Part shown: positions 1 through 64,000 of the stretch, piece after piece
How positions within the stretch are numbered: position 1 is the first letter of the stretch
How the letters are laid out: every line of letters starts with the position of its first letter
Virus record (IMG/VR): IMGVR_UViG_3300042564_002819
Coordinates: 186,001 to 250,000 of that record
Direction: 5' to 3' (one strand)
Length of the DNA stretch: 64,000 nt
The notes under the pieces: generated by a model
What the model was told of the DNA's origin: nothing
Databases searched by the model: none
The model's input: only the letters and a program-made list of their open reading frames with translations
Made by a program: the position numbers and the translations under genes

Positions 1-1
1 C

Positions 2-349
2 GATCTCGGTGCTGAATTTTATAATATGGGACTAATGCTTTTTAATTCAAATAATTTTAAAAAGTACTTAAAAAATCAAACTCCAAGAGAATTTATATCT
101 AGACCGGAATTTAAAGATTTTGTTGACGGAGTTGGATTTTATAGATGGTCAACGGATCAAATGCTGTTAAACTGGTGGGTTAAAAAAGAATCCATGAATG
201 TTAAAAACTTAGATTGGCGATGGAACGGTTTGTACAAAGGTATTGATGATAAGTACTTACAAGATGCACATTTTGTACATTTCTTCTTAAAGGATCTATT
301 GCCCGACCGTGGTGAAAATGTAGACCAACTCATGAAAGCTATTCGATGA
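2..349 (+). CDS. glycosyltransferase, C-terminal part (5' truncated by window)
   Basis: Frame open from position 2; DQ..LN and WN...HF motifs of GT-A/GT8-like enzymes; in GT cluster. Confidence 0.65.
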   Translation, partial: DLGAEFYNMGLMLFNSNNFKKYLKNQTPREFISRPEFKDFVDGVGFYRWSTDQMLLNWWVKKESMNVKNLDWRWNGLYKGIDDKYLQDAHFVHFFLKDLLPDRGENVDQLMKAIR

Positions 350-1020
350 AGAATATTATCCTACAGCATTTTGACGGCGAACTGAGAGAACTGGATAAAC
401 TTTCAATCGACAATATTAGTCAATATGCTGACATGATTGGTGCAGAATATAAACTTATTAGAGGTAAACCCTTTGACGACAGTTTAACTTCTCCGTGCCA
501 AAAGGTCCATATGATTGCTGAAGAGTGGGACGAATACAGTAATGTTCTGATGTTAGACATTGACATGTTTGCTCCTATTGGAATGGATGTAAATGTTTTT
601 GAACAACCCGGTGTAGGTCTTTATGGAGATGTACAAAAAAAACTTCATAAAGAACTTGTCAAAAAATACAAGTTGTTAGGAAGCTATTCAGCACCGTACT
701 GGGGTGGTGCAATCTATAAAATGTCTAGACCCATGAGACAATCTTTAAGAAACGGCCTAAACACAGACACTTCCTGGATGTTAAATTTTAGTCAACCCTA
801 TCGGTTTGAAGACGAAGGAATTATACACGTTCTAGCATATCTAGCTGGATTACTATCCAGTGACGACATGTACCTAGAACCTAAGTGGTGTCAATGCAGT
901 TTTCTACCAAATCCCGAGCAGGCCGGTTTTATACATATTAGGACAAAGGTAACTCCGCAAGGTCCTAAAAGAGAAAAAATAGAAAATTATAACGCTTTAG
1001 TAGAAGCAGGTGTCCTATGA
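346..1020 (+). CDS. GT-A fold glycosyltransferase
   Basis: LMLDIDMF DxD motif; YADMIGAEY N-terminus shared with next gene; ATGA coupling. Confidence 0.65.
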   Translation: MKNIILQHFDGELRELDKLSIDNISQYADMIGAEYKLIRGKPFDDSLTSPCQKVHMIAEEWDEYSNVLMLDIDMFAPIGMDVNVFEQPGVGLYGDVQKKLHKELVKKYKLLGSYSAPYWGGAIYKMSRPMRQSLRNGLNTDTSWMLNFSQPYRFEDEGIIHVLAYLAGLLSSDDMYLEPKWCQCSFLPNPEQAGFIHIRTKVTPQGPKREKIENYNALVEAGVL

Positions 1021-1835
1021 AAAATTTAATCTATCAAGTTTGGGCAGGCAAATTAAGACCTGGATGTGAATATAGTGCTAAACTTGTAAAAGAATATGCC
1101 GATCGTATCGGAGCCGATTATCGTCTTGATATCGATCCTAATATTGCAAGTTCTAAATGTGACGTTCCAATGTATTTTGAGTGGCTGAATCCTCTTTTGG
1201 ATGATTCATTCCTTGAGTACGATAATGTTGCTGTACTAGACCTAGACGTATATCCTGTAGACGGGTTAACAGAAGATATTTTCCAAGTTAGCTTAGGATA
1301 TGACTGTGGTATTTGTACAGAACCTTTCCAGGGTAAGTATCGTGCTTCTACTACTATAGGCGGACATATTAATGCTCAGAATGACGATGCATGGGCAAAG
1401 TCTGTAAAGAAACTGTATGATGTAGATCTTCCGAGAGACAGCGACGGTTATCTAAAAGTTTATAATGCTGGTGTAGTAGTGTTCTCTAAAGAGGCACTTA
1501 ATATCGCTCGTCGTAGTTTTATTCCCTTTCAACAGTACATCAATGACATGCGTAAAGAAGGATTTAGACGATTCTATACAGTAGATCAAAACTATTTCCA
1601 CGTTATGATGTGTAAGTACTACAACTATATAGAAATGCACAAGGGTTGGAACAGCTATATTCATTACGTTCGTGGCCCGTTGGGTGTGAAAACTCCTATA
1701 CATGATGGAAGACCTTCTGGCGATGATGGAGAAACACGGTTGGTCCATATCCAGCTAAGTAATGCTGATTATTTCTCTGACGAAAAGCTTTATAACATCA
1801 CAAATAAGCCAATCTCTGAATGGAAGCTTGATTAA
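1017..1835 (+). CDS. GT8-like glycosyltransferase
   Basis: VLDLDVY DxD, YNAGVV, DQNYF, WN and H motifs. Confidence 0.7.
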   Translation: MKNLIYQVWAGKLRPGCEYSAKLVKEYADRIGADYRLDIDPNIASSKCDVPMYFEWLNPLLDDSFLEYDNVAVLDLDVYPVDGLTEDIFQVSLGYDCGICTEPFQGKYRASTTIGGHINAQNDDAWAKSVKKLYDVDLPRDSDGYLKVYNAGVVVFSKEALNIARRSFIPFQQYINDMRKEGFRRFYTVDQNYFHVMMCKYYNYIEMHKGWNSYIHYVRGPLGVKTPIHDGRPSGDDGETRLVHIQLSNADYFSDEKLYNITNKPISEWKLD

Positions 1836-1877
1836 AGAGTTTGATTGTTTTTGAGATTTAAATGGAGGTAAAAAAGA

Positions 1878-2456
1878 TTGATTAACGCAGAATTGGGTCA
1901 TGTAAAAAATTTAATAGAGTTCAATGAAGACATTCGTAAACAGCACGAAGAAGCTCACGGAGAAGATTATTGCCAAATCTTTGATGCTATTACCAAATAC
2001 ATGAAAGAATGCAAAACTTATATGGAACTCGGTACTCACCACGGCGGCACGGCATCTGCGGCAATGCTTACTAAACCAGATCGAGTTCTATTAGTTGATA
2101 TAGACATGTCAAGATATAATAAATTCTTAGCATCAATTGCACAAGAATGGTGCAATCAAAACAACATCGAATTGATTGTAAAAGAAGCAGATTCTACTTC
2201 CGTTGACACAACTAGTATAACTGATATGTTAGTTATTGATTCCTATCATCATCCAAAGCATATGAAAAAAGAATTAAATCTTCACGGTAGCAATGTTCGT
2301 AAGTACATTATTGCCCACGATACAAGTATTGTTAATGGCGAGCCAAATGATTCGCTTTATCAATGTATGAAACAATTTGCCGACGTAAACGGATGGGAAG
2401 TTGTGGAACGCGGCACTACTAATGTCGGTTATACTGTATTAAAGAAAATACAATAA
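1878..2456 (+). CDS. class I SAM-dependent methyltransferase (Methyltransf_24-like)
   Basis: MELGTHHGG motif I, IDSYH, IIAHDT. Confidence 0.7.
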   Translation: MINAELGHVKNLIEFNEDIRKQHEEAHGEDYCQIFDAITKYMKECKTYMELGTHHGGTASAAMLTKPDRVLLVDIDMSRYNKFLASIAQEWCNQNNIELIVKEADSTSVDTTSITDMLVIDSYHHPKHMKKELNLHGSNVRKYIIAHDTSIVNGEPNDSLYQCMKQFADVNGWEVVERGTTNVGYTVLKKIQ

Positions 2457-3193
2457 TGCTCTGGGATACACTTTTAATTGAGATAGAAGCTGAACTTAAG
2501 TCTAGAGAAGACGATTTCTTAAGAGGTCCTACTATAGCAAAAACTGTATGTCCTGTTGGTACAAAAACAGTTCCAGAATTATTAGAAACTCTTAGAATAA
2601 AAGATACAGATATATTAAGCGTAATGAAAGATACAAAATGGGGGAAACCCGTGTTGCATCCTGTATTTAAAGTTAGTCTTTCAACAGCACAAACAGGCCG
2701 TTATATCAAATTAATGAAAGACTATTTCAATATTATACCTTATACAGACTTGGATCATATCGTTGATCTCGGCGGCGGCTTCGGAAACATGTATAGGATA
2801 ATGAGCACACTAGGTTATAAGAAAAAATATCAAATAATTGATTTTCCTATAATGCACAAATTGCAAAGAAAATATTTGTCAAAAATTTGTACTGATATAT
2901 CGAACCTAGAACAAATCGATCTTGATATGGAAAAGGCCGTCCCAACAGGTAAATCTATGTTGATTGCTACGCATTCTGTAAACGAAATGCCCATGGATAC
3001 TAGAAAAAAGATAGAATCTTACTACAAGAATTATGATTATATATTCTTTAATCATAATAAAACGTTTGACGATATAGATAATATCCAGTATTTCCAAGAA
3101 TTAATGGACATGTTAAAATCTGACTATCGTATTCACGATTTTAATTGTAATATACACCAATCTCATCATTTTAAATTATTTCAAAGACTCTGA
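2456..3193 (+). CDS. putative sugar O-methyltransferase
   Basis: IVDLGGGFGN SAM motif, IIDFP...LQ.KYL, S.NEMP. Confidence 0.65.
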   Translation: MLWDTLLIEIEAELKSREDDFLRGPTIAKTVCPVGTKTVPELLETLRIKDTDILSVMKDTKWGKPVLHPVFKVSLSTAQTGRYIKLMKDYFNIIPYTDLDHIVDLGGGFGNMYRIMSTLGYKKKYQIIDFPIMHKLQRKYLSKICTDISNLEQIDLDMEKAVPTGKSMLIATHSVNEMPMDTRKKIESYYKNYDYIFFNHNKTFDDIDNIQYFQELMDMLKSDYRIHDFNCNIHQSHHFKLFQRL

Positions 3194-3194
3194 T

Positions 3195-3854
3195 ATGAAA
3201 GCATATATCATTACAATTTTTGATAATCAAGATAGTGTCAAACATGCAAATATCTGCCTACAGTCGATTAAAGATACAAACTCTGATCTTGATGCTCAAC
3301 TATTCTCAGCAATCACGCCGGATACTATGTTTAATGTAACCTGGACGTGGCCTGCACGTAAAAAACAAACGTGTAATAAAACTGGACTTATTTTAACCGC
3401 TTATAAAAATGCAGACATTAACAAAAGAATTGCCTGTGCTCAAAGTCATTATATGCTTTGGAAAAAATGTGTAGAATTAAACGAAACTATTTGTATTTTA
3501 GAGCATGATGCTTTTTTTATAAAAAAATTTAATTTAACAGATTTTTCTGGCGGTGCAATGTCAATAAACTCGCCGTTAGATGCTACATTTAAAGATCGAG
3601 AGTATGACTCTTTGTTAGAAAATAAAGAAAACGAAGTCCCGTGGGTCACTGAAATAAATATACCGCAAGGACTTCCTGGCAATAGTGCTTATATAATTAA
3701 ACCTTGGGCTGCTAAAAAAGCAATAGAATTACAAGACACCGTTGGATGGTGGCCAAATGATGCTATACTTTGTAAACAGTTATGTTCGTGGTTAACAGTT
3801 TATAAACCTTACTTTACTATATTACAGAATATCAAATCAACAACAGTGAATTAA
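3195..3854 (+). CDS. glycosyltransferase family 25
   Basis: AC..SH..LW.KC, ILEHDA, AYII.P.AA motifs. Confidence 0.8.
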   Translation: MKAYIITIFDNQDSVKHANICLQSIKDTNSDLDAQLFSAITPDTMFNVTWTWPARKKQTCNKTGLILTAYKNADINKRIACAQSHYMLWKKCVELNETICILEHDAFFIKKFNLTDFSGGAMSINSPLDATFKDREYDSLLENKENEVPWVTEINIPQGLPGNSAYIIKPWAAKKAIELQDTVGWWPNDAILCKQLCSWLTVYKPYFTILQNIKSTTVN

Positions 3855-4517
3855 ATGATAGATTTAAAAAAATATAAAGCAGATAGATCTGCAATGAATA
3901 TTACTGCGGAAGACGCATTGTGGGCCAGTAACATTCTTAATGATGATTTTATAAAAAATTGGATTGAACGTAATCCGGAAAATTATTTTGCAAGAGAAAA
4001 ATATTACCCACCTTTTGAAAAGAAAACCAATGAAAAGGTTGCAGTAATTAATTTTTTAAAATTAAAAAACTCTAGTCCAAAAACTGTGCTAGATATTAGT
4101 ACAGGTGCTGGACAGTTTATTAAACTATGTAAAGAATTAGGACACGATGTCGAAGGTACTGAAACACAGCAAAAGTTAGATACTACTGCTACAGAAATAC
4201 ACACCCACTATGGTGTAAACGTTTTTGAACTTACAATACAACACGGTAAAGAAATAAAGTTTGAAAAAAGCTACGACTATATTACATCTTTAAGAACACA
4301 ATTTAACGATCTTGGAGTTTTATGGACTAGTAATGATTGGAAAAACTTTAAAGAAAACATGTTTGATTATTTAAACCCTAACGGAACACTTTTTTTAAAA
4401 ACTAATTTAAAAATTCAAAAGCACGATGTTGGAAGAAAGCAGCAAGAAATGATAAACGCTTTCGGCCCACCTCTTCTTGGCTGGAATAGTTTTACATATT
4501 GTCTCAAAAAAGTATAA
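3855..4517 (+). CDS. SAM-dependent methyltransferase
   Basis: VLDISTGAG motif I; YD.I; LNPNG. Confidence 0.7.
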   Translation: MIDLKKYKADRSAMNITAEDALWASNILNDDFIKNWIERNPENYFAREKYYPPFEKKTNEKVAVINFLKLKNSSPKTVLDISTGAGQFIKLCKELGHDVEGTETQQKLDTTATEIHTHYGVNVFELTIQHGKEIKFEKSYDYITSLRTQFNDLGVLWTSNDWKNFKENMFDYLNPNGTLFLKTNLKIQKHDVGRKQQEMINAFGPPLLGWNSFTYCLKKV

Positions 4518-4533
4518 CCAGAAAAAAGCGGGT

Positions 4534-4541
4534 TATAAATA
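4534..4541 (+). promoter_or_regulatory. T4-type late promoter TATAAATA
   Basis: Exact T4 late consensus 5 nt upstream of ATG 4547. Confidence 0.6.
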
Positions 4542-4546
4542 GTTGC

Positions 4547-5314
4547 ATGGATAAACGAATTGTACTTATTACTGGCGGGTTCGACCCATTACACAGCGGA
4601 CACATTGCATATTTTAAAGCAGCAAAGTCTTTAGGAAATTATTTAATTGTCGGCGTTAACAGTGATGCATGGTTAACTAGAAAAAAAGGTAAACCTTTTA
4701 TGCCATGGACAGAACGAGCTGAGATTATAAAAGAGCTTGGTATGGTCGATGAAGTTATTGATTTTGATGACAACGATAACAGTGCAAATTTTGCAATATA
4801 TAAATGTTTACAAAAATATCCTAATCACAAAATTATTTTTGCAAATGGAGGGGATCGTGTTCCTGAAAACTGTCCAGAATACATTTATAAAAATACTCCG
4901 TGGGTAGAATTTGCTTTTGGTGTCGGTGGCGAAGACAAGAAAAATTCATCTAGTTGGATTTTAGAAGAATGGAAAAATCCAAAAACTTTAAGAGACTGGG
5001 GTTGGTATAGAGTACTTGACGACAAACCTGGATACAAAGTAAAAGAACTTGTTATCGAACCTGGAAAAAGTCTAAGTGATCAAAGACACTTTTTAAGATT
5101 AGAACATTGGTATGTTCTAAAAGGATCCTGTACTCTTAAAACAGAATATAAAAATATTACGCAAAAAATAGAATTAAATGAACTAACTTCCGGATATGTA
5201 ATAGGAAAAGAGGTATGGCATAAAGTTACTAATAATACAGAAAACTTTTGTCATATTTTAGAAGTACAATACGGCGAAAAATGTGTGGAGAATGATATTG
5301 AACGAAGAAATTAA
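4547..5314 (+). CDS. cytidylyltransferase-family domain fused to mannose-6-phosphate isomerase type II cupin
   Basis: TGGFDPLHSGH (HIGH-like), ANGGDR, KNSSS; C-terminal RDWG.Y, SLS.QRH..R.EHW cupin. Confidence 0.85.
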   Translation: MDKRIVLITGGFDPLHSGHIAYFKAAKSLGNYLIVGVNSDAWLTRKKGKPFMPWTERAEIIKELGMVDEVIDFDDNDNSANFAIYKCLQKYPNHKIIFANGGDRVPENCPEYIYKNTPWVEFAFGVGGEDKKNSSSWILEEWKNPKTLRDWGWYRVLDDKPGYKVKELVIEPGKSLSDQRHFLRLEHWYVLKGSCTLKTEYKNITQKIELNELTSGYVIGKEVWHKVTNNTENFCHILEVQYGEKCVENDIERRN

Positions 5315-6104
5315 ACCGTTAAAAATTTTTATAGGTTGGGATAGCAGAGAAGATATTGCATACCAAGTTGCTAGACAAAGCATCTTAGACCATGCAACTG
5401 TTCCTGTAGAAATTGTTCCTCTAAAACAAAAGCAACTTAAAAAAGAAGATTTATACTGGCGGGCAGTTGATAAACTAGCTGCAACAGAATTTACATATAC
5501 TCGATATCTAATTCCGGAACTTACTAATTTCGAAGGTTGGGCTCTCTTTATTGATTGTGACTTTTTATTTTTAGAAGATGTTGCTAAGTTATTTGAACTA
5601 GTAGATGACAAGTATGCAATAATGTGTGCTCAGCACGATTATAATCCTCCTACTGGTGTAAAGATGGATGGTAAATTGCAGACTCAATATCCTAGAAAGA
5701 ATTGGTCTAGCATGATGTTAATAAACTGCGGCCATCCAAAAAACAAAGTTTTAACAAAAGATCTTGTTAACAATCCTGCAAAAACTGGTGCTTATTTTCA
5801 TAGATTTTCTTGGCTAGATGACACTGATATTGGTTCTGTAAGTTACGAGTGGAACTGGCTTGTAAATTGGTATCAAGAACCCACTGACGGCAAACCAAAA
5901 GTATTACATTATACAGAAGGCGGCCCGTGGTTTGAAGAATATCAAGATTGCGAATACGCAGCAGAGTGGTGCAAAGTTGCTAATAGATGCTATGCATCTA
6001 TTGTTGATAACTTAACAAAAGAAATAAAGACAATCAGTAACCGACACATTGACATAGATGATATAACTTATACAAATCAAAAAAAAAATTATTTAAACAC
6101 ATAA
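5292..6104 (+). CDS. glycosyltransferase (GT-A), possibly frameshift-fused to next ORF
   Basis: IFIGWDSRE, TEFTYTR, FIDCDF, YPRKNWSS, HYTEGGPW; ends just after an A10 run. Confidence 0.8.
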   Translation: MILNEEIKPLKIFIGWDSREDIAYQVARQSILDHATVPVEIVPLKQKQLKKEDLYWRAVDKLAATEFTYTRYLIPELTNFEGWALFIDCDFLFLEDVAKLFELVDDKYAIMCAQHDYNPPTGVKMDGKLQTQYPRKNWSSMMLINCGHPKNKVLTKDLVNNPAKTGAYFHRFSWLDDTDIGSVSYEWNWLVNWYQEPTDGKPKVLHYTEGGPWFEEYQDCEYAAEWCKVANRCYASIVDNLTKEIKTISNRHIDIDDITYTNQKKNYLNT

Positions 6105-6181
6105 TACACTCTATAATAGATCCTAATGAAAAATATTATCCTTTATCGAAGGAAGAAGCACTAAAGTTATGGAATAACGAA

Positions 6182-6997
6182 ATGGGAAATAAAATTGCAG
6201 CAATCGACAGCGAAGGTGGCGTAAATTATAAATCAAAAGGCCATTTGTATGACCCGTATCTTACTAACTTTATTATAGGATCTGGTGGATATATTAGCAG
6301 TTGGTCAGAAGAAGAAAACACTGATACTTCGTTAGTTATACGAGGCCTCGGCGGCGGTAGCAGAAAAGCTATAAAACATTGCTGGAAAACAGGCCGAACA
6401 TTTTACGCTATCGACACTGGATATTTAGGAAATGTAAAGACTAAAATTTGGAATAGAGTTAGTAAAAATTCATTACAAAATTTAGGTCCTATCGTTAATA
6501 GACCAACTGATCGACTTAAACTGTTGAACTATAAATTTAATCAATTTACCCCGGGTAGAAAAATATTAATATGTCCACCTAGTGATAAAGTAATGGATCT
6601 TTGGGATCAACCATCCCCGCAACAATGGACAGAAAATGTTATAAAAGAATTAAAACAATACACAGACCGACCTATTGAAGTTCGACTTAAGCCGGATAGA
6701 ACCGAGCGTGTTAATAATAATTCTATTCAATCTGCATTAAGCGACGATGTTTACTGCTTGGTTACATATAATAGTATAGCAGCAACCGAGGCATTGTTAT
6801 TTGGAAAACCTGCAATTGCACTAGGACAAAACGCTGCACAAGTTTTGTGTAACAAAGAATTAAAAGACATAGAAAATCTAAAAATTCCAAAAAAGGATGA
6901 GATGTTAGCATTTGCTGCTCATTTAAGTTATTGTCAATTTAATCAGGCCGAATTTGCTAACGGTACAGCATGGCGTATAGTAAATGAGAGTCGTTAG
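6182..6997 (+). CDS. KpsS/KpsC-like capsule polysaccharide glycosyltransferase
   Basis: VRLKP, VTYNS.AA.EAL..GKP GT-B-type C-terminal motif. Confidence 0.55.
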   Translation: MGNKIAAIDSEGGVNYKSKGHLYDPYLTNFIIGSGGYISSWSEEENTDTSLVIRGLGGGSRKAIKHCWKTGRTFYAIDTGYLGNVKTKIWNRVSKNSLQNLGPIVNRPTDRLKLLNYKFNQFTPGRKILICPPSDKVMDLWDQPSPQQWTENVIKELKQYTDRPIEVRLKPDRTERVNNNSIQSALSDDVYCLVTYNSIAATEALLFGKPAIALGQNAAQVLCNKELKDIENLKIPKKDEMLAFAAHLSYCQFNQAEFANGTAWRIVNESR

Positions 6998-7919
6998 TTA
7001 TATTAATGTTGTACCTTTAAAAAATAAATCACAAGAGAAGTCTGATCTTTTAACAAAGTTTATTAAAGGTGTAAATGCATCAGGAGATACAGGAATTATA
7101 CATACTGGATATAATCTTGTAGATTCGGATGTTGCAATAATTCAAGGTTGGCAACACGAGAGGGGCAAAAATGCCCCTCATCTACAATTAAGACAACAGA
7201 TTATTGATACTCAAATATCTAAGAAAAAATTTGTATGTACTGCTGACAGTAATCTATTTCTTTACGCAAACAAGTCTAACGAACCTTATCATTATTTAAG
7301 ATACAGTTTAAACGGTGTTTTTCCTAATACAGGAATATATTTTGACAAAAATACTGATCCGTCGAGGTGGGATCAAATACAACGTGATACAAGTATAGCC
7401 CTACAATCTCAAAAAACAACAGGAAAAAATATTGTGCTGTTTTGTCAAAGAAACGGCGGATGGAGCATGGGATCTGAAAATGTAACCGATTGGGTTAAAA
7501 GCACTGTTTTTAAAATTAGAAAATATTCCGATAGACCCATTGTTGTTCGACCACATCCTGGAGACAAACAAGCTGCTGAATACTTTAATCCAAAAAAGAC
7601 TAGTTTAAGACATCTAAATAATGTAACTATTAGTAACTTTGATACTCCATTAGAAATAGATTTAAAGGATGCATGGTGTGTGGTTAACCATAACAGCAGT
7701 AGTATAGTTGGTCCTATAATAAAAGGATATCCAGCATTTATAACAGATCCTATCAAAAGTCAGTGTGCCGAAGTTACACACCATTCGTTTGAGTTTATAG
7801 AGAATCCTAAAGAGTTTGATAGACTATCGTGGTTACAAAGAATTTCCATGTTTCATTGGAAATTTAGCGAACTAGAAGATGGCAGTGCGTGGAAGCATAT
7901 ACGAAATTACTGCCAATAA
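6984..7919 (+). CDS. KpsS/KpsC-like glycosyltransferase
   Basis: FCQ, VRPHP, VV.HNSS...GYP motifs. Confidence 0.55.
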   Translation: MRVVSYINVVPLKNKSQEKSDLLTKFIKGVNASGDTGIIHTGYNLVDSDVAIIQGWQHERGKNAPHLQLRQQIIDTQISKKKFVCTADSNLFLYANKSNEPYHYLRYSLNGVFPNTGIYFDKNTDPSRWDQIQRDTSIALQSQKTTGKNIVLFCQRNGGWSMGSENVTDWVKSTVFKIRKYSDRPIVVRPHPGDKQAAEYFNPKKTSLRHLNNVTISNFDTPLEIDLKDAWCVVNHNSSSIVGPIIKGYPAFITDPIKSQCAEVTHHSFEFIENPKEFDRLSWLQRISMFHWKFSELEDGSAWKHIRNYCQ

Positions 7920-8743
7920 CTATTTTTATGTTGTGTGATTATATCTGTTTTTTTAGATTTTCCAAGTGACTTTCTGTCACCCTTCATATGATCCATCCAC
8001 TTACCTAGTTTACTGTTAATCAACGGATGGCCGCCACCACCTGATTTTGCACCAATCAATTTTAGTTCGGCTGTATAATCGATAACATTAGGATGTCTAA
8101 TTTTTAAAGAATTAAGAATCTTTCCAAATACAAATGAGTCATGCCATTCATCTAATTTAAAAATTCCATTTTCTGCATCTTCGTACATGCGTTCAAACTC
8201 TTGTAAAAATTCTTTACATGTTACATCGTGCAAGTTAAGTCCGTAGAAACCACATTCGGGCCATGACTGAGATTCCGAACCTCTTCCTACATAAGTAATC
8301 CAACTGGTTTTTGGCAATATTTCTAACCAATCATCATAATTCCAAGTTGAATGTATGAAGCTATCTGCATCCATCCACACAACCCAGTCGTCACCTTTTG
8401 TACATGCATCAAAAACTGCATATACTTTATTTGCAAATCTCACAGCATCCCATTTAAATTCTTTATGAAAATCTCTAGGACGACGTTCTGGCCACGGACA
8501 CTTACCATTTGCTTTTGGAACATTTTTCCACTTTTCTTTAAATTTAGATAATTTAGGAAGAACTTCTTTGGCGTTTAGTATAGTAATTTGATTTGTGTCT
8601 GGATTAATAGGAAAGCAGTCTTCTGCATACACAACTAATTTTATTTTTTTATCAACATTTTTTGAAAATGAATCAATGAATCGTTGACCATATAAATCCA
8701 TCCCGGGTTTATGAAAAGTTGTAATCACAGTTATGTTAGTCAT
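7907..8743 (-). CDS. GT-A glycosyltransferase
   Basis: RF..KVYA, WMDADS DxD, ECGF, WHDS, H.KG.RK. Confidence 0.7.
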   Translation of the reverse strand: MTNITVITTFHKPGMDLYGQRFIDSFSKNVDKKIKLVVYAEDCFPINPDTNQITILNAKEVLPKLSKFKEKWKNVPKANGKCPWPERRPRDFHKEFKWDAVRFANKVYAVFDACTKGDDWVVWMDADSFIHSTWNYDDWLEILPKTSWITYVGRGSESQSWPECGFYGLNLHDVTCKEFLQEFERMYEDAENGIFKLDEWHDSFVFGKILNSLKIRHPNVIDYTAELKLIGAKSGGGGHPLINSKLGKWMDHMKGDRKSLGKSKKTDIITQHKNSYWQ

Positions 8744-8779
8744 GAGTTGTCCTTATTAAATAGCTATAGGTATTTACAA

Positions 8780-9637
8780 ATGAAATTTAAACTATGGAGA
8801 GAATACGGTGCATTGAATTCAAAGCCAGTCTTTGATGCATTTGCCAAGGGGCTTGAAAATTTAGGCTACAAATCTGTAAATGATAACTCAGCCGATGTTG
8901 ATGTAATATGGAGTGTATTATTTCAGGGTCGCATGTTACTAAACAAAACTGTTTGGGATAATGCAAAACGAGCAGGAAGACCGGTAATTGTTTTAGAAGT
9001 AGGCGGAATATCAAGAGGAACAACGTGGAAAATTGGTCTAAACGGTATCAACAAAGGTTCGTACTTTAAACCCGAATCTGCTGACAATAGCAGAGCTGCA
9101 CAACTAGGACTAACCCTACAACCGTGGAGAATCAACGGAGAGTTCATCATTATCTGTGGTCAACATAACAAAAGTTTACAATGGCATAACATGCCGGCAA
9201 TGAGTAAGTGGGTTATGGATACCATAGACACTATTCAACAATTTTCAAAACGTACTATAATTATTAGACCACACCCTAGATGCCCGTTGCCGCATATTGA
9301 AAATCAATTTAAAAATGTTTACAATCAAACACCTATTCATATAAGCGGAACTTACGATAGCTTTAATCTAAACTTTTCGAACACGTGGGCAACTGTAAGT
9401 TGGAATTCAAATCCTGGATCTCAAAGTATAATTGCAGGTGTCCCTGCATTTGTAAGTGAAAGCAGTTTAGCTAGTCCGGTAGCAAATATAGATTTGTCAA
9501 ATATCGAAAATCCTTCAATGCCAGACAGACAACAGTGGCTTAACGAACTAGCATACACAGAATATACTATAAAAGAAATAGAAAACGGAATGCCTATAAA
9601 AAACTTGACACATATGATGCAACATGTTAAGTTTTAA
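8780..9637 (+). CDS. KpsS/KpsC-like glycosyltransferase
   Basis: ICGQ, IRPHPR, VSWNS.PG..S..AGVP; paralog of 6984..7919. Confidence 0.55.
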   Translation: MKFKLWREYGALNSKPVFDAFAKGLENLGYKSVNDNSADVDVIWSVLFQGRMLLNKTVWDNAKRAGRPVIVLEVGGISRGTTWKIGLNGINKGSYFKPESADNSRAAQLGLTLQPWRINGEFIIICGQHNKSLQWHNMPAMSKWVMDTIDTIQQFSKRTIIIRPHPRCPLPHIENQFKNVYNQTPIHISGTYDSFNLNFSNTWATVSWNSNPGSQSIIAGVPAFVSESSLASPVANIDLSNIENPSMPDRQQWLNELAYTEYTIKEIENGMPIKNLTHMMQHVKF

Positions 9638-9639
9638 AA

Positions 9640-10815
9640 ATGACCCAAACCATAGAAGATATTCTTAGCATAGTAGTGTCTGTTAGCGATGCAGTTCTGC
9701 CAACAGACAAAGGAATTCTGGCCAGCATTGACAGGCAAATCAAACGTGGATCTGCACTAACTGATCGTCAATACGAATTGGTTAGGACAAAACTACTAAC
9801 GTACAGAGATTTTTTGACTTCTGTTGGTGTCGCAGATCTAAACGAAACACTGGATAATCTAAAGTATCCTCTGCGGTCGGTGGATAGATCTAAGTCTGTT
9901 GTTATCAATAACAACCTAATCGAAGTCAGATTTCCTTTTAATAAAAAAACAATTTTGTTGCTAACCGAAGTAATCAAAAAATGTAAGCGGTTTTATCAAC
10001 ACGAAAAAGGAACAACTGTACACAAATTTAAAATTAACGAGACAACAGTTGACGAGATTGTAAGTGTGTTTATGTCGAAGAACTTTTACATAGATCCTAC
10101 AATTCTTGAAATCTACAAAAAAATCAACGAGGCCAAAATGGATAAAGAATCAATTCTTCCAGGAATCTATAATAACGAACTAAAGAATTTTAAAAAGTCG
10201 GCCCTTGACTTAATGAACCAAGAACTTGGACCTTTGACCAGCGAAAACTTAATTAAATTTTACGATCGCAGACGTCGTTACGGAATCTGCGAAATCGAGT
10301 GTTCTGCACACAGAAACACGTTAACCGAAACTATTGCATTCCGCGAAGAAACTGAAATTGCAGTTAATCCGGAAATTTATTCACTAGATTCTATAGTAGA
10401 CGCAGTGCTTAAACTTGAAAGATTTCCACTGTTGGTATTGGTTGATCCTGAAAATCCATTGCACGATGTTTCTAAAATCTATAACGCATTCAATGGAGTA
10501 GTTCCTAACGAAAAACAAACAGTATTGTTTAGAGTAGACAATACTGAAACTTATAACTTGAATAACTTTATTCATGACAACAAATTAAACAATTGGCTTG
10601 ACACAAGCACAGAAATTGTTTATATTAATAAGAATAAGCTTCCAAAATTGTTAGTTCGTGACAGTTGGAAACCTATGACCACGTTAGCATTATCAAGCTA
10701 TCGTTCTAATTCCCACGTTTCTCTGTATGTTAAGGACGTGTGTGATCTTATCATTTATCATGATAAGAGTATGAGTATTATCGGTAACAAACAAAAGTAT
10801 GGCAACTACTACTAA
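9640..10815 (+). CDS. hypothetical protein upstream of UvsW helicase
   Basis: 391-aa ORF coupled to helicase; no recognised motif. Confidence 0.6.
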   Translation: MTQTIEDILSIVVSVSDAVLPTDKGILASIDRQIKRGSALTDRQYELVRTKLLTYRDFLTSVGVADLNETLDNLKYPLRSVDRSKSVVINNNLIEVRFPFNKKTILLLTEVIKKCKRFYQHEKGTTVHKFKINETTVDEIVSVFMSKNFYIDPTILEIYKKINEAKMDKESILPGIYNNELKNFKKSALDLMNQELGPLTSENLIKFYDRRRRYGICEIECSAHRNTLTETIAFREETEIAVNPEIYSLDSIVDAVLKLERFPLLVLVDPENPLHDVSKIYNAFNGVVPNEKQTVLFRVDNTETYNLNNFIHDNKLNNWLDTSTEIVYINKNKLPKLLVRDSWKPMTTLALSSYRSNSHVSLYVKDVCDLIIYHDKSMSIIGNKQKYGNYY

Positions 10816-12262
10816 ACTAATAATCGAAGACGAAGTAAATATAAAATTCGAAGGCCTAAGTGTAGACGTAAGACGTAAACTTTCAAACGCATTAAAGTTT
10901 GATGTTCCGTATGCTCGCCATATGCCCCATTACAAACTAGGGCGTTGGGACGGTAAGGTTGGATTTTTTGGTATCGGCGGGTCTGGCTATCTAAATCATT
11001 TAGATGTTTTATTACCAATACTTGAACAAAGTAACGTCACTATCTCTGAGATTGAAGATAGAAGGCATCCAGTTAGTTTAAAGTTTGAACCGATTGCAGA
11101 AGACTTTTGGGGAGACATAAGCTGGCCCAAAGGACATCGCTTTGCGGGCGAACCGATCAGACTGCGTGATGACCAAGTAGAAGTTATTAATCGCTTCTTA
11201 GAAAATCCCCAAGCACTTCAGGAAGTTTCTACAGGTGCAGGTAAAACCATCACAACTGCTACACTGAGTAAACTGTGCGAACCGTACGGACGCACACTTG
11301 TGATTGTACCCAACAAAAGTCTTGTAGAACAAACACTTGACGACTACGTCAATTGTCAGTTGGACGTTGGCGTTTACTACGGCGACAGAAAAGATTTTGG
11401 CAAAATGCATACTATCTGTACTTGGCAAAGTCTTAACATTCTTGAAAAAAGATTCAAAGATCATGAAAGCACCTTCGGACTCGACGAGTTTTTAGAAGGT
11501 GTATCTGCGGTAATTGTTGATGAAGTGCATCAGGCAAAAGCAGAAGTACTAAAAACAATATTAACAAGAAATTTAAGTCATTGCCCCATACGTTGGGGTT
11601 TGACTGGAACAGTACCAAAAGAAGCATTTGAATTCCAAAGTATTTTAGCAAGTTTGGGTCCTGTAGTAGGATCAGTGACTGCTAAAGAATTACAAGACAA
11701 AGGAATTTTATCTTCATGTCATGTTAATATATGTCAGTTAATCGATATAAAAGAATTTAGAGATTATCAAGCTGAATTAAAATATCTTGTAACAGACGAA
11801 CAACGATTAAATTACATTAGCAAACTTTTATTAAAAATCAAAGATTCAGGCAACACACTTATTTTAGTAGATAGAATTACAGCAGGCGAACAACTACAAA
11901 AACTTATCCCGGGTTCCGTTTTTATTAACGGTTCAGTTAAAACTAAGGATCGTAAGGAAACATATGATGAAGTACAAGAAGCTGACGACATGGTTATTAT
12001 CGCTACCTACGGTGTGGCGGCTGTTGGTATTAATATACCTCGCATATTTAATCTTGTGCTTTTTGAGCCTGGTAAGTCTTTTGTACGTGTTATTCAAAGT
12101 ATAGGTCGCGGCGTTAGAAAAGCAAAAGACAAAGACTTTGTACAAATATGGGATATTACAAGCACTTGCAAGTACGCAAAAAAACATTTAACCGAGCGTA
12201 AAAAGTTTTACAAGGATGCACAATATCCATTTACAATAGAAAAAATAGACTGGAAAAAATAA
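10799..12262 (+). CDS. uvsW: UvsW-like SF2 DNA helicase
   Basis: TGAGKT, DEVH, GLTGT, QSIGRGVR; N-terminal WDGK typical of T4-like UvsW. Confidence 0.85.
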   Translation: MATTTKLIIEDEVNIKFEGLSVDVRRKLSNALKFDVPYARHMPHYKLGRWDGKVGFFGIGGSGYLNHLDVLLPILEQSNVTISEIEDRRHPVSLKFEPIAEDFWGDISWPKGHRFAGEPIRLRDDQVEVINRFLENPQALQEVSTGAGKTITTATLSKLCEPYGRTLVIVPNKSLVEQTLDDYVNCQLDVGVYYGDRKDFGKMHTICTWQSLNILEKRFKDHESTFGLDEFLEGVSAVIVDEVHQAKAEVLKTILTRNLSHCPIRWGLTGTVPKEAFEFQSILASLGPVVGSVTAKELQDKGILSSCHVNICQLIDIKEFRDYQAELKYLVTDEQRLNYISKLLLKIKDSGNTLILVDRITAGEQLQKLIPGSVFINGSVKTKDRKETYDEVQEADDMVIIATYGVAAVGINIPRIFNLVLFEPGKSFVRVIQSIGRGVRKAKDKDFVQIWDITSTCKYAKKHLTERKKFYKDAQYPFTIEKIDWKK

Positions 12263-12266
12263 TAAC

Positions 12267-12773
12267 ATGAGGATTTTAACCCTTGAAAATAAAACATTTG
12301 AACTAAATCACTTACCCGATACCGTAGAAGAAACTGTTAGATTTGCAGTTTTGGATAACAGCAATCCTGCAGATCCGGATTTCTTTTTTAATCCGCTGAT
12401 TTTTTTAGAAAGTTTTAACAGTCCTGCAATTGTACTTGAAATTGGAGGTCACGAAATCACCATGCCGTTGGACTGGTGTATTGCAGTAGGATGCAGCGAT
12501 GCAGGAAGTGACTTAGAAATACTTCCTCTTACTAGCTTAAACGACAGAGGTTTTGAAGCATTTTTATTCAATCCTCTAACTGGATCTTACCCACAATTTG
12601 GCAAGATCGAAATACTAAATTTTTACAATGACGTAAAGTGGTATTTTCCAAAAATGCGTAATGGACAATTGTTAAGTGTTCCTATAACAGATACTAAAAA
12701 CCCCCAGTGTGCATTTTTTGTAAAAGACATTAGTCGTCAAAGTGAAATTATTGACTTTGGAAAATTATTATAA
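12267..12773 (+). CDS. hypothetical protein
   Basis: 168-aa ORF in operon. Confidence 0.6.
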   Translation: MRILTLENKTFELNHLPDTVEETVRFAVLDNSNPADPDFFFNPLIFLESFNSPAIVLEIGGHEITMPLDWCIAVGCSDAGSDLEILPLTSLNDRGFEAFLFNPLTGSYPQFGKIEILNFYNDVKWYFPKMRNGQLLSVPITDTKNPQCAFFVKDISRQSEIIDFGKLL

Positions 12774-12800
12774 ATTAAGGCATAACGAAAGGTTTTAAAA

Positions 12801-13583
12801 ATGCTCATTCAAACTAACAAGGCCCCGTCTCTATTTATTACCAAAAAAAATACATTAAAAGGTAAAGTGTCCTACAGCGAATATGTAGAAAAGACAGAAT
12901 ATAATTCTGAAGTATTAAAAAGAATAGTTAAAAATAATGAACCTCTAAACTTATTGTTAACACAAGTTTATACTTACGACAACAACCCTGGAGACATCCA
13001 TTGGTCACTGTTGCAGCCAAAATGGGCCGACATTATACCAGCAACGTTCTTAGGTCATTTAGCTATTACAAATGATAACAACGGAGCCGACGGTATGCGT
13101 TATTGTAATAATAATAATTCGTTTGCTGAAACTGAATATAAGATTTGTACAGTTAGAAGTAGTAACATAAATGTAGGTCCAAAGGGTGGCTTGAATATTC
13201 CGTCAAGTAATAAAAGTACATACCCAACAGGTATTAGTAGTGCAATTTCGGCGGCATATTGCATTCACTCAAACGAAAATCTCGATACTAAAAACAGAGA
13301 AACTTATCTTTGCTTAACAGATGTTAATAACAAAGATTTTCATTTTATCGACTTTTGGAGATTGTCAGGCGAAGTGGCTCTTGCATCTTTACAAGAATCG
13401 GACAAAAAGCAGAGAATGATTTCTCTTGCAAAGTTTATAAATTACGGCGAAACTATCGAAGCAGTTGTTCCTACATATTCTTGGCAATTGTTTGAACTAG
13501 ATCAAAAAAGAAAAAAGCATCCTGATACAAAAGAACGAAAAAAATATGAAAAATTATACAAAGCTCTTAAGGATGCAAAATGA
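12801..13583 (+). CDS. hypothetical protein
   Basis: 260-aa ORF with AAGG upstream. Confidence 0.55.
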   Translation: MLIQTNKAPSLFITKKNTLKGKVSYSEYVEKTEYNSEVLKRIVKNNEPLNLLLTQVYTYDNNPGDIHWSLLQPKWADIIPATFLGHLAITNDNNGADGMRYCNNNNSFAETEYKICTVRSSNINVGPKGGLNIPSSNKSTYPTGISSAISAAYCIHSNENLDTKNRETYLCLTDVNNKDFHFIDFWRLSGEVALASLQESDKKQRMISLAKFINYGETIEAVVPTYSWQLFELDQKRKKHPDTKERKKYEKLYKALKDAK

Positions 13584-13699
13584 GTATCAGAGCAGGTTGG
13601 ATAGATATCATTAACGAACGTAAAGCATTGGTAAATGATATTATTAATTGGGCTCCTACAGCTGGTGTAAAAATTAAATCTATTAAAGTATATGTATAA
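13580..13699 (+). CDS. small hypothetical protein (39 aa)
   Basis: ATGA overlap with previous stop; fills gap before cupin gene; below ORF-track cutoff. Confidence 0.4.
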   Translation: MSIRAGWIDIINERKALVNDIINWAPTAGVKIKSIKVYV

Positions 13700-13708
13700 G
13701 GAGAACAC

Positions 13709-14068
13709 ATGGGAATACGTGCAGGAAAAATTTGGGGTAATACCGAACTAATACACGCCAATGGTGTATTAGAGTTTCACCGTATAGAATTTAAAGCAGG
13801 TTACAAATGTTCAGAACACGAACACAAATTTAAGTGGAATGGCTTCTTTGTTGAAAGTGGCAAGATGCTAATACGTGTTTGGCAAGACGGCGATCAAAAC
13901 GGTCTAGTTGATGAAACAATACTGGAAGCAGGACAATTTACTCAAGTAAAACCTGGCAAAATACATCAATTCGAAGGTCTTGAAGATGGCGTTGCTTTTG
14001 AACTTTATTGGGCAGAATTTAACCACGACGACATCGTAAGAAGAACAATAGGTAAAAAAATTGGGTAA
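13709..14068 (+). CDS. cupin-fold protein (sugar isomerase-like)
   Basis: K.WG, CSEH.H..K, F.V.SG, PG..HQF; SD AGGAG. Confidence 0.7.
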   Translation: MGIRAGKIWGNTELIHANGVLEFHRIEFKAGYKCSEHEHKFKWNGFFVESGKMLIRVWQDGDQNGLVDETILEAGQFTQVKPGKIHQFEGLEDGVAFELYWAEFNHDDIVRRTIGKKIG

Positions 14069-14297
14069 TCTAATTCCGGGTGAAAAATTAATTTACGAAC
14101 GTGTAGGTAAAGTTATCTATGCAAGATATTTTAATAGACCGGAAATACCCAGGTGGCCTATTGGCGGACAAGACATTGAAGAATACAGCGTTAAAGACTT
14201 GTCTAACATTGTTGAGTTAAGTAAAACAAATTTGACTCTTAAAAAAGAACTAGACAAACTAATGAATCTATATTATATTGTAAAGGATCACAAATGA
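14061..14297 (+). CDS. hypothetical protein
   Basis: Coupled ORF. Confidence 0.5.
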   Translation: MGNLIPGEKLIYERVGKVIYARYFNRPEIPRWPIGGQDIEEYSVKDLSNIVELSKTNLTLKKELDKLMNLYYIVKDHK

Positions 14298-15076
14298 AAA
14301 TAATTGCAGGCCCGTGTCAACATGAAACTTTAGCACAGAGTGCAGAAATTGCACGTGAATGCAAGCGTGTTTGTGAAAAATACGGCGTTGAATACTATTT
14401 TAAAGCTAGCTATGATAAGGCAAACAGAACTAGTATAAACGGACAACGCGGCGTAGGGCTCGAAGCTACAATGTACGATTTCAGAAGCCTTAAAGAAACT
14501 CTAGGCGTAAATACGTTAACAGATGTGCATGATATAAATCAACTAGTTTATATCAATACAGCTTGGGGTGATTATATAGATGTTTATCAAATCCCTGCTT
14601 TTCTTTGTCGCCAAACAGATCTTATCAGAGCTGCTGTGGAGACAGGCAAAACGGTCAACATTAAAAAAGGACAGTTTCTTGCGCCGTGGGATGTCTCGGG
14701 CATTCTATCGAAAACCCGAGGCGCCAAAGAAGTCTGGATAACTGAAAGAGGAACAAGTTTTGGCTATAACACCCTTGTTGTTGACTACACTGGTATGCAG
14801 TATATTATGGATAATTATGATGTTCCGTTTGTGTTCGATGCGACACATTCTGTTCAAAAGCCCGGCGGACAAGGAAACTCTAGTGGTGGTAACCGTAGTT
14901 ATGTTGCTGGCCTTTGCCGTGCTGCTAGTGCAATGGGTGTTGATAATTTCTTCTTAGAAGTTCACCCAGATCCAGACAATGCACCAAGCGACGGGCCTAA
15001 TATGTTACGTCTCGAAGACTTTGAACAAGTCGTAAAAGACATTTATGAATTTAATTATAACAGGAGAATACAATGA
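14294..15076 (+). CDS. kdsA: KDO8P synthase (3-deoxy-8-phosphooctulonate synthase)
   Basis: IAGPC, KASYDKANRTS, QIPAFLCRQTDL, KKGQFLAP, ERG.SFGY, DATHSVQ, A.SDG. Confidence 0.95.
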   Translation: MKIIAGPCQHETLAQSAEIARECKRVCEKYGVEYYFKASYDKANRTSINGQRGVGLEATMYDFRSLKETLGVNTLTDVHDINQLVYINTAWGDYIDVYQIPAFLCRQTDLIRAAVETGKTVNIKKGQFLAPWDVSGILSKTRGAKEVWITERGTSFGYNTLVVDYTGMQYIMDNYDVPFVFDATHSVQKPGGQGNSSGGNRSYVAGLCRAASAMGVDNFFLEVHPDPDNAPSDGPNMLRLEDFEQVVKDIYEFNYNRRIQ

Positions 15077-15585
15077 AGAAAATTACACTCATTGCAATGC
15101 TATTTGGTACCGCAGCATTTGCACAAACAACAACAACTACACCAGTTAATCCACAGATTACCGACGCAGTAACACAAGCACAACACGACGAACTTACTGC
15201 TAGAGTTTTAGAACTAGAATCAATAATGGACGAACTTTTTAGAAAAGATCAACTAGAACACACTAGAGCATTTTTTGCGTTTGATAGCTTTGTTGCAAAT
15301 GAACAAAGTAAACCAGTAGTAAACGAACTTGTTTCTTTTATGAAAGATTATCCTGCATACTTTCTCACTATCGAAGGACATGCCGACGAACGTGGCACAA
15401 GAGTATATAACTTGTCCATCGGCGAAAGACGTGCTAGTTGGATCAAACAAGAACTTGTAAAAAACGGAATTGATTCAAACAGAATTCAAACTGTTAGCTA
15501 CGGTAAGGAACGTCCAGCGGTAGTAGGATCAAATGAAGTTGCATGGTCACAAAACCGTCGCACTGTTTTTGTTTTGATCAAATGA
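15073..15585 (+). CDS. Pal/OmpA-family peptidoglycan-binding protein with signal peptide (no lipobox)
   Basis: IEGHADERGT..YNL..GERRA, VSYGKERP, QNRR; N-terminal AFA signal. Confidence 0.85.
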   Translation: MKKITLIAMLFGTAAFAQTTTTTPVNPQITDAVTQAQHDELTARVLELESIMDELFRKDQLEHTRAFFAFDSFVANEQSKPVVNELVSFMKDYPAYFLTIEGHADERGTRVYNLSIGERRASWIKQELVKNGIDSNRIQTVSYGKERPAVVGSNEVAWSQNRRTVFVLIK

Positions 15586-16256
15586 CTACTGCAATTTTAA
15601 TACCTGCTAGATTGTCTAGCACTAGATTTCCAAAAAAAATGCTAGCCAATCTCAACGGGCGTCCGTTAATACAACGTGTGTTTGAATCATGTTGGAACTC
15701 CGGATACGACACTTATGTTCTTACAGATAGTCAAGAAATTGCTGATATTCTTCCAACAAATCGAGTAATAATGACTAGAGAAGATCACGAGAACGGAACC
15801 AGCAGATGCATGGAAGTTATCGACGAAGTATTACAATATGACAGATATATTAACGTACAAGGCGACATGCCAGACGTTACTGCTGAAATGTTAATGAAAA
15901 TTGACATAGAATTAAAAACATATTCAGACGTTGCTACAGCATATTCTACTATGGACTTTAATGATCGTCAAAATCCAAATGTGGTCAAGATGATTCATAA
16001 CAGAGGCAGAGCTCATTGGTTTTTAAGAGCACCTCTGTCATATGGAGATAGACATTTAGGAATTTACGGTTATAATAGAATAGCAAAGTCATATTACACT
16101 GCAAGTAAGAAATATGTCGAAGAAGATATTGAAAAACTTGAACAACTTAGATGGATACAAAACGGTATTAAAATTGGTGTTGTTGAAGTTGAATTTAACG
16201 GCGTTGAAATCAATACTCCAGAGGATTTGGAATTATGGGAAAAAATAAAGAAGTAG
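15582..16256 (+). CDS. kdsB: CMP-Kdo synthetase (3-deoxy-manno-octulosonate cytidylyltransferase)
   Basis: IPARL.STRFP.K, NVQGD.P, H.GIYGY, E.LEQLR, INTPEDL. Confidence 0.9.
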   Translation: MTTAILIPARLSSTRFPKKMLANLNGRPLIQRVFESCWNSGYDTYVLTDSQEIADILPTNRVIMTREDHENGTSRCMEVIDEVLQYDRYINVQGDMPDVTAEMLMKIDIELKTYSDVATAYSTMDFNDRQNPNVVKMIHNRGRAHWFLRAPLSYGDRHLGIYGYNRIAKSYYTASKKYVEEDIEKLEQLRWIQNGIKIGVVEVEFNGVEINTPEDLELWEKIKK

Positions 16257-16705
16257 ACTTGTTCGAAGACATGATTCCTGCAATTGATCTCAATATAAAA
16301 GAGTTGTGGGATGCATCGAACGAAGCAGGTCAAAAAGAAATCAAAGGCGACATGTGGACTCTTAATCGCTACATCAGCAGCGTAAAAGGAAACAGAGAAA
16401 AGCAAGAGCTTGCTGTTTTTAAAACCAATGAGTATTATAATAAAAATTGGAATTCCATAGGACTGCGTCACCCAAAATTACAGTGGCAACTTTTGTGTAT
16501 TTCTGGAAATACAGGGAAAAAAGAATTCCATCCGTGGATAGGATTAAAACAAGCCAAAGGTGTAAACACTAAGGCTGTTAAATTTTTAGAAGAAATATAT
16601 CCAACTAAAAAAATAGACGAGATTGAATTAATTGCTAGAATATTTACAAAAACAGAACTTGAACAACTCGCTAGAGATCATGGCTACGAAAAAATTAGCT
16701 TTTGA
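16235..16705 (+). CDS. clamp loader small subunit (T4 gp62-like)
   Basis: LNRY.S, HP.LQW, K.FH.WI pattern; replication context. Confidence 0.5.
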   Translation: MGKNKEVDLFEDMIPAIDLNIKELWDASNEAGQKEIKGDMWTLNRYISSVKGNREKQELAVFKTNEYYNKNWNSIGLRHPKLQWQLLCISGNTGKKEFHPWIGLKQAKGVNTKAVKFLEEIYPTKKIDEIELIARIFTKTELEQLARDHGYEKISF

Positions 16706-17381
16706 TAAGCCTTTTGTATGCGAGTACTGTGGTACTGGATATGCAAAAGAAAAAACTCTTATGGTTCATATGTGTGAACAAAAAAGAAGGCACTTACAAA
16801 AGTCTGAGAAAAGAGTTCAACTTGGATATCAGACCTTTGTAAGATTTTATCAAAAATCGGCCGGACACAAGAATATAAAAACCTATGAAGAATTTTGCAA
16901 AAGTCCTTTCTACAATGCGTTTGTAAAATTTGGTTCATTTTTAAATAATGTAAAACCATTATACACCGAAAAGTATATTGACTACATTGTAACAAGCGGT
17001 GTTAAAATTGACCATTGGTGTAATGAAACACTTTATGAAAAATATGCTGTAGATTTAATAATGAAAGAAAATGTTGAAACAGCATTGGAAAGATCTGTTA
17101 ACACTATGATAGAATGGGGCGTAGCTCACAATGCACCTTGGAATCATTATTTCAATTATGTTTCTTTAAACAAAGCTACGTTTGATATCAAAGACGGAAA
17201 GATATCGCCGTGGCTTATATTAAATTGCAAGTCCGGCAAAGAAATGTTGTCTAAATTCAATGACGAACAGTTAAATATGATATATCATATAATGAACCCT
17301 GAACATTGGGCGTTGAGATTTAAACGCCAAAGTCGGGATGTTGAACTTGTAAAAAAAGTTGCTAAAGAAGGTAATTTGTAA
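16680..17381 (+). CDS. zinc-finger protein (C-x2-C...H-x-C)
   Basis: FVCEYCG.GY.KE.TL..HMCE. Confidence 0.6.
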   Translation: MATKKLAFDKPFVCEYCGTGYAKEKTLMVHMCEQKRRHLQKSEKRVQLGYQTFVRFYQKSAGHKNIKTYEEFCKSPFYNAFVKFGSFLNNVKPLYTEKYIDYIVTSGVKIDHWCNETLYEKYAVDLIMKENVETALERSVNTMIEWGVAHNAPWNHYFNYVSLNKATFDIKDGKISPWLILNCKSGKEMLSKFNDEQLNMIYHIMNPEHWALRFKRQSRDVELVKKVAKEGNL

Positions 17382-17936
17382 TTGGACGTTGACATAGACT
17401 TCGGTGATAGAGACGTTGTTCTCTCTAAAATTATGCATCATGTTGCTAAACTAGAAACCGGTAAAAAACATAATACTGGAATTTATGTTACTCCTATTCC
17501 TCACAATCCGATTACTAATATATCTACAATAGATTATAAAGATGCTGAAAGTAGAGGATATTTTAAATTAGACTTTCTTAACGTTTCATTATATAAGAAT
17601 GTTAAAGATGAATCGCATTTAATACATCTATCTAAAAAAGAACCAATGTGGGAATTGTTAGAACACAGCGAAGTGGTAGATCAACTATTTCACATTTCGG
17701 GTCACAGTGACATTTTAAAGAAACTAAAGCCCAAGTCTGTTTTAGAATTAGCATGTGTTCTTGCTATTATAAGACCTGCCAAGAGACATTTGTTAAACGA
17801 AAGCTGGGAGACTATACATCGTGAAGTGTGGACTAAACCGTCTAATGAACAATACTATTTTAAAAAATCTCATGCAGTGTCTTATGCATTAGCTGTAGTA
17901 GTTCATTTAAATTTGCTTTGTGAAAGCTTTACTTAA
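17382..17936 (+). CDS. miniature DNA polymerase III alpha (DnaE)-like protein
   Basis: DVDIDF, H.TGIY, KLDFL, LA.IRP, FKKSHA.SY in only 184 aa; TTG start. Confidence 0.75.
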   Translation: MDVDIDFGDRDVVLSKIMHHVAKLETGKKHNTGIYVTPIPHNPITNISTIDYKDAESRGYFKLDFLNVSLYKNVKDESHLIHLSKKEPMWELLEHSEVVDQLFHISGHSDILKKLKPKSVLELACVLAIIRPAKRHLLNESWETIHREVWTKPSNEQYYFKKSHAVSYALAVVVHLNLLCESFT

Positions 17937-18297
17937 CTTTTTTTATTAATTGAACGCTTTTGCGTTTTACTCTTTTTAGTGCAAGATTATTAAGATTAAC
18001 ACACGGGCCTATTACAATTTTAACATCTTTACTATTCATAGTCATCATACAATATCTTAGAGAGTCTATCTCTCGTCTTAAAAAGATGTTTATAGGAATC
18101 AATCTGTTTGACTCCCACCACCAAATTTCCCCAAGATCAAGCAGTAATCTTTTGTGGTCTTCGGTTTTTAAATTTGTGTATACAAACATTGTTGTAACAT
18201 ACTGATCTTGGTTTGAGATGATGCCGACGTATTCGCTGCCGCCATATGCAACCACACTTACGTAAGGGAATTGGTGTTCTATTTCTTTTAATAACAT
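17929..18297 (-). CDS. hypothetical protein
   Basis: 122-aa ORF (WWWESNR.IPI). Confidence 0.6.
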   Translation of the reverse strand: MLLKEIEHQFPYVSVVAYGGSEYVGIISNQDQYVTTMFVYTNLKTEDHKRLLLDLGEIWWWESNRLIPINIFLRREIDSLRYCMMTMNSKDVKIVIGPCVNLNNLALKRVKRKSVQLIKKVK

Positions 18298-18332
18298 TCT
18301 TGCAATAAATATAATATAGTTAAGGATTCGGT

Positions 18333-19127
18333 ATGCAACTAGCCCCTAGATATTTAGTCAACGAGAGAATAAATGTTATTACAAACGATGCCGGATTCTT
18401 TGTGGAGTATAGACCTGTGTATAGTAGAACCTTAAATGTGTATAAAAACATCGATAATACAATATCGTTTAGATTATTAAACGCAGATCAAAAACCTGTA
18501 CCAATAACAAACGGTGTTCCGTATATTGTAATATTTGATGAAAATCAAACAAAGATTCTAGAAAGAGAATGCACTGTAACTGACGACGGTTCTACAACAG
18601 CAACTAGAGGAATGTTTCAAGTTACTATAACAGAAACAGACATGCTGGATATAAAACAACAGTATTTACAATACAACATTTATATGTTAAATTCAAATAA
18701 TACAAAAACAGTTACATATGCAGGAAGAAATTTTTCAAGTGCAGGAAGAATCTTTTTAGATGCAGGAGCATACCCTGGACCAAAAGGCAGTATAGAAATC
18801 ACAAACTTTTTTGCCGAAGGACTATATTGGGTTGCAGGATCTGACACAGAAGACAAAATATCTGCCGAACCAGAAATCAATGGTGCAACTGCTTTACATA
18901 CTGTTGCAATCTACAACGACGGATATGCAGGCAATGTTGAAATACAAGCAACATTAGATAATCAACTTTCTATGTCAAGCAACTGGGCAACTGTTAGCAC
19001 TATCACACTAACTGGCGACGAAACAGAACCTGTGCCTGCTAACTTTAATGGATCATTCACATTCGTAAGATTTAAATTTAACAACGATCCAACAGCGACA
19101 ATTACTAGAATACTTCTAAGAAACTAA
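18333..19127 (+). CDS. probable virion structural protein
   Basis: Beta-rich, T/N-rich; ATAAATA late-type motif at ~18305. Confidence 0.5.
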   Translation: MQLAPRYLVNERINVITNDAGFFVEYRPVYSRTLNVYKNIDNTISFRLLNADQKPVPITNGVPYIVIFDENQTKILERECTVTDDGSTTATRGMFQVTITETDMLDIKQQYLQYNIYMLNSNNTKTVTYAGRNFSSAGRIFLDAGAYPGPKGSIEITNFFAEGLYWVAGSDTEDKISAEPEINGATALHTVAIYNDGYAGNVEIQATLDNQLSMSSNWATVSTITLTGDETEPVPANFNGSFTFVRFKFNNDPTATITRILLRN

Positions 19128-19162
19128 TTGACATTGAGATTCTAAAATGCTAGTATACTGAC

Positions 19163-20155
19163 ATGAGCATCGTGTCAGAAACAATATCCTCTTTTCTGCC
19201 GTCTAAGCGTAAACAAACGCCTAGTGGATGGTTGTCATTTAACGGTCCTTGTTGTGTACACAACGGTACTTCTGCTGATAACAGAATGCGGGCTGGTATT
19301 ATCGAAGAAGGTGAATCTGTATCCTACCACTGCTTTAACTGCGGATACAAAGCTTCGTGGCAACCCGGTCGACACATTTCTTTTAAACTAAAACAGTTAA
19401 TGATCTGGCTCGGTGTACCAGACGATGCTATTAACAAACTTGCAATAGAAGTTCTTAAAATTAACGAAGGTGTTGAAACACAGTATCGTTCAATTGAACT
19501 GCCAACTTTTGAAAGTGTTCCGTTACCAGAAAACGCTGTAAAAATACATGACGATCCCTGCGATGTTTCAACACAGTTAACCGAAGTTAAAGAATACATG
19601 TCCGGACGAAAACTCTGGATAGACGAAGGGTATGAATACTACTGGAGCTCTAGTTTAGCCTACAGAGATAGATTGATTATTCCTTTCTACTATGAAGGAA
19701 GAATTGTAGGGTGGACTGCTAGAACAGTAAAGTCTGATAAAAAACCAAAATACATTACAGAATCACAGCCGGGATTTGTTTTTAACTTAGATGAACAAAG
19801 ACCGCAAAAAGTATTTTGTATTGTAGTTGAAGGTCCTATTGACGCTATACACATAGACGGTGTTGCACTTATGCGGGCCGAAATAAACGATCAACAGGCA
19901 ATGTTAATTGATCGTTTAAACAGAGAAGTTATAGTGTTGCCCGACAGAGACAAAACAGGTGCAGCACTGATCGAACAAGCAATTGATCGCGGGTGGTCAG
20001 TATCTATGCCTGATTGGGCACCAGAAATCAAAGACGTAAATGATGCAGTTCTTAAATACGGTAGACTATATACACTGTATAGTATTGTTTCGGCAGCCGA
20101 AACATCTCCTTTAAAAATTAGATTGAGAGCGAAAAAATGGTACGTAAATTTGTAA
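19163..20155 (+). CDS. DNA primase (T4 gp61-like)
   Basis: Zn finger (CC.H...YHCFNCG), RLIIP, TOPRIM VEGPIDA, PDRD, KDVND; sigma70-like TTGACA...TAGTAT upstream. Confidence 0.9.
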   Translation: MSIVSETISSFLPSKRKQTPSGWLSFNGPCCVHNGTSADNRMRAGIIEEGESVSYHCFNCGYKASWQPGRHISFKLKQLMIWLGVPDDAINKLAIEVLKINEGVETQYRSIELPTFESVPLPENAVKIHDDPCDVSTQLTEVKEYMSGRKLWIDEGYEYYWSSSLAYRDRLIIPFYYEGRIVGWTARTVKSDKKPKYITESQPGFVFNLDEQRPQKVFCIVVEGPIDAIHIDGVALMRAEINDQQAMLIDRLNREVIVLPDRDKTGAALIEQAIDRGWSVSMPDWAPEIKDVNDAVLKYGRLYTLYSIVSAAETSPLKIRLRAKKWYVNL

Positions 20156-20253
20156 ACTTCGTAACTTGGCCTTATCGATATATTCGCGATGAGTTAGCTT
20201 TAAGAAAAAAAATTAAAGAATTGCGTAAACGTGATCCGTTCATATACAAATGA
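20137..20253 (+). CDS. small protein (38 aa, ...ELRKRDPFIYK) coupled to carbamoyltransferase
   Basis: Overlaps primase end and shares ATGA with 20250. Confidence 0.55.
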   Translation: MVRKFVNFVTWPYRYIRDELALRKKIKELRKRDPFIYK

Positions 20254-21734
20254 AAGTATGGGGTATTAGTGCAAACAGTCACGACGCTGCTCTGGCTGTT
20301 TTTGATAAAAACACACAAGGTAAACTAACACTGGAATTTGCTAGTCACAGTGAACGTTTCAGCGGAATAAAAAATGACCCGCACCTAAATGCTGAGATGA
20401 TTTCTTATGCAGCCAAAAACTATGGCAAACCAGATCGAGTAGTTTGGTATGAACAGCCTTTTAAAAAAACCATGCGACAATTTCTTGCCGGGCAAGGTTG
20501 GAATTATCAAGAAAACAATATACGAAAGTATTTGAAAAAATACAGCATAGATGCTCCTATTTCCTATGTGAGTCATCATCATGCCCACGCCGCAGCCGGT
20601 TATTATACCAGCCAGTTTGCTGATGCAACTATTATTGTGATAGACAGCATCGGCGAGTTTGAAACAATGACCATATGGGAAGCCGAAGGCACAACTCTTA
20701 AAAAGAAGTTTTCTCAAGGTTATCCTAACAGCATCGGATTGTGGTATAGTTCAATGACCGATCGTGTTGGTTTAAAAGCCAACGAAGACGAATATATCCT
20801 AATGGGCATGGCCGCATACGGAAATCCGTTAAAACATTATTGGGATATAACCGGAGACTTTTTTAAGTCATTTGGCAATGAATACGATATCAAAATCGAA
20901 TTTGCAAAAAATTTACACCGAGGTTGTAGAGATTGGCGTCCACAACTGAGAAGTCAACAAGACTATTTCAACATTGCTGCTGCTACTCAAGAAGTATATG
21001 AAGCACTGTTATTAAACATCAGCAGTTGGGCATTAAAAAATTGTAAATCAAAAAACCTAGTTCTCATGGGCGGATGTGCTTTAAACTGCAAAGCAAATTC
21101 TCGAATTAAAAACCATTGGGACAATGTATGGATAATGCCAAATCCGGGTGACGCTGGCAGTGCAATAGGTGCAGTGCTTGCACACTATAAACAACCTGTT
21201 GAATGGCCTGGACCTTATTTAGGATTCAACATCAATCGCCCTTACCCGGTTGACTCACTGATAAGAGAACTTAAAAGATCTGGCATAGCAGGTGTAGCCA
21301 ACGGTCGTGCTGAATTCGGCCCACGAGCTCTTGGCAATCGCAGCTTGCTTGCTGATCCACGCGGCCCTACCATCAAACATCGTGTAAACGAAATCAAAAG
21401 ACGTCAGCAGTTTAGACCTTTTGCTCCGGTTATACTGGCGGAGTTTGCTGAAGAGTATTTTAGTGGACCGGTCAGTTCTTATATGCAGTATACTGCCGTC
21501 TGCAAATTTCCGGATCAGTTTCCAGCTATTGTGCATCGAGATGGCACCAGTAGAGTGCAAACAGTTTCAGCAGCTGACAATTCTGGATTGAGACAACTGC
21601 TGGAACAGTGGTATGCAGAAACCGGCTGTCCTATGCTGCTAAACACCAGTTTGAATATCAAAGGACGACCTATGGTTAATACCTGGGAAGATGGCCAAAA
21701 ATTTGCTAGATATTATAATGTTAATGTTTATTGA
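20250..21734 (+). CDS. carbamoyltransferase (NodU/CmcH/TobZ family)
   Basis: HDAA, ERF...K, HH.AHA, GGCALN, PGDAG, EFGPRALGNRS, RPFAP, H.DGTSRVQ, LNTSLN. Confidence 0.95.
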   Translation: MKVWGISANSHDAALAVFDKNTQGKLTLEFASHSERFSGIKNDPHLNAEMISYAAKNYGKPDRVVWYEQPFKKTMRQFLAGQGWNYQENNIRKYLKKYSIDAPISYVSHHHAHAAAGYYTSQFADATIIVIDSIGEFETMTIWEAEGTTLKKKFSQGYPNSIGLWYSSMTDRVGLKANEDEYILMGMAAYGNPLKHYWDITGDFFKSFGNEYDIKIEFAKNLHRGCRDWRPQLRSQQDYFNIAAATQEVYEALLLNISSWALKNCKSKNLVLMGGCALNCKANSRIKNHWDNVWIMPNPGDAGSAIGAVLAHYKQPVEWPGPYLGFNINRPYPVDSLIRELKRSGIAGVANGRAEFGPRALGNRSLLADPRGPTIKHRVNEIKRRQQFRPFAPVILAEFAEEYFSGPVSSYMQYTAVCKFPDQFPAIVHRDGTSRVQTVSAADNSGLRQLLEQWYAETGCPMLLNTSLNIKGRPMVNTWEDGQKFARYYNVNVY

Positions 21735-21764
21735 CGTTTAAGAGTTTTATAGTATAATTAGAAT

Positions 21765-23189
21765 ATGACAACAAGACAAAATACAGACTACGGTTACGAT
21801 ATACAAAAGCTTTATTTGGAAATGATGCTAACCGACGCCGAAACATTCATTAGGTGTCAGAGTGTGTTTGATTCAAACAATTTTGATAGACGTCTGCAAC
21901 CAGCAGCACGGTTCATCAACGACTATGTAACCGAACACAATGCTATGCCCACCTTTGACATGGTAAATGCAACCACCAAGTCAGGACTAAACAATCCTGG
22001 CGAATTGCAAGAAGAACACTACGACTGGTTGTTGATAGAATTCGAAACATTCAGTAGACACAAAGCACTGGAAGCAGCAATCTTAAAAAGTGCAGACCTG
22101 TTGGAAAAAGGCGAATACGGTCCAGTAGAAGATCTTGTAAAACGTGCAGTGCAGATTGGTTTGCAAAAAGATCTGGGCACAGACTATTTTCGTGATCCTC
22201 GCAAAAGACTAGAAGCGATCAAAGATAAAAACGGACAGGTAAGCACTGGTTGGGCCAGTCTTGATCAAAAACTATTTGGCGGCTTCAACAGAGGCGAACT
22301 CAATATTTTTGCTGGCGGTTCCGGTGCAGGCAAAAGTTTGTTCTTGGCAAATCTAGGAGTCAACTGGGCTCTGGCTGGAATGAACGTGCTGTATCTAACT
22401 TTCGAACTCTCAGAAAACCTAGTCAGTATGCGTATTGACAGTATGGTTACAGGTGTTCCCACACGTGACGTTTTTAAAAGCATTGATGACGTAGAAATGC
22501 GAGTCCGGATGATTGGCAAAAAATCCGGTGCTATGCAGGTCAAATACATGCCCACTGGTAAAACAGCCAATGACCTTAGATCTTATGTTAAAGAATATGA
22601 AATCAAAACTGGCAAAAAGATAGACGCAGTATTGGTAGACTATCTCGATCTTATGATGCCAGTTTCAGTTAAGGTATCACCAGAAAATCTGTTTATCAAA
22701 GACAAGTATGTAAGTGAAGAACTGCGTAACCTAGCAATGGAATTGAACACAGTGTTTGTTACTGCAAGTCAGCTCAACAGAGGTGCAGTTGAAGAAATTG
22801 AATTTGACCATAGCCACATTAGTGGCGGCTTAAGTAAGATTCAAACCGCAGACAACGTATTTGGTATCTTCACCAGCAGAGCCATGCGAGAACGTGGACG
22901 CTATCAGCTACAGCTAATGAAAACACGTAGCAGTAGTGGTGTTAACAGCAAAATTGATCTAGAGTTTGATGTGGACACACTGCGTATTTCAGATACCGAA
23001 CAGGAAGAAGATTCAGCTGGTGCAGCACCACAATCTGCAGGATCTGCAATAGTTTCTGCTCTCAAGAGAAACAACACAGTGAACACTGCCCCGGATCATC
23101 CGGATCGCGGCCAATCTATGCCAAAAGTCTCCGCTGAAGTTGACAGCACTAGATTGAGAAACTTCATCAACAATCTGGGCAGCGAATAA
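21765..23189 (+). CDS. DnaB-like replicative helicase (T4 gp41-like)
   Basis: GGSGAGKS Walker A, VDYLDLM, TASQLNR, KTR. Confidence 0.92.
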   Translation: MTTRQNTDYGYDIQKLYLEMMLTDAETFIRCQSVFDSNNFDRRLQPAARFINDYVTEHNAMPTFDMVNATTKSGLNNPGELQEEHYDWLLIEFETFSRHKALEAAILKSADLLEKGEYGPVEDLVKRAVQIGLQKDLGTDYFRDPRKRLEAIKDKNGQVSTGWASLDQKLFGGFNRGELNIFAGGSGAGKSLFLANLGVNWALAGMNVLYLTFELSENLVSMRIDSMVTGVPTRDVFKSIDDVEMRVRMIGKKSGAMQVKYMPTGKTANDLRSYVKEYEIKTGKKIDAVLVDYLDLMMPVSVKVSPENLFIKDKYVSEELRNLAMELNTVFVTASQLNRGAVEEIEFDHSHISGGLSKIQTADNVFGIFTSRAMRERGRYQLQLMKTRSSSGVNSKIDLEFDVDTLRISDTEQEEDSAGAAPQSAGSAIVSALKRNNTVNTAPDHPDRGQSMPKVSAEVDSTRLRNFINNLGSE

Positions 23190-23190
23190 A

Positions 23191-23694
23191 CTAGCTGAGA
23201 TACAAACGCATCTGCACTGAACGAATCACTGGTCTAGTGCTGGAAGGATATCTTGGGTGCGGTGCTAGATCCAACACAACACCGAACCCAGATTCGGTAT
23301 AGGGCACAGCCCCCGAGATGCCCCAAGTGTTGTTTGCTGCCCCATAACGTTGTACAGAATCATAGCTGTCGCTGGCTAGGTTCTTGCCCAGCAAACCGTT
23401 GAAATACAGTTGCACCACAGAGTCACAGATGCGATTCAATCTCAACACATGTGTTTCCACTTCAATGCCCAACACTGTACCAGATTCAGTGATGCCAAAA
23501 CCACTGAACTGCAAACTGTTGCCACCGTACACATTCACTGCTGACTCCGCAGCAGACGTGCCTACTCCATAAAGAGGTGCTACAGAAATCAATTTTGACG
23601 GGCGATCCAATACAGAATCTCCATCGGTGTAATCTATTTCGTTTTGAGTTAAAACTGCGACCTGTTGAGGTCTATACCATTGTGTCCATGCCAT
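23191..23694 (-). CDS. hypothetical late protein, possibly structural
   Basis: ATG 4 nt after GTAAATA motif on minus strand. Confidence 0.55.
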   Translation of the reverse strand: MAWTQWYRPQQVAVLTQNEIDYTDGDSVLDRPSKLISVAPLYGVGTSAAESAVNVYGGNSLQFSGFGITESGTVLGIEVETHVLRLNRICDSVVQLYFNGLLGKNLASDSYDSVQRYGAANNTWGISGAVPYTESGFGVVLDLAPHPRYPSSTRPVIRSVQMRLYLS

Positions 23695-23856
23695 ACGGTA
23701 TTTACCACAGGCCCTGGCCGCGAAGCGGTGCGTAGCAAATTTTTTAAGCAAATTTTTTACCCTATAATATACTCAGTTAACGGTAGAACAACAGAAAATC
23801 TACTGTGCCAGCGACCAGAGTACTATTGCAACGTAAAATCGAAAAAAATGTAAGAC

Positions 23857-23905
23857 CACGTCATACGGCCCCGTATGACACGTCGTTAGCCACCGTATGA
23901 CACGG
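23857..23905. repeat. CCGTATGAC repeat and palindrome; left arm of 19-bp inverted repeat with 41299-41317
   Basis: GTCATACGG-CC-CCGTATGAC palindrome plus a further CCGTATGACAC copy. Confidence 0.8.
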
Positions 23906-23931
23906 TCTTGATTTTTAGCTCATTTTATATA

Positions 23932-24171
23932 TTAGACTACACGTTGTATAACAATGTTCGACCCACTGTAGCGAAGCAGGTAGAGTGTTATAGCACTGTC
24001 TGAACCATGACTCACTGACAATGCTGCCCGACCGGATTCGGGCATTGGGCAAACAGTGAATCCTAGACTTTCAAATTGTGCAGCCACAGGCCGGAGTATC
24101 AGTGCATGTAGAGCACGAGTATAACTGGAAGCCGTAACAGCAGGATCTACTGAGATGTGCCACGTTGCCAT
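23932..24171 (-). CDS. hypothetical protein, paralog of 24173..24418
   Basis: Shared TW.I...F...GFTV.P...V.H...SAIT pattern. Confidence 0.55.
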   Translation of the reverse strand: MATWHISVDPAVTASSYTRALHALILRPVAAQFESLGFTVCPMPESGRAALSVSHGSDSAITLYLLRYSGSNIVIQRVV

Positions 24172-24172
24172 G

Positions 24173-24418
24173 CTAGTCTGCTGACTCTGCTGTTATTTGT
24201 ATACTGCTGTTATCCCAAGACAGCATAAACACTGTGATAGCACTGGCTCGACTGTGCTGTACTGTAAACTGTCTACGTCGATGAGGATTGTAGTAAGAGT
24301 CCACTGGAGGCAGCACGGTAAACCCATGTTTTAAAAATGTTTGTTTAGCATATTCAATGCTGATGTTTTGATCTGACCATATATTACGAATATGAATCTG
24401 AATGTTCCAAGTGTACAT
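24173..24418 (-). CDS. hypothetical protein, paralog of 23932..24171
   Basis: Tandem paralogy. Confidence 0.55.
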   Translation of the reverse strand: MYTWNIQIHIRNIWSDQNISIEYAKQTFLKHGFTVLPPVDSYYNPHRRRQFTVQHSRASAITVFMLSWDNSSIQITAESAD

Positions 24419-24474
24419 ACAAATAAACTAACACAAACGTAGAGCAAGGTCAACCTGCCCTACGGGCAGTACCG

Positions 24475-24760
24475 GTACCCCGGAGGGGTACTCGTATGAT
24501 AAAAAAATTTGCTGCAAAAAAAATTACAGGAGTACTTACAGTACCACGGTGGTCAGTTTTTGGCCCAAGGGGTTCCTGGGTTGTAAAAAAATTCTGCCGA
24601 GAAAATTTATATAGAAGTACTTACAGTTTCAGGGTGGTGATTCGGCAACCCCAGGTTTGGCGTAGCGTGGGGGAAAGATTTGGCTGCCGCTGCGTTAAAA
24701 ACTGTGTCAAGCATAAAACGCATACGACCCCCCCGAGAAAAAAATATTTTTTTTATTTTA
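24475..24760. repeat. noncoding block: GTACCCC/GGGGTAC hairpin, ~85-bp imperfect direct repeat with A-tracts, C7 run and A/T tract
   Basis: AGTACTTACAGT at 24531 and 24616, each preceded by AAAAAATT.TGC and followed by GGTGGT. Confidence 0.65.
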
Positions 24761-24829
24761 CTATACGACACTTGACAAAAGTATTTTTGTTAGTGCAAGC
24801 ACAGCACTTGCACTAACAGTTAGCTTATG

Positions 24830-25192
24830 TTACGCTGCGTGTTGTTGCTGTGCAACACTAGCGTTTTTGTATGCTTGCAACACTTGCAAAGCACTATGCA
24901 AGCAAAAATTAGTGTGTTGCTGTGCATACTTTTGTTTGCTTTGTGCAACAAGTATTGCAGCATTAATTGCGTGTTGCATGTTGTGCTGTGTTGCACATTT
25001 GCAAACATGTGCTGTGCAAGTGCAGCGTGTAGCATTGTTTGCTTGTGCAGCATAGTGCATGTTAAGCTGCATAAGTGCAACACTGTGCTGCACATAAGCT
25101 TTTGTTGCATTGTATTTGTAATAGTTAGCTTTTGCAGTGCTGTTATGCTGCGTTTGCTTTTTTGCGTAAGTGTTAAGCAAGTTGTTAAGCAT
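24830..25192 (-). CDS. early protein lacking Asp, Glu, Gly, Pro and Trp
   Basis: 120-aa ORF with promoter upstream and hairpin (24791-24815) downstream. Confidence 0.6.
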   Translation of the reverse strand: MLNNLLNTYAKKQTQHNSTAKANYYKYNATKAYVQHSVALMQLNMHYAAQANNATRCTCTAHVCKCATQHNMQHAINAAILVAQSKQKYAQQHTNFCLHSALQVLQAYKNASVAQQQHAA

Positions 25193-25229
25193 GTTGTGCT
25201 ACTTTGCTGTTTGTGTTGCTGTTACATAC

Positions 25230-25258
25230 TGTTTACAGTATTGCGTTAGCTAATGCAA
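25230..25258 (-). promoter_or_regulatory. sigma70-type promoter TTGCAT-N17-TAAACA
   Basis: 17-bp spacing; same architecture as other early promoters. Confidence 0.55.
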
Positions 25259-25336
25259 GTAAAATAACGCATAATAAAATTGCTTTATTAGTGCAAACAA
25301 CGCAATATTATTACGTGCTTTTTTTGCATTTTGTTG

Positions 25337-25365
25337 TTGCGTTTGCTGTGCTGTGCTGCTATACA
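25337..25365 (+). promoter_or_regulatory. sigma70-type promoter TTGCGT-N17-TATACA with extended -10 TG
   Basis: 17-bp spacing, upstream of 25403. Confidence 0.6.
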
Positions 25366-25402
25366 GTATGCATACAGCAACTAACAGCAAAGTGTAACAC
25401 AC

Positions 25403-25705
25403 ATGCAATACGCAAACTATGCTAGCGTTGTTAACGCTATTAACTGTTATGACGACACTGTGCTTCGTGAAGCACAGCAGCTTGCACTAGCTATAGCACA
25501 GCACAACGAAGACTACTGCACAGACAGCTTGTTTGACGCAGTTAACGAAAGCGTTGACGACTTGGGTATGCAAGCTTGTTGGCAGCACACGGAAATGCGT
25601 AGTGCAATTGAACAGTATAACGACGAGTGCTACAGCACAGCAATTTACGAGCTTGTAATTGCAATGCTAAAGCGTAGCTCAGCATACGAGCAAGCGTTTA
25701 CGTAA
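25403..25705 (+). CDS. acidic early protein, candidate Ocr-like DNA mimic
   Basis: ~16 D/E versus 4 K/R; TDSLFDAVNESVDD and AIYELV resemble T7 Ocr segments. Confidence 0.5.
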   Translation: MQYANYASVVNAINCYDDTVLREAQQLALAIAQHNEDYCTDSLFDAVNESVDDLGMQACWQHTEMRSAIEQYNDECYSTAIYELVIAMLKRSSAYEQAFT

Positions 25706-25730
25706 CGCAAGCTTTTAAAAAAAACAAGCA

Positions 25731-25754
25731 CAGTGCAAGTGTAAGCTTGCACTG
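25731..25754. terminator. AGTGCAAG/CTTGCACT hairpin between convergent genes
   Basis: CAGTGCAAG-N6-CTTGCACTG; family copies at 24791, 25829, 26099, 26515, 26786. Confidence 0.5.
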
Positions 25755-25864
25755 TGTCGTCGTTTGTGCAGTTTGTTATTTTGTTATTTTGTTATTTTGG
25801 GGCGGGCCGGGGGATAGAACTTGGGGTAGCTAGTGCAAGCATTACACTTGCACTGGCTGTTTTT

Positions 25865-26047
25865 TTACAGTTTGTTTATGCGGCGCAGGCAGTAGGCGAA
25901 TTGACGTGCAGGACGGGTGCGAGTGCTAATAGACATGCTGTTAGCATAGTATTCGTAAACTTCGTTATAAAGGGCTCCGGAGCTGTCAAGTTCTTTTGTT
26001 TGTTTGTATACTGCAAGTTCCTGCTTTGCTGCGTTGCTAAGTTCCAT
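25865..26047 (-). CDS. small early hypothetical protein
   Basis: AGGA SD; promoter TTGCAC-N17-TATACA at ~26080-26108. Confidence 0.55.
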   Translation of the reverse strand: MELSNAAKQELAVYKQTKELDSSGALYNEVYEYYANSMSISTRTRPARQFAYCLRRINKL

Positions 26048-26162
26048 TTTGCAGTTTCCTTTTTGCTGTTTGTTTGTATTGTATAGCAGCTTGTATTAGC
26101 TAGTGCAAGCATTATTTTACTTGCACTAGCAATTAACAGCGGGGCCTTAGTAGACCCGTTTG

Positions 26163-26462
26163 TTACAAAACACAGTATTCCGTTTGAGGAACAAGTTCGT
26201 TTTCCTCAATGTAACGCAACACGCTAACAAACTGCTCCCGCATGTCAGTGTCAAAATACACAATTGTCGTGTGCAGTTCAACAGCGTCGCTCGTTGCAAT
26301 AAACGAAGCAAGTGCGTCAGCAGCACGGGCAATGTCGTTTGCAAACATTGCAATGTGTTCCTGAGGAATTGCAGTTGCAAAATAGTTTTGCGTGTAAGCT
26401 GCAATAGCGTCACGCATTGCTTTTACAGTGTAAAACTTACGCAGCACAGTCATTTTACGCAT
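26163..26462 (-). CDS. early hypothetical protein
   Basis: GAGGG SD; promoter TTGCAC-N17-TATACA at ~26496-26524. Confidence 0.6.
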   Translation of the reverse strand: MRKMTVLRKFYTVKAMRDAIAAYTQNYFATAIPQEHIAMFANDIARAADALASFIATSDAVELHTTIVYFDTDMREQFVSVLRYIEENELVPQTEYCVL

Positions 26463-26553
26463 TGTGTATTCCCTCTATGCGTTGCTTATGTGTACTGTAT
26501 AGCAGACAGTGTCGGCTAGTGCAAGCACAAAATGCACTTGCACCGGCAGTTTT

Positions 26554-26733
26554 TTAGTCTTGCAATTGCAATTGCAATGTGTTAAGCTTTTGCAGTGCAG
26601 CGTCTTCTTCTGCTAGTGCAAGCTTATAAACTGCATAGCTGCCGCCTTGCATAGCTTCTGCTCGGCACTGTGCAGTAAGTGCTACAGCGTTTGCGTAACG
26701 CTTTTGTGCATTAGCAAGTTTTTTGTTTTGCAT
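26554..26733 (-). CDS. small early protein (59 aa, MQNKKLANAQKRY...)
   Basis: GGAG SD; promoter TTGCAC-N17-TATAAA; below ORF-track cutoff. Confidence 0.55.
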   Translation of the reverse strand: MQNKKLANAQKRYANAVALTAQCRAEAMQGGSYAVYKLALAEEDAALQKLNTLQLQLQD

Positions 26734-26828
26734 AGCGTGTGCTCCGTTTTGCTACGTTATGCGTTGTTTATAGCAGCTTGTGTCTGCTAGTGCAAGCATT
26801 ATTTTACTTGCACTAGCAGTTTTTTGTG

Positions 26829-27020
26829 TTACGCTTCGTCTGCGTCTTCCTCAATTTGCTCCAACATAGCCGTAATGTCGTAGCCAACCGTCTGCATTGC
26901 AATAACAATCTGTTTCGCTGCTTCGTATGCATCCCAGCTTTGCACTTCGTCAGCATCCGTGCTGTCGTATGCATTAGCAGCAATTTGTGCAATGTTAGCA
27001 AACAGTTCTTCGCGTGTCAT
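26829..27020 (-). CDS. small acidic early protein
   Basis: GAGGG SD; TTGACA-N17-TATACA promoter. Confidence 0.6.
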   Translation of the reverse strand: MTREELFANIAQIAANAYDSTDADEVQSWDAYEAAKQIVIAMQTVGYDITAMLEQIEEDADEA

Positions 27021-27110
27021 GTGCAGTCCCTCTTGTGTTGCCCTATGTGTTATGTATAGCACAGCACACAGCACTTGTCAAGTAAAAAGTGCTGTGTGCT
27101 GCAAGTTTTT

Positions 27111-27377
27111 TTAAATATTACACGCTATAAGTGCTTCGTCAAGCATGTCGTGTACTGCACTGTCGTACGCATAGTTATACTCCGTAGCAAAATCCACGTC
27201 GCTGCTGCACATAATTGTGTCATATTTGTTAATGTTATACTGTTTAAATGCAGCAATTATGTCGTTTGCACTATTACAAAAAACGTCAACAGTTTTATTA
27301 ATACGCAGTACAATTGCGTTTGTAGCGTCGTCAAGCATTACAAAAACGTAATTAGTATTTGCTACAGTGTTTTGCAT
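27111..27377 (-). CDS. early protein (no Gly, Pro or Trp)
   Basis: GAGGAG SD; TTGCAA-N16-TATAAC promoter. Confidence 0.6.
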   Translation of the reverse strand: MQNTVANTNYVFVMLDDATNAIVLRINKTVDVFCNSANDIIAAFKQYNINKYDTIMCSSDVDFATEYNYAYDSAVHDMLDEALIACNI

Positions 27378-27504
27378 ATTGTGCTCCTCGCATATGCTGT
27401 GTTGCTTACAAATACAGTTATACACTATGCAGCACAGTTTGCAAGTAACGTTTTGTTACAGTTTTAGTGCGTGTTGTAACAATACGTTATCTCCTACCTC
27501 TGCC

Positions 27505-27852
27505 TCACTCTACACCCCAGCCACAGTATTTCTTCCCACGCACAATATCAAAAAACTCTGCACCTGCAACCGCACCAATCCAGTCGTAAATGTAGTCTCG
27601 TGCTGCCGTGTCCATCTCCCACAGCCGGTCTTCAACCAATCGCCAATCACCTTCGGCTAGCAGCACACAAACATCAAGCCCAGCACTGGCATCTCCCAAC
27701 AGCATAGCTCGCATAGAACGATCCGCTGCCCAACGCTCCTGGTCCGTCCGCATCTTTTCCATTACCAGCAGTTCCACTTGAAGTGCAAGTTCCTGCCAGT
27801 TGATGTGGACAGTGCCGGTAAGAGTGGGTTCATTTACAGTTACGATAGACAT
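27505..27852 (-). CDS. early hypothetical protein
   Basis: GAGG SD; TTGACC-N17-TATACA promoter. Confidence 0.6.
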   Translation of the reverse strand: MSIVTVNEPTLTGTVHINWQELALQVELLVMEKMRTDQERWAADRSMRAMLLGDASAGLDVCVLLAEGDWRLVEDRLWEMDTAARDYIYDWIGAVAGAEFFDIVRGKKYCGWGVE

Positions 27853-27900
27853 CTGTTTGTCCTCTGTGTTGCTGTCTGTTGTATGCTGTATACAGTGTTT

Positions 27901-28074
27901 TCAGCTTGGGGTCAACCCCAAACGATCGTTTAGGATTGAATTGATTTTACGGAGGATCATGTCTTTGATGCATGGCGGCGCAGGATCGTCCTCCAGCAGC
28001 ATAATTGCATCCAGCAGTTGCATATCCGTGCAGGCCTCAAGACGAGCCAGTTCTTCAGCCATTTCTTTTTGCAT
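27901..28074 (-). CDS. small early protein (57 aa)
   Basis: AGGAG SD; TTGCAT-N17-TATAAC promoter. Confidence 0.5.
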   Translation of the reverse strand: MQKEMAEELARLEACTDMQLLDAIMLLEDDPAPPCIKDMILRKINSILNDRLGLTPS

Positions 28075-28132
28075 TGCAGTTTCTCCTGTGCTGTGCCGTT
28101 GTTATACAGACTGTAGGAGCCGAATGCAACCG

Positions 28133-28405
28133 TTATTTTCGCCGGCCTGGGAACTGAATTACTGTGGCAGATTCTGCCACATCTGCTGGCATCAGATCAC
28201 TATACAGCGGGGCCGAATCCAGTGTATAGTCTTCAACAGCCATCAGTTGTGCTGTAACATCAAATACCGTTTCCAGGTTCTCTGGGTAGCTGTCGGTACC
28301 GTATGAGTCGATGGCTGTGTTGACCGCAGCACGTAGAGCTCGCAGCACAATCTCAGGTGCAGTGTAGCTCTCAAGAATTCTTCGCAGTTGTTCAGTAGGG
28401 TCCAC
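28133..28405 (-). CDS. acidic hypothetical protein
   Basis: AAGGA SD, GTG start. Confidence 0.55.
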   Translation of the reverse strand: MDPTEQLRRILESYTAPEIVLRALRAAVNTAIDSYGTDSYPENLETVFDVTAQLMAVEDYTLDSAPLYSDLMPADVAESATVIQFPGRRK

Positions 28406-28462
28406 AATCTGTTTCCTTGGGTTGGAGGTGTTCGCCTACTGTGGGCGAACACCCATTGTTGA

Positions 28463-28807
28463 TTAGTCCAGACGCGAGCCAGCGTAGGCAGTGAAGCCAT
28501 AACGCTTCAGCACTTCTGCGGCAGCACGAGCACCAGCTTCTTTGGTTTCGATGTTTTGTGCACCGTGACGGCTTGGGTTCCAGCATTCGTAAGCCTTGCC
28601 GGTCCAGTCTTTGCGGAAGCCCAGAGCTTCGATATCGCGACGTTCAATCTTACCATCGCGGGTGTTGCCCTTGTGCTTGGGATAGATCGTAACCCAAGCA
28701 AAGCCACACATGCCGCGGTCTACTCCGCCCATTTGTTCAGCAAAGAACTGGTTGGCAGCATCACGGGCAGCAGTTTCAAACTCTTCGCGGATTGCAGTGG
28801 TGTCCAT
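28463..28807 (-). CDS. phage protein (CGFAWV motif)
   Basis: AAGGAG SD; own promoter. Confidence 0.65.
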   Translation of the reverse strand: MDTTAIREEFETAARDAANQFFAEQMGGVDRGMCGFAWVTIYPKHKGNTRDGKIERRDIEALGFRKDWTGKAYECWNPSRHGAQNIETKEAGARAAAEVLKRYGFTAYAGSRLD

Positions 28808-28931
28808 CAGTGGTCTCCTTGTTTGCTCTATGCCTAATGTATAGCAGATCACAGTCTCGGGGTCAACAGGAAAAATAACCCGCACAATCAGATTGTGCAA
28901 ACCGTTTCGCATATCGTATACAGCGGGGCCA

Positions 28932-29237
28932 TCAGTTGTGGTAGGTCTTGGTTACGCGGAGAACTTCGCCATAGCAGTTGATCTCGTAGAGGTATGTCCA
29001 ATGACGACGATATTCAACTTCCTGACGGCATACACGGTAAGGATCTGGCTCTTGGTAATAAACCACAGGCGGCGGATATTCGGTTTGTGGATACACCACC
29101 TGCGGGCGTGGCGCCTTGAGTGCATCTACTACGATTGCACCCACAATGAATCCGCCGAGGATCTTTTCGAAGTCACCTGCGTGAACGGGTGCAGCAAATC
29201 CCAGTGCCACCATTGAGGCAAGAATCATTTTACGCAT
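28932..29237 (-). CDS. secreted or membrane hypothetical protein
   Basis: Signal peptide (VHA), glycine-zipper-like segment. Confidence 0.6.
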   Translation of the reverse strand: MRKMILASMVALGFAAPVHAGDFEKILGGFIVGAIVVDALKAPRPQVVYPQTEYPPPVVYYQEPDPYRVCRQEVEYRRHWTYLYEINCYGEVLRVTKTYHN

Positions 29238-29272
29238 GTTCGGTCTCCTTGTATGCTCTTACAGTATATATC

Positions 29273-29476
29273 TTAAGAGCAGATGTCAACCCTCTTTGAA
29301 CGAGCAAACCTAATTAGATCTCTGTCGACGGAGGTCAATCTTTGGACATCGTATCCAAAAGGTGTATTGACACTTTCCAATCGAGCTGCTAAGTTGGCTG
29401 CGGCATTAGCAATGGTGTCGTTCGAGGAATTCTCAGCTAGGTCTCTGAGATCTTGCATTATACTGTATAAGGTCAT
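29273..29476 (-). CDS. hypothetical protein
   Basis: ORF in early array. Confidence 0.45.
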   Translation of the reverse strand: MTLYSIMQDLRDLAENSSNDTIANAAANLAARLESVNTPFGYDVQRLTSVDRDLIRFARSKRVDICS

Positions 29477-29526
29477 TTTCTTCTTTTTGTTGACGGGCAG
29501 TTTAGTGTCTTGCCCAGGACACCGTC

Positions 29527-29700
29527 TCATTCGAGAGGTTCAGTGCAGTCGCAGTCCACAAACTCGTAGCGGCCTGCGTCAATCTTGGCTAGCCATTTGC
29601 CAAATCCTGTAGGATCTTCCAGTGCAATAATCAGTAGCACTATCGTAAACAACAGGAAAAAGCTCAGCAGCATATCGCGGATGTCGGCAAAAACGTTCAT
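29527..29700 (-). CDS. small membrane protein (57 aa)
   Basis: One hydrophobic helix; overlaps stop of upstream gene. Confidence 0.45.
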   Translation of the reverse strand: MNVFADIRDMLLSFFLLFTIVLLIIALEDPTGFGKWLAKIDAGRYEFVDCDCTEPLE

Positions 29701-29876
29701 TGGCATTCCTCTAGATTATAGTGTTCACAGTCAGCAAGGTACTCAGGATCCAATTGGGAAGCTAGGAAATTTTCGTGTGCAGCCCGGTCGGCCAATGCTT
29801 CGGCCGGTGAAGTTAATACAGGTACGTCGCCACAAGCAGCTAACGTCAGTGCGGAAATCAACATCATCCACTTCAT
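29697..29876 (-). CDS. small lipoprotein
   Basis: MKWMMLISALTLAAC lipobox; own promoter. Confidence 0.55.
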   Translation of the reverse strand: MKWMMLISALTLAACGDVPVLTSPAEALADRAAHENFLASQLDPEYLADCEHYNLEECQ

Positions 29877-29939
29877 CTGCAGGGCCCTTTCTCTTGCTCT
29901 GTATCTTTTTATAGCATCAAGCGACACTGAGGTCAACCA

Positions 29940-30308
29940 TTACCAGACGTGAATAGAAAGACTTTCTGTGTTGTGTTTCCAGTTCATTTCTTTGCCGCCT
30001 GCTGATTCAATGCTTTTGCGGAATGCCGTGCTGTCACGACGGCTCTTAAGCACATACCGTTGAACTTTGACTTCGGTGTGTGCAGGACGACGCTTGGTTG
30101 CAGGACGTGCAGTTTCATAGACTGCACCGTAGCTGGCAAAGTAGTCCTTGACACAGTCAACAACAGCGGCTACGGCTGTTTGGTGTGCAAACGATCCAAA
30201 CACATCCGGATGACGGTCCATGGCTGCTTCTGCACGACGATTGATGTCTTCGATAGCAAACCAACTGGAGCCGACACTGTGTGTCTCTTTGGTTTCTTCC
30301 TTAATCAT
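29940..30308 (-). CDS. hypothetical protein
   Basis: AGGAG SD. Confidence 0.55.
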   Translation of the reverse strand: MIKEETKETHSVGSSWFAIEDINRRAEAAMDRHPDVFGSFAHQTAVAAVVDCVKDYFASYGAVYETARPATKRRPAHTEVKVQRYVLKSRRDSTAFRKSIESAGGKEMNWKHNTESLSIHVW

Positions 30309-30588
30309 AGTAATCTCCTACTAAGATGTATGTTGCAGGTGCACATTCTTCATTATCATTAGCATAGAGCAATCCGTCCTCGCGGTCAAGGAAAAAGTCC
30401 TTGCTTTCAGGATCGATATCATCTACATCAACGAATTCAACCTGGCCGAGATAGGCAAAATCGTCGAGGCACCCGCAGCTTTGAACAAAGCGATACACTC
30501 CAGGCTTATCAACAGTCTTGCCGATAATATCACTGGCTTCTCTCTGCGAGAATTCGTTGAGGTAGTCGATGCTGACTTTAATCATCAC
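30301..30588 (-). CDS. acidic hypothetical protein
   Basis: Coupled ORF. Confidence 0.55.
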   Translation of the reverse strand: MMIKVSIDYLNEFSQREASDIIGKTVDKPGVYRFVQSCGCLDDFAYLGQVEFVDVDDIDPESKDFFLDREDGLLYANDNEECAPATYILVGDYYD

Positions 30589-30728
30589 AGCTCTCCCTTG
30601 CGATGCTTTTGTTTGCGGGTGTATTTGGTTTTGTCACGCACAGTGCGGACGCGGAACTGAGGTGTGGCAAGTTCACGTGCAACAGGGTTGCGACGCTGAA
30701 TGTCTTCTGCACGGATTTGGATTTTCAT
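30585..30728 (-). CDS. ArfA-like small basic protein (47 aa)
   Basis: NPVARELATPQFRVR...KYTRKQKH; GAGGAG SD; own promoter. Confidence 0.55.
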   Translation of the reverse strand: MKIQIRAEDIQRRNPVARELATPQFRVRTVRDKTKYTRKQKHRKGEL

Positions 30729-30773
30729 CGTGTTGCTCCTCGTTTGCCCTATACCGTTTATATAGCATTGAGT

Positions 30774-30980
30774 TCAGTTGGTGTCAACCATTATCTTCTC
30801 AAGTTCGTCGACGTGATACATATAGCGTTGGCGAGTCTTGAACCTTTTATCAAGCCGCACACGAAGCCAACCTTCAACAAAGCCTTCATCTTCAACAGTG
30901 CCCAACAGGCCCTGGGTGGGACGAAGTGCTGGAGCACGGACCTTCACACGGTCTCCAATTTGGATTGTCATCTCTTTCAA
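30774..30980 (-). CDS. small SH3-like protein
   Basis: IGDRVKV...GTV...VRLD. Confidence 0.45.
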   Translation of the reverse strand: MKEMTIQIGDRVKVRAPALRPTQGLLGTVEDEGFVEGWLRVRLDKRFKTRQRYMYHVDELEKIMVDTN

Positions 30981-30983
30981 CCT

Positions 30984-31241
30984 CTATTTGAACTCTACTC
31001 TAACCAAATCGCCTTGTGGATTGAACATGGTGCAGACTCTGTTGCCCACCGCCTTGACAGTGGTACGAGTTTGCCACCACAGTTCGGCTTCTGCCTCAGT
31101 GTCTACCAACACCGCATTCCACTCCAACGGTCCACCAGGATTATCTGCTGGTGGTTTGGAGAACTGTGTTCTTACTTGCCACATCTGAATTCTCCGTGTT
31201 GCCCTATGCTCGGTTATAGCATAGGGCAAGGGTGGTGTCAA
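30984..31241 (-). CDS. hypothetical protein (true start may be downstream)
   Basis: ORF; a promoter lies within its annotated 5' part. Confidence 0.45.
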   Translation of the reverse strand: MTPPLPYAITEHRATRRIQMWQVRTQFSKPPADNPGGPLEWNAVLVDTEAEAELWWQTRTTVKAVGNRVCTMFNPQGDLVRVEFK

Positions 31242-31825
31242 CCTCTGTCTGTGTAGAAGATGTGATTGTCGATACGCACCACACGTTCAAAACTCTTGGC
31301 CCAAGTGGGCTTGACAGATGCAGCGTGGAAGTAGGTCGCTCCCTCAGTGGGATCACGTTCTACTCCGTATGACTGTAGGACTTCTTCTGCAACGACTTGT
31401 GCAGTTGCCCAAGCGGCTTGGTCCTTAGGTCTATCGCTCTTGCCATCGTGTGTCCAGGAGAACTGTTGATCTTCCCACACTACAGCACAGATGGTATCGG
31501 GGAAGTCCGAGTCCATTACTCTGTTGAGTGTAACCCAGCCTACAAACTCCTGTCCTACCTTGCTCTCGCCACGAGATTCAAAATAGACATTCAGTGCTAG
31601 GCAGTGTCGGTCTTCTTTGCTGACCTCAGCAAAGATGGCTTCGGGATCAGGGCGTGGCTGCATAGGTACAGGCACATGAACAATCCGTTCTACCACTCTG
31701 TCGATATACACTACTTCTTTGGGTTCGACGGCCGCTTTTGCCTCATCTGCCGTCAAGTAAACCACTGCCATTGCAACGATCACGGCTGAAGAAGCAACGC
31801 CGCCGATGATGGTACTCATCCTCAT
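31238..31825 (-). CDS. cell wall hydrolase (SleB/Hydrolase_2 family)
   Basis: CLALNVYFESRGE, V.LNRV, FP.TIC.VV, QFSW, GATYFH, I.NHIFY; N-terminal anchor. Confidence 0.9.
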   Translation of the reverse strand: MRMSTIIGGVASSAVIVAMAVVYLTADEAKAAVEPKEVVYIDRVVERIVHVPVPMQPRPDPEAIFAEVSKEDRHCLALNVYFESRGESKVGQEFVGWVTLNRVMDSDFPDTICAVVWEDQQFSWTHDGKSDRPKDQAAWATAQVVAEEVLQSYGVERDPTEGATYFHAASVKPTWAKSFERVVRIDNHIFYTDRG

Positions 31826-31947
31826 TGGATTCTCCTTTTTGTCGTTCGTGTAATAGTTATACTGGTATTGCTCGGAGTAGTCAACGTATATAATAGGAGT
31901 CAGCGAGATCTTGCTGGTTCCTAAGCAGGTTCTTGCTTAGCCTAGAA

Positions 31948-32406
31948 TCAGAAGTTAGGCTCGTAGTCACCGAACTCTTTATGCGTCAGCATCACTTGTT
32001 TATACAGTTGCGCCGCAGTAAGCCCACGATGCAGTCGTGCTAGACGGCTCATCGCAACTTGAATACGCTCGTCTGTGGGCTCTACAAAGCCGTCGTCGTC
32101 CGCTGCTACAGCCGTCTGTGCAGGCTTTACAGCACGTTCTTTGGCTGCTTTAGGCTTAGGTGCAGCGGCAGGCTCTCGGGCTGCTACACGCTGCAACAGT
32201 GCTCGTGCATCAGGTGTGCAAAAGGGCGACTCCAGCAAGTGTGCAGCGGCTGCCTCTCGAGTCATTGCAGTGGGCAGCTGGATCAACTGGATGTCAGTGT
32301 TCTCGCAGCGTTCCAGCATAGCAATACGACCCGCAAGATCGTTTGCAACACGGAACTTAAGCTCACCATTTTCCTTGCTAGTGCCAGCAACAGTGAAAGT
32401 CTTCAT
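31948..32406 (-). CDS. phage protein, paralog of 33678..34145
   Basis: TFTVAG.S..NG..K.R.AN...R..ML......I....LP.AMT..AA..HL. Confidence 0.65.
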   Translation of the reverse strand: MKTFTVAGTSKENGELKFRVANDLAGRIAMLERCENTDIQLIQLPTAMTREAAAAHLLESPFCTPDARALLQRVAAREPAAAPKPKAAKERAVKPAQTAVAADDDGFVEPTDERIQVAMSRLARLHRGLTAAQLYKQVMLTHKEFGDYEPNF

Positions 32407-32417
32407 CTTGCATCTCC

Positions 32418-32540
32418 TTAGTCTGCATACTGAGCGTTGAACAATGCTGCCTTGAAGGTGCCACCGTGAACAATCTTGTTGTCTGCTAGGCGTTTGCCGA
32501 ACCAAACATTACCTGCATTCCAGAACGTCCAACCTTCCAT
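32418..32540 (-). CDS. small hypothetical protein (40 aa)
   Basis: RBS block identical to that of the next gene; own promoter. Confidence 0.45.
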   Translation of the reverse strand: MEGWTFWNAGNVWFGKRLADNKIVHGGTFKAALFNAQYAD

Positions 32541-32641
32541 CTTGCATCTCCTTGCGTTATGCACTGTGTATAGCAGAATCTTTCTGCCAGTGCAAGAGAA
32601 TAATTCCTCTTGATCCGGTGAGTTGTTTGTGTTATACAACT

Positions 32642-32745
32642 TGTGAGGCCGGAGAGTTCCGTACGGGAGGGCACGGAGCCCTGAACCTATGGTTTAATCA
32701 TTAAACCATTCAGTCAAGGGGAAAGGGTGCATTGCTGCACCCTTG
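32642..32745 (+). ncRNA. candidate small structured RNA, copy 1
   Basis: TTGATC-N17-TATACA promoter, GTGAGGCC start, CTGAACCTATGGTTTAATCATTAAACCA hairpin, terminator-like stem 32722-32743; related copy at 41020. Confidence 0.45.
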
Positions 32746-32752
32746 TTCTCGT

Positions 32753-33022
32753 TCACATCTGCCAATAAGCTTCGCTTGCGGGCGACATGTAGTTGGGCGT
32801 ATTCACCGACTCCATGTATGACTGTCCAGTCATCAAGTTAGTGCGTTCTACTTGACGCTCGATGTTGTCTTGGAAGTAGGTGTATTCAGCAACCGCATAG
32901 TCGTTCCAGTTCAGGTAGCGTGTCACATGACGCTTTGCTGCCTGCTCAGTTGCAAAGAACTCGTCGCCGTTTGCACGACGTGCGGTACGAGTAGTATCTT
33001 TACGGTAAACCACATAAGCCAT
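32753..33022 (-). CDS. phage hypothetical protein
   Basis: AAGGAG SD; NLMTG..Y.E..NTP....P.SE.YW C-terminus. Confidence 0.65.
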   Translation of the reverse strand: MAYVVYRKDTTRTARRANGDEFFATEQAAKRHVTRYLNWNDYAVAEYTYFQDNIERQVERTNLMTGQSYMESVNTPNYMSPASEAYWQM

Positions 33023-33084
33023 TGTGTCTCTCCTTGTTGCTTACAGTTACACAATATAGAAAAAGCGATAAGGGGTCAAGCCCC

Positions 33085-33588
33085 TTATTTCCACTCTTGT
33101 CCATCGGCACGGAGTGCAACAATACTGTCCATTGCGAACGTGCGGATAACAACCTTGTTCTCAAGTCCGCCTTGCTCGCCTTCACGCTTTTCCGGAAGAC
33201 CATCGATTGCCGATTCGTCAACCGGTTTTCCGTCGAGCAGGTATTGCACGTCGCCAGCACGGAGGAAGATTACTTCCAAGTAATGAGTACCTTTGTGTTC
33301 CACAAACGGCGTGCCTGCAATACGCTCGCCCCATGCACGAGGGCTGAGTTCAAAGCCGGCAGGGTCCTTGCCTTCTTGCTCCAAACGACGCAGCACCATT
33401 GCGTTATATGCACTGCCGTTGGTGTTGCTGAAGCACATAACAGTGGCACCAGTCATTGCCTTTGTAACACGGCCCTGCTGCGGGTTCTTCTTGCCACCTT
33501 TGAGCACAACCGAAGTCACAGTGTCCATGCCAACGAACGTGCCGCCTGCAAGTGTGTCGAACGCAGTCTTTACAGTTTGGAAGTCCAT
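33085..33588 (-). CDS. phage hypothetical protein
   Basis: AAGGA SD; own promoter. Confidence 0.65.
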   Translation of the reverse strand: MDFQTVKTAFDTLAGGTFVGMDTVTSVVLKGGKKNPQQGRVTKAMTGATVMCFSNTNGSAYNAMVLRRLEQEGKDPAGFELSPRAWGERIAGTPFVEHKGTHYLEVIFLRAGDVQYLLDGKPVDESAIDGLPEKREGEQGGLENKVVIRTFAMDSIVALRADGQEWK

Positions 33589-33677
33589 TGCGTAGTCCTT
33601 TCTGTTTGTCTATGCTCTAGTTATAGCACCTAAGAGAAAGCGGTGCAAGCGTTATTTTGCCTGTACCGCCATTTTTT

Positions 33678-34145
33678 TTAGGCAGCAACTTCGGTCTGCT
33701 CAGCAGCCTTTGCAGCAATACGAGCAGCCAGTTTGGCTTTCTGCTCTGCCTTCTTTGCAAGCGTTTCAGCAATCAGCTGATCCAGCAACGCTTGACGAGC
33801 TTCTTTGGAAAGGAACTTGCCGCCTTCGCCGTGCGTCGGAATTTCAGCAATGGTGGGCAGCTTCATCGGACGGCCACGCTTGCCAGCAGCCTTCGGAGCA
33901 TTCTTCTCAACGTAGGCTTCCAGTGCAGCCATCGCAAGTTCGGTTTGGAAAGCGGGCAGCGTCTTAAGGTGTGCCACAGCCGCCAGCTTGGTCATAGCTT
34001 CGGGCAGCTCAACGATCGCAATGTTCTCGTGGCCGGTGTATTCAAGCATATACAAACGAGTGTCAAAGCCATTGCTGAAGCGAGCTTTGGTCTTGCCGTT
34101 CAAAGTCGAAACGCCAGCAACAGTGTAGGTCTTGGTGTTGGTCAT
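33678..34145 (-). CDS. phage protein with Lys/Ala-rich tail and GRP (AT-hook-like) motif, paralog of 31948..32406
   Basis: Shared N-terminal domain; KRGRP. Confidence 0.65.
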   Translation of the reverse strand: MTNTKTYTVAGVSTLNGKTKARFSNGFDTRLYMLEYTGHENIAIVELPEAMTKLAAVAHLKTLPAFQTELAMAALEAYVEKNAPKAAGKRGRPMKLPTIAEIPTHGEGGKFLSKEARQALLDQLIAETLAKKAEQKAKLAARIAAKAAEQTEVAA

Positions 34146-34353
34146 TTTACAGTTCCTTTGTGTGTGTTTGTGTGTGTTTCTGTTGTTTAGTATTAGCATC
34201 ATTGCTAACACAAGTCTAGTTCTTTTTTTAGGCAGCCTGCAATTTTTTTGCGTCTTGCTTGCTGTCTATGTGTTGTTTATAGTTCCTATCGTTGTGTGTT
34301 GCAACCGAAAAGTTGTCTATATCTAAACTTTTTTTCGGTTGCATCTTTTTCTA

Positions 34354-34827
34354 TTACCAGCTAGAACAGTAATAAAATTCCCAATGTTTGGTAATCTCCT
34401 CGTTGCCAAGGATCTCTTCCAGGCCCTTTACAGTGTCTTCCAGGTCCCGCCAGTAATACTCGTCGTATTCAGTGCCGCCAAAGAAAAAGCCGCTTTGGGT
34501 AGGCAACAGTGCTTGGGCATTGGCAATTGCATTAGGGCCGTTGCGGCCTGCAAGAACAGAACGGCAAGTATTCAGCAGTTCGTTCAGCTGTTCATCAGAA
34601 ACGAAAGTCTCTTGACATTCGTCTTTGCCTTCCTGCACGTTATCAACGAACCATTTGTGGATCTGGTTCGACTTGCGCCAATACATCATCTCGCAGCTGA
34701 CTTCTTTGATGCGGCGGCCTTTGAGCTCGGGGAACAGCGGCTCTACCGCAGCTTGGATGTGCTGGTCCGGGCTGTCAGAGAAGCCCCAGATATAGCGACG
34801 TCCGGTAAGATACATATCAAGTCCCAT
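34354..34827 (-). CDS. phage protein (MGLDMY...YWRK.N.IH.WF)
   Basis: GAGGA SD; own promoter. Confidence 0.65.
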   Translation of the reverse strand: MGLDMYLTGRRYIWGFSDSPDQHIQAAVEPLFPELKGRRIKEVSCEMMYWRKSNQIHKWFVDNVQEGKDECQETFVSDEQLNELLNTCRSVLAGRNGPNAIANAQALLPTQSGFFFGGTEYDEYYWRDLEDTVKGLEEILGNEEITKHWEFYYCSSW

Positions 34828-34900
34828 GTGCATCCTCTTTTGCTGTTTGTGTTTACAAGTTAGCAGAATCAAAAAGCATGGTCAACCTAATAAATGAAAA

Positions 34901-34932
34901 TGCCCTAGCAGGGAGGGCATCCTGCTAGGGCA
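34901..34932 (-). terminator. intrinsic terminator-like hairpin
   Basis: TGCCCTAGCAGG/CCTGCTAGGGCA 12-bp stem followed by a T-run on the minus strand. Confidence 0.5.
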
Positions 34933-35056
34933 GTAAGCGAAGCGTTGAGAGGGCACCAACAACTTCGAAAGTGACAGGTTGACGAGGGCAGTCTTCCTGT
35001 CTTATACGCCCGAACAATGAGGGCAACTGCCCGGGCGACTTGACCGTAGTGCGGAG

Positions 35057-36055
35057 TTAGACTCGACGCATTACGGTGTTCTCTGCTATAGCTTCCCAAT
35101 CGTTCGGGAAAGCCTGGGCCAGATCTGCAACCTTAAGAACGGTTCGCAAGCTGAGCTCACGCAGTCGTTCACGGTTCTGATCCACAAACTCAACCACATC
35201 ATCTTTGATCTCGTCTGTGAGTTTGTAGTCATTGAGCATACCGTCACCAACCAATTGACGAATACGCAACATCTTTTCACGATCAGTATCGATGGTCAAG
35301 TCAATATAATGACAGCGTGATTCCAATGCAGTCAAGTGTTCACGCAGACGTCCACGCACCTTGCTGAACTTGATGTTGGTGATAAAGATCGCAGAACCTT
35401 CAAAGCGGAACGAATCCGGAATACCTTCTTCACGCAGCTTGCGGCTATCCGAGTTCCAGTGCAGTGTCCTGGTTTTCTTCGAATCCAGTGCAGCTTTGAG
35501 CAGGTTCAACGACGTTTCGTCTGTGAAGATGCTGTCGCAGTCATCGAACACAACCACACAGTCTTTGTCTGCATACTTGTAGAGCTTGCAATAAAGACCC
35601 AGCGGGCTTACAGCACCTTTGATCACTTCGTACTTCTTAGCACCGCCCATGTCTTCCAAAAGCTTGTGCCGATCCAGAACTTCTTCTACACCGTAGCTTT
35701 TGCCAACACCTGGAGGTCCTGACACGATCATTGCTCGCACATCACCACGCTTAACAGCTTTGGTCATTTCGGTAAGCATGTTAAAGCGGCTACGCATACG
35801 ATCAACAATCTCTTCGTCGGTTTCCTCGACCGTAACAGCGGGGCCTTCTGCGTCAGCAACTTCGACGCTTTCAGGTCCTGACACATATACCTTGATTGCA
35901 CGATCCGGAAAGCCCGGAACAGCTTTACCATTTACCATTACGTACCCACCACGAACTCCAACTCGGTAGCCACCGACCAACGGCATAACCTGGTTGGTCA
36001 TGTCAAAGTCTTTGCCACGAAGTTTAAATGTTCCTTCCAGAAATTTTACCTGCAT
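35057..36055 (-). CDS. AAA+ ATPase
   Basis: GPPGVGKS Walker A, VVVFDDCD Walker B, ALESR arginine finger. Confidence 0.85.
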   Translation of the reverse strand: MQVKFLEGTFKLRGKDFDMTNQVMPLVGGYRVGVRGGYVMVNGKAVPGFPDRAIKVYVSGPESVEVADAEGPAVTVEETDEEIVDRMRSRFNMLTEMTKAVKRGDVRAMIVSGPPGVGKSYGVEEVLDRHKLLEDMGGAKKYEVIKGAVSPLGLYCKLYKYADKDCVVVFDDCDSIFTDETSLNLLKAALDSKKTRTLHWNSDSRKLREEGIPDSFRFEGSAIFITNIKFSKVRGRLREHLTALESRCHYIDLTIDTDREKMLRIRQLVGDGMLNDYKLTDEIKDDVVEFVDQNRERLRELSLRTVLKVADLAQAFPNDWEAIAENTVMRRV

Positions 36056-36108
36056 GTTTGCCCTCTTCTTGTTCTTGCAGTTTACTAGTACACAGACCAG
36101 TTGTCAAC

Positions 36109-36285
36109 CTAAAGTTTCAGCGTTGTGAAGTGTAGGAATATCCCAAGAACGGCCAGAACGATCGCAATAGCAACCGGCGTATTGATCACAGCCCAAAGCT
36201 GCTTAACCAACCACAGTGCTACACTCAAACCTACTAGGCCGACCAAGATCAGCAGTATTAGTGTTTGAATATCTTCTGAAGTCAT
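36109..36285 (-). CDS. small two-helix membrane protein
   Basis: Two hydrophobic segments; AAGGAG SD. Confidence 0.5.
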   Translation of the reverse strand: MTSEDIQTLILLILVGLVGLSVALWLVKQLWAVINTPVAIAIVLAVLGIFLHFTTLKL

Positions 36286-36343
36286 TGGAACTCTCCTTAT
36301 ACTCCAACTTAACACAAACGCTCTACAGTGTCAACGAAAAAAA

Positions 36344-36420
36344 TGGTAGCCCCTGCAGGACTCGAACCTGCGACCCACCGCTTAGAAGGCGGTTGCTCTG
36401 ATCCGCTGAGCTAAGGAGCC
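36344..36420 (-). tRNA. tRNA-Arg(TCT)
   Basis: Cloverleaf; ACCGC-CTTCTAA-GCGGT anticodon arm; GTTCGA; encoded CCA. Confidence 0.92.
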
Positions 36421-36464
36421 ATTATTGTATCTTAAGCTGAGCTACGGAACCAGCAAAAGAAGTT

Positions 36465-36541
36465 TGGTAGGGGATACCGGACTTGAACCGATAACCTGCG
36501 GATTATGAGTCCGACGCTCTAACCAATTGAGCTAATCCCCC
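36465..36541 (-). tRNA. tRNA with CAT anticodon (Ile2 or elongator Met)
   Basis: CGGA-CTCATAA-TCCG; GTTCAA; CCA; lacks initiator GGG/CCC stem. Confidence 0.88.
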
Positions 36542-36548
36542 GAAACTT

Positions 36549-36630
36549 TGGTACCCGCTGCCGGACTCGAACCGGCACGCACTAGCGGGAGATTTTAAGT
36601 CTCCTGTGTCTACCATTCCACCAAGCGGGC
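36549..36630 (-). tRNA. tRNA-Leu(TAA)
   Basis: GGAGA-CTTAAAA-TCTCC; variable arm; GTTCGA; CCA. Confidence 0.92.
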
Positions 36631-36649
36631 ATCTCTTATTTATACTGGC

Positions 36650-36850
36650 TTAGACAGGCCAGTTGTCAAACTCAACACCACGTCCGACTGTAACGCTCAT
36701 GTCAACCATGCTGATGTCACGCATCAGATTGATCGCAACCTCTTCGTGCCGGCGATGCAACACAGTTGCAAGTCGTTCACGATCACCTTCGCTAAGATTA
36801 GCAATAGATTCAGCTACTTGTTCGACAACGGTTTTCACGTTCTGCTCCAT
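36650..36850 (-). CDS. hypothetical protein
   Basis: ORF directly after TTGACA-N17-TAAGAT promoter. Confidence 0.45.
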   Translation of the reverse strand: MEQNVKTVVEQVAESIANLSEGDRERLATVLHRRHEEVAINLMRDISMVDMSVTVGRGVEFDNWPV

Positions 36851-36887
36851 TTGTTATACAGTATCTTAACACTTTTGTCTGTGAGTG

Positions 36888-37178
36888 TCAACCGGTAATT
36901 GACAGTTCTTTTACCGGTTGCAACAGGCTTGCGTGGACCTTCCACACCGTAGCAGCGTTGCTCTGGCGCACTTGAATGGTCTTGATGTTGACTTTGGTCA
37001 CAGTGCCAACGACCTGCATCCCGCGAGCAGCAAAGCTAACACGGTCGCCTACTTGGAACGTAGCAGTCTTTTGACGTGCAAGGTAAGTGCGACGCAGCTT
37101 GATCGCTTCAACAACACGGTTGAGTTCGTCGTTGTCCATCTTGTGAATCGCAGTGACGGCAGTTGCAAAGTTGTTCAT
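36888..37178 (-). CDS. phage protein with SH3-like C-terminus
   Basis: VGDRVSF...GTVTKVN.KT....W.V..SLL; GAGG SD. Confidence 0.6.
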   Translation of the reverse strand: MNNFATAVTAIHKMDNDELNRVVEAIKLRRTYLARQKTATFQVGDRVSFAARGMQVVGTVTKVNIKTIQVRQSNAATVWKVHASLLQPVKELSITG

Positions 37179-37317
37179 CTTGTGGTCCTCTTGTTGCCCT
37201 ATGTGTTACTTGTAGCACCAATAGACAGGCTCGTCAACAGGAATCTCTTCATCTTCTTCTGCTTGCTTGAGCAGATGCTGTTCAAACTCCAGATATTCTT
37301 CCAGTGTCAAATCCATA

Positions 37318-37506
37318 TTATTTCTTCACCCGCACATAAGCTTTGCCAAAGAACGCAGTGAGCACAACCACAGCCAACCAGTTCCAGAAGGTGTAAGCGA
37401 TAGCAAAGCCGAACAGCGTGTTCACAGCCCAGATCGCAGCCAAGGGCCACAGTATGATCCAGGTAATCAGGAACACGACAATTCCGGCCTTGGTTAGATT
37501 TTTCAT
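37318..37506 (-). CDS. small membrane protein
   Basis: IWAVNTLF..I.YT...WLA; AGGAG SD. Confidence 0.6.
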   Translation of the reverse strand: MKNLTKAGIVVFLITWIILWPLAAIWAVNTLFGFAIAYTFWNWLAVVVLTAFFGKAYVRVKK

Positions 37507-37516
37507 TTCACTTCTC

Positions 37517-37723
37517 CTATTTGACAAAGTATTCACGACGGCTACCTGCGCCATCTGTTTGATTTGTAGGCAGATAACTGAAGCCTGCATAGCGTCCAGC
37601 TTCAAACAATACTGCTTCGATCATGCCGCAAACCGATTCGCGACCATCCGCAGTGCTGCTATCACTGGCAAGATAACTATTTGCACACTTCAGCACAAAT
37701 TCGACATCAACAGTTTTACGCAT
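37517..37723 (-). CDS. hypothetical protein
   Basis: AGGAGG SD; own promoter. Confidence 0.6.
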   Translation of the reverse strand: MRKTVDVEFVLKCANSYLASDSSTADGRESVCGMIEAVLFEAGRYAGFSYLPTNQTDGAGSRREYFVK

Positions 37724-37790
37724 CTTTGCAGCCCTCCTATTGCCCTATGCCGTGTTATAGCATAGGGCATGATTCGGTGTCAACCAGTTA

Positions 37791-38204
37791 TTAGTCTTCT
37801 TCTGTTTCAGTTTCCAGTGCAGTAGAAAGTTCGTAGATGCCGTTGTAGGTGTGAACTTGCCAGACAGCACCAGGAGTGAACAGGTAGTCGTATTCTTGCC
37901 CGTGTTCTGCACGGAACTGACGCCAGTTGTGCTCAGTGCAAGCATCAACATTATGCTCGCCGCGATCACGCCCGTATGCATTGCACTCGCCATCGGGAGC
38001 CGCATCAAAGTCGTGGGCAGTGCCAATCTCAGCACCAAGCGACGAAATGTTGCCAAGAGCAATCAGTTCACGCACCTTGGCTTCGTCAGCGTAGTGGTCT
38101 TGCAGGATTTGACCGTTGTGGCTGAGGTAGCCGTCCCAGTGGCAGTAGATGCCAGAGACAGTGCCGTCAGCGTTCTGGATTGCAATAGTCGAACGAGTTC
38201 CCAT
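37791..38204 (-). CDS. phage protein (MGTRS...YCHWDGY)
   Basis: GAGGG SD; own promoter. Confidence 0.65.
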   Translation of the reverse strand: MGTRSTIAIQNADGTVSGIYCHWDGYLSHNGQILQDHYADEAKVRELIALGNISSLGAEIGTAHDFDAAPDGECNAYGRDRGEHNVDACTEHNWRQFRAEHGQEYDYLFTPGAVWQVHTYNGIYELSTALETETEED

Positions 38205-38257
38205 TGTGTGTATCCCTCTACACAGTGTTGCGTTGTGTGTTAGTTATATGACAAGCC

Positions 38258-38539
38258 TTACGGCTTGTCAACCTTTTCCGGAAACATTGCTGCGACTTTT
38301 TCAACGCCAGCAGCAGTCAGATACAGCACACGATTGCGGGTAGCAGTCTCAACATACACGCAGCCAGCATCGTCGCCGCGGCCCTGGTTCCAAGTCTGCA
38401 GACGCATATCCGGGTTCTTCAGCAGTTGCGTTATAGCCCGTTTGCGAGCCAGCTCACCTTCGTTATAGTTGCCATTGCAGCCACACATGCAGCCAGGACG
38501 ACCCGAGTAAGCACGAACAGTATCCATAACAGTCAGCAT
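38258..38539 (-). CDS. hypothetical protein (YSG..GC.CGC.G.Y motif)
   Basis: GAGGG SD; own promoter. Confidence 0.6.
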   Translation of the reverse strand: MLTVMDTVRAYSGRPGCMCGCNGNYNEGELARKRAITQLLKNPDMRLQTWNQGRGDDAGCVYVETATRNRVLYLTAAGVEKVAAMFPEKVDKP

Positions 38540-38590
38540 CTTGTTTCCCTCTTCGTTGCTGTCTATGTGTTAGTTATAGCAATCATTGAC

Positions 38591-38989
38591 TCAAGCGTCA
38601 ACCACTTTCTCCATCTCAGCGAGCAGATTTTTCAGAGCAGCGATACGCTCTTGCGTAGGGAAGAAGCGACCCGAGTAGCTGTAGCCATCATTGAGTTCTT
38701 TCTCCATAGCACGAGCAATCCGCACCTGCTCCTTGCGACGAGCTTCACTGTCCTGGATGCTACGCAGTTTGGCGGCATGCATCAAGCTAGGACCATAATC
38801 GTCCTTGTATGCTGCGCCACGCTTGTTGAACACGAACTCACGATCATCGCTCTGGACAAAGATGTGCCCATGTCCGTTGATCTTAGTCACAGTGCCAAAG
38901 CGGGCAGTCAACAGCGTTCCGCTGTTGCGATGCTGCCGAGCAATACCAACTGTTTCACCAACTGCGGTAACGAAATCACCGTATGCCAT
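38591..38989 (-). CDS. hypothetical protein
   Basis: GAGGG SD; own promoter. Confidence 0.6.
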   Translation of the reverse strand: MAYGDFVTAVGETVGIARQHRNSGTLLTARFGTVTKINGHGHIFVQSDDREFVFNKRGAAYKDDYGPSLMHAAKLRSIQDSEARRKEQVRIARAMEKELNDGYSYSGRFFPTQERIAALKNLLAEMEKVVDA

Positions 38990-39054
38990 AGCGTGTATCC
39001 CTCTCTGCTATGTTTCTGTCTATGTGTTAGTTATAGCACCAGTACCAAGTGCTG

Positions 39055-39249
39055 TCAAGCAATCTTTTCGCCAGTGCGTAGATTGTATACAAAGCAGATA
39101 CCGCCCAGGGCATCACGAACTTTGATAACGTCGTAGAAGCCCTGCTCCTTCATCAATTGGTGAGCAATTTTGCCTTCAGCGGCGTTGTAAACTGTGGTTA
39201 CAAAAGTCTCAACTTGATTGCGGATGCCATAAACAGAATAGGAACGCAT
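39055..39249 (-). CDS. hypothetical protein
   Basis: GGAG SD; own promoter. Confidence 0.55.
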   Translation of the reverse strand: MRSYSVYGIRNQVETFVTTVYNAAEGKIAHQLMKEQGFYDVIKVRDALGGICFVYNLRTGEKIA

Positions 39250-39314
39250 AGCCTGTCTCCGTTGTGTTGCTCTACTCCAATACACTAGCATCAGAGTAGA
39301 GCCGTGTCAACCAG

Positions 39315-39782
39315 TTAGGCAAAAGTATAATTTTCTTCTGCTACACCGTTCACAGTGCCGTCCAACGAGCGACCAGTGCAGACATAAGGCCGGTTCCATT
39401 TGCCCACATTGATGTGCAGGTAGTAGGCTGTGTCGAAGTAGTCCGTCATGATGTCCGAACGATCATACCACAGGTTGCCACACATAGCAGCAGTCAGTTC
39501 GCGGAAGAACTGACCAACAGTATTGTCTGCATATTGATCCGGACGATAGGCGTTGGCCTGGTAGTAGTCCTTAACTTCGTGGAAACGCTGTCCGGTGCGT
39601 TCTGCATATTCACGATTGAAACGGTTTGCTTCGCCAATCAGATCCAGCTTGCCAGACTTGATTGTAACAACCAGACTGGAATAGTTATCTACTGAAATGG
39701 ACCCTTTCATGCCATACCGCTTGAACACGGCTTTGATAGCCGGTGCCAACTGTGCCTTCTGCTCTTGATTCATGTAAGCCAT
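39315..39782 (-). CDS. phage protein, LPD29-like C-terminal D.MTDYFD motif
   Basis: SDIMTDYFDTAYY; GAGGG SD; own promoter. Confidence 0.55.
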   Translation of the reverse strand: MAYMNQEQKAQLAPAIKAVFKRYGMKGSISVDNYSSLVVTIKSGKLDLIGEANRFNREYAERTGQRFHEVKDYYQANAYRPDQYADNTVGQFFRELTAAMCGNLWYDRSDIMTDYFDTAYYLHINVGKWNRPYVCTGRSLDGTVNGVAEENYTFA

Positions 39783-39846
39783 AACCGTTATCCCTCTTTG
39801 CTCGGTTGCGTCTATGTTCTAATTATAGCACCAGCTGACAGTGCTG

Positions 39847-40026
39847 TCAACAGATTTCAACACCTTCTGAGTTGGCAAAGTCAGTAAACTCGTCTGCTAT
39901 GTTGTTCAGCTGGTTGTGGAACTCGTAGCAGGCAGCAGGATGCCGCTCGCCCAGCAACGATTGCTGAATTGCATCTGCTTCATCCAGCAGGTCGATCAAC
40001 CGCTGCCATTTTTCTTGTTGGGTCAT
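39847..40026 (-). CDS. small acidic protein
   Basis: GGAGG SD; own promoter. Confidence 0.55.
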   Translation of the reverse strand: MTQQEKWQRLIDLLDEADAIQQSLLGERHPAACYEFHNQLNNIADEFTDFANSEGVEIC

Positions 40027-40090
40027 TGTTTCCTCCATTGTGTTGCCCTACTCCACATACATAGCATGTAGAGCAGGGCAGGTCAACCAG

Positions 40091-40330
40091 TTAGTAGATG
40101 AAATCCAACTCGCCGCGGATCACAGAGATCAGGTCGTAACCGTCACGGCTAGGCATATACTCTGCAATCTCTTCCGCACTCCAGTCGCTGTGATCGCACT
40201 CAGCAGCATAGGCAAGGTCTGCCCACTCGTTGGTATCCATTTGACGTGCATCAACTGCATCGCCCAACTCAACCAACGTGACCATATAGTCGTCGTCTTG
40301 GCCACGCCAGATAACAGTATACAGAGCCAT
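40091..40330 (-). CDS. highly acidic small protein
   Basis: ~19 D/E in 79 aa; GAGGAG SD. Confidence 0.6.
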   Translation of the reverse strand: MALYTVIWRGQDDDYMVTLVELGDAVDARQMDTNEWADLAYAAECDHSDWSAEEIAEYMPSRDGYDLISVIRGELDFIY

Positions 40331-40473
40331 TATTCTGTCTCCTCATATGCACCAGCTTCGATGTCAGCTTCGATTTCGTCTGCAATACCACGCAGGATCA
40401 TTACAATTTCCTGAGGATCCAGATTGCCTTCATTCAGCAAGTGCTCCACAGTCGCTTGCAGCATCGTGTCCAT
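40330..40473 (-). CDS. small acidic protein (47 aa)
   Basis: AAGGAG SD; TAATG coupling; below ORF-track cutoff. Confidence 0.5.
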   Translation of the reverse strand: MDTMLQATVEHLLNEGNLDPQEIVMILRGIADEIEADIEAGAYEETE

Positions 40474-40534
40474 TGTTTGCTCCTTGTTGCCCTACTCCAC
40501 ATACATAGCACATGGAGCAGGGCAGGTCAACAGT

Positions 40535-40903
40535 TTATTCAGGAAATTCCAAACGCAGTCGATCCTGCAAACGACGAACTTCTTGACGAGCTTGATCCAC
40601 GGCTTCTGCAAGCATGTCTTCAAGATAACCACCAATGCCCGACTCAATGTCATCAGCAGGATCACAGTTCACAGCATAGCAAGATCCCAACGACTCAGAT
40701 CCTACAAGATGCCCTGCATAGAACACTCGAACTCGTGCGATGTAATGAGTGTCAATGCCACGATTGCAACGATCAATCATGCTGTCGAGATCTGATACAG
40801 TCTCATCAAAGCAATCGCCTAATGCAGCCTGTTCGTAGGTCCAGTCTACAGTTACATCAAACTGATCCTTGCGGAAACGCTTGGCTTCGTAGTAATGGTT
40901 CAC
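40535..40903 (-). CDS. acidic hypothetical protein
   Basis: GGAGGG SD, GTG start; own promoter. Confidence 0.6.
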   Translation of the reverse strand: MNHYYEAKRFRKDQFDVTVDWTYEQAALGDCFDETVSDLDSMIDRCNRGIDTHYIARVRVFYAGHLVGSESLGSCYAVNCDPADDIESGIGGYLEDMLAEAVDQARQEVRRLQDRLRLEFPE

Positions 40904-41019
40904 AGTGTCCCTCCAGTGTTGCCCTATATCCAGACAATATAATACTGCCTACAGTGTGTCAACTGGAAAAAACTTTCAAAATCAGTATTGACCACAAGAA
41001 CAGAATTTGCTATACAACA

Positions 41020-41112
41020 AGTGAGGCCAGGAAAGGTTCACGGACATGAACTGAGTAGGGAACGCGAGGGTCGCCGAAATCTGAACCTACGGTTTAATGA
41101 TTAAACCATACA
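41020..41112 (+). ncRNA. candidate small structured RNA, copy 2
   Basis: TTGACC-N17-TATACA promoter; GTGAGGCC start; CTGAACCTACGGTTTAATGATTAAACCA hairpin. Confidence 0.45.
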
Positions 41113-41298
41113 ACCACCAAGTGTATAGTTGAACAGTAAACCACCCAGACTGAGATGGTTTAACGTTAAACTATCAAAGTGAATCCACCGAGATAACACC
41201 ACCACCACGGCCACCACCACAGTGGCCAAATCATACAAAATGAAATTCCGGTTTTCGAAATGAGATTAACCTTCCGTACGGTGGTTATCGGGACGCCG

Positions 41299-41364
41299 TA
41301 CGGGGCCGTATGACGTGTCGTTTGAGGCCGTTTGACGTGTCGTTTGAGGCCATATGACGTGGTT
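41299..41364. repeat. 22-bp tandem repeat (about 2.7 copies) and right arm of 19-bp inverted repeat
   Basis: GGCCGTATGACGTGTCGTTTGA units at 41304, 41326, 41348. Confidence 0.85.
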
Positions 41365-41690
41365 TTGAAAGGAAAAATTTTAAAGGTCCAAAATCTTATA
41401 TAAGAATTTTTTCGGTTGAGGCAGGTGATGAGAGGCATAGTGTAAATACTCTCGCCTCATCTTTTGTTTTTTCTCACCTTTCGGTTTTCTCACCCCATGT
41501 TCACGGTTCTATTCTCACAAACAGTTCTTCTATTCTATACAAGTGTTTGATATTGTTAAGTTTTCTTTACAGTATAAAAGATTGACATTTATCTTTAAAT
41601 CGTTTATATTAGCGTTATTGATACAGTCTGTTCTAGCAGGATTCGTACCGTAACGCAGTTGCAGTCTGTATTATCTTTTATGATTGTTCT

Positions 41691-41882
41691 ATGATAGTAT
41701 GCCAATGTAATAAGCTCACAACAGATCAGATAGTCACAGCTATTCGATCAATATCATCAGCTGGATCACAGCCTACTCCACAGTCTGTGGTTTCTCATTT
41801 GGGTTGCAGTTTCGATTGTGCCAACGATGTGCCATTGATATTGGGTATAACCAAAACGATACAGCGGGGCCGCACTGTATAG
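41691..41882 (+). CDS. bacterioferritin-associated ferredoxin (Bfd)-like protein
   Basis: MIVC.CN...I..AI...LGC..DC; fourth Cys appears replaced by Asp. Confidence 0.65.
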   Translation: MIVCQCNKLTTDQIVTAIRSISSAGSQPTPQSVVSHLGCSFDCANDVPLILGITKTIQRGRTV

Positions 41883-42031
41883 CGTAGTAGCTATAAAATA
41901 ATTTTAACCTTGAACAGTAACAGCGGGGCCACACTGCGGCTATATACTATTATGTATAGCGTAGATCAAATAGTCGCTGTTGCTATCTTTGTTATGATTC
42001 TTTTAACTGTGTGTATAGGGATCTCTGTATA

Positions 42032-42322
42032 GTGTATCTCTATATCATCTGTGACAGTTCAGAGTCGGTAGTAAAGATCGGATACAGTCGTGATCCGGAT
42101 TCTCGTTTACGATCATTACAAACAGGTCATCCTCTACCATTGCGTGTATATCATAGTGTATTGGTTTCAGAGGATCGTGTGCGTTTATTAGAGCGTCAGT
42201 TACATGCGGAGATGAATCACTATAGAACTCGCGGGGAGTGGTTTCGTATACCAGCAGGTCAGGCTCGTTTGTTATTAGATCACTGTGTAATACGTTGGTC
42301 GGATGATCCTCTGCTGGAGTAA
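42032..42322 (+). CDS. GIY-YIG (T5orf172/MUG113-like) nuclease family protein
   Basis: YLYII...VKIGYS.DP..RL..LQTG.P...E..LH...GEWF. Confidence 0.8.
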   Translation: MYLYIICDSSESVVKIGYSRDPDSRLRSLQTGHPLPLRVYHSVLVSEDRVRLLERQLHAEMNHYRTRGEWFRIPAGQARLLLDHCVIRWSDDPLLE

Positions 42323-42380
42323 CAGCGGGGCCTTTAGATCCGTTTGTTTTAATAAATATCTAAAACAATTGAGACAGTGA

Positions 42381-42689
42381 ATGGCATTTACACAGACCAC
42401 ATTAGACATCACTTCGGTGGAGATATTTACTGCTGACCGTACAGTAGCGATCACAGCATTATATTTGGTCAACACCAGCAGCAGTGCAGTCACGGTCACA
42501 GTGTATCTGGTTCCACCTGCTGGGTCGGCCAGTTCCAATCGAATAGTTTATTCAAACCTAAACTGTAATTCTGATGAAACAGTTGCAGTGCTCACAGAGC
42601 GTATAGTATTAACTGCTGGGGATAGTATCTGGGCTGAGTGTAGCAGTCAGTTTGCTGTGGTAGCCACTGTAGCAAGTGTAGCAGTATAA
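42381..42689 (+). CDS. small beta-rich late protein, probably structural
   Basis: ATAAATA upstream; T/V/S-rich. Confidence 0.5.
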   Translation: MAFTQTTLDITSVEIFTADRTVAITALYLVNTSSSAVTVTVYLVPPAGSASSNRIVYSNLNCNSDETVAVLTERIVLTAGDSIWAECSSQFAVVATVASVAV

Positions 42690-42692
42690 TTT

Positions 42693-42974
42693 TTAAAATA
42701 GCAGGTGTATCACTGTCCAGTCCGATTCAGTGAGTTCATGTTCATCTACGTATACTTCAACAGTAGGGCTATGTCTCGGATGTGGTCTGAATACAGTAAT
42801 TCTTTTTTCAATAAAACCAAACTGAGGTGGTGTTAGAGCAGCTCGTAACCACGCATCGTGCTGGTGAGCATTACGTGTGTTGGGTCGGCGTGTGTATGCT
42901 CTTGGTCCTAGGTGACTGAATACGCCACTGCGGCTGTATACCGCTACACTATTGATTTCTGATATCTTACGCAT
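42693..42974 (-). CDS. hypothetical protein
   Basis: ORF. Confidence 0.45.
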   Translation of the reverse strand: MRKISEINSVAVYSRSGVFSHLGPRAYTRRPNTRNAHQHDAWLRAALTPPQFGFIEKRITVFRPHPRHSPTVEVYVDEHELTESDWTVIHLLF

Positions 42975-43012
42975 TGCCGTTCTCTTAATCTCACAGGGTT
43001 AACAGCGGGGCC

Positions 43013-43330
43013 TTACACAGCTAACTGTAGCAGTGTTAGGTGTCGTTCTGAACGTAAGAACAAGCGTTCTTCTACCGTTTCTTGTATGCTGTTTTTAGAT
43101 GTATAGCGGCGGTACTGTGAACTCCACGTGCCCTCGGGGTTGCCGTACCGATAATAACGGTCCCCCAGTACTGAACCGGCTGCACGTTCGTATCGGGTTT
43201 TTTCTTGCCAAGGGTGACCCGGTTCAAATGCATTGCTGCTGGCTGGCCAACTCCACATCAGCATCAATTCAAAGCCTGCTCTGTGCATTCGATATCTACG
43301 ATCCAGTCGGACTGTTCTATATTGGCTCAT
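43013..43330 (-). CDS. hypothetical protein
   Basis: ATGA-coupled ORF. Confidence 0.5.
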   Translation of the reverse strand: MSQYRTVRLDRRYRMHRAGFELMLMWSWPASSNAFEPGHPWQEKTRYERAAGSVLGDRYYRYGNPEGTWSSQYRRYTSKNSIQETVEERLFLRSERHLTLLQLAV

Positions 43331-43563
43331 TCCAGTAACTCTCCTGAACTCACTATCAACTGCATAGCAAAACGTTGTCGCTCTGTCAACTCCGGTAGGT
43401 GTATCCAGTATTCACCGTCTGACACGCAGTAGAGGTGGTCGTCTCTCACAAAGTCGGGGTCGATGCCGGAACTGCGTAACCATGCAGCTAACTGATCCAA
43501 CTCACGATCAATCTGTGTGCCTTCGAACTGTGCTATCTCGCCGTAGTATATTCTATAACGCAT
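43327..43563 (-). CDS. hypothetical protein
   Basis: Coupled ORF. Confidence 0.5.
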   Translation of the reverse strand: MRYRIYYGEIAQFEGTQIDRELDQLAAWLRSSGIDPDFVRDDHLYCVSDGEYWIHLPELTERQRFAMQLIVSSGELLE

Positions 43564-43958
43564 CAGCGGCTCACAAGGTATAACAAAGCCAAAGCTGCCA
43601 GTATCCAAAAGCCCGGGGTCACAGTGCTGCTGGTGTTGCGAGGTCCTCTGCGTCGTTGGCGTTTTTTTGTACCAAATAGCAGGTTTCTCCAAAACTGTTG
43701 TGCTCGTCGGGCTTCTCTACGCCGCTGTGCTTCGGTAGGTGTACTGTTTCTAGAAATGGTCTTAGTGTGAACGAATCCAGCACCATCACGCCAGGTTTGT
43801 GTAATTTTACTACCGGTCTTGGAGTTACTGGTATAGGTAGTGCGAAAGTTTTTACTTCCGTTAGAAACAGAATTGGTAATGCTGCTGTTGCTGTTATTAA
43901 CAGTAGTGGTTCTTCTTGAACCCACGCCGGTTTTTTTAGAAGTTCTCTTGTATGCCAT
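43563..43958 (-). CDS. basic Ser/Thr-rich protein with C-terminal membrane anchor
   Basis: GAGG SD; TTGACA promoter at ~44007; hydrophobic C-terminus. Confidence 0.5.
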   Translation of the reverse strand: MAYKRTSKKTGVGSRRTTTVNNSNSSITNSVSNGSKNFRTTYTSNSKTGSKITQTWRDGAGFVHTKTISRNSTPTEAQRRREARRAQQFWRNLLFGTKKRQRRRGPRNTSSTVTPGFWILAALALLYLVSR

Positions 43959-44025
43959 TGATGCCTCGTTTGATTGCAGTCTAGCATAAACTGGTCTGGG
44001 TTGTCAACAGTAGATAAATATTCAC

Positions 44026-45186
44026 ATGCGATTTAATGAAATTTCAGTGACCGAAGCCACAGTAGACAACATTAGAGTGATAAGACAGCTGACCAATGCT
44101 ATTTGGAGCAGTATACCTGAAGTGCCTGAAGGTACAGTTCGTGATGTGTATCTAAGTCAACTCAGTGGCTTTGATAGAATATACAACATGTATAAGGATC
44201 ACAGTAAGTTCAGTAAGCCGTTTGCTGTTATGGAAACTACAAAGCTTCGCATTGTTAATGATCCTGAATACCAAGATCGTTACTACAAAAAGGAGCAAGG
44301 TGTTTGGGGATATCACAGTTCAAACGATAACCTATTGTTGGTGTGGTTAGACAATATAAGAGACAGTCTGGGCTACTCACCGGACAGTCATGCTCGCAGT
44401 ACACTGGCACACGAAATACGACATCTGTTCCAGTACGCACTGTATCCCAAGTACTTTAACGATCGTCAAGCGTTTTCTAAACCCTATGAAAGTCAGCAGA
44501 TTGAAATTGATGCTGTGTGGAGTCAGCTGTTAGGATCCGAACTTGACGTAGAAGATTATAGAGGTTATCCTCAAGACTTTGTTGAAGAAGTAATCAATCA
44601 GCTAACAGCTAGAAAAAAATTGAGTAATCGAGAAATCGAACACTACCGACGCAAAACTATAAAATACTATCGTCAGTTCTTTGACGAGAATACCGAAGCA
44701 GAATGGCGTAGGCTAATTGCTAACTGGGGCCGAGAAGTACAAAAGCACAGCCACTATTCAGTTGAAAACTTTGTTGGCGATGTAATGCAAGAGCTAGATG
44801 ACTACATTGAATACAAAATCAACAATCCAAAAATCAAACAACAGGTATTAGATTACTACGCTGGCGAAACACGCAAAGAATATAAAAAGCTATCGTCAGG
44901 TCACAGACAGAATCGCAAGAGAATGGCTGCAATTGAACGTTTAGTTCCTGTATGGCAAAAAATTGTTGATCAGTATCATGATCAATGGTTTGACCCTAAG
45001 GTCAGCAGTGTTAAACTAACGATGCAGATACTCGGTGACATGAGAGACAGCATGGACCAGATTGCCGGCTCGGATTATGATTTGAGAGGTAAACTTTCAG
45101 CATGGTTTGGCAACATGACTAGAGAAAGAATTGCTAACTCACGTGAATGGTCTAAGGCACCACCGACTCCGGGAAACAGTCAATGA
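44026..45186 (+). CDS. putative Zn metallopeptidase, probable internal virion protein
   Basis: LAHEIRH...EIDA (HExxH plus E); MRFNEI N-terminus; GATAAATA at 44013. Confidence 0.6.
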   Translation: MRFNEISVTEATVDNIRVIRQLTNAIWSSIPEVPEGTVRDVYLSQLSGFDRIYNMYKDHSKFSKPFAVMETTKLRIVNDPEYQDRYYKKEQGVWGYHSSNDNLLLVWLDNIRDSLGYSPDSHARSTLAHEIRHLFQYALYPKYFNDRQAFSKPYESQQIEIDAVWSQLLGSELDVEDYRGYPQDFVEEVINQLTARKKLSNREIEHYRRKTIKYYRQFFDENTEAEWRRLIANWGREVQKHSHYSVENFVGDVMQELDDYIEYKINNPKIKQQVLDYYAGETRKEYKKLSSGHRQNRKRMAAIERLVPVWQKIVDQYHDQWFDPKVSSVKLTMQILGDMRDSMDQIAGSDYDLRGKLSAWFGNMTRERIANSREWSKAPPTPGNSQ

Positions 45187-46040
45187 GATACAGTGAAATT
45201 GCAGAACGCAAACAGCAACGCACAGAAATTATGTATCACGGTACCAGCAGTAATCTTGTGCCCAGCATACTAAAGAATGGGCTGTTGGCTGCTCCACCAA
45301 AGAAAACATATGATATTGATACCTACGGTGCTTCGACTGCTAGTATGGGCGGAGTATATGTTACGCCCTCGAGAGAATACGCAGAGGAAATATCAAGAGA
45401 GTCTGCAGAAACACACGGCGGCAAACCTGCAATGGTAACCATACAGTATGTTAGAGGCAGTGCTGATCTTGACGAGGATGATATTGTTGCTGCAATAAGT
45501 CAAGCTGCTAGTGATGTAATGCGTCGTCTTTCTCAGAAAGCACCTGCCCAAGCTGCAACTAGAGATTTTGATACACAACAGACTGCACAGCCCGATCCGC
45601 TGTCACAGTACAGTTCGTTGAGTTATCCACAAGAAGGTTGGGCGACTGACCGAATGATACGTAACAAGAAAGCGTATGCTGTGGAGATAGCAAAACAATC
45701 AATACAGCAATTAAGCAAGAAGTCAAAGCCAAGACGCACTGCATATGATTTAATTGTACAGATTGCCGCAGGATTGCTTGACCAAGCTGCACAGGAATCG
45801 GATGTGAGAGAACGTTGGAATATGATACGTTTTGGTGCGTATGACGTAGTAAGACAAAACATGGAAGAGCCATTAGGACAACTAATGCGACAGATATCTC
45901 CAGATGTGGCAGGACAGGATAGTGAAGCACCTAGAAGAATCAACAGAGACGTTAAGTTCAGCGGCAAGACCAAGATAGTTAAAATAGAAGTAGGTGATCA
46001 AGTGATTTACCCAAGAGGACAACGTAATGAGATACAATGA
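45183..46040 (+). CDS. ADP-ribosyltransferase-fold protein
   Basis: YHGTS....SIL.NGL, GVYVT; MRYSEI N-terminus. Confidence 0.55.
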   Translation: MRYSEIAERKQQRTEIMYHGTSSNLVPSILKNGLLAAPPKKTYDIDTYGASTASMGGVYVTPSREYAEEISRESAETHGGKPAMVTIQYVRGSADLDEDDIVAAISQAASDVMRRLSQKAPAQAATRDFDTQQTAQPDPLSQYSSLSYPQEGWATDRMIRNKKAYAVEIAKQSIQQLSKKSKPRRTAYDLIVQIAAGLLDQAAQESDVRERWNMIRFGAYDVVRQNMEEPLGQLMRQISPDVAGQDSEAPRRINRDVKFSGKTKIVKIEVGDQVIYPRGQRNEIQ

Positions 46041-47292
46041 TATTAAAATCATATTAGAATACGATAGATCTCGAACTGTGCAACGCTTTGGTGATAAAAT
46101 CTCTGCAAGGGCAAAGTCAGAACCTACACTGCGTGGAATAAACCCTGATTCAGTAATAGATACTGTTATGCAGGAAATAGAACAAAGTGATCCTACAGCC
46201 AATAAACAATACGTTGTGTGGATGGCCACACAGTATATAAAAGGACAACTAAAGTTTGAAGACATCTACAAACTCAAAGCGGACCTAACACAGTTTTCTG
46301 ATCCTAAGTTTAGATCAGAAATGAAACGTAGAAACATCACAGCCGACATCAATCAGTATACTCCTAGAGGATTAGCGGATCTTGTTACAAAACTATCCTC
46401 TACAGATATTGCACAACCAGATGACACTGACACCGCAGTCGAAGGTGCAAAAGTATTGTATGATGGACCGTTGGGCAAGCTGGTCATTCCGGAAACTGAA
46501 GCGGCCAGTTGTGCTTTGGGTAGCGGAACTCGTTGGTGCACCGCAGCAGACAAAAACAACATGTTCAATACCTACAGCAGTCAAGGTCCGTTGTACATTT
46601 GGTTTGAACGTAAGAATAAAAGCATTGGCAAGAAGTTTCAGTTTCATTTTGAAAGTGGCCAGTTTATGGACGCACAGGATTCACCTATCAGTGGGGAAAT
46701 ATTAGATTACTTTGCTAATCAGAATCCGGTAACTGCTAAACTGTTCAAGCAAAAGAATCCGCAGATGTATGAGTTGGTGCAGGATTGGGCTGACTATCAA
46801 GAGCGTGAACCAGATGATGATGGCGATCGTCCGTACGACGACGCACTGGAAGATCTAGAAGTAGAAAATTTCATTCCAATGCTAACAGACGAACAGTTGT
46901 TGGCACTGTTGAAAAAATATCGTTACGTTACTGATCTAAGAAAAATGGTATTGCGTGTAATTGACAGCAGCAGGCCTGCATTATCAATGGAATTGAGTAC
47001 AAAATCTCCTGCCTCGGCATATGACTACGCAAAACGCAATCCTGGAAAGGTTTCGGATGAACACATTAAGCTGATAGCCAGCGATCCGAAAACTGCTTAT
47101 TTCTATGCACAGTACGAACTCAAAGGGCCTTTTCCTGAGGGCGAAGCTGCTATTGCAACAGAACCTTCTTACTCATTCTATTATGCAGATAAGGTATTGA
47201 ATGGCAGATTCCCTGCAGGAGAACCAGCAATGAAGACTAGACCCGAGACTTGGAATCAATATCAAAAGTATATTGCTAAGTCTGGTTCTTAG
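46027..47292 (+). CDS. probable internal virion protein (G.GTRWCTA domain plus AY.YA..L.G.FP.GE repeats)
   Basis: Motifs visible in translation; MRYNDI N-terminus. Confidence 0.55.
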   Translation: MRYNDIKIILEYDRSRTVQRFGDKISARAKSEPTLRGINPDSVIDTVMQEIEQSDPTANKQYVVWMATQYIKGQLKFEDIYKLKADLTQFSDPKFRSEMKRRNITADINQYTPRGLADLVTKLSSTDIAQPDDTDTAVEGAKVLYDGPLGKLVIPETEAASCALGSGTRWCTAADKNNMFNTYSSQGPLYIWFERKNKSIGKKFQFHFESGQFMDAQDSPISGEILDYFANQNPVTAKLFKQKNPQMYELVQDWADYQEREPDDDGDRPYDDALEDLEVENFIPMLTDEQLLALLKKYRYVTDLRKMVLRVIDSSRPALSMELSTKSPASAYDYAKRNPGKVSDEHIKLIASDPKTAYFYAQYELKGPFPEGEAAIATEPSYSFYYADKVLNGRFPAGEPAMKTRPETWNQYQKYIAKSGS

Positions 47293-47623
47293 GACTTAAT
47301 GGAAGTATTCCTGAGCTAGCTCTGTTAATAAGATCATAGTAGGATTGTTTTAGAGGAATACCGGCTGCATCTAAGTGATAGGCAGCTTCTTTAAGTGCAG
47401 CTAGCAGTTCTGGAGCACAAGCTATTAATTTTATATTGGCTTCTTGGTATTCGTTGGACAGCACGGGTTTGATATTGCTGTCACGCAATATTCCGGGCAT
47501 AACAGAAGTTGAATCCACAGTTAGTCGAGGATATGCCAATGGTATTACTGCAACCAAGTATCCTTCTCTGTCTACTATTACTCCGTTTTCTTGATCAATA
47601 ATAGTCCATGGCAACGGACTCAT
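47276..47623 (-). CDS. phage protein (P.PW...AN..LIA.APELL.AL family)
   Basis: Common phage motif. Confidence 0.5.
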   Translation of the reverse strand: MSPLPWTIIDQENGVIVDREGYLVAVIPLAYPRLTVDSTSVMPGILRDSNIKPVLSNEYQEANIKLIACAPELLAALKEAAYHLDAAGIPLKQSYYDLINRASSGILPLSPKNQT

Positions 47624-47696
47624 AGTATTGTTCTGAATAAAAAACATACAATATTTATAGCGATAAATATGTGTACTCAACAAAGGAGATCTTATC

Positions 47697-47909
47697 ATGA
47701 GCACACTTAATCGCATCACAGTAGACCTTGAACTTGGACAAACAATTCTAGTAGGACCAAACAACAAGCCTGCACAGATTACTAAGATTGAATATCATCC
47801 AAAGTCTGGCGAGATCTCCCTTAACACAACTCGCGGACCCCGCAATGCTTTAACTTTTAAATTGCCCCTGGCTGAAGAGCTCGAAGACCCTGCGGATCGA
47901 TTTAGATAA
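47697..47909 (+). CDS. hypothetical protein
   Basis: GATAAATA promoter; AAGGAG SD. Confidence 0.6.
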   Translation: MSTLNRITVDLELGQTILVGPNNKPAQITKIEYHPKSGEISLNTTRGPRNALTFKLPLAEELEDPADRFR

Positions 47910-47921
47910 GGTAAATACACT

Positions 47922-48167
47922 ATGAGAGTAGATGAAGTATTAACCCGTGAAGATGACGTAGAAGAATGGAAAGCCAGTAAAGAGCTTTGCAAATCTAGTC
48001 GTGGAAACAACTCTTTGGGTGCTTCAGCTTTGGCCAGCTGTAAGTCGCAAGGATATCGAAGACGAGATAGCAAAGTTAAACATACCATTGGTAAAAAGCG
48101 TCAGAATATATCCGGGCGAAAAATAAAAGGCAAAGCCTATGGCGGTCCGCTGCCTGACTGGAGTTAA
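47922..48167 (+). CDS. small basic late protein
   Basis: GTAAATA 4 nt before ATG; MRVDEV N-terminus. Confidence 0.6.
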   Translation: MRVDEVLTREDDVEEWKASKELCKSSRGNNSLGASALASCKSQGYRRRDSKVKHTIGKKRQNISGRKIKGKAYGGPLPDWS

Positions 48168-48169
48168 CT

Positions 48170-48697
48170 GTGAGCCGGGTCGGAAAATTCTTAATAACAC
48201 GGCCCACAGTTGATTTAGGATTTTTTAAACAGCAGGTTATATTGCTGTATGAAGAAACTCAAGCTGGTACTGCTGGTGTTTGCCTAACTTACCCTACTCA
48301 TCTTTGTTTAAAAGATATAGCATTGCAAATGGGAGTTGACTATCCTACAAAGCTTCATCCGATTTACAAAGGTGGTCCGATTGCTCAGTCATCGATAGTA
48401 ATGATTCACACAGATGAATTTATTACTGCTAACACTTTGCATACAGGTAAGGGTATAGACATATCATCAGACGACCTAATGATTCTAAAACTTTTGGAAG
48501 GCAACGAGCCAAAAAAGTTTAGATTGATTGCAGGAGGATGTCGATGGTTACCAGGACAGCTTGATCGAGAAATTGAAAGAGGATTTTGGTTAGTATCTAA
48601 TTTAAAAAAAGAAATAGCATTTGACTTAGATAAAGAACAACAGTGGAAGGCCGCAATCGAACATGCAAGTAGTGAGTTGGTTGCACAGTATTTTTAG
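48170..48697 (+). CDS. YqgE/AlgH (DUF179) family protein
   Basis: F...VILL, G..G..L, GGP, G...W..GQL..EI..G.W. Confidence 0.8.
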   Translation: MSRVGKFLITRPTVDLGFFKQQVILLYEETQAGTAGVCLTYPTHLCLKDIALQMGVDYPTKLHPIYKGGPIAQSSIVMIHTDEFITANTLHTGKGIDISSDDLMILKLLEGNEPKKFRLIAGGCRWLPGQLDREIERGFWLVSNLKKEIAFDLDKEQQWKAAIEHASSELVAQYF

Positions 48698-48705
48698 AGG
48701 TAATT

Positions 48706-49056
48706 ATGAAAAAAACAATAGCAGCACTACTAATAGCAACATCACCTGCACTAGCCCAAGAAGAAGAAAATCCATTTGGCACTGTACTGGAAGTACATGT
48801 TAAAGGATATTGTGCAACCAAGGGCGTGGGATATCTAAATGAAAGAAAGATATCTTACGGGGAAACACCTTTATTTTATGCAAATGGTGCATCAATTTTA
48901 GTCAACGAAGACAATTCAACGGTTGACTCACCCGGTACTCTCATAGTATTATCTAACCAAAGCACAGGAACAATGAGTGTTGCTATGCTTTACCCAGATG
49001 GAGTAGCTTGTGAGATATTAACTGGAATAGATTTCACACCGTACATAGAAAAATGA
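48706..49056 (+). CDS. secreted hypothetical protein
   Basis: Signal peptide ALA; two Cys. Confidence 0.55.
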   Translation: MKKTIAALLIATSPALAQEEENPFGTVLEVHVKGYCATKGVGYLNERKISYGETPLFYANGASILVNEDNSTVDSPGTLIVLSNQSTGTMSVAMLYPDGVACEILTGIDFTPYIEK

Positions 49057-49075
49057 AATAGAAAGAACTTAAAAA

Positions 49076-49606
49076 ATGTCAGACACATTGCTTATTAACG
49101 CAGACGGCCAGCCAGTTAGTCTAGTGCCTCTAAGTGCGGTAAGCTGGAAAGAAGCAATCCTATATATGTACCACGACAAGTGCGATGTATTGGAATGGTA
49201 CGACGATTGGGTTGTGCATTCGGCTAATTGGGAAACAAAAGTCCCGGCGGTAATCATGCTACGTGATTACCTACGCAGAAACACATCACCACGCTTCTCG
49301 AAGAGCAATGTGTATCTGCGTGACCTTTATACTTGCCAATACTGCAATACTAAAGTGACCAACAAGACTGCAACCATGGACCACGTAATTCCTTTGAGTC
49401 GTGGCGGAAAAACCAGTTGGGAAAATATTATCACAGCTTGTGCTCCGTGCAACAGTCGCAAAGCTAACTTTAGTCGCATGAAGCCTAACTACAAGCCGTA
49501 TCAACCGGGCTACTACGAATTAGTTCGCAAGCGTAAGCAAATGCCATTTGATGTCAAGCACGAAAGCTGGTATCAATGGTTAGGGCTTGATGACGTAATA
49601 GCGTAG
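49076..49606 (+). CDS. HNH endonuclease
   Basis: RD.Y.CQYC, DHVIP.SRGG...WEN...AC..CN..K. Confidence 0.9.
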   Translation: MSDTLLINADGQPVSLVPLSAVSWKEAILYMYHDKCDVLEWYDDWVVHSANWETKVPAVIMLRDYLRRNTSPRFSKSNVYLRDLYTCQYCNTKVTNKTATMDHVIPLSRGGKTSWENIITACAPCNSRKANFSRMKPNYKPYQPGYYELVRKRKQMPFDVKHESWYQWLGLDDVIA

Positions 49607-49608
49607 AA

Positions 49609-50019
49609 TCAACGCATCCAGGCAACACGCTTGCCGGATGCAACTCTACGATCATATTCTTCAGCTGACGACGGAAATCTCCAAGCCCAAATAGCTACCA
49701 ACGCTAAGAATATACCTGAATAAATTACAGCCTTGATGTTCCCTGTTGATAGCCAAGTTATCAACAGGGTGCTTCCCATTGTGACCAACATAAAGTATTT
49801 TAATTTCTGCGGGAATATTCTTTTTTCTTCCCATCCTCGCAGGAATGGTCCAAACAGTTTATGACTGTATATCCAACGATGCATACGATCACTGCTACGA
49901 GCAAAACAATATGCAGCACCAACAGCAGGTGTACTCCAAGGAATGCCGGGTGTAACCACACCAATATATGCAATTCCTAGTAATAATATCCCTAGACTAA
50001 ACCACAGTGTTTTTTTCAT
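49609..50019 (-). CDS. YbaN/DUF454 family membrane protein
   Basis: G.IG..PG.P.TP....AAYCFARSS.R...W...H..FGP. Confidence 0.8.
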   Translation of the reverse strand: MKKTLWFSLGILLLGIAYIGVVTPGIPWSTPAVGAAYCFARSSDRMHRWIYSHKLFGPFLRGWEEKRIFPQKLKYFMLVTMGSTLLITWLSTGNIKAVIYSGIFLALVAIWAWRFPSSAEEYDRRVASGKRVAWMR

Positions 50020-50201
50020 TGTTATTTTTTTCTTTTCGATGAACTGTGGTATCGTAATAATCAAATACACCGTAAACTGTGTATATTCTAATAATGCCCA
50101 TCTCAGCAAAAGATTCTTCTGCTAAAATCCAATCATTCCAACATTCTTTAATAAATTTCCACATACTGTATTTAACATAAATAATTCATAGGAGAGTTGT
50201 T

Positions 50202-50432
50202 ATGGAAGATGATGTAATCAAGGTTAATGTTGCACTTTTTATGCGTTTGTTAGAGCTTGCTAGAGAAGATGTCAAAGATGATATGAGTTTGCATTTTGTT
50301 ACTGAAATAGTCACACGACTCAGTCAAGACCGTGTTGTAACCATGGATGATTATGATAACATTCTTGCTTACATGAACAAGAATAAAAAGAGTGATGAAT
50401 TAGAGACTATCAAGCGACTAGGCGGAATATAA
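50202..50432 (+). CDS. hypothetical late protein
   Basis: ATAAATA; AGGAG SD. Confidence 0.6.
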   Translation: MEDDVIKVNVALFMRLLELAREDVKDDMSLHFVTEIVTRLSQDRVVTMDDYDNILAYMNKNKKSDELETIKRLGGI

Positions 50433-50737
50433 TGAGAGCAACTGATGTAATTAGAAGTGTATTAGATTTAATTGATCAAATGGATACAGGTAGTGGTCAT
50501 CGTCAGAACCCTCCCGAACTGTTACCCACATACAACGATGATGGAGAATTGGTATCTCGATTCCGTCAAATATATCAAATACTGGACAATCGAGATTCAC
50601 CAACACAGTACAGCAATACACCTAATGAGGTTGTAACTGATGTTGCTAGTGTAACAACTGATGTAGGCGGCGGTCCTAACGGTATCAAACATCCAGATGA
50701 TATACGTGTTAAAGATCCACAAGGATACAGACAATGA
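50432..50737 (+). CDS. hypothetical late protein
   Basis: Coupled ORF; MRATDV N-terminus. Confidence 0.6.
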   Translation: MRATDVIRSVLDLIDQMDTGSGHRQNPPELLPTYNDDGELVSRFRQIYQILDNRDSPTQYSNTPNEVVTDVASVTTDVGGGPNGIKHPDDIRVKDPQGYRQ

Positions 50738-51654
50738 GTGCAAACGGAATTAGCAATCTTGCAACAAAAGAACTAAGACAAAAAGCCAAACTTGAATTAG
50801 CTGCCGTTGAACGTGCTGCTGACGGTCGTAGATCAGTCTATGATTTATCCGAATTGCCTACAAAATATGTTGGAAACACTGTGGTAAACAATCTCAACAG
50901 TGGCGGACTAGTACTAGGACGTCCTTGGAGTTCTACTGAAACTCCTAACTTGTTCTCAGGGTTGGCCATATGGTATGACACAGCTACAGCATCAACTATC
51001 AACGGTGGTACATTCTCAGATGGCACTACTGTTACCGCATTAACCAACAGAGCAACTGGTACAAATGGTGCTGGAGGTGGTACTGGACGAGAGCCAACAG
51101 TGCAGAATGGTGTGGGTGATACACTCAACGGTTATCCTGTGATTAGATTTGCCACAGCCACTACATACGATAATATTAGATTTACCACCAATGCCTTTGA
51201 CAATGCCACAGGATGGACTGTGGTTATGTTAGCAAAAACAGTTATCACAGGGGGATTCAACCCTGCCTTGTTTATGATAACTGATTCTTCACAAGTCAGT
51301 ATAACTGGAGTTAGATATTTTGGCGGCAGTCAATTTATATTCTATACCCCTGCGGGATCAGCCAATGTAGCCAGCAGTATAGATCCAGACGGCACTTGGA
51401 AGATTATCACAATGCGTTACGATAGCACAGCAGCCGTGGCCAGTAGATGTACGTTTAGATGGGCTAAGGTAGCAAGAACTGTGACCAACGGTGGCACACC
51501 ACCAAGTGGAACTGTTCCGGCCACAGCGACCTATGTTGAAACTATGAGTGCATTTGACGGCGACCTTGCAGAACAAGTAGCTTACAACCGTGCGTTGTCA
51601 GACGCAGAAATCACAGCCCTAGAAGACTACCTCAGCAGCAAATGGGGAGTATAA
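50734..51654 (+). CDS. virion protein with LamG/lectin-like C-terminal domain
   Basis: L..WYD, NG.P.IRF, F.GDLAE...YNRALS..EI..LE.YL..KWG. Confidence 0.6.
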   Translation: MSANGISNLATKELRQKAKLELAAVERAADGRRSVYDLSELPTKYVGNTVVNNLNSGGLVLGRPWSSTETPNLFSGLAIWYDTATASTINGGTFSDGTTVTALTNRATGTNGAGGGTGREPTVQNGVGDTLNGYPVIRFATATTYDNIRFTTNAFDNATGWTVVMLAKTVITGGFNPALFMITDSSQVSITGVRYFGGSQFIFYTPAGSANVASSIDPDGTWKIITMRYDSTAAVASRCTFRWAKVARTVTNGGTPPSGTVPATATYVETMSAFDGDLAEQVAYNRALSDAEITALEDYLSSKWGV

Positions 51655-51657
51655 CCT

Positions 51658-53502
51658 GTGCCTAATTTAAATCCCAACAGCACCAACTACGTTCACAGTT
51701 ACGAGCCAAACACCAATGACCTTACCATGGCCATGGACTACAACACCAACGGCGAACCAGTCATACGCACCATTGTCGAAGGTGTTACCATTGAAGGTGA
51801 TGTTACTGTAGACAAAGTTAGACTGTGGGACGGCACCAACGATCTGTTCTTTGATTCAACAGTCAACGACGGAGAATCATCTCCTACCGCGGTATTGCCC
51901 ACAGAAAGTCACAGCATGGTTTACAACGGTTCGACTTGGGACCGCTTGCGTGGCAATATCACAGATGGTGTACTTACACAGATCAGCAACGATTACCTAG
52001 CCATCAGCAAAGACACCAATGCCAACAGCGACAGCAATCGCATCTTTGTTAATGCTACGGGCACTGTAGAACTAGGTACCACAACACTGGCAGCATTGGA
52101 AACAATCACAGTTAACCAAGGTACCAATCCATGGACTGTAAACGGCAATATCAATGCTACCATCGACGGCGAAGTATCAGTAGCAGGATCCAATCCAGAC
52201 GCATTTGGTCGTGCTAGAATCAGCGAACTGTTTACTCTAGGCGACTACAAACATATCTATGCTGTAGATCCAAACTTCCTTGACGGGTTAGCCAATGGCG
52301 GTTCTGTGACATTTCTTCCTGATCAAGCCGCTTGTGTGTTAGCCACCAGCAGCAACTCTGCTAGTTCTGCCATACACCAAACCAAATTCTATCATCACTA
52401 CCAACCAGGCAAGAGTCAGTTAATCTACAGCAGTTTCAACTTCCGTGCTCCTAATCGCAATGTGACCAAACGCACAGGATACTTTGATGCCAACGACGGT
52501 ATCTATTTTGAACAGGTGGGCAGTGACACAGCAGATGGAAGTACTGTAAGTCCTACTACGCAAACATTGAACTGGGTTATAAGATCTTATGTGGGCGGAA
52601 GTCCTAGCGAAGCAACTTTTAATACAACTGTTAATGGATTGGCCTATGTATATAAACGCCGTGTACCGCAAAGTGAATGGAACGTAGACAAATGTGATGG
52701 CACAGGACCTAGTGGATTTAAATTAGATATTACCAAAACACAGTTAGCCTGGATAGATTTCCAATGGTTGGGTGTAGGCCGTGTTCGTTGCGGATTCGCC
52801 CACCAAGGAGAACTGATCACCGCACACGAATACTATCACGACAATGTTTTGCCCACAGTCTATTTGAGCAATCCTAACCTTCCTGTTCGCTGTGAAATAC
52901 GCAATACTGGAACAACCCCAGGAGGTGCCTTTGATCAGATCTGTGCCACTGTGATGAGTGAAGGCGGCTATGTGGAATCGGGCATTGACTGGAGCGTGTA
53001 TACCGCACCTCGTACTACACCTACTCCAGGACAGACACGTTTTCCTTTGATTGCTATTAGATTGAAAAACACATTTAATGGTTATCCTAATAGATTGAGT
53101 GTGCGTCCTAACAGCCTAGGATTGTATGCTGAAACCAACAGTATCTTATTTGAAGTAGTTAAGTTCCCTAATGCTGCTAGTCTTAGCACCACCGATCCTG
53201 GGGGGCTGGTGTGGACATCGGCAGATGCTGACAGTGGCGTAGAATACTGTGTAAATGCCACAAGTTTCACAGCCGCAAATGGTGATCGATTTGCTTCTGG
53301 ATATGTGCCTAGCGGATCAAGTCAAAACAGTCTAAGTCCGGTGGCTACCGGTACTCTGACTGCGGCAAAGAAAAATATCATCAGTCAAAACATTGACAGC
53401 ACCAATTCTGAAGTATATTGTGTATTAGTCAGCACAGTTAATGCTGGCAATCAAACTACAGCCACAGTGGCCGCAACTATACAGTGGCGAGAGATTTATT
53501 AA
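51658..53502 (+). CDS. virion structural protein (tail or fibre-associated)
   Basis: DAFGR.R.S, YQPGKS, DFQWLGVGRVR.G motifs; T/S/N-rich. Confidence 0.6.
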   Translation: MPNLNPNSTNYVHSYEPNTNDLTMAMDYNTNGEPVIRTIVEGVTIEGDVTVDKVRLWDGTNDLFFDSTVNDGESSPTAVLPTESHSMVYNGSTWDRLRGNITDGVLTQISNDYLAISKDTNANSDSNRIFVNATGTVELGTTTLAALETITVNQGTNPWTVNGNINATIDGEVSVAGSNPDAFGRARISELFTLGDYKHIYAVDPNFLDGLANGGSVTFLPDQAACVLATSSNSASSAIHQTKFYHHYQPGKSQLIYSSFNFRAPNRNVTKRTGYFDANDGIYFEQVGSDTADGSTVSPTTQTLNWVIRSYVGGSPSEATFNTTVNGLAYVYKRRVPQSEWNVDKCDGTGPSGFKLDITKTQLAWIDFQWLGVGRVRCGFAHQGELITAHEYYHDNVLPTVYLSNPNLPVRCEIRNTGTTPGGAFDQICATVMSEGGYVESGIDWSVYTAPRTTPTPGQTRFPLIAIRLKNTFNGYPNRLSVRPNSLGLYAETNSILFEVVKFPNAASLSTTDPGGLVWTSADADSGVEYCVNATSFTAANGDRFASGYVPSGSSQNSLSPVATGTLTAAKKNIISQNIDSTNSEVYCVLVSTVNAGNQTTATVAATIQWREIY

Positions 53503-53517
53503 GAGATAAATAACATT

Positions 53518-53808
53518 ATGCGTATGGACGAGATCACAATAAACATTCCGATTACCATTGATCTAGATGGGGTTAAACCACGTGTGAATGTTGCAGGCAA
53601 GGATGCCAAGGACGATGAAGAACTTGATCAAAATCCTGTGATGATGAATCCACTACAACAAGAACTAGAACTCAAGAAAGCAGAGTTGGGCAAAAAGTCA
53701 CCGGTTATCAATAAAATGATCGATGACGAAACTATAGGCGAAGAACCAGCAGATGATCAAGAAGATAGCATTGCTAATCTAAAAACACTAGCAGGTTTGC
53801 AACGATAA
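53518..53808 (+). CDS. acidic late protein
   Basis: GATAAATA 5 nt before ATG; MRMDEI. Confidence 0.6.
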   Translation: MRMDEITINIPITIDLDGVKPRVNVAGKDAKDDEELDQNPVMMNPLQQELELKKAELGKKSPVINKMIDDETIGEEPADDQEDSIANLKTLAGLQR

Positions 53809-53830
53809 ATACTCTAACTAGGGTATTTAG

Positions 53831-56467
53831 ATGGCATTCACACAAGATTTTCGCACTCAAAGACGCAATTACAATGACGGCGATACTCGCTTAGGCGAAA
53901 AGGATCGTCTGTGGTATGATAGTATTACCAACAGCATACGCATCGGCGACGGCGAAACTCCTGGCGGTGTAGCAGTCGGAGGAGCAGGTGGTAGCAGCTA
54001 CACATTGCCTACTGCAACTACCACAGTCAAAGGTGGTGTTAAAATCGATGGCACCACTATCACAATCAACAACCAAGTTATAAGTGGATTCAGTGGCAGT
54101 TACAACGACCTAACCAACAAGCCCACAATACCCACAAACACCAATCAGTTGACCAACGGTGCTGGATTTATTACCGGTTATACAGAAACTGATCCGGTGT
54201 TTGTAGGACATGCGTCCTACAATATAACCAGCACACAGATAACAAACTGGGATACAGCATATGGGTGGGGTGATCATGCCGGCGCAGGATACTTAACATC
54301 AGTTGGTACAATCAGTTACAACGATTTATCAAACAAACCCACACTATTCTCAGGTAGTTATACTGATTTGTCTAATAAGCCTACACTGTTCTCGGGTAGT
54401 TATAATGACCTAACAGATAAACCTAATCTCAGTAGCACATATCAATTTTCAGTTGCAGGCGACGATTCGACTCAACGACTAATAAGCACAGGCGAAACAG
54501 TTAAATTTATAGGCGCAGGCGGAATCACCACCAGTAGCGATGCAGAAGGTGCTGTTACAATTACCCAGGGTAGCACAGATAACATAATTAAGGTTGCTGG
54601 ATCATTCGGGACTGAAAGCCCATTCAAGTCTGAAGTTGTTGCTGATCTTGCCACTGGTGTTAGAATTAGCACTTGGTGGGGTCTTCCAGCATTTGCTACT
54701 GAAGAACGCTGGCAGTTTGACTATGACGGGATACTAACATTCCCGGACGGTACAGAACAAGCAACCGCCTGGACTGGTACAAGCACCACCCTACAATGGA
54801 CTGCCGCTGAATTTTTCCCAAGTGCCCCTGCACAAACAACTATAACGGCCGGCGATGGTGCTGTTGATATCAATTTAGTAACAGGTATACCTGGTTCATC
54901 AACTTCGGTAAACTGGTCTTTCACTAATCAAGGTACTATTGAGTTCCCAGACAGCACTACACAATACTCTGCCTACACTGGCGATAGTTCTACCACTGAA
55001 GCACTGACTATTGGCACAGGACTGAGTGGAACAAGTTTCAACGGCAGCACCGCAGTTACTATTGCACTGGATGATAACTATGGCGACACAAAGAATCCTT
55101 ATGCCAGCAAGACGGCAAAATATTTCCTAGCTGCACCAAATGCAGACAACGGTGCTCCAACATTCCGTGCTATTGTTGCTTCAGATATACCTACACTAAA
55201 TCAAAACACCACAGGATCTGCCGCAACATTGACTACAGCCCGTGCTATCAATGGCGTAGACTTTGATGGTAGTGCGGCTATTACTATAACAGCCGCCGCA
55301 GGAACACTAACTGGCACAACATTAAACTCAACAGTAGTATCTAGTAGTTTAACCAGTGTAGGTACACTTACATCGTTGACTTCTAGTGGATTAGTAAGAT
55401 TCAACAATGCTGGAGTAGGCGCATCATATAATGCCGCTGGTAACTCTGTTAACATTGGCGGAGTATTAGGTGTCGCTTCAAACATCTATGCTAATGGTAA
55501 CATAGACATTGTTGCCGGTAGTGCTTACTACATAGGTGGTAATACTGTATTGAACGGCAACACATTAGGCAGTAACATTGTTAATAGTAGTTTAACATCA
55601 GTTGGAACACTAACAAGTTTAAGCAGTGGTGCTATCACAACAACAGGTACACTAGCACTAAATGCCAGTGGCGGTATTACTACCAATCAAACTACATTCC
55701 CGTTAGTTAACACAACGGCAACTACAGTAAACTTTGCCGGTGCAGCCACAGCATTGAATATGGGCGCAAGCACTGGTACTACCACAATCAACAATAACTT
55801 GTCAATGGCCAGTGGCAAAACTATAGGTACAACTGCTAGTATCACAAGTAATGCCGCAACAGCGTTCATTGCTGGTACTGCCGCTGAAAGTGGTGTAGCA
55901 TTACAAATGCCGCTTGAAGGTGCTCTACGTAATCTTACTAACGGACTTACTAATATGTATTTCGATGTTAGCACTGGCGGAACAACTCAGGGACAGTTCC
56001 AGTTCCGTAGTAGCAACGCATTCACCAATGTGTTGACTATGAGTCCTACTGCGTTTAATGTTAACACTGGCGCAACTGTAACAGCAAGAACACCTAGTCT
56101 TGGTAGACTGCCATTCAATTCTGCAATCGACACTGAACTAACCATTGATGATATGCGTTTCCGCATCAGCAACCAAGGCGGTATATTTCCGCAGGTTATT
56201 GGCAACGGTTCATCAAGGAATCTTGCCTGGACAGTAGTAGCCGCAAGAAACGGTAGTGCAATTCAACAAACAGGTAGCACCGGTACTATTGTATCAAGCA
56301 GTGCTTGGACTAGTTTATATACTGCTGCCGGCATGGACGCCTCTGGCGATACTTATACAGCTACACTACAGGATAAAGCAGCAGGTCGTATCTATCGTGT
56401 GACATTTATGCGTAGCGACAACGGTACTACAACAGGTTACAATATTATAGCCGAACGTATATTATAA
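53831..56467 (+). CDS. tail fibre protein
   Basis: 878 aa, T/G/S-rich; IGDG.TPGG, FSGSYNDL.NKP repeats, FPD.T.Q, SSLTSVGTLTSL twice. Confidence 0.8.
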   Translation: MAFTQDFRTQRRNYNDGDTRLGEKDRLWYDSITNSIRIGDGETPGGVAVGGAGGSSYTLPTATTTVKGGVKIDGTTITINNQVISGFSGSYNDLTNKPTIPTNTNQLTNGAGFITGYTETDPVFVGHASYNITSTQITNWDTAYGWGDHAGAGYLTSVGTISYNDLSNKPTLFSGSYTDLSNKPTLFSGSYNDLTDKPNLSSTYQFSVAGDDSTQRLISTGETVKFIGAGGITTSSDAEGAVTITQGSTDNIIKVAGSFGTESPFKSEVVADLATGVRISTWWGLPAFATEERWQFDYDGILTFPDGTEQATAWTGTSTTLQWTAAEFFPSAPAQTTITAGDGAVDINLVTGIPGSSTSVNWSFTNQGTIEFPDSTTQYSAYTGDSSTTEALTIGTGLSGTSFNGSTAVTIALDDNYGDTKNPYASKTAKYFLAAPNADNGAPTFRAIVASDIPTLNQNTTGSAATLTTARAINGVDFDGSAAITITAAAGTLTGTTLNSTVVSSSLTSVGTLTSLTSSGLVRFNNAGVGASYNAAGNSVNIGGVLGVASNIYANGNIDIVAGSAYYIGGNTVLNGNTLGSNIVNSSLTSVGTLTSLSSGAITTTGTLALNASGGITTNQTTFPLVNTTATTVNFAGAATALNMGASTGTTTINNNLSMASGKTIGTTASITSNAATAFIAGTAAESGVALQMPLEGALRNLTNGLTNMYFDVSTGGTTQGQFQFRSSNAFTNVLTMSPTAFNVNTGATVTARTPSLGRLPFNSAIDTELTIDDMRFRISNQGGIFPQVIGNGSSRNLAWTVVAARNGSAIQQTGSTGTIVSSSAWTSLYTAAGMDASGDTYTATLQDKAAGRIYRVTFMRSDNGTTTGYNIIAERIL
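54313..54423 (+). repeat. 42-bp (14-aa) coding tandem repeat SY.DL.NKPTLFSG
   Basis: Three units; a fourth related unit near 54090. Confidence 0.8.
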
Positions 56468-56591
56468 GCGGATGCATGATTAGAGGTGCGTAAAACGTTT
56501 AACCCCTGCTAGCATTACACTAACAGGGGCTTTCTATAATATATAATAAACAGGCTATGCCCGGATCTTTAATAATAAGTTTACAGTTTAT

Positions 56592-56903
56592 TTAATCTTT
56601 TTTACCAACATTACCGTTTACAAAGTTGTAGAACTTTTCAGCAGCTTCCAGCACTTGGTCAGCACCAGGTACTTGCGGCATTTCTACTTTGGTTACAACT
56701 TCCTTGCCATCTTTTGAAACACTGGTTTCATACTGGCCCCACTTGGTGTGGTAGTCTTGCCAGACTTGGCTTTGAGCCATTTCAAGGACCTGGGCTCTAA
56801 TTTCATATCCATTTTTATTAAAAGTTACTCGAGGCATTGCTGCCTTTAGTTGTTCGCCGAATGCCTGTGCGGCTTCTTGCATTTGTTTCGCGTAATCGTT
56901 CAT
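56592..56903 (-). CDS. hypothetical protein
   Basis: AGGAG SD; KNGYEIR..VL.MA. Confidence 0.6.
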   Translation of the reverse strand: MNDYAKQMQEAAQAFGEQLKAAMPRVTFNKNGYEIRAQVLEMAQSQVWQDYHTKWGQYETSVSKDGKEVVTKVEMPQVPGADQVLEAAEKFYNFVNGNVGKKD

Positions 56904-57034
56904 TTTGTGTTCTCCTGTATCTGTGTGTTTGTGTTACGTGTTGTTAATGTAACAGAGTATTTACTGTTTGTCAACTGGTTTAGATTCCTTTGTAGGAATC
57001 TTTTCTTCTTCGTTGTAGTATGGTATGTGAGCCA

Positions 57035-57154
57035 TTATTCAATCTCCAAAATTAGTTTTCTAGCAAGATCATGATATCCTTGTCTTGCAAGTTCAGCAGA
57101 TGCTCTAGTACGGCCAACACGTTCAAAGAAGTTGGCAATACGATGCCACATCAT
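57035..57154 (-). CDS. small protein (39 aa)
   Basis: GR.RA.AELARQGY; coupled within small-ORF chain. Confidence 0.5.
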   Translation of the reverse strand: MMWHRIANFFERVGRTRASAELARQGYHDLARKLILEIE

Positions 57155-57212
57155 TTGCCGCCTTTTTTCTTTTCGCTGTAATCGCGATAGTAACTGTGAT
57201 CTGGATCTATCA

Positions 57213-57377
57213 TCATGTCCACCCTGCTAGATTTTGATTTGCTCGGATCTGCCACGGTGCTTCGTGACGATCGATTCTTCTAATACGATTCTCTAAATCA
57301 ACAAGATCAACTGCCTCAGCTAGGTATTCTTCGATCTGATCTTTTTCAGTTCTTGCTTTGAATAGATTTTTAAACAT
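57213..57377 (-). CDS. DUF3563-like small protein
   Basis: EEYLAEAVDL.DLE.R.R..D; AAGGAGG SD. Confidence 0.6.
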   Translation of the reverse strand: MFKNLFKARTEKDQIEEYLAEAVDLVDLENRIRRIDRHEAPWQIRANQNLAGWT

Positions 57378-57540
57378 AGCGAGCCTCCTTGCCATAAGCA
57401 GCCTCTAATGCAATTTGCTCAATCGAACTATGACTTAATCCCAAGTCCTTGAGTTGATGCACAGTCAACGAACTGAGTTCTTTGTAGGTTTTTCTGTAGG
57501 TTCGGTTTCTAGCATACCATTCTGTCAACAGTGATATCAT
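57370..57540 (-). CDS. DUF1127 (YjiS-like) small protein (56 aa)
   Basis: R.YR.T..EL..L...QL.DLGL....I; not in ORF track. Confidence 0.7.
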   Translation of the reverse strand: MISLLTEWYARNRTYRKTYKELSSLTVHQLKDLGLSHSSIEQIALEAAYGKEARYV

Positions 57541-57707
57541 CGTGTTACTCCAAATTTAGGAGCAACCCCGTACTGCTTCATATGAAAGTATGCGTATTCA
57601 GCATCCTTCTTGTATTCGGTGCGAGCCCATATGGCCAGATCACGATCTGACATAGTGGGTTTAGTGATTTTGGTTATACTATCAAAAAGTTTTAGTGTTA
57701 ACATCAT
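57537..57707 (-). CDS. small protein (56 aa, WARTEY..D..YAY)
   Basis: ATGA coupling to DUF1127 gene. Confidence 0.5.
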   Translation of the reverse strand: MMLTLKLFDSITKITKPTMSDRDLAIWARTEYKKDAEYAYFHMKQYGVAPKFGVTR

Positions 57708-57899
57708 TTCTCTCTTTTGTTCTGTGTGTTTGTATATCTGTGTTCAAATGCAGAATTATGCTGCACTTGCACACTATATTTACTATAAAATGTTGACAAA
57801 AACGAGCGTGATTATTGCAAAGACGATATGCGTGTAGTGCATAGCACAAAAACTTCTTGACAAATGCTACTACATAATAAATACTATAAGGACAAGGCA

Positions 57900-58154
57900 A
57901 TGAAGAAAAAAACACGTGGTATCTTAGAAGAACTTTCCAGTGTAGGTCGAAAAACTTACACTGATGAATTCATACAAACTACTGGAAGCAACCTTATTGA
58001 AAGTGCTGTTAATCTTTTGACAAAGATACATGAGACATATCCTGAAGAAGTTGCTATAGATTTGGAAAGACGTTTTCTAAATGCAATACGGGGGTCCAAT
58101 CCTCGTAAGTTTAGATACGGTGTTGAAAAAATAATAGAATCAAAAAAGAAGTAA
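57900..58154 (+). CDS. late hypothetical protein
   Basis: ATAAATA; AAGG SD. Confidence 0.6.
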   Translation: MKKKTRGILEELSSVGRKTYTDEFIQTTGSNLIESAVNLLTKIHETYPEEVAIDLERRFLNAIRGSNPRKFRYGVEKIIESKKK

Positions 58155-58156
58155 AA

Positions 58157-58837
58157 ATGGGCGGAAATGTATTCATAGATGTTGTGCCATTTGACCATTC
58201 TCAAATAGGTGCAATTGCAGAACATTTAGATTCTGTACTGTCTCAGATTGGAGTTTCTGTTATTCCAATTGGTAGTACAGCCAATCCGGTTGTAGGTAAA
58301 AAAAGCGGAGACTTCGACGTTCTTGTTGAAGAAAGAATCCTAGCACAGGTTTTCAATGAAGACAATCCTAGAAACATTAGAAAAAAATTAAAAGACTTAT
58401 TTGATAAGTCTGGCGATACAACTACATTAAATGGAATTGCCGTTCATGTACGAGTTCCAATTAACAACGAAGCTTATCAAGCAGATATATTAGTCACACC
58501 TCAGGCAAAAGAAGTAAGCAAGTTTCACATACACAAAATACCTGCCAATTCTAAGTACAAAGGTGTACATAAGCATCTTGCTATGATGTACCTTGCAAAA
58601 TCAAAAGGTTTGCTTTGGAGTGCGTTTCAAGGTTTGTTTAATAGAAACAAAGAAGGAAAACGTGGAGACTTTATAACTAACAAATTAGATACAATTGCTT
58701 ACTTGTTGATCGGAGTAAACGGTAAAGAACAAGACTTTGATTGTTTTGAAAGTATTGTAGCAGCACTTCCTGTTGATGTTGCAAATAAAATGATTGCAGA
58801 CTTGAAAGAAGATCCTAGCTGGAAAGAAATTGCATGA
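58157..58837 (+). CDS. Pol-beta-superfamily nucleotidyltransferase-like protein
   Basis: IGS.......SGDFDVLV and later QAD. Confidence 0.6.
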   Translation: MGGNVFIDVVPFDHSQIGAIAEHLDSVLSQIGVSVIPIGSTANPVVGKKSGDFDVLVEERILAQVFNEDNPRNIRKKLKDLFDKSGDTTTLNGIAVHVRVPINNEAYQADILVTPQAKEVSKFHIHKIPANSKYKGVHKHLAMMYLAKSKGLLWSAFQGLFNRNKEGKRGDFITNKLDTIAYLLIGVNGKEQDFDCFESIVAALPVDVANKMIADLKEDPSWKEIA

Positions 58838-59769
58838 AAATTTTTGAAGTAATTAGAAGTAATGAAATAAATCCTAACATGGCCAGAACAGCAGAGTTGA
58901 CAGCTGACTATGCTGACCGAGTAACACCAACCAATCACAAAATTGGCAACTGGAATATATTTGAAATTAAGCCTGGAGTACGTAGCCGTGCTGAATTAAT
59001 GCTATTTGTTGGGGTCGAAGACGGACCTAATGAATTACCTGAATTGTACGGACAGCTTGCATTACTAAAGCAACCGCACCAAGGCAAAGACTTTGTGTTT
59101 TCCGAAATATACTTTGATCCTGTTTTACAAGGAAAAGGAATTGCATTACAGTTGTACAAACTGGCTATAGAAAAATATGGATACACAATTGTAAGCGACA
59201 CCAGTCAAACAAAGGGCAGTGAAAAACTTTGGAATTCTCTTGCAAGAGATCCACGCATTAATGTTTATGCATGGGAAACCGATAGCGATTCTTTTAGAGA
59301 ATTTGACCCAGATGATCCAGACGATGTGTATTATGATCCTAGCGAAATAAACATACTTAAAAAAGAACTATCAGACATACAAGATCGTCTACATCAGCAA
59401 TACATGTCTGGCAATATCGACGACGATGAATACGGAAATTTATTAAAACAGTATGCTGATCCGATATATGACGACCTAGAAGCAATGGAAAGAGCACAAG
59501 ACACTCGTTTGGTTGCAACAGCAAAAAATATAAAGACAACAGTATCTGAGGCTGTACTCAACGAACAGCCAGTTCTTTCTAGTTGGATAACTGACATTAC
59601 CTTACAAAAAAATGAACGTGATGTCACAATGACATTGGGCAACGGACGTAGATATAAGGTTGCAAGTGTTGGCAGACCTGTGTATACTGCTTGGGTAAAC
59701 AGCAACTCTAAGGGAAAATTTTGGCACACAAATATCAAACGTCGTCATCGAGTATTGAGACTTTTGTAA
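58834..59769 (+). CDS. GNAT-like domain plus C-terminal KTSC-like domain protein
   Basis: LQGKGIA..LY, SD..QT.G...LW..L; C-terminal SS.I...Y.....VY..W..S.SKGKF...NIK. Confidence 0.55.
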   Translation: MKIFEVIRSNEINPNMARTAELTADYADRVTPTNHKIGNWNIFEIKPGVRSRAELMLFVGVEDGPNELPELYGQLALLKQPHQGKDFVFSEIYFDPVLQGKGIALQLYKLAIEKYGYTIVSDTSQTKGSEKLWNSLARDPRINVYAWETDSDSFREFDPDDPDDVYYDPSEINILKKELSDIQDRLHQQYMSGNIDDDEYGNLLKQYADPIYDDLEAMERAQDTRLVATAKNIKTTVSEAVLNEQPVLSSWITDITLQKNERDVTMTLGNGRRYKVASVGRPVYTAWVNSNSKGKFWHTNIKRRHRVLRLL

Positions 59770-60803
59770 AACCAAGAGTAGGCAGAGAATTTCAGCACCT
59801 TGAAGACCTGGTCTTTATTGAAGGGAGTGCGGGTGCAGAACGTGCATTGCATGTAATTAAAAATCTAAGAGAAGCTTCGGTTAAGTGGGACGGAAATCCT
59901 ACGATATATTGGGGACGCAATGCACTTGGACAGTTTGTACTTGTAAATAAAAATGCATGGGGCAAAGCTGAATGCACTAGCCCGGATATGCTAGAAGAAT
60001 TTATTCTAACTAGTGGCCGAGGAGAACCCTGGCGTCCTGCATTTGCAGAAAGTCTTGTGCGTATTTGGCCACTTTTAGAAGCAGCTACTCCAAAATGGAC
60101 ACAAGGATATGTGTACGGGGATTTGCTTTTCTATCCTAATCGCCCTGCACAAATTGCAAACGAGTCTGTAGAGTTTACTCCAAACAAAGTAACTTACAAA
60201 GTTAATACAAACACAGCATTGGGTGCAAAACTAGATGAAGCAAAAGTATGCATTGCTGCCCACAAGTTTTATCGCAAATTTGGAGATGCAGATGGTGTAT
60301 TCTTTCAGCATGAAAATGTGTATGAAAGCACAAGTGTATCTGTAATTACACAAACTAGAATTAAATCTAACATTGTAGTTGAGCAAAACAAAATTGCAAA
60401 ATTGCAAAACATAATTTCAGAGTCGGATATAGACAGTTTTCTTGCACCTATAGCAGGATTAGGCGATCTTAAAAATATTATCTATACATATGTAAATCAA
60501 ACAAGTAAAGCAGGAAAGTTAGATACACTAGGAGAAACTTTTTTTGATTGGCTAGCAACTTCAAAGGTGAGTCATCCAAAACAATCTAAGATCGCTAAAT
60601 TAGCTGAAGAGCATCCTTATGCATTGCCCACTATCTTTAATTTAGTAAAAGGTATCATGGAATTAAAAAATAATATAATCGAGCAGTTTGACTCTGTGTC
60701 AGAAATACAGTCGTACACACTAAACGAAAGCGGCGGCGAAGGATATATGATTCTTGATGAACAAATTAAGCTAGTGCCCAGACATCGATGGGTTCCTGAT
60801 TAA
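59721..60803 (+). CDS. ATP-dependent ligase-fold protein (DUF6267-like); start uncertain
   Basis: HLEDL, KWDG (motif I), YGDL, GEGY (IV), IKLV (V). Confidence 0.6.
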   Translation: MAHKYQTSSSSIETFVKPRVGREFQHLEDLVFIEGSAGAERALHVIKNLREASVKWDGNPTIYWGRNALGQFVLVNKNAWGKAECTSPDMLEEFILTSGRGEPWRPAFAESLVRIWPLLEAATPKWTQGYVYGDLLFYPNRPAQIANESVEFTPNKVTYKVNTNTALGAKLDEAKVCIAAHKFYRKFGDADGVFFQHENVYESTSVSVITQTRIKSNIVVEQNKIAKLQNIISESDIDSFLAPIAGLGDLKNIIYTYVNQTSKAGKLDTLGETFFDWLATSKVSHPKQSKIAKLAEEHPYALPTIFNLVKGIMELKNNIIEQFDSVSEIQSYTLNESGGEGYMILDEQIKLVPRHRWVPD

Positions 60804-60911
60804 TTCGTGTTTTAACCCCATTATCATAAGTATTTTTGCTTCTATGGTAAATAATAATAACAATACTTACGGAGCGTAAGTTTGTTGCCATAGAGTACAA
60901 GGAGATTTAAA

Positions 60912-61322
60912 ATGGCAGACGTATATTCAGTATCAGTTGGCGCAACTACAGTTGGCGCAAACGCTCGTGTAGCAAAAGCAAATTATGCATTTGGTACACC
61001 AAACCTAAAGTTCGTTAAAGTTGCAGCAGTTAACAGTGCCGCAGCAGTTAACTTTTCAGCAGAAACTGCAAACAGCAACTTCTACAAAGCACTAAATGCT
61101 CTACAAGGTTTTGCTGAAATTTATTGGGCAGATGGCGGCACTGAAGGTTTCATCGTAGCATACAATGAAAACACTGCAAACAGTGGTTCAGCAGCAACAC
61201 CATCAGTAAGCAACGGCTCATGGGGTGCAGCAGAAGCAGCAATTCTAGCAGCAATTGGTGCAGACACTTCATGCACAATCACAGCAGTTGATTTGGCAAC
61301 TAACGGTCTATCGATCGACTAA
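60912..61322 (+). CDS. abundant small virion protein
   Basis: GTAAATA promoter, AAGGAG SD, strong GCA/AAC codon bias, terminator after. Confidence 0.6.
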   Translation: MADVYSVSVGATTVGANARVAKANYAFGTPNLKFVKVAAVNSAAAVNFSAETANSNFYKALNALQGFAEIYWADGGTEGFIVAYNENTANSGSAATPSVSNGSWGAAEAAILAAIGADTSCTITAVDLATNGLSID

Positions 61323-61341
61323 TAGTTGTAAAACTAAAATC

Positions 61342-61372
61342 AAAGGGTTCGCGTTTTGCGGACCCTTTTTTT
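61342..61372 (+). terminator. rho-independent terminator
   Basis: AAAGGGTTCGC-GTTTT-GCGGACCC-TTTTTTT. Confidence 0.85.
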
Positions 61373-61391
61373 ATGACCGATAAGTAATGTT

Positions 61392-61793
61392 ATGAGATTT
61401 CAGTTATTAACACTTATAGATATTACACAGACTCGTGCTCGAAAAGGTGACGACAGTTTTTTACAAAAGCAACAGCAAAACTATCTTACTGCCATACAAA
61501 CTATAAGTATGCGAGCAAATCCAGAAATACGCACAACAACTAGTTGTGATGACAGAGATATAACAGGATTAGGTTTTGGCACATTGTATAAAGGCAACCA
61601 TCGAGTATGGAAACTAAATTTTAATTTTGAGTTTGACAACAGTCATTCAATTGACACATTAAAGTTTGATTTTAATTTAGTCCCTGTTATTAAAAACTTA
61701 AACGAAACAGTTGACTTAGAAGATGCTGCGTTTATAACAAGCTCAGAAGAACTCAACAACATAGTGTTTCTCAACTTAGACGATTTTACATAA
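61392..61793 (+). CDS. hypothetical late protein
   Basis: TLIDIT.T motif; GATAAGTA before ATG. Confidence 0.6.
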   Translation: MRFQLLTLIDITQTRARKGDDSFLQKQQQNYLTAIQTISMRANPEIRTTTSCDDRDITGLGFGTLYKGNHRVWKLNFNFEFDNSHSIDTLKFDFNLVPVIKNLNETVDLEDAAFITSSEELNNIVFLNLDDFT

Positions 61794-61866
61794 TATGATA
61801 AATATACAAAAGGCAAGAACAAAGGCATTTAAAAATATTCATTACTGTCGCAAAATGGAGAAATAA

Positions 61867-62106
61867 ATGTCGACTGCCTTAACAACTGACTTAGAAAAAG
61901 AAAGCCTTGAAGCACACGTTGATTTATGTGCATTAAGATATCAACAACTAGATAATCGTTTGACCAAGGTAGAAGGAAAACTTGATAGTATTTCTGCAGA
62001 AATGAAATCAGCCAACCAATCATTAGTCAAGGTTATAATCGGTGCCGCTGCTACTATTAGTTCTGGCTTGCTCGGAACAATCGTAGTAATGTTAATGAAA
62101 TTCTAA
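61867..62106 (+). CDS. coiled-coil protein with C-terminal membrane helix
   Basis: LEAHVDLCA.RY; hydrophobic C-terminus; GGAG SD. Confidence 0.6.
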   Translation: MSTALTTDLEKESLEAHVDLCALRYQQLDNRLTKVEGKLDSISAEMKSANQSLVKVIIGAAATISSGLLGTIVVMLMKF

Positions 62107-62123
62107 ACACGATAAATAACTTT

Positions 62124-62399
62124 ATGTTATTGCGTGAATTATTTGATCAACCTGTAAATGAAAAAGTAGTGTGGGGGAGAACTGGTAAATCAGTTGTTCG
62201 CAAATATCGTTGCTCCGGCGGGAAACGACACGGTCGTGTTGTTAGCAAAATGGCACAATGTTTTGCTCCACTTGACTTTAAACAGAGTGCAAGTTTTAAG
62301 CGAACCAAATCGAGATTTGGCAGACGCATGGCTAGAAAAGCTGGAAGAACAAAGCGTGTAAATCCTGCTAGTCGTAGAATACAAGCGTTGAACAGATAA
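62124..62399 (+). CDS. small basic late protein
   Basis: GATAAATA 5 nt before ATG; MLLREL. Confidence 0.6.
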   Translation: MLLRELFDQPVNEKVVWGRTGKSVVRKYRCSGGKRHGRVVSKMAQCFAPLDFKQSASFKRTKSRFGRRMARKAGRTKRVNPASRRIQALNR

Positions 62400-62428
62400 C
62401 AAACAGCGGACAGAAAGAAAATAAGATA

Positions 62429-62860
62429 ATGCGAGCAGATGAATTTATTAACAGCGACGAAAAGCTAGACGAAATATTACCTCTTATTGGAATGGCTGCC
62501 GGGGCGGCTGCTAGATCAGTAGCAGGCATGGCTGCTAAACAGGTTGGAAAAGCTGTAGCAGGCGCCGCTGCACAGAAAATAGGACAAAAAGTTGCCGGAA
62601 TGGCAGGCTCGCAAAAACAACCAACATTGCCCGGCGATAACACAGCCTATGCAGACGTTGATAGAGCAAAAGATGCTTTATTGCAACCGGGAAAAAAGTT
62701 AGTGCTTCCAACTCAAGCCGGAACCCCTCAAGCATTCAAGATTACAAAAGTAGCAGGCGATGAAGTAGAAATAGAAAACCCGGATGCAATTAAAGATCCT
62801 AGCCAGCCAGATAAAATTACTTATAACAAGCAAGATATTAAGAAATCGATATCAATATGA
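62429..62860 (+). CDS. probable internal head protein
   Basis: MRADEF...LDEILP, Ala/Gly-rich. Confidence 0.55.
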   Translation: MRADEFINSDEKLDEILPLIGMAAGAAARSVAGMAAKQVGKAVAGAAAQKIGQKVAGMAGSQKQPTLPGDNTAYADVDRAKDALLQPGKKLVLPTQAGTPQAFKITKVAGDEVEIENPDAIKDPSQPDKITYNKQDIKKSISI

Positions 62861-63063
62861 AATTTAATGAGTTAATTAAAGAATTTTCAATACAGATGAG
62901 CAATGAAGAAAAAACATTGCTTGACAAGATATCAAAACCGTGTTATGTTGAGTCATTCTCACAGAGAGAACAATATGTGATTGAAAACTTAATTAAAAAA
63001 AGTTTGCTTTCAAAGGTATATTATAAAGGTAGCACGGTAGTAATTCCAAATGAAAGACCTTGA
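62857..63063 (+). CDS. hypothetical protein
   Basis: Coupled ORF; MKFNEL. Confidence 0.55.
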   Translation: MKFNELIKEFSIQMSNEEKTLLDKISKPCYVESFSQREQYVIENLIKKSLLSKVYYKGSTVVIPNERP

Positions 63064-63478
63064 CATAGCTATTCAGGAACTTGAAGACATAATCGACTCT
63101 AAAATGAACAATTTTTCGTTGCCTTATAAAAAGGGCAACAGTGTCAGACTCGGACATATTGTCATAAGAAAAAGCAAAAATCTCGGATATATAGTATTCG
63201 ATACTAAACTAAACAAACCCATAACAACTACTTTTAGTATAACAGGGGCTCTTGCCGTAGCAAAAGCTTCTATTAAAAAGTCTCCAATTTATACTATTAT
63301 GAAATACGATAACATAATAGAAAAAAATTATAATGACAGTCAATTTTATTCTCACATCATACATGGAAACGCCAGCGAGTCTCGCAAAAAAGCAGTAGCT
63401 TCTCGTCTTGAAATATCGAAGACAAAAATCGATGCTGCAAAAAATGCTCTTGATGAGTTCATTATGAAAGATATGTGA
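63050..63478 (+). CDS. hypothetical protein
   Basis: Coupled ORF. Confidence 0.55.
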   Translation: MKDLDIAIQELEDIIDSKMNNFSLPYKKGNSVRLGHIVIRKSKNLGYIVFDTKLNKPITTTFSITGALAVAKASIKKSPIYTIMKYDNIIEKNYNDSQFYSHIIHGNASESRKKAVASRLEISKTKIDAAKNALDEFIMKDM

Positions 63479-63510
63479 TAAATAAATTAAACAATTCCAG
63501 GAACCCAACC

Positions 63511-64000
63511 ATGAACATAAGAGAATTTGCTAAACCAGTTACTGCTAAGTCGTTAAACGAAAGCCTTGCTGCTCGATTCGGACAAAAGATTAATTTAGAG
63601 CGTTTTACAATAGAACAGCTTCAAGATGCACGTAATAGATTGCGTACAAAACTAAGTCAAGTAGAAACAAACGAATCGTTTGACGCTGTTCATAATGAAA
63701 CTTATCAAAAATCAAAAATGATGCTTGATGTATTAAATGCTGCTCTTTCCGAAAGAGGACATGTTGAAGAAGACACTTCAACTAAGCGTTTAAGAGAAGG
63801 CGAAGAAGACAAAGCTGAATTGGTAATGTCAGCTAAAGACATGGTTGATCGTCTAACTGGTTGGATGGAAGATGTAGCAGAAATGCAAACAGAATCTATG
63901 CTTGAACTTGCTGACGCAATTCGCGACGAGCTAGGACAAGAATCTTCAGAAGCATTTGTTGGATTGGTAAAGCCTGCACTTGACAGCCTCTACCAAGCTA
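63511..64000 (+). CDS. acidic helical late protein, possibly prohead core (3' truncated by window)
   Basis: MNIREF...; GATAAATA and AGGA upstream; frame open to the window end. Confidence 0.55.
   Translation, partial: MNIREFAKPVTAKSLNESLAARFGQKINLERFTIEQLQDARNRLRTKLSQVETNESFDAVHNETYQKSKMMLDVLNAALSERGHVEEDTSTKRLREGEEDKAELVMSAKDMVDRLTGWMEDVAEMQTESMLELADAIRDELGQESSEAFVGLVKPALDSLYQA

What the first reader, a model, noticed from the sequence alone, without database searches (positions are those of the whole stretch)
6182..16256. Phage-encoded CMP-Kdo supply plus three KpsS/KpsC-like transferases
kdsA and kdsB lie among replication genes. Three paralogs with HP and NS motifs resemble the CMP-Kdo-using beta-Kdo transferases of capsule assembly. 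With about six GT-A enzymes, three methyltransferases, a cytidylyltransferase-cupin fusion and a cupin, this suggests a complete pathway for a methylated, Kdo-containing glycan on virion proteins, DNA or the host surface. No kdsC or kdsD was seen in the window.
Basis: partly seen in the sequence, partly recalled or inferred. Interest (0 to 1): 0.6.

Follow-up and report, generated by a model that had tools for sequence, protein, structure and literature searches.

The report
Phage Kdo genes plus KpsC-like transferases
A freshwater jumbo phage carries two genes for making activated Kdo sugar and three diverged copies of a capsule-type Kdo-transferase fold that have lost the usual catalytic aspartate, which points to a phage-built acidic glycan made by a so far uncharacterised enzyme branch.

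Summary
kdsA (14294-15076) and kdsB (15543-16256) are real and sit among replication genes. Three mutually similar genes, P1 (6182-6997), P2 (6984-7919) and P3 (8780-9637), have no Pfam, PHROG or PDB sequence hit. A confident model of P3 is closest to the retaining Kdo transferases KpsC, WbbB and KrkA. A profile-profile alignment links the three families to KpsC/KpsS (91.5% probability).

The interpretation needs three corrections.

1. The invariant Asp nucleophile of the QXXXD motif is missing in all three families. The CMP-binding Arg and Ser and the N-domain acid are kept. P1 also has Lys in place of the HP histidine. These are therefore not canonical retaining beta-Kdo transferases.
2. P1-P3 belong to a clade-wide core module with a cytidylyltransferase-cupin fusion, a GT8-like gene and a GT6-like gene. 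kdsA and kdsB are accessory: both present in 30 of 45 related loci, both absent in 12.
3. The pathway is not complete. The 330-kb record has no kdsC, kdsD, waaA or neuB.

The acceptor is unknown. The known routes to a glycosylatable base in DNA were not detected. My best reading is cytidine-nucleotide-dependent, probably CMP-Kdo-using, transferases with a changed mechanism.

The parts
1878..2456 (+). Accessory sugar O-methyltransferase (CmcI/rhamnosyl O-methyltransferase-like). It is found in few relatives.
   Evidence: Pfam RMNT_CmcI at 1.9e-07. It is present in only 2 of 83 related loci.
3195..3854 (+). Accessory GT25-family glycosyltransferase (LPS/LOS galactosyltransferase type).
   Evidence: Pfam Glyco_transf_25 at 1.7e-14. 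Its presence varies among relatives.
3855..4517 (+). Accessory class I SAM methyltransferase.
   Evidence: Pfam Methyltransf_23 at 4.2e-08.
4499..5314 (+). Core gene: fusion of a cytidylyltransferase-like domain (HxGH class) with a mannose-6-P-isomerase-type cupin. It probably makes a nucleotide-activated phospho-sugar or phospho-alcohol.
   Evidence: Pfam CTP_transf_like at 1.2e-14 plus MannoseP_isomer at 2.9e-19. PDB hits are ethanolamine-P, glycerol-3-P and choline-P cytidylyltransferases. It is found in nearly all related loci that reach far enough upstream.
5283..6104 (+). Core gene: GT8-like GT-A glycosyltransferase.
   Evidence: Pfam Glyco_transf_8 at 1.3e-04, 22.1 bits, just below the 24.3-bit cut-off. 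PHROG 28018 at 2.7e-48. It is conserved in related loci and has a homolog beside the P homologs in Caulobacter phage CcrBL9 (32% identity, 6.5e-35).
6182..6997 (+). P1: KpsC/KpsS-like GT-B paralog with R-x-K-P in place of R-x-H-P.
   Evidence: BLASTP to P2 gives 3e-10 and to P3 6e-12. Column counts: R168 in 69/69, Lys170 in 65/69, D78 in 68/69, S198 in 69/69.
6984..7919 (+). P2: KpsC/KpsS-like GT-B paralog with R-x-H-P and N-S-S. Gly sits at the nucleophile position.
   Evidence: BLASTP to P3 gives 5e-19. Column counts: Q155, R189, H191, P192 and S238 in 73/73; G159 in 71/73.
7907..8743 (-). Core gene: GT-A glycosyltransferase with a D-A-D motif. Its fold is nearest the GT6 retaining alpha-1,3-Gal/GalNAc transferases.
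   Evidence: AF2 pLDDT 91.0. Foldseek top hits are ABO GTA/GTB and alpha3GalT at 2e-08. D125 and D127 are invariant.
8780..9637 (+). P3: KpsC/KpsS-like GT-B paralog with R-P-H-P, N/S-S and Q-H-x-K-S.
   Evidence: AF2 pLDDT 92.8. Nearest folds are KpsC, WbbB and KrkA. hhalign to KpsC/KpsS gives 91.5%.
13709..14068 (+). Small cupin of unknown role. It is present in 37 of 45 related loci, with or without kdsA/kdsB.
   Evidence: Pfam Cupin_2 at 3e-06. PHROG 7851. Counts.
14294..15076 (+). KdsA, Kdo-8-phosphate synthase. The AGPC motif suggests the metal-dependent class.
   Evidence: NCBIfam NF003543 at 335 bits (cut-off 242) and TIGR01362 at 319 bits (cut-off 314). Sequence.
15073..15585 (+). Secreted OmpA/Pal-like peptidoglycan-binding protein between kdsA and kdsB. 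It has a signal peptide but no lipobox Cys. It is rare among relatives.
   Evidence: Pfam OmpA at 7.2e-17. TIGR02802 Pal at 1.1e-33, below the cut-off. Sequence. Present in 3 of 45 related loci.
15543..16256 (+). KdsB, CMP-Kdo synthetase. The likely start is Met14, at 15582.
   Evidence: Pfam CTP_transf_3 at 1.5e-29. All 13 PDB hits are KdsB. The NCBIfam kdsB models are the best hits but fall below their cut-offs.

Best explanation
The window lies in a roughly 330-kb uncultured freshwater jumbo phage.

The phage carries a conserved six-gene glycan-assembly module: a cytidylyltransferase-cupin fusion, a GT8-like gene, P1, P2, a GT6-like gene and P3. P1, P2 and P3 are old, diverged paralogs of the KpsC/KpsS-type GT-B fold. 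They keep the cytidine-nucleotide binding residues: the Arg of (K/R)XHP, the His in P2 and P3, and the phosphate-binding Ser. They also keep the N-domain acid that is the general base in KpsC.

About 5 kb downstream, in a variable slot, this phage and about two thirds of its relatives add kdsA and kdsB. These would raise the CMP-Kdo supply using host arabinose-5-P and a host Kdo-8-P phosphatase.

The inferred mechanism is that P1-P3 each transfer Kdo from CMP-Kdo to successive positions of a glycan started or extended by the GT-A enzymes. Because the Asp nucleophile of QXXXD is gone, they probably act by direct displacement, as inverting sialyltransferases do, which would give alpha-Kdo. They would not use the covalent double-displacement route of KpsC, WbbB and KrkA.

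Shown here: gene identities, fold, homology, motif conservation and synteny. Inferred: the donor, the stereochemistry and the order of steps. Unknown: the acceptor, which could be a host LPS or capsule glycolipid or a virion protein.
For: Fold:
- The P3 model has pLDDT 92.8.
- The Foldseek hits listed through rank 25 are all Kdo transferases.
- VIA Z-scores are 13.6 for KpsC, 12.4 for WbbB and 10.8 for KrkA, against at most 10.2 for other GT-B folds.
- The same order comes out of an independent search of 48,161 chains.

Homology:
- hhalign of the P superfamily against a KpsC-N/KpsC-C/KpsS profile gives 91.5% probability and E 8.8e-07 over 190 columns. The reversed control gives 0.0%.
- A viral Atlas cluster next to P3 carries Capsule_synth in 18% of its members.

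Residues aligned to KpsC:
- E73 aligns with E66, R163 with K192, H165 with H194, and S210 with S239.
- All of these are 95-100% conserved within each family.

CMP-sugar supply:
- KdsA and KdsB are the only CMP-sugar route in the record. No NeuB was found.
- kdsA and kdsB are gained and lost together: both in 30 loci, neither in 12, one alone in 3.
- In one sister lineage a kdsB-like gene overlaps the stop of a P paralog.
- P homologs occur in phages that have no CTP_transf_3-type CMP-sugar synthetase of their own (CcrBL9, podovirus MW202713). These must use a host cytidine-linked donor. From general knowledge, CMP-Kdo is the universal one in Gram-negative hosts.
Against: - No Pfam Capsule_synth hit for P1-P3, even at E<=10.
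- No PDB sequence hit.
- The Asp nucleophile that defines known Kdo transferases of this fold is absent.
- P1 lacks the catalytic His.
- kdsA and kdsB are missing from 12 of 45 relatives that keep P1-P3, and from five such contigs searched whole, though those contigs are only 7-31% complete.
- In this clade the constant partner of P1-P3 is the cytidylyltransferase-cupin fusion, which could make a different cytidine-linked donor.
- The kdsB adjacency in the sister clade is one lineage only.
- No biochemical data exist.
Confidence: 0.5

Rival explanations
1. P1-P3 use a CDP-activated (or other nucleotide-activated) substrate made by the core cytidylyltransferase-cupin fusion. An example would be a phospho-alcohol or phospho-sugar transferred in a teichoic-acid-like manner. 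On this reading kdsA and kdsB are an unrelated auxiliary module.
For: - In this clade the fusion sits two genes upstream of P1 in nearly all related loci that reach far enough.
- Its N-domain is nearest to CDP-alcohol-forming cytidylyltransferases.
- The Arg of (K/R)XHP reads cytosine, not the sugar (PMC12887879).
- Loss of the Kdo-specific nucleophile, and of the carboxylate-binding Gln in P1, fits a different donor.
Against: - No TagF-like or other phosphotransferase fold appears among the listed top 50 hits of any of the three PDB searches. Kdo transferases stand clearly above every other GT-B fold.
- The fusion is absent from the sister-clade loci and from the podovirus that still carry P homologs.
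- Gln128 in P3 and Gln155 in P2 are invariant. The aligned Gln binds the Kdo carboxylate in known enzymes.
Confidence: 0.25
2. kdsA and kdsB are ordinary auxiliary metabolic genes. They sustain or alter host LPS synthesis during infection, independently of P1-P3. The three paralogs act on another substrate or are partly non-catalytic.
For: - Phage kdsA/kdsB have been reported before and read this way, in Synechococcus phage S-SCSM2R (PMC12801897) and in a marine viral genome (PMC5332604).
- S-SCSM2R and the 462-kb phage LR756500 have kdsA and kdsB but gave no P homolog in tblastn.
- kdsA and kdsB lie in a variable slot.
Against: - There is no waaA or any other known Kdo-using enzyme in the phage.
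- The only candidate CMP-sugar users in the record are P1-P3.
- Each paralog family keeps its own invariant active-site residues, which argues against pseudo-enzymes.
Confidence: 0.15
3. The module glycosylates phage DNA, building a Kdo- or heptose-type hypermodification on cytosine or uracil derivatives.
For: - The module lies between recombination and replication genes, with a UvsX-like gene upstream in relatives and UvsW downstream.
- A phage GT that puts a Kdo-mass sugar on 5hmC has been reported, as has a cytidylyltransferase-plus-GT-B heptose route (bioRxiv 10.1101/2023.12.21.572611).
Against: - The 93%-complete record has no thymidylate-synthase homolog, no Tet/JBP dioxygenase and no C5 DNA methyltransferase. 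The known ways to make 5hmC, 5hmU or 5hoC are therefore missing.
- The reported DNA glycosyltransferases resemble T4 beta-GT, not KpsC.
Confidence: 0.05

Closest known systems
KpsC and KpsS (CAZy GT107; Pfam Capsule_synth PF05159), the retaining beta-Kdo transferases that build the poly-Kdo linker of group 2 capsules
   Same: - Nearest solved fold: Z 13.0-13.6 with 224-236 aligned residues.
- Profile-profile homology at 91.5%.
- The aligned general-base acid, the (K/R)XHP motif and the T/N-S phosphate-binding Ser are kept.
- The Gln of QXXXD is kept in P2 and P3.
- Several modules or paralogs work side by side.
   Different: - No Pfam hit.
- The Asp160-equivalent is Ser in P3, Gly in P2 and Val or Pro in P1.
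- P1 has Lys in place of His194.
- The proteins are shorter (271-311 aa).
- By eye, P1-P3 contain no long hydrophobic stretch; no membrane-segment prediction was run.
- They are encoded by lytic-type jumbo phages, not capsule loci.
WbbB N-terminal domain (GT99) and KrkA (GT140), retaining Kdo transferases of O-antigen capping and K13 capsule
   Same: - Second and third nearest folds, at Z 11.8-12.4 and 10.8.
- The same CMP-binding motifs described for these families (PMC12887879, PMC9587256).
   Different: The covalent Asp nucleophile (D232 in WbbB, D193 in KrkA) has no conserved counterpart in the phage families.
Inverting bacterial sialyltransferases and polysialyltransferase (GT52, GT80, GT38)
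   Same: - A GT-B fold with an HP motif that binds CMP.
- An N-domain acid as general base and no covalent intermediate. This is the mechanism I infer for P1-P3.
   Different: - They are structurally more distant (Z 8.5-8.9 for polysialyltransferase).
- The phage has no sialic-acid synthesis gene.
Phage-encoded kdsA/kdsB in Synechococcus phage S-SCSM2R, and viral Capsule_synth proteins of Tetraselmis virus 1
   Same: - S-SCSM2R has adjacent KdsA and KdsB (38% and 36% identity).
- TetV-1 has four proteins with the P3 fold, two of them annotated as capsule polysaccharide biosynthesis proteins (E 6e-17 to 8e-12).
   Different: - S-SCSM2R gave no P homolog.
- None of these viral proteins has been studied biochemically, as far as the library searches showed.

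Membership tests
Retaining beta-Kdo glycosyltransferases (GT107 KpsC/KpsS, GT99 WbbB, GT140 KrkA) | Modified GT-B fold shared by these families | tested here: met
   The P3 model is nearest to KpsC (Z 13.6), WbbB (12.4) and KrkA (10.8), clear of other GT-B folds at 10.2 or less. P1 and P2 were not modelled. They are inferred to share the fold from paralogy.
Retaining beta-Kdo glycosyltransferases (GT107 KpsC/KpsS, GT99 WbbB, GT140 KrkA) | QXXXD motif with an absolutely conserved Asp nucleophile | tested here: not met
   The profile alignment puts P3 S132 (65/65), P2 G159 (71/73) and P1 V/P137 at KpsC D160. The only acid-rich column nearby is variable: P3 has D48/E12/N5, P2 has N38/D24/E5, and P1 has E37/D18/L5/N4. 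The window's own P3 has Asn there.
Retaining beta-Kdo glycosyltransferases (GT107 KpsC/KpsS, GT99 WbbB, GT140 KrkA) | (K/R)XHP CMP-binding motif | tested here: met
   Met in P3 (R-P-H-P, 65/65) and P2 (R-x-H-P, 73/73). P1 keeps only the Arg; His is replaced by Lys in 65/69 and Pro is present in 46/69.
Retaining beta-Kdo glycosyltransferases (GT107 KpsC/KpsS, GT99 WbbB, GT140 KrkA) | General-base Glu in the N-terminal domain (KpsC Glu66) | tested here: met
   P3 E73 (65/65), P2 D88 (71/73) and P1 D78 (68/69) align with KpsC E66.
Retaining beta-Kdo glycosyltransferases (GT107 KpsC/KpsS, GT99 WbbB, GT140 KrkA) | Use of CMP-beta-Kdo as donor, with retention of configuration | not testable with these tools
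   This needs enzyme assays and NMR of the product.
Pfam Capsule_synth (PF05159) | Score above the family's gathering threshold | tested here: not met
   No hit for P1-P3 at E<=10 and none in the whole record. Only profile-profile comparison and an Atlas neighbour cluster link them to this family.
KdsA (Kdo-8-phosphate synthase) | Equivalog-level HMM score | tested here: met
   NF003543 at 335 bits against a 242 cut-off, and TIGR01362 at 319 against 314.
KdsB (CMP-Kdo synthetase) | Equivalog-level HMM score and specificity within CTP_transf_3 | tested here: inconclusive
   The best NCBIfam hits are all kdsB models but fall below their cut-offs (181 bits against 193; 128 against 155). All 13 PDB hits are KdsB, and no NeuA or PseF appears at 1e-05. 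It is co-inherited with kdsA.
Complete Kdo pathway (KdsD, KdsA, KdsC, KdsB) | All four enzymes encoded | tested here: not met
   No KdsC (TIGR01670) or KdsD/KpsF (TIGR00393) in the record at E<=1.
Phage DNA sugar hypermodification systems | An enzyme that creates the hydroxyl handle on the base (a thymidylate-synthase homolog, or a C5 methyltransferase with a TET-like dioxygenase) | tested here: not met
   PF00303, PF12851 and PF00145 gave no match in the record.

The most novel reading that the evidence does not exclude
P1-P3 represent a phage-borne glycosyltransferase family that evolved from the retaining KpsC/KpsS scaffold by losing the covalent nucleophile. On this reading they now make alpha-linked Kdo (or another ulosonic acid) by direct displacement, which would be a second, WaaA-independent way to form alpha-Kdo linkages. 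Together with the GT8-like and GT6-like enzymes, they would build a Kdo-rich acidic oligosaccharide on virion proteins or on the host outer-membrane glycolipid. This would hold across a very abundant clade of aquatic jumbo phages.
Probability: 0.3. Interest if true: 0.75.

Novelty: new variant of a known kind. Interest (0 to 1): 0.6.

Why it matters
Retaining Kdo transferases are a recently defined enzyme group (GT99, GT107, GT140). Their hallmark is a covalent Asp-Kdo intermediate. A large natural family on the same scaffold without that Asp would show how the fold switches mechanism. It would also enlarge the set of CMP-ulosonate transferases.

The family is not rare. A word search found 4640 protein clusters, and one pattern scan of IMG/VR found at least 594 contigs. 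The window's own stretch recurs in lake and river metagenomes of more than a dozen studies. A conserved, unannotated glycan-building module in abundant aquatic jumbo phages bears on two questions: how such phages decorate their virions, and how they remodel host surfaces to block superinfection.

It also gives a concrete use for the kdsA/kdsB genes that earlier papers listed only as LPS-related auxiliary genes.

Tried and rejected
- Pfam, PHROG and NCBIfam scans of P1-P3 gave nothing, even at E<=10.
- phmmer and an hmmsearch profile against PDB sequences gave only chance thymidylate kinase hits.
- hhalign of the P3-rich alignment A1 against single KpsC-N or KpsS sequences gave only 3-5% probability, although the short aligned pieces were the right motifs. 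It worked only with a three-family profile against a three-module Kps profile.
- MAFFT of single sequences put a 2-residue gap after the Gln and aligned the variable D/N/E column with KpsC D160. The HMM-HMM alignment is gapless and puts Ser, Gly or Val there instead. Neither column is an invariant Asp.
- The search for related loci with the mixed alignment A2 failed because it had no conserved stretch.
- The genome-contig scan returned only MAG-binned contigs with phage synteny, so no cellular members were found. That method sees close relatives only.
- The record behind L003 is not held, so I could not check whether kdsA/kdsB lie elsewhere in it.
- Five kdsAB-less contigs searched whole had no CTP_transf_3 gene, but they are only 7-31% complete.
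- I looked for kdsB next to a P paralog as a conserved arrangement in the sister clade. It occurs in one lineage only (L103/L104), so it counts as a single event.
- The DNA-glycosylation idea was considered and down-weighted.
- I did not run the large representative-protein search. Fold, profile and synteny evidence had settled the family question, and no claim here rests on the absence of relatives.

Full report
**Context.** The window is bases 186001-250000 of a 330,024-bp IMG/VR virus record that CheckV rates 93% complete. The UvsW-like helicase at 10799-12262 is 52-56% identical to those of the jumbo phages Phosso, Atu_ph07 and PA5oct. Megablast finds no close isolate. The stretch 6182-9637 recurs in lake-water and riverine metagenomes from more than a dozen studies. 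The first 20 kb have 33-38% G+C.

**The Kdo genes.**
- The ORF at 14294-15076 passes two NCBIfam equivalog cut-offs for Kdo-8-phosphate synthase. It has the AGPC motif of the metal-dependent class (the class assignment is from general knowledge).
- The ORF at 15543-16256 is a CTP_transf_3 protein. All its PDB relatives are CMP-Kdo synthetases, although it stays below the curated kdsB cut-offs.
- Between them lies a secreted OmpA/Pal-like protein.
- The whole record has no match to KdsC, KdsD/KpsF, WaaA or NeuB. The phage can therefore only top up a host pathway.

**The three paralogs.** P1 (6182-6997), P2 (6984-7919) and P3 (8780-9637) match one another at 3e-10 to 5e-19. They match no Pfam, PHROG, NCBIfam or PDB sequence.
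- An AlphaFold2 model of P3, built on 35 sequences, has pLDDT 92.8.
- The Foldseek matches listed through rank 25 are all Kdo transferases (WbbB, KpsC, KrkA).
- VIA-align gives Z 13.6, 12.4 and 10.8 for these three, against at most 10.2 for any other GT-B protein.
- A Foldseek-independent scan of 48,161 chains gives the same top four.
- I took E. coli UTI89 KpsC and KpsS from the annotated genome. A profile of the three phage families aligns with a KpsC-N/KpsC-C/KpsS profile at 91.5% probability and E 8.8e-07 over 190 columns. The reversed control gives 0.0%.
- The ESM Atlas places P3 next to a purely viral cluster in which 18% of members carry Capsule_synth.
- BFVD shows the same fold in Tetraselmis virus 1 proteins annotated as capsule biosynthesis proteins, and in Caulobacter phage CcrColossus.

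**Active site.** The literature defines the retaining Kdo transferases by three features: a QXXXD motif whose Asp forms a covalent Kdo adduct, a (K/R)XHP motif and serines that hold CMP, and a general-base Glu (PMC12887879; PMC10148158). I collected 65-73 orthologs of each paralog from 83 related loci and counted columns. What each family has at each KpsC residue:

| KpsC residue and role | P3 | P2 | P1 |
|---|---|---|---|
| E66, general base | E73 (65/65) | D88 (71/73) | D78 (68/69) |
| K192, Arg/Lys of (K/R)XHP | R163, invariant | R189, invariant | R168, invariant |
| H194, His of (K/R)XHP | H165, invariant | H191, invariant | Lys in 65/69 |
| S239, phosphate-binding Ser | S210, invariant | S238, invariant | S198, invariant |
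| Q156, Gln of QXXXD | Q128, invariant | Q155, invariant | Pro |
| D160, Asp nucleophile | Ser (65/65) | Gly (71/73) | Val or Pro |

The only nearby acid-rich column is variable and includes Asn, Leu and Gly. The window's own P3 has Asn there. These proteins are therefore homologs of the Kdo transferases that keep nucleotide binding and the base but have lost the nucleophile. I infer a direct-displacement (inverting) mechanism. This is an inference, not a result.

**Synteny.** P3 has 4640 word-search relatives, on contigs up to 374 kb. One pattern scan of IMG/VR found at least 594 contigs.
- The run cytidylyltransferase-cupin / GT8-like / P1 / P2 / 278-aa gene / P3 / 391-aa gene / UvsW / 168-aa gene is kept, so far as each contig reaches, across the 80 IMG/VR loci and the three long contigs read. 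A few loci lack a detectable 391-aa gene.
- The 278-aa gene is a GT-A enzyme with a D-A-D motif. Its nearest fold is GT6.
- kdsA and kdsB lie in a variable slot. Of the 45 loci that span it, 30 have both, 12 have neither and 3 have one. The Pal-like gene is in 3.
- The methyltransferases and GT25 upstream of 4499 are also variable.
- A sister clade has four P paralogs plus GT61. It lacks the fusion within the flanks read. In one lineage only, a kdsB-like gene overlaps a P paralog.
- Caulobacter phage CcrBL9 has two P homologs and a GT8-like homolog beside its tail genes. A 42.7-kb podovirus has a P homolog and a homolog of the 278-aa gene. Neither phage has a CTP_transf_3 gene, and the podovirus has no CTP_transf_like gene either.
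- Genome-collection hits were all MAG-binned contigs with phage synteny.

**Interpretation.** The fold, the cytosine-reading Arg, the phosphate-binding Ser and the carboxylate-binding Gln in P2 and P3 all point the same way. So does the fact that Kdo is the only CMP-sugar route in the phage. Together they make CMP-Kdo the most likely donor.

Two facts keep a different cytidine-linked donor alive as the main rival. kdsA and kdsB are accessory, and a cytidylyltransferase-cupin fusion is the constant partner in this clade. Its N-domain resembles CDP-alcohol-forming enzymes.

That phages lacking any cytidylyltransferase still carry P homologs argues for a universal host donor, which again favours CMP-Kdo. 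This last step rests on general knowledge of Gram-negative metabolism.

**Acceptor.** This is open. The GT25, GT8 and GT6 types are typical of LOS/LPS outer-core assembly (general knowledge). The Caulobacter homologs sit next to tail genes.

DNA glycosylation with Kdo-mass and heptose sugars has been reported for other phage glycosyltransferases. However, the thymidylate-synthase homolog, TET-like dioxygenase and C5 methyltransferase that those routes need are not in this record.

**Prior knowledge.** Phage kdsA/kdsB have been reported and read as LPS-related auxiliary genes. I found no paper on KpsC/KpsS-like transferases in phages.

Noticed in passing
window 7907-8743 (minus strand) and its orthologs in L003-L086: The GT6-like 278-aa gene between P2 and P3 is on the minus strand in 41 related loci and on the plus strand in 36 (77 loci with a full-length ortholog). 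The module around it is otherwise collinear, so this is a single-gene orientation polymorphism.
   Followed up: partly
window 24000-44000: About 20 kb with 41-52% G+C, against 33-38% in 1-20000. It is packed with short ORFs, many of them on the minus strand, and holds three tRNA genes (Arg-TCT, Met-CAT, Leu-TAA) at 36344-36630 on the minus strand. I did not examine the reason for the composition jump.
   Followed up: partly
window 20250-21734: A NodU/CmcH-type carbamoyltransferase (Carbam_trans_N and Carbam_trans_C, 6e-41 and 3.9e-49) sits between the primase and the DnaB-like helicase. It is also seen in relatives. Its substrate is unknown, and it could modify a sugar or a base.
   Followed up: no
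L088 10087-12863; also L030, L053, L084, L086: In L088 the UvsW helicase gene is split into two halves by an insert of about 1.3 kb. In several other loci the P3-to-UvsW spacing is enlarged by 3-5 kb. This suggests an intron, intein or homing-endonuclease insertion.
   Followed up: no
L087/L089 1653-2444; L093/L103-L117: Some relatives have a fourth P paralog. The sister clade adds a GT61 glycosyltransferase, a 2OG-Fe(II) oxygenase and a faint CST-I (GT42 sialyltransferase) match.
   Followed up: partly
L004/L005 14369-16636; L003 14006-15642: In relatives, the variable slot that holds kdsA/kdsB can also hold an NAD-dependent sugar epimerase/dehydratase, a UDP-glucose/GDP-mannose dehydrogenase-like gene and a Vut_1 (queuosine-precursor transporter family) gene. 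The slot therefore acts as a hot spot for sugar-nucleotide genes.
   Followed up: no
window 12801-13583: This 260-aa ORF in the variable slot has no homolog in any of the 83 related loci and no family hit.
   Followed up: no
L087-L094 (genome contigs): Contigs with full jumbo-phage synteny, including one of 335 kb, are filed in public MAGs labelled Neomarinimicrobiota, Crocinitomicaceae, Verrucomicrobia, Rickettsiales and Pacearchaeota. These are probably binning artefacts rather than host evidence.
   Followed up: partly

What the first reader, a model, noticed from the sequence alone, without database searches (positions are those of the whole stretch)
23857..41364. Early region bracketed by a 19-bp inverted repeat and CCGTATGAC iteron-like arrays
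CACGTCATACGGCCCCGTA (23857-23875) is the exact reverse complement of TACGGGGCCGTATGACGTG (41299-41317). The left site includes a palindrome and an extra copy; the right site extends as a 22-bp tandem array (about two helical turns). They enclose about 17.4 kb of GC-richer, promoter-dense DNA. Inference: boundaries of a long terminal repeat or first-step-transfer module (T5- or SPO1-like), initiator or terminase binding sites, or an invertible segment.
Basis: partly seen in the sequence, partly recalled or inferred. Interest (0 to 1): 0.7.

Follow-up and report, generated by a model that had tools for sequence, protein, structure and literature searches.

The report
Repeat arrays flanking jumbo-phage early genes
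Two clusters of a conserved 22-base repeat mark both ends of the early ("host-takeover") gene block of an uncultured 330-kb lake phage and of many aquatic relatives; they look like docking sites for one DNA-binding protein that fences off this block, but which protein, and whether the block is also a terminal repeat, is not settled.

Summary
The 19-bp inverted repeat is exact. The 12-mer CCGTATGACGTG occurs only at these two places in the 330-kb phage record. Both sites are arrays of a 22-bp unit (core CCGTATGAC, then RYGTCGTTWG).

The sites enclose about 40 small minus-strand genes. This block has three tRNAs, an AAA ATPase, GC 0.478 against 0.372 genome-wide, and 8 of the genome's 15 TTGAC-N13-16-GCTATA promoters.

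The same paired architecture flanks the early block in three other related genomes, with brackets of 8.6 to 9.9 kb. One or other site recurs in more than 60 marine, estuarine and lake contigs:
- The left site usually has 2 units and abuts a conserved 84-aa gene.
- The right site usually has 4+1 units, followed by TGGTTTAACGTTAAACCA palindromes and then the first early promoters.

No recombinase, transposase, Rep or ParB gene is present. The block has one orientation in all runs and all relatives.

Best reading: protein-binding boundary elements of the early module, closest in logic to the inverted repeat pair in the phage T5 first-step-transfer region. The left array also looks like a bidirectional terminator.

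A long terminal repeat, as in the relative PA5oct, remains possible. Only assembled contigs were available, and the roughly 2x interior depth is confounded by GC content and strain mixture.

The invertible-segment and transposon readings are rejected.

The parts
23845..23915 (.). Left boundary site. Units at 23860-23868 (minus), 23871-23879 (plus) and 23893-23901 (plus), 22 bp apart. The whole site is an imperfect palindrome (AAGACC-ACGTCATACGG ... CCGTATGACAC-GGTCTT) with T-runs on both sides.
   Evidence: Folds as a 17-20-bp stem with z -3.0 (plus strand) and -4.3 (minus strand). Terminator-like matches on both strands. Homologous sites in G001, L110, L003, L008, L108, L115, L118 and about 30 metagenome contigs.
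41274..41371 (.). Right boundary site. Two degenerate inverted units (about 41274-41284 and 41296-41304), a dyad centre, then three direct 22-bp units starting at 41306, 41328 and 41350. An AT-rich tract (75% AT) follows at 41360-41420.
   Evidence: (I1, I2, D12). Homologous 4+1-unit arrays in G001/G002, L114, L115, L118 and about 20 metagenome contigs.
23857..23875 (+). Left arm of the exact 19-bp inverted repeat
41299..41317 (+). Right arm of the exact 19-bp inverted repeat
41091..41174 (.). Two copies of a second palindrome (GGTTTAATGATTAAACC at 41091-41107; GGTTTAACGTTAAACT at 41157-41172), lying between the right array and the first early promoter. A third copy is at 32688-32707.
   Evidence: (I14). 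The same palindrome occurs 5 times in L114 and 3 times in L118, at the same relative place.
23932..40903 (-). Early ('host-takeover') block: about 40 small minus-strand genes, mostly without a family; GC 0.478.
   Evidence: Coding-potential tiling. Pfam and PHROG scans of 49 ORFs found no transposase, integrase, Rep or ParB. Negative AT skew.
23932..24418 (-). Two tandem small ORFs (79 and 81 aa) abutting the left array. They are probable diverged members of the conserved 79-92-aa family that sits at this place in all relatives.
   Evidence: Family alignment A2. The HMM finds the family only next to arrays. The window ORFs match it only weakly (hhalign E about 0.002). The fold is generic ferredoxin-like.
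35057..36055 (-). AAA ATPase (phrog_1250), the one large conserved gene of the block.
   Evidence: Orthologues inside the bracket in G001, L110, L115, L118. 47% identical to a PA5oct protein.
36344..36630 (-). tRNA-Arg(TCT), tRNA-Met(CAT), tRNA-Leu(TAA)
27055..40988 (-). Span holding the repeated early promoters TTGAC-N13-16-TGCTATA(A/C). Their first hexamers start at 27081, 28866, 29936, 30787, 31241, 38601, 39058 and 39850, often as repeated promoter cassettes.
   Evidence: (families D1-D10)
41532..41610 (.). Divergent sigma-70-like promoters just outside the right array: minus strand 41559-41532, which would read through the array into the block, and plus strand 41582-41610.
   Evidence: consensus matches only
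23717..23759 (+). Small GC hairpin (GCCGCGAAGCGGT) followed by the 13-bp AT-rich tandem AGCAAATTTTTTA x2. This appears to be the end of the plus-strand replication-gene block; similar hairpins precede the left array in relatives.
21765..23189 (+). DnaB-like replicative helicase, the last large gene outside the left site. Used to find relatives.
42011..42322 (+). T5orf172/MUG113 (GIY-YIG superfamily) ORF 0.65 kb outside the right array. It is present next to right arrays in only some relatives.
   Evidence: L126, L151

Best explanation
The two sites are homologous cis-acting boundary elements of the phage's early gene block. Each is an array of one 22-bp unit (CCGTATGAC + RYGTCGTTWG) repeated at exactly two helical turns, so all copies face the same side of the DNA. 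Copies run in both directions from a dyad centre. This build is typical of cooperative binding by one sequence-specific DNA-binding protein.

The right (promoter-proximal) array lies upstream of the first early promoters. A second set of palindromes, TGGTTTAACGTTAAACCA, lies between them. The left (promoter-distal) array lies where the minus-strand early block meets the plus-strand replication genes tail to tail. It abuts the 3' end of a conserved 84-aa gene and is itself a long hairpin with T-runs on both sides.

My reading is that the bound arrays fence the early module in three ways:
- The left array stops early transcription, which would otherwise run antisense into the helicase and primase genes.
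- The right array and its palindromes control or shield the start of the block.
- The two arrays may be bridged by their protein, looping out and silencing or holding the block.

This resembles the inverted IRC/IRD repeat pair that flanks variable coding DNA in the first-step-transfer region of T5-like phages.

Shown:
- uniqueness of the motif in the genome;
- 22-bp phasing;
- conservation of both sites and of their positions in many diverged relatives;
- the early-gene nature of the interior;
- absence of recombinase, transposase, Rep and ParB genes;
- a single orientation of the block.

Inferred:
- that a protein binds the arrays;
- what that protein is;
- insulation, looping and termination.

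My odds: protein-binding arrays about 0.85; the specific boundary/insulator role about 0.4.
For: - Motif uniqueness and enrichment.
- 22-bp period.
- Two-site bracket around the early block in four genomes: the window (17.4 kb), G001 (8.6 kb), L115 (9.9 kb) and L118 (8.9 kb).
- 8 viral contigs, further viral contigs and 60 metagenome contigs carry a 2-unit left-type or a 4+1-unit right-type array with the same neighbouring genes.
- The 9-mer core is unchanged although flanking proteins are only 60-76% identical.
- The left array folds into a long hairpin (z -3 to -4.3) with T-runs. A T-run follows the array in the direction of early transcription in every relative inspected.
- Interior promoters.
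- Small early-type genes without recombinase or Rep families.
- No ParB.
- The arrays tolerate either orientation relative to the same flanks. This fits a symmetric DNA-bound complex better than a directional signal.
- T5 precedent: 10.1101/866236.
Against: - No binding protein is identified. The adjacent 84-aa protein has only a generic ferredoxin-like fold, and its link to the arrays may simply reflect shared ancestry within the clade.
- The window's own copies of that protein are only weak matches.
- About 80 other relatives carrying the same helicase lack the motif within 10 kb. The element is therefore not universal in the wider group.
- A near-identical array occurs in an unrelated siphovirus, 0.9 kb upstream of its terminase gene. 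This could point to packaging instead.
- No transcript data could be laid on the region.
Confidence: 0.4

Rival explanations
1. The bracket is a long direct terminal repeat (as in PA5oct, T5 and SPO1), and the arrays mark its two boundaries. In inverted orientation they would present the same sequence inward from both virion DNA ends. They could direct staggered nicking or terminase cutting and duplication of the repeat, end protection, or a T5-like injection stop.
For: - PA5oct, the closest cultured relative (helicase 52% and AAA 47% identical), has a 39,080-bp terminal repeat with 105 genes, many of them early.
- Tandem arrays cluster at both PA5oct repeat boundaries (my own observation, and the motifs are unrelated to ours).
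- Interior contigs have about 2x the k-mer depth of the flanks in X2, X3 and X5. Blend arithmetic with boundaries at 23857 and 41317 fits X2 and X3.
- An array lies 0.9 kb upstream of the large terminase gene in siphovirus contigs L004/L006/L009.
- Contig ends are enriched near arrays (KS p = 1.5e-4).
Against: - Depth is a per-contig mean. It rises with GC (0.37 to 0.44 to 0.49) and steps at places other than the sites: 22.35 and 25.2 kb in X1, 43.3 kb in X4. Strain sharing or GC bias explain it equally well.
- No read ends could be seen, because only contigs were served.
- Left arrays occur about 11:11 in either orientation relative to the same neighbouring gene. This is odd for a directional packaging signal.
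- Contig ends lie on either side of the arrays and one falls at the palindrome centre (L181), as expected for assembly-graph breaks at repeats.
- No protein homology between the window and the PA5oct repeat.
Confidence: 0.22
2. The arrays are iterons of one or two replication origins, with the adjacent AT-rich tracts as unwinding elements. The second array would act as a handcuffing or control locus, like incA and incC of plasmid P1.
For: - 22-bp phased direct repeats, 3-5 per site.
- AT-rich tracts next to the arrays: 75% AT at 41360-41420, plus a 13-bp AT-rich tandem at 23734-23759.
- The left site lies 0.7 kb from the DnaB helicase and primase module in the window.
- The right site is at a divergent gene junction.
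Against: - No Rep or initiator family was found among 49 ORFs.
- No DnaA box lies within 500 bp.
- The genome-wide cumulative GC-skew minimum is at 125.5 kb, not at a site.
- In relatives, 3.5-5 kb of other genes separate the helicase from the array. The array follows the early-block boundary, not the replication genes.
- Array orientation relative to the flanks is not fixed.
Confidence: 0.12
3. The arrays are ends of a mobile or exchangeable cassette. Either they are Tn7- or Mu-like ends with multiple 22-bp transposase sites, or they are conserved homology anchors that let co-infecting phages swap the variable early block.
For: - The numbers of 22-bp units are unequal at the two ends (2-3 against 4-5), as in Tn7 and Mu ends (from general knowledge, not tested here).
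- The interior varies strongly in length and content between relatives (8.6-17.4 kb) while the ends are conserved.
- The interior has a deviant GC content.
- GIY-YIG-type genes lie near some arrays.
Against: - There is no transposase, integrase or TnsC/MuB-type set; the AAA ATPase is a conserved phage gene also found in PA5oct and T4-like phages.
- The block sits at the same locus, in the same orientation, in every relative, with no empty site seen.
- A GC-richer minus-strand block after the helicase is also present in relatives that lack the motif.
Confidence: 0.07
4. The arrays are plain structural elements (intrinsic terminators or cruciform-forming palindromes) with no dedicated binding protein.
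For: Hairpin plus T-run at the left site on both strands. A T-run follows the arrays in relatives. In the siphovirus the array sits at a convergent junction next to a hairpin.
Against: A terminator needs structure, not sequence. Yet the 9-mer core and the GTCGTT part are kept letter for letter across genomes whose proteins differ by 25-40%, and no compensatory stem changes are seen. The exact 22-bp phasing and the 4+1 right arrays upstream of promoters are not explained. The right site does not fold better than shuffles (z -0.56).
Confidence: 0.06
5. The 17.4-kb segment is invertible by site-specific recombination between the inverted repeats.
For: An exact 19-bp inverted repeat at the two ends.
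Against: No invertase or recombinase was found. Contigs of 4-5 independent lake metagenomes show one orientation and no inversion joints. The block has the same orientation relative to the helicase and to the 47.7-49.6-kb genes in all relatives.
Confidence: 0.01

Closest known systems
Inverted repeat pair IRC-spacer-IRD / IRD'-spacer-IRC' (injection-stop region) in the first-step-transfer DNA of T5-like phages (Davison, bioRxiv 10.1101/866236)
   Same: Two copies of a composite, protein-binding repeat cluster in inverted orientation, a variable distance apart. They flank poorly conserved pre-early or early coding DNA, are conserved across diverged relatives, and are rich in nested direct repeats and palindromes. 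A homing-endonuclease gene is inserted nearby in some members.
   Different: The T5 elements are 131 bp long, 1.9-4.3 kb apart, lie inside a proven terminal repeat and carry paired host DnaA boxes. Here the unit is a different 22-bp sequence, no DnaA box is present, the sites are 8.6-17.4 kb apart and enclose the whole early block, and neither a terminal repeat nor two-step entry is shown.
Long direct terminal repeat of Pseudomonas jumbo phage PA5oct (MK797984.1, 1-39080; PMC7318152)
   Same: Closest cultured relative by helicase and AAA ATPase. A long block of more than 100 small, mostly unknown, early-transcribed genes driven by host-type TTGAC/TATAAT promoters. Tandem arrays sit at both repeat boundaries.
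   Different: The PA5oct repeat is defined by 2x coverage, which could not be tested here. Its boundary arrays are direct, not inverted, with unrelated sequence and 12-, 17- and 21-bp periods. There is no protein homology to the window's block. Its boundaries do not coincide with strand switches.
Iteron arrays of theta-type plasmid and phage origins (P1 incC/incA, R6K, pSC101, lambda ori)
   Same: Direct repeats about 19-22 bp long at a 22-bp phase, 3-5 per array. An inverted copy forms an operator-like dyad. An AT-rich tract is adjacent. There are two arrays that could pair.
   Different: There is no initiator gene beside them, no DnaA box and no skew signal. The arrays are 8.6-17.4 kb apart and follow the boundaries of a transcription block. 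Their orientation relative to the flanks is free.
Lambda OL/OR operator clusters looped by CI
   Same: Two clusters of phased binding sites flank a gene block and sit at the start of early transcription. Long-range bridging is a plausible way to strengthen control.
   Different: Lambda operators overlap the promoters they control. Here the right array is about 300 bp from the first promoter and the left array is at the 3' end of the block. No repressor has been found, and the phage shows no lysogeny genes in the window.
Promoter-early stem-loop (PeSL) cassettes of T4-type phages (recalled from the literature, not retrieved here)
   Same: Inside the bracket, repeated early-promoter cassettes with adjacent stem-loops separate small novel ORFs in a hypervariable region (families D1-D10).
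   Different: These concern the interior repeats, not the CCGTATGAC arrays. The resemblance is recalled from memory and was not tested.

Membership tests
Long direct terminal repeat (T5 / SPO1 / PA5oct type) | Region present twice per virion genome: 2x read depth with sharp steps at both boundaries | tested here: inconclusive
   Only Logan contigs with per-contig mean depth were available. The interior is about 2x the flanks in X2, X3 and X5, and more in X1. But steps also occur at 22.35, 25.2 and 43.3 kb, and depth rises with GC.
Long direct terminal repeat (T5 / SPO1 / PA5oct type) | Fixed physical DNA ends: read-start pile-ups at the boundaries | not testable with these tools
   No raw reads were served for any of the 24 runs. 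Both read-laying runs gave contigs only.
Long direct terminal repeat (T5 / SPO1 / PA5oct type) | Repeat carries early / host-takeover genes under host-type promoters | tested here: met
T5-type injection-stop repeat pair | Inverted pair of conserved composite repeats flanking variable pre-early DNA | tested here: met
   T5 description from 10.1101/866236.
T5-type injection-stop repeat pair | Paired host DnaA boxes within the repeats | tested here: not met
   There is no TTWTNCACA within 500 bp of either site, and only 4 in the whole window.
T5-type injection-stop repeat pair | Two-step DNA entry dependent on A1/A2-like genes | not testable with these tools
   Needs infection experiments. No A1/A2-like family appeared in the Pfam or PHROG scans.
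Iteron-type replication origin | Three or more direct repeats of 17-22 bp at about 22-bp phase | tested here: met
Iteron-type replication origin | Cognate initiator (Rep) gene adjacent | tested here: not met
   No Rep or initiator family among 49 ORFs of 22.5-44 kb, nor in the 10 ORFs next to the sites at E up to 1.
Iteron-type replication origin | AT-rich unwinding element and DnaA boxes beside the iterons; skew inflection | tested here: inconclusive
   AT-rich tracts are present and DnaA boxes are absent. The global cumulative GC-skew minimum is at 125.5 kb of the record, not at a site.
Invertible segment (Hin/Gin/Cin type) | Site-specific recombinase gene within or beside the segment | tested here: not met
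Invertible segment (Hin/Gin/Cin type) | Both orientations present in populations or among relatives | tested here: not met
   No inversion joints in 5 runs (contigs can miss rare forms). The orientation is the same in all relatives.
Transposon with multi-site ends (Tn7 / Mu type) | DDE transposase, with its ATPase partner, encoded inside | tested here: not met
   The AAA ATPase is a phage-core-like gene (phrog_1250) shared with PA5oct and T4-like phages.
Transposon with multi-site ends (Tn7 / Mu type) | Presence/absence polymorphism with target-site duplication | tested here: not met
   The block is at the same locus in every relative examined, and no empty site was seen. Target duplications were not specifically searched for.
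ParB/parS-type loading sites | ParB-family protein encoded by the genome | tested here: not met
   PF02195 gave no match in the 330-kb record, while the controls were positive.
Rho-independent bidirectional terminator (left site only) | Stable GC-containing hairpin followed by a T-run on both strands at a convergent junction | tested here: met
   T-runs also follow the arrays in relatives. No transcript ends are available.

The most novel reading that the evidence does not exclude
The arrays and the adjacent, highly conserved 84-aa ferredoxin-fold protein form a previously undescribed phage system. The protein (or another phage factor) binds the 22-bp units at both ends of the early block and bridges them. 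The whole host-takeover module would then be looped out and handled as a unit: silenced after the early phase, or held or cut as the first-entering, terminally repeated DNA. This would occur in a cosmopolitan clade of uncultured marine and freshwater jumbo phages.
Probability: 0.15. Interest if true: 0.75.

Novelty: new variant of a known kind. Interest (0 to 1): 0.55.

Why it matters
How jumbo phages organise and switch off their large, fast-evolving host-takeover regions is poorly known, and almost nothing is known for uncultured aquatic clades.

This finding gives a sharply defined non-coding element that is conserved across lakes, estuaries and oceans. It marks both ends of the early block, and a tightly linked, highly conserved small protein of unknown function sits beside it. 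That provides three things:
- a simple sequence marker for locating early regions, and possibly genome ends, in metagenomic jumbo-phage contigs;
- a concrete DNA-protein pair to test;
- a second, independent example of the still unexplained T5-type inverted repeat pair around pre-early genes.

If the arrays prove to be terminal-repeat boundaries, they would allow genome termini of this clade to be predicted from sequence alone.

Tried and rejected
1. Megablast of the 20-kb region against cultured phages found only tRNA matches.
2. Searching the 80 best helicase-bearing relatives for the motif or for any analogous 18-26-bp tandem array within 10 kb found none. The element is therefore confined to a subclade.
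3. A search for a DNA-binding protein next to the sites by Pfam at E up to 1 found nothing.
4. A search for a protein shared between the siphovirus contig L004 and the jumbo phage found only the large terminase, at 24% identity.
5. The L105/L112 hit proved to be a chance match inside the T4-like tail-tube gene gp19 and was discarded. L106, L107, L111 and L113 also look like chance matches.
6. Rfam found only the three tRNAs.
7. The fold of the 84-aa protein is generic ferredoxin-like, so no function can be read from it. In particular, no E2/EBNA1-like or Cas6-like match stood out.
8. There is no protein homology between the PA5oct terminal repeat and the window.
9. The genome-contig scan gave only one hit, a 1.1-kb phage-like contig binned in a Flavobacteriaceae MAG. 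There is thus no sign of the motif in host chromosomes.
10. A literature search for the 9-mer found only primer sequences.
11. The enrichment of contig ends near arrays was considered as evidence for physical ends. It was set aside because ends fall on either side of the arrays and at the palindrome centre, as repeat-induced graph breaks would.
12. No complex-prediction job was sent. Jobs that include DNA give no verdict, and no binding claim is made.

Full report
**What the window is.** The window is bases 186,001-250,000 of a 330,024-bp IMG/VR virus record. The record is classed as linear, with a CheckV completeness of 93%. Left of the finding lies a replication module: primase at 19163-20152, a carbamoyltransferase, and a DnaB-like helicase at 21765-23186. 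Right of it lie virion genes. The nearest cultured relatives are Pseudomonas jumbo phage PA5oct and its kin, with the helicase 52% and an AAA ATPase 47% identical. Next come Agrobacterium phage Atu_ph07 and Vibrio jumbo phages. At least 24 lake and river metagenome runs hold near-identical sequence, so this is an uncultured freshwater jumbo phage.

**Check of the observation.**
- The 19-bp inverted repeat is exact and extends to 41 nt at 80% complementarity.
- CCGTATGAC occurs 5 times against 0.2 expected.
- The 12-mer CCGTATGACGTG occurs only at the two sites in the whole 330 kb.
- A weight-matrix scan of the genome scores 21.7 or more only at the six units of the two sites.
- Both sites have a strict 22-bp period. 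The left site has units at 23860 (minus), 23871 and 23893 (plus). The right site has units at 41306, 41328 and 41350 (TRF period 22, score 102), preceded by two degenerate inverted units.
- The interior has GC 0.478 against 0.372 for the genome.
- A generic sigma-70 scan is not enriched. However, one promoter class with an extended -10, TTGAC-N13-16-TGCTATA, has 8 of its 15 genome-wide matches on the minus strand inside the bracket, mostly within repeated cassettes.

**What lies between the sites.** Coding-potential scoring shows about 40 small minus-strand ORFs tiling 23.9-40.9 kb. The block also holds three tRNAs and one larger conserved gene, an AAA ATPase at 35057-36055. Pfam and PHROG scans of 49 ORFs gave a cell-wall hydrolase, the ATPase, a T5orf172 ORF and otherwise unknown families. 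No transposase, integrase, invertase, Rep or ParB was found. This is a typical early or host-takeover region, transcribed right to left by the host polymerase.

**Conservation of the sites.** The evidence comes from several searches.
- A pattern scan of viral contigs for two units 22 bp apart gave 8 loci. In all of them the whole 22-bp unit (CCGTATGAC-RYGTCGTTWG-nnn) is conserved.
- These are true relatives with 60-76% protein identity, and the sites are syntenic.
- The 98.5-kb record G001 has both sites. Its left site, CTCATACGG-cc-CCGTACGAC...CCGTACGAC at 77.77 kb, has the same inverted-direct-direct build as the window's and sits exactly at the strand switch. Its right site, at 86.4 kb, has four units one way and one the other. 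The two sites are 8.6 kb apart and enclose the AAA ATPase and other early genes.
- Two further contigs, fetched through a neighbouring protein, show brackets of 9.9 and 8.9 kb.
- A metagenome scan added 60 contigs from lakes, estuaries and the open ocean. They fall into two recurrent types:
  - two-unit arrays with the helicase side beyond them (left sites);
  - 4+1-unit arrays with orthologues of window genes 47.7-49.6 kb beyond them and early genes inside (right sites).
- About 80 other relatives carrying the same helicase lack the motif within 10 kb. They still show a GC-richer minus-strand block after the helicase. The arrays therefore belong to a subclade.

**Fine anatomy.**
- The left array always abuts the 3' end of the last early gene. 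This gene encodes a 79-92-aa protein that is unusually well conserved for this region (23 invariant positions).
- Among the loci held at that point, an HMM of this family found it only in array-bearing contigs. In the 60 metagenome contigs it again lies beside the 2-unit arrays.
- The window's two adjacent ORFs match this family only weakly.
- Its predicted fold (pLDDT 83) is a generic ferredoxin-like beta-alpha-beta-beta-alpha-beta, with no telling structural match.
- The window's left site as a whole is a long imperfect palindrome that folds far better than shuffles (z -3.0 and -4.3). It has T-runs on both sides. A T-run follows the array in the direction of early transcription in every relative inspected. 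Small GC hairpins that end the plus-strand block lie just outside it.
- The right site is composite. The array comes first. Then, 100-400 bp further in, come 2-5 copies of a second palindrome, TGGTTTAACGTTAAACCA (window 41091-41110 and 41157-41172; five copies in L114, three in L118). The first early promoters follow, firing away from the array.
- Array orientation relative to the same flanks is not fixed. Left arrays are split about 11:11 and right arrays about 12:4.

- *Invertible segment: rejected.* There is no recombinase. Contigs from five runs cross both sites in one orientation with no inversion joints. All relatives share the same orientation.
- *Transposon: rejected as an active element.* There is no transposase, and the block sits at the same locus in every relative.
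- *Origin: weak.* The iteron-like build and the AT-rich tracts fit. Against it, there is no initiator gene and no DnaA box. The global skew minimum is at 125.5 kb. The arrays follow the early-block boundary, not the replication genes.
- *Terminal repeat: open.*
  - PA5oct has a 39,080-bp repeat full of early genes. I found tandem arrays clustered at both of its boundaries.
  - Interior contigs here have about twice the depth of the flanks in several runs, and simple blend arithmetic with boundaries at the two sites fits X2 and X3.
  - But the depths are per-contig means. They rise with GC, and they also step at 22.35, 25.2 and 43.3 kb. Strain sharing or GC bias explain them as well.
  - No raw reads were served, so read-end pile-ups could not be examined.
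  - Contig ends are enriched near arrays. They fall on either side of the arrays, and one falls at the palindrome centre, as repeat-induced assembly breaks would.
  - The free orientation of the arrays argues against a directional packaging signal.
  - A near-identical two-unit array in an unrelated siphovirus lies at a convergent junction. It follows a SegE-like homing-endonuclease cassette and sits 0.9 kb upstream of the large terminase gene. This is compatible with either a packaging role or a terminator/boundary role, and no shared DNA-binding protein was found.

**Conclusion.**
- *Shown.* The sites are real, unique in the genome, strictly phased and widely conserved. They mark both ends of the early gene block.
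- *Most likely (inference).* They are arrays of binding sites for one sequence-specific protein that fences the early module. The left array also serves as the terminator at the tail-to-tail junction with the replication genes. The right array, with its palindromes, forms the control region at the head of the block.
- *Closest described thing.* This is the inverted IRC/IRD repeat pair around variable pre-early DNA in T5-like phages (10.1101/866236). It differs in unit, size, spacing and the lack of DnaA boxes.
- *Still open.* Whether the bracket is also a terminal repeat needs raw reads.
- *Prior description.* I found no prior description of the motif.
- *Classification.* I rate it a new variant of a known kind of phage cis element, of moderate to good interest.

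Noticed in passing
window 24900-40600, minus strand (e.g. 27038-27081, 38561-38601, 39018-39058, 39810-39850): The early promoters occur within repeated cassettes of 26-53 nt (families D1-D10), often with a stem-loop beside them, between small unrelated ORFs. This resembles the promoter-early stem-loop cassettes described for hyperplastic regions of T4-type phages (recalled from memory, not checked).
   Followed up: partly
window 26099-26131 and 26785-26817: A 33-nt palindromic repeat (GCTAGTGCAAGCATTATTTTACTTGCACTAGC) occurs twice, 686 bp apart. In X1, X2 and X3 the Logan contigs break here, and the 714-bp piece between the copies has about twice the depth of its left neighbour. This could be a collapsed duplication, a flipping piece or strain sharing.
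   Followed up: no
window 41091-41110, 41157-41172, 32688-32707; L114 about 520-690; L118 2027-2100: A second conserved palindrome, TGGTTTAAYRTTAAACCA, occurs in 2-5 copies between the right array and the first early promoters. It looks like an operator for a dimeric regulator. One extra copy lies inside the block at 32.7 kb.
   Followed up: partly
L102:2216-2467 (minus); family P0001-P0028, alignment A2: This is a highly conserved 79-92-aa protein family (invariant DPFNYP..GKVQYF..EHPxYPG..RARF..H) with no Pfam or PHROG family and a generic ferredoxin-like fold. It is always the last gene of the early block, and its stop codon lies at or within the left array.
   Followed up: yes
L108 against L110; 60 metagenome loci L125-L184: The short arrays are found in either orientation between the same flanking sequences: about 11:11 for left sites and 12:4 for right sites. 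Something flips them repeatedly in evolution, or they are re-formed from the partner site.
   Followed up: partly
PA5oct MK797984.1, -315 to +131 around base 1, and 39109-39179: Both boundaries of the annotated 39,080-bp terminal repeat of PA5oct carry clusters of short tandem arrays with periods of 10-25 bp, and TCTATAGGT is shared by both. By rough estimate, the chance of both boundaries carrying arrays is about 0.01.
   Followed up: partly
L004 1214-1864 (also L006, L009, L156): An unrelated siphovirus (SPP1-type portal, HK97-type capsid, tape measure) carries a two-unit copy of the same array. It lies right after a SegE-like GIY-YIG homing-endonuclease gene and 0.9 kb upstream of the large terminase gene. 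It may have been moved there with the endonuclease cassette.
   Followed up: partly
L114 (RFXU01000450.1, 1,115 nt): The only genome-contig hit is a 1.1-kb right-site homologue binned in a Flavobacteriaceae MAG. The phage's promoters are of the TTGAC/TATAAT type, not the Bacteroidota type, so the binning is probably wrong and says little about the host.
   Followed up: no
L021, L028, L030 (about 2-8 kb downstream of the helicase): A GC-richer (0.43-0.50 against 0.35-0.40) minus-strand block of small genes follows the helicase region even in relatives that lack the CCGTATGAC arrays. The raised GC of the early block is a clade-wide trait with no explanation so far.
   Followed up: no
window 41166-41438 (minus) and 23191-23751 (minus): The 90-aa ORF that overlaps the right array, and the 186-aa ORF between the helicase and the left array, have low coding scores and no family. 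They are probably not genes. The 530 bp after the helicase may be non-coding.
   Followed up: partly
window 22323-22730 and 38556-38809: The Logan contigs show several minor variant branches and depth steps inside the helicase gene and at 38.8 kb. Several closely related strains therefore coexist in the same lakes and share parts of the region.
   Followed up: no
window 36344-36630: The three tRNAs, Arg(TCT), Met(CAT) and Leu(TAA), have the same anticodons as three of PA5oct's twelve tRNAs. The tRNA-Leu is 87% identical at the DNA level to PA5oct's.
   Followed up: no

Follow-up and report, generated by a model that had tools for sequence, protein, structure and literature searches.

Putative early genes of an uncultured jumbo phage and its relatives are written without pyrimidine-cytosine steps on the message strand

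A block of probably first-expressed genes in an uncultured jumbo phage, and in about 20 related phage contigs, was found to be written in such a way that the message strand contains no or hardly any TC or CC (together 5′-YC-3′) and the encoded proteins contain almost no proline, which looks like a built-in immunity of the first transcription units of the phage to something that acts on these two-letter steps. The block was identified in a stretch of 64,000 nucleotides (positions 186,001 to 250,000 of the 330-kb IMG/VR record IMGVR_UViG_3300042564_002819), which is referred to as the window in the following and to which all coordinates refer unless a relative is named. The rule is strand-specific and follows transcription units: the RNA-like strand of each small gene, its leader and its intergenic putative promoter lacks YC, and the template correspondingly lacks 5′-GR-3′ (GA, GG), whereas GA and GG are kept on the sense strand where Asp, Glu, Gly and Shine-Dalgarno sites require them.

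The starting point was an earlier note made from the sequence alone, which described a 677-bp stretch at 24775-25451 without any GA, GG, TC or CC, and this observation was confirmed. The stretch (A168 C114 G148 T247) contains none of the four dinucleotides, whereas its base composition predicts 36.7 + 32.3 + 41.5 + 19.2 = 129.7, in accordance with the estimate of about 130 given in the note. Every other 500-bp window of the 64 kb holds 62-126 of these dinucleotides, and in 80 helicase-anchored related loci the longest run free of all four is usually 30-60 bp. A TRF search found only three tiny arrays, so the stretch is not repetitive. More precisely, the + strand is GR-free at 24775-25451 and YC-free at 24734-25465. 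The two genes described in the note, a 120-aa ORF and the start of a second gene, are present, and neither has a GGAG-type Shine-Dalgarno site. The two divergent promoters with 17-bp spacing are likewise readable, although they fall below the threshold of a consensus scan and rest on the repeated architecture, which is seen five more times in the zone. The weaker depletion claimed to extend to about 27490 is true, but is better described as strand-specific, since the + strand at 26665-27627 has no GA/GG but many TC/CC because the genes there lie on the - strand. An assembly artefact can be ruled out, as the same property recurs in about 20 independent contigs and an 88%-identical homologous zone exists in the related contig L084.

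The core at 24775-25451 is free of the four dinucleotides on both strands. Within it, orf120 (24830-25192, - strand) encodes 120 aa with no D, E, G, P or W. It has no Shine-Dalgarno site and is preceded by the conserved leader ..ACAGCAAAGTAGCACAAC-ATG (25193-25215), which also precedes the neighboring gene g1 and ORFs in the related contigs L094 and L142. A simulation of synonymous codon choice expects 7.8 GR and 19 YC in this gene, while none of either is observed. Its putative promoter, TTGCAT(25258-25253)-N17-TAAACA(25235-25230) on the - strand, belongs to a repeat family (D1) and is inferred from sequence only. At the 3′ end of orf120, a hairpin with a 13-bp stem (24789-24815; -19 kcal/mol, z -3.4) carries in its right arm, read on the + strand, TTGCAC-N17-TACGCT, which belongs to the repeats of the zone (D17/I9) and might represent an antisense promoter. 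In the opposite direction, the putative promoter TTGCGT(25337-25342)-N17-TATACA(25360-25365) on the + strand precedes g1 (25403-25705, +), which encodes an acidic protein of 100 aa without Pro behind an SD-less leader. Its sense strand contains 2 YC (2 TC and 0 CC; 13 expected) and 20 GR, of which 18 are forced by the amino acids. The terminator hairpin of g1 is located at 25728-25757 (+), and the YC-free run on the + strand ends at its 3′ edge.

The adjacent stretch between the two convergent units (25758-26150) is unconstrained. It holds a G-rich tract and a decayed small ORF (25865-26047, -; 15 YC against 10.8 expected), and all four dinucleotides are present. At 26137-26146 (-) lies a copy of the conserved motif GGCCCCGCTG, which marks the downstream end of the leftward unit. 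The only recurrent YC inside the zones examined is a conserved functional 10-mer. The genes g3-g6 lie on the - strand. Of these, g3 (26163-26462; 99 aa, 2 Pro) is only partly purged, with 9 YC against 18.8 expected. Its putative promoter is TTGCAC(26524-26519)-N17-TATACA(26501-26496), and L084 has a homologue at 75% nucleotide identity. The gene g4 (26554-26733; 59 aa, no Pro) contains 1 YC (7.9 expected), and its putative promoter TTGCAC(26795-26790)-N17-TATAAA(26772-26767) lies inside a hairpin with a 15-bp stem. The gene g5 (26829-27020) encodes a very acidic protein of 63 aa and contains 0 YC (8.2 expected), while GR is not avoided (27 against 24 expected). Its putative promoter TTGACA(27081-27076)-N17-TATACA(27058-27053) is found in the loop and arm of a 16-bp hairpin. 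The gene g6 (27111-27377; 88 aa, no Pro, 0 YC against 11.4 expected) belongs to the most widespread family of zone proteins, with 10 aligned members, and is preceded by the putative promoter TTGCAA(27444-27439)-N16-TATAAC(27422-27417). The longest one-strand run spans 963 bp (26665-27627) with no GA/GG on the + strand, meaning no YC on the - (sense) strand, and runs 120 nt into the 3′ end of the upstream normal gene 27505-27852.

About 20 related uncultured jumbo-phage contigs contain zones of 0.5-3.6 kb with different genes, so that the property is conserved while the gene content is not and protein families are shuffled. The cultured relative PA5oct has no such zone. Across 77 zone ORFs in 14 contigs, sense YC is at the minimum the protein allows in 56. 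It amounts to 0-2 per gene where 8-26 are expected, and proline makes up 16 of 7094 residues (0.2% against about 4%), whereas flanking genes are normal. The orientation of the constraint flips with the gene (g1 on the + strand against g3-g6 on the - strand), the constraint stops at terminators, and spacers read as non-transcribed are left untouched (25757-26150 in the window; about 6737-6806 in L142). It is also on-going, since of 57 substitutions between the window and L084 in a shared zone none creates a YC (P about 2e-7), while 14 create a GR. The pattern is one of recoding rather than decay: YC falls from 7.2% to 0.6% while AC+GC rises from 13.5% to 17.4%, C falls only from 20.7% to 17.9%, and TT+CT barely rises, from 11.8% to 12.7%. 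Ser is moved to AGY codons, and Phe, Ile, Val, Ala and Thr drop their C-ending codons. In addition, a weaker second tier avoids sense GA but not GG: the sense G|A codon junction is at 0.28 of expectation (flanks 0.90) and AGA/CGA are reduced, whereas G|G is unchanged (0.70 against 0.76). A few genes, termed class 2 here and including orf120, lack all four dinucleotides and encode proteins without D, E, G, P or W behind a leader with no Shine-Dalgarno site. Comparisons of the zone proteins with Pfam, PHROG and PDB and fold searches yielded no matches and thus gave no hint on function.

The interpretation offered in the earlier note, namely that the phage either modifies G in GR (or C in YC) and keeps its first-expressed genes unmodified for the host RNA polymerase, or that a first-injected end is purged of host-defence targets, is only partly supported by these data. 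The purge is real, extreme and selective, it covers a cluster of small genes with sigma-70-type promoters (as inferred from sequence) that look like first-expressed genes, the remaining GA sits mostly in Asp/Glu codons, and the cited context of DpdA in phage CAjan, GA/GGC and first reported as GRH, is correct (PMC7544227). However, the statement that every G is followed by a pyrimidine on both strands holds only for the 677-bp core and similar cores, the general rule being one strand per transcription unit.

We tentatively consider the zone to be an immediate-early cassette of the host-takeover type, consisting of small, mostly acidic genes of unknown function, each with its own sigma-70-type promoter, in which each transcription unit (promoter, leader, ORF and intergenic hairpin) has been recoded so that the RNA-like strand carries no YC. 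In this view, the recoding confers cis-encoded immunity to a single-hit agent whose harm depends on the orientation relative to transcription and which prefers the TC/GA step over CC/GG. The most likely agent would be an enzyme acting at pyrimidine-C steps on single-stranded nucleic acid exposed by transcription, which could be the displaced non-template DNA strand and possibly the mRNA, and it could be a dC-directed nuclease, a deaminase or a base-modifying transferase that is present before the phage has made any protein. Genes written this way could be expressed anyway, and their products would then presumably neutralise the agent or take over the host, so that the rest of the genome would not need the dialect, whereas the fully purged cores would be units where both strands matter. 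While the composition rule, its strand specificity, its limits at transcription-unit boundaries, its maintenance during divergence and its spread in the clade follow directly from the sequences, the early timing and expression of the genes, the promoters, the single-hit logic, and the nature and origin of the agent are inferences, with the early timing resting on promoter and gene architecture only. The absolute absence over 1-2 kb at the cost of proline argues for an agent where one site matters, and the second tier fits one DNA-directed agent with TC>CC preference that hits the less exposed strand more weakly, but not a pure RNA reader.

Nevertheless, several findings do not sit easily with this reading. 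No candidate enzyme was seen in the window, and neighboring genes with the same promoter type, for example 4095-4517 in the related contig L081, are not purged. A lesion on the non-template strand does not obviously stop expression, so that the harm would have to come through breaks, mutation or later replication. The YC-free run also covers first-promoter spacers and up to 120-175 nt upstream, which neither strand exposure nor an RNA reader predicts simply, and the class-2 genes without D, E, G or W are not explained by it. A bolder reading, which is not excluded but appears unlikely, is that these phages use a two-dialect genome as a takeover device: the phage itself would deliver or very early make a low-specificity nuclease acting at pyrimidine-C steps on RNA and/or single-stranded DNA, which would wipe out host messages and transcribed host DNA, while the first operon of the phage would be written in a YC-free dialect the nuclease cannot read and a later product would switch the nuclease off. 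The class-2 genes would then be the part that must work under the harshest conditions.

Among the alternatives, evasion of the host termination factor Rho appears possible but less likely. The primary binding sites of Rho hold 5′-YC dinucleotides of nascent RNA (PMC12360218), so that transcripts without any YC could not load Rho and immediate-early RNAs would be completed before the phage makes an antiterminator or a Rho inhibitor. In line with this, the purged set is exactly YC on the RNA-like strand while RC cytosines are kept and even increased, leaders and intergenic RNA are included, and phages counter Rho in trans with lambda N and Q and with P4 Psu (PMC12360218). The zone transcripts offer no YC ligands to the Rho primary binding site. 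However, Rho binding is multivalent, so isolated YCs should be nearly neutral, yet the count is zero over 1-2 kb and proline is given up. Furthermore, the C-minus-G skew of the zones (-3.0 points) equals that of the flanks (-3.5), the translated ORFs have strong Shine-Dalgarno sites and should be shielded by ribosomes, this reading presupposes a host with Rho, and neither the sense GA avoidance nor the class-2 genes are predicted. The latter two observations also speak against a YC-specific endoribonuclease, be it a host toxin, an abortive-infection RNase or a phage shut-off RNase, which we consider unlikely. Such an RNase would be a single-hit agent acting on the RNA-like strand, dinucleotide-specific RNases exist (colicin E5 at GpU, the dinucleotide preferences of Cas13 orthologues), and the purge covers leaders and intergenic RNA and ends at terminators. 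Still, it gives no reason for first-promoter spacers to be YC-free, read-through from zone genes runs into YC-rich downstream genes in L081, and no RNase of this specificity is known. A passive footprint of transcription-linked C-to-U editing at YC is very unlikely. The TC/CC context and the bias to the non-transcribed strand resemble APOBEC-type footprints and the GC content drops in the zones, but the products TT+CT rise by only 0.9 points against a loss of 6.6 points of YC, RC cytosines increase, Ser is moved to AGY, and boundaries are sharp at neighboring genes with the same promoter type.

The two ideas of the earlier note fit less well than the reading favored here. If the phage modified G in GR context (DpdA-like, GA>GG) or C in YC, and modified bases in the template were harmful because of the unmodified host RNA polymerase or a modification-dependent host nuclease or glycosylase, the first genes might keep a modification-free template strand. 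The template strand lacks exactly GR, known DpdA motifs are GA, GA+GGC and GRH (PMC7544227; PMC10484667), and GA>GG matches the second tier. In the clade, 6-mer palindromes lacking GR/YC are slightly more under-represented than those containing it (median 0.83 against 0.93-0.96, p 0.05-0.08), which is not so in PA5oct. The replication module of the window also carries a carbamoyltransferase (20250-21734) of the family shown to make 5-carbamoyloxymethyl-C (PMC8670742), so some DNA hypermodification is plausible, although this family showed no sequence-context preference. On the other hand, CAjan, with mapped GA/GGC dPreQ0, has no comparable zone (longest GR- or YC-free run 112 bp; lowest 500-bp window 26 GR), so such a modification does not itself require one. 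Searches with the CAjan proteins (tblastn) of the window and of about 2.3 Mb of clade loci, which sample only two neighborhoods of each genome and about 20% of the genome studied here, found no DpdA, FolE, QueC or QueE homologue and only one marginal QueD hit in the distant contig L140, and Pfam scans of 30 window proteins found none either. Moreover, 7-deazaguanines keep Watson-Crick pairing, and late genes with GR in the template must still be transcribed. This reading is therefore unlikely, yet not excluded. A first-entering DNA end purged of restriction sites, PAMs or Dnd/Ssp motifs is very unlikely. Purging YC from one strand does remove every palindromic site containing GA, GG, TC or CC, such as GATC, GANTC, CCGG and GGCC (GATC and TCGA are at 0 in the zone), and the contigs of three relatives (L097, L107, L111) start within 0.5 kb of a zone. 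However, the constraint is set per transcription unit and per strand, it leaves spacers between units untouched, PAMs and asymmetric sites can lie on either strand while sense GR is plentiful and free to change, and TGCA (79 copies, ratio 1.0), AGCT (0.88) and CTAG (1.21) are not avoided in the zone. In addition, the zone is internal in the 330-kb contig, and its place relative to conserved genes differs between relatives.

If the favored reading is right, this would be the first phage case we know of in which a whole dinucleotide class is excluded from the message strand of one operon, strongly enough to remove an amino acid from its proteins, and our literature searches found no report of it. 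It would point to an unrecognised, very early, low-specificity attack on transcribed phage nucleic acid and would give a purely sequence-based way to find, in uncultured phage genomes, both the immediate-early genes, which are likely counter-defence genes, and the specificity of whatever they must survive. The YC-free dialect could also be useful for building transcripts that resist the same factor. If the agent turned out to be Rho, the zones would be a natural demonstration that YC dinucleotides alone decide Rho loading in vivo.

Several known systems share individual features with these zones. Rho utilisation involves the same dinucleotide and the same strand, the nascent RNA, and early phage transcription is a known target of Rho (PMC12360218), but the known phage answers are trans-acting proteins or RNA elements rather than rut-free coding, and the zero tolerance, the unchanged C-G skew and the GA avoidance are not expected. 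DpdA-dependent 7-deazaguanine modification (GA/GGC in CAjan, GA in iggy) shares the DNA context of G followed by a purine with GA preferred, whereas no pathway genes, apart from the marginal QueD hit, were found in the DNA examined and CAjan itself has no unmodifiable zone. Immediate-early or host-takeover modules, such as the T4 immediate-early genes, the SPO1 host-takeover module, T7 class I and the PA5oct early genes in the terminal repeat, likewise are runs of small ORFs of unknown function, each with a strong host-type promoter and Shine-Dalgarno site and with hairpins between the genes, and PA5oct uses host RNA polymerase with TTGAC/TATAATA promoters (PMC7318152). In our zones, a cluster of small ORFs, each with a putative host-type promoter and its own translation start, is indeed found, but none of these modules is reported to exclude a dinucleotide, and the 39-kb early terminal repeat of PA5oct shows no zone. 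In restriction-site avoidance, as in T5 first-step-transfer DNA without EcoRI sites, words are also removed from first-used DNA so that counter-defence genes can be expressed, but those cases concern specific 4-8-bp sites on double-stranded DNA, symmetric on both strands, whereas here a whole dinucleotide class is removed from one strand per transcription unit. T4 endonuclease IV (DenB), a dC-specific ssDNA endonuclease cutting 5′-T^C, is an enzyme of the postulated kind, being single-strand specific, directed at cytosine and preferring TC, yet it is a phage enzyme aimed at unmodified host DNA and is named here as a lead only. Finally, dinucleotide suppression in animal viruses (CpG against ZAP, UpA against RNase L, TC/CC against APOBEC3) also removes a two-letter word, at synonymous sites and beyond, to escape a host factor that reads it, and APOBEC footprints involve TC/CC and are biased to the non-transcribed strand. 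Here, however, the removal takes place in a phage, is absolute rather than statistical, is limited to one gene cassette, costs an amino acid and leaves no excess of the editing products.

The 64-kb window is part of a 330,024-bp IMG/VR contig of an uncultured jumbo phage (IMGVR_UViG_3300042564_002819; the related contig L083 is 100% identical). Its DnaB-type helicase (21765-23189) is about 52% identical to those of Pseudomonas phage PA5oct and Agrobacterium phage Atu_ph07. Left of the zone lie a helicase, a primase, a NodU/CmcH-type carbamoyltransferase and, at 1878-8743 and 14294-16256, a sugar and LPS-type gene set comprising CmcI-like and class-I methyltransferases, GT25 and GT8 glycosyltransferases, a cytidylyltransferase/cupin protein, KdsA and KdsB homologues (KDO-8-P synthase, DAHP_synth_1, and CMP-KDO synthetase, CTP_transf_3) and an OmpA-domain protein. 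Right of it lie many small leftward genes, an AAA ATPase (35057-36055), three tRNAs (36344-36630) and virion genes; apart from these three tRNAs, Rfam and tRNA scans returned nothing. G+C content changes stepwise across the zone, from about 30-45% on the left (about 1-24000) to about 45-54% on the right (27500-41000), which suggests that the zone sits at a junction of two differently composed genome modules. Neither blastn of the zone nor tblastn of g6, one of its leftward genes, revealed any similarity to deposited phages.

The observation of the earlier note that 24775-25451 contains no GA, GG, TC or CC was confirmed. Base composition predicts 129.7 such dinucleotides for this stretch, and every other 500-bp window of the 64 kb contains 62-126. 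Repeats or low complexity could be ruled out as the cause, since TRF found only three tiny arrays, and an assembly artefact is excluded by the occurrence of the same property in independent contigs and by an 88%-identical homologue. However, when the positions of each dinucleotide were listed, the rule outside the core proved to be strand-specific. From 26665 to 27627 the + strand has no GA or GG but plenty of TC and CC; the genes there are on the - strand, so that their sense strand lacks TC and CC (hereafter YC, with GA and GG as GR). Conversely, gene 25403-25705 on the + strand (g1) has 2 TC and 0 CC but 20 GA/GG. Each gene was compared with the minimum count its protein allows, obtained by dynamic programming, and with random synonymous coding using the codon usage of the rest of the window. 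By that test g1, g4, g5 and g6 have 2, 1, 0 and 0 YC where 13, 8, 8 and 11 are expected, and they have no proline, whereas flanking genes are normal.

The rule recurs in related phages. Loci anchored on the helicase showed one relative, on two contigs (L061/L081 and L082), with a 2,078-bp run that has no GA/GG on the strand opposite six small genes. Anchoring on the AAA ATPase gave many more: the related contigs L084, L085, L088, L091, L094, L097, L101, L104, L107, L108/L110, L111, L112, L133/L145 and L142 carry zones of 0.5-3.6 kb, with single YC-free runs of up to 1,722 bp, usually a few kb upstream of the AAA gene, and L002 adds a 590-bp GR-free run. In ordinary DNA of these loci the longest such runs are about 150-250 bp. 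In every zone examined in detail, the YC-free strand is the one carrying ORFs with Shine-Dalgarno sites and normal acidic residues, while ORFs on the other strand lack D, E and G and are spurious. Over 77 zone ORFs (7,094 residues) proline occurs 16 times, and the YC excess index is exactly 0 in 56 ORFs. The gene families are shuffled between phages and, by tblastx, no zone gene of L061/L081 matches a zone gene of the window, although the flanks are syntenic, so the property is conserved while the gene content is not. In contrast, no zone was found in 130 kb of the cultured relative PA5oct, including its 39-kb early terminal repeat and the region next to the AAA homologue. In the more distant 372-kb relative L133/L145, which has many short zones free of all four dinucleotides, a tandem array of GCATAGCAAGC-type units (20044-20798) lies on both sides of a copy of GGCCCCGCTG and is free of all four because of its repetition.

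The constraint is current and selective. A 617-bp zone segment is shared with L084 at 88% identity, and of its 57 substitutions none creates a YC, although 24% of random changes would (P about 2e-7), whereas 14 create a GR, which is the random expectation. YC falls from 7.2% to 0.6% of dinucleotides while AC+GC rises from 13.5% to 17.4%, C falls only from 20.7% to 17.9%, and TT+CT barely moves. Ser is coded by AGY, the codons TTC, ATC, GTC, GCC, ACC and CTC almost disappear, and NAC codons are preferred over NAT. This is recoding, not C-to-T decay.

The limits of the constraint follow transcription units. In the window, g1 (rightward) and g6-g3 (leftward) converge; the + strand YC-free run ends at the 3′ edge of the terminator hairpin of g1 (25728-25757), the leftward run ends 12 nt after the stop of g3, at a conserved motif, and the 390 bp between them are unconstrained. 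Similarly, in L142 the roughly 70 bp between two divergent zone promoters are unconstrained. Each zone gene has a promoter-like TTG(A/C)NN-N17-TATANN element, which in the window sits in or next to a long hairpin; these elements were read from the sequence by us, and the TTGCAC-type boxes of the window are below the threshold of the consensus scan. The first such promoter of each zone examined has no YC in its spacer (0 in 12 promoters), while several promoters of the same type just outside the zones do, and the YC-free run reaches 110-175 nt upstream of some first promoters, into the end of a normal gene. Long perfect hairpins with 13-16 bp stems (z -3.3 to -7.4 as RNA; 26099-26131, 26785-26817, 27050-27090, 24789-24815 and 25728-25757) overlap the -35 boxes of zone promoters, two of them being identical 32-mers 687 bp apart, and could be RNase III-type processing sites, terminators or operator cruciforms. 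Next to the core, a 370-bp non-coding stretch (24400-24775) has two related units of about 90 bp (A-runs, AGTACTTACAGT, G/C-rich hairpins such as GTACCCCGGAGGGGTAC) and a C7 run, and part of it (24583-24668) is conserved in L084 and the related contig L087 at 81-84% identity.

Inside the zones examined, the only recurrent YC is a strand-specific 10-mer, GGCCCCGCTG followed by (C/T)TA. It occurs 8 times exactly in the window, always on the - strand (26137-26146, 28205-28214, 28921-28930, 35836-35845, 41862-41871, 41921-41930, 42323-42332 and 43003-43012), and a search allowing one mismatch finds 10 where chance gives about 1. With 25 related loci included, there are 63 distinct contexts. The 10-mer is mostly intergenic, 10-60 nt before start codons, and often forms tandem pairs 40-60 nt apart in long non-coding regions upstream of the zones. 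It is probably a phage-specific promoter, perhaps middle or late, or a regulatory site, possibly of the antitermination type.

In addition to the absence of YC, GR is partly avoided on the sense strand (median index 0.40, range 0 to about 2). The G|A codon junction is at 0.28 of expectation, against 0.90 in the flanks, and AGA and CGA codons are reduced, whereas G|G is unchanged (0.70 against 0.76) and GGA and GGG codons are not avoided. The GA/TC step is hence avoided in both orientations, and absolutely when TC is on the RNA-like strand, while the GG/CC step is avoided only when CC is on that strand. Codon optimization was rejected as the cause of GA avoidance, since the G|A junction is specifically depleted while G|T and G|G are not.

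A few genes, here called class-2 genes, go to the extreme: orf120 of the window, a 172-aa ORF in L094, and ORFs in L142, L133, L088, L101 and L091. They lack all four dinucleotides, and their proteins have no, or almost no, D, E, G, P or W. In the window, L094 and L142 these genes use a conserved leader without a Shine-Dalgarno site, ..ACAGCAAAGT(A/G)..A..ATG, which is also used by g1. In the form ..AAC-AGCAAAGT-(A/G)..A.., with ATG 7-10 nt after the motif, it was found at 25378-25402 (+) and 25193-25215 (-) of the window, at 8736, 13015 and 13628 of L094 and at 6899 of L142, in front of zone genes that cannot have GGAG, which suggests an alternative way of starting translation. The conserved leader argues that orf120 is a real gene, and it also explains the 677-bp core of the earlier note as one class-2 gene plus two promoter regions. 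Bidirectional transcription was considered as a reason for the full purge of this core, and a possible antisense promoter, inferred from sequence alone, exists at 24806-24840.

Searches for a function of the zone proteins using PHROGs, Pfam and PDB profiles, two AlphaFold models (pLDDT 79 and 73) and Foldseek gave nothing significant. As for the host, the most widespread zone family, A1, which includes g6, has no hit in GTDB genomes. Homologues of the AAA ATPase occur in MAGs labelled Neomarinimicrobiota, Flavobacteriaceae, Ignavibacteriales and Crocinitomicaceae, but these are probably mis-binned phage contigs, and the sigma-70-type promoters and GGAG sites argue against Bacteroidota; the promoters suggest proteobacterial hosts. 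Among them, a 335-kb contig filed in GTDB under a Candidatus Neomarinimicrobiota MAG (L166; PBPT01000016.1, 335,231 bp) encodes a 65%-identical AAA homologue and is probably a mis-binned complete jumbo-phage genome of this clade, and a 5.9-kb contig in a Flavobacteriaceae MAG (L167; PKDU01000070.1) carries YC-free runs of up to 428 bp.

Regarding the mechanism, a symmetric dsDNA target is excluded, since synonymous GR on the sense strand is tolerated or only partly avoided, while YC is never tolerated. The absolute absence, at the price of proline, points to an agent for which one site matters. This fits poorly with multivalent loading of Rho, although the primary binding site of Rho is the one well-documented reader of 5′-YC (PMC12360218), and the C-G skew does not differ from the flanks. 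Moreover, GA avoidance on the sense strand is not predicted by any pure RNA reader of YC, whereas it is predicted by one DNA-directed agent with TC>CC (equivalently GA>GG) preference, if its effect is severe in one orientation relative to transcription and mild in the other. Two versions of such an agent remain: either C at YC on the displaced non-template strand is hit by an ssDNA-specific nuclease, deaminase or transferase, or G at GR on the template is modified or attacked. The latter corresponds to the first idea of the earlier note, namely that the phage modifies G in GR context and keeps its first-expressed genes unmodified. Its best-known chemistry is DpdA, with GA, GA/GGC or GRH motifs, but this does not require a motif-free zone in phage CAjan, and no pathway gene was found in the DNA examined (the window and about 20 kb around two anchor genes per related contig), apart from one marginal QueD hit in the distant related contig L140. 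Two weak hints keep it alive. Palindromes containing GR/YC are a little less avoided in the clade than those without, some of which are strongly avoided: GCGC is at 0.22 of expectation in the window outside the zone, and in relatives (loci L001-L126) ACGCGT is found 0 times where 9.5 are expected, GTGCAC is at 0.19, AGCGCT at 0.21 and GCGCGC at 0.23, while GATC is not avoided (1.08-1.26). Furthermore, the carbamoyltransferase (20250-21734, +; Pfam Carbam_trans_N/C, phrog_1601), which sits between the primase and the helicase and is also present in L061, belongs to a family that includes the 5hmC carbamoyltransferase making 5-carbamoyloxymethylcytosine in metavirome phages (PMC8670742). The clade may have hypermodified cytosine, although the enzyme that makes 5-carbamoyloxymethylcytosine showed no context preference and no dCMP hydroxymethylase was seen in the window.

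Other causes were considered as well. UV damage was rejected because the template strand keeps TT, CT, TC and CC dipyrimidines and sense AA is enriched. Guanine oxidation hot spots (5′-G of GG or GA) on the template would fit the dinucleotides, but UV lesions should matter more and are not avoided, which makes this explanation unlikely. Keeping Shine-Dalgarno sites unpaired by removing CUCC-like words could help translation but cannot explain zero YC over kilobases. All these observations lead us to favor, if only tentatively, cis-immunity of an immediate-early cassette against a strand-oriented, single-hit agent with TC>CC preference, for which an ssDNA/RNA-directed enzyme appears the most likely kind. 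The composition rule, its strand specificity, its limits and its recurrence are shown by the sequences, whereas the promoters, the early expression, the single-hit logic and the nature of the agent are inferred. This reading does not account for the fact that neighboring genes with the same promoter type are not purged, for the extension of the YC-free run upstream of some first promoters, or for the class-2 proteins. Rho evasion is considered unlikely but ranks next, a YC-specific RNase and a modification made by the phage itself appear still less likely, and restriction avoidance at the entry end, the second idea of the earlier note, as well as a passive mutational footprint are very doubtful. 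The interpretation given in the earlier note is only partly supported.

Our literature searches found no report of such zones. The closest known phenomenon is the suppression of dinucleotides by animal viruses; in phages, and in this absolute, operon-limited and strand-specific form, the exclusion of a dinucleotide class appears to be new.
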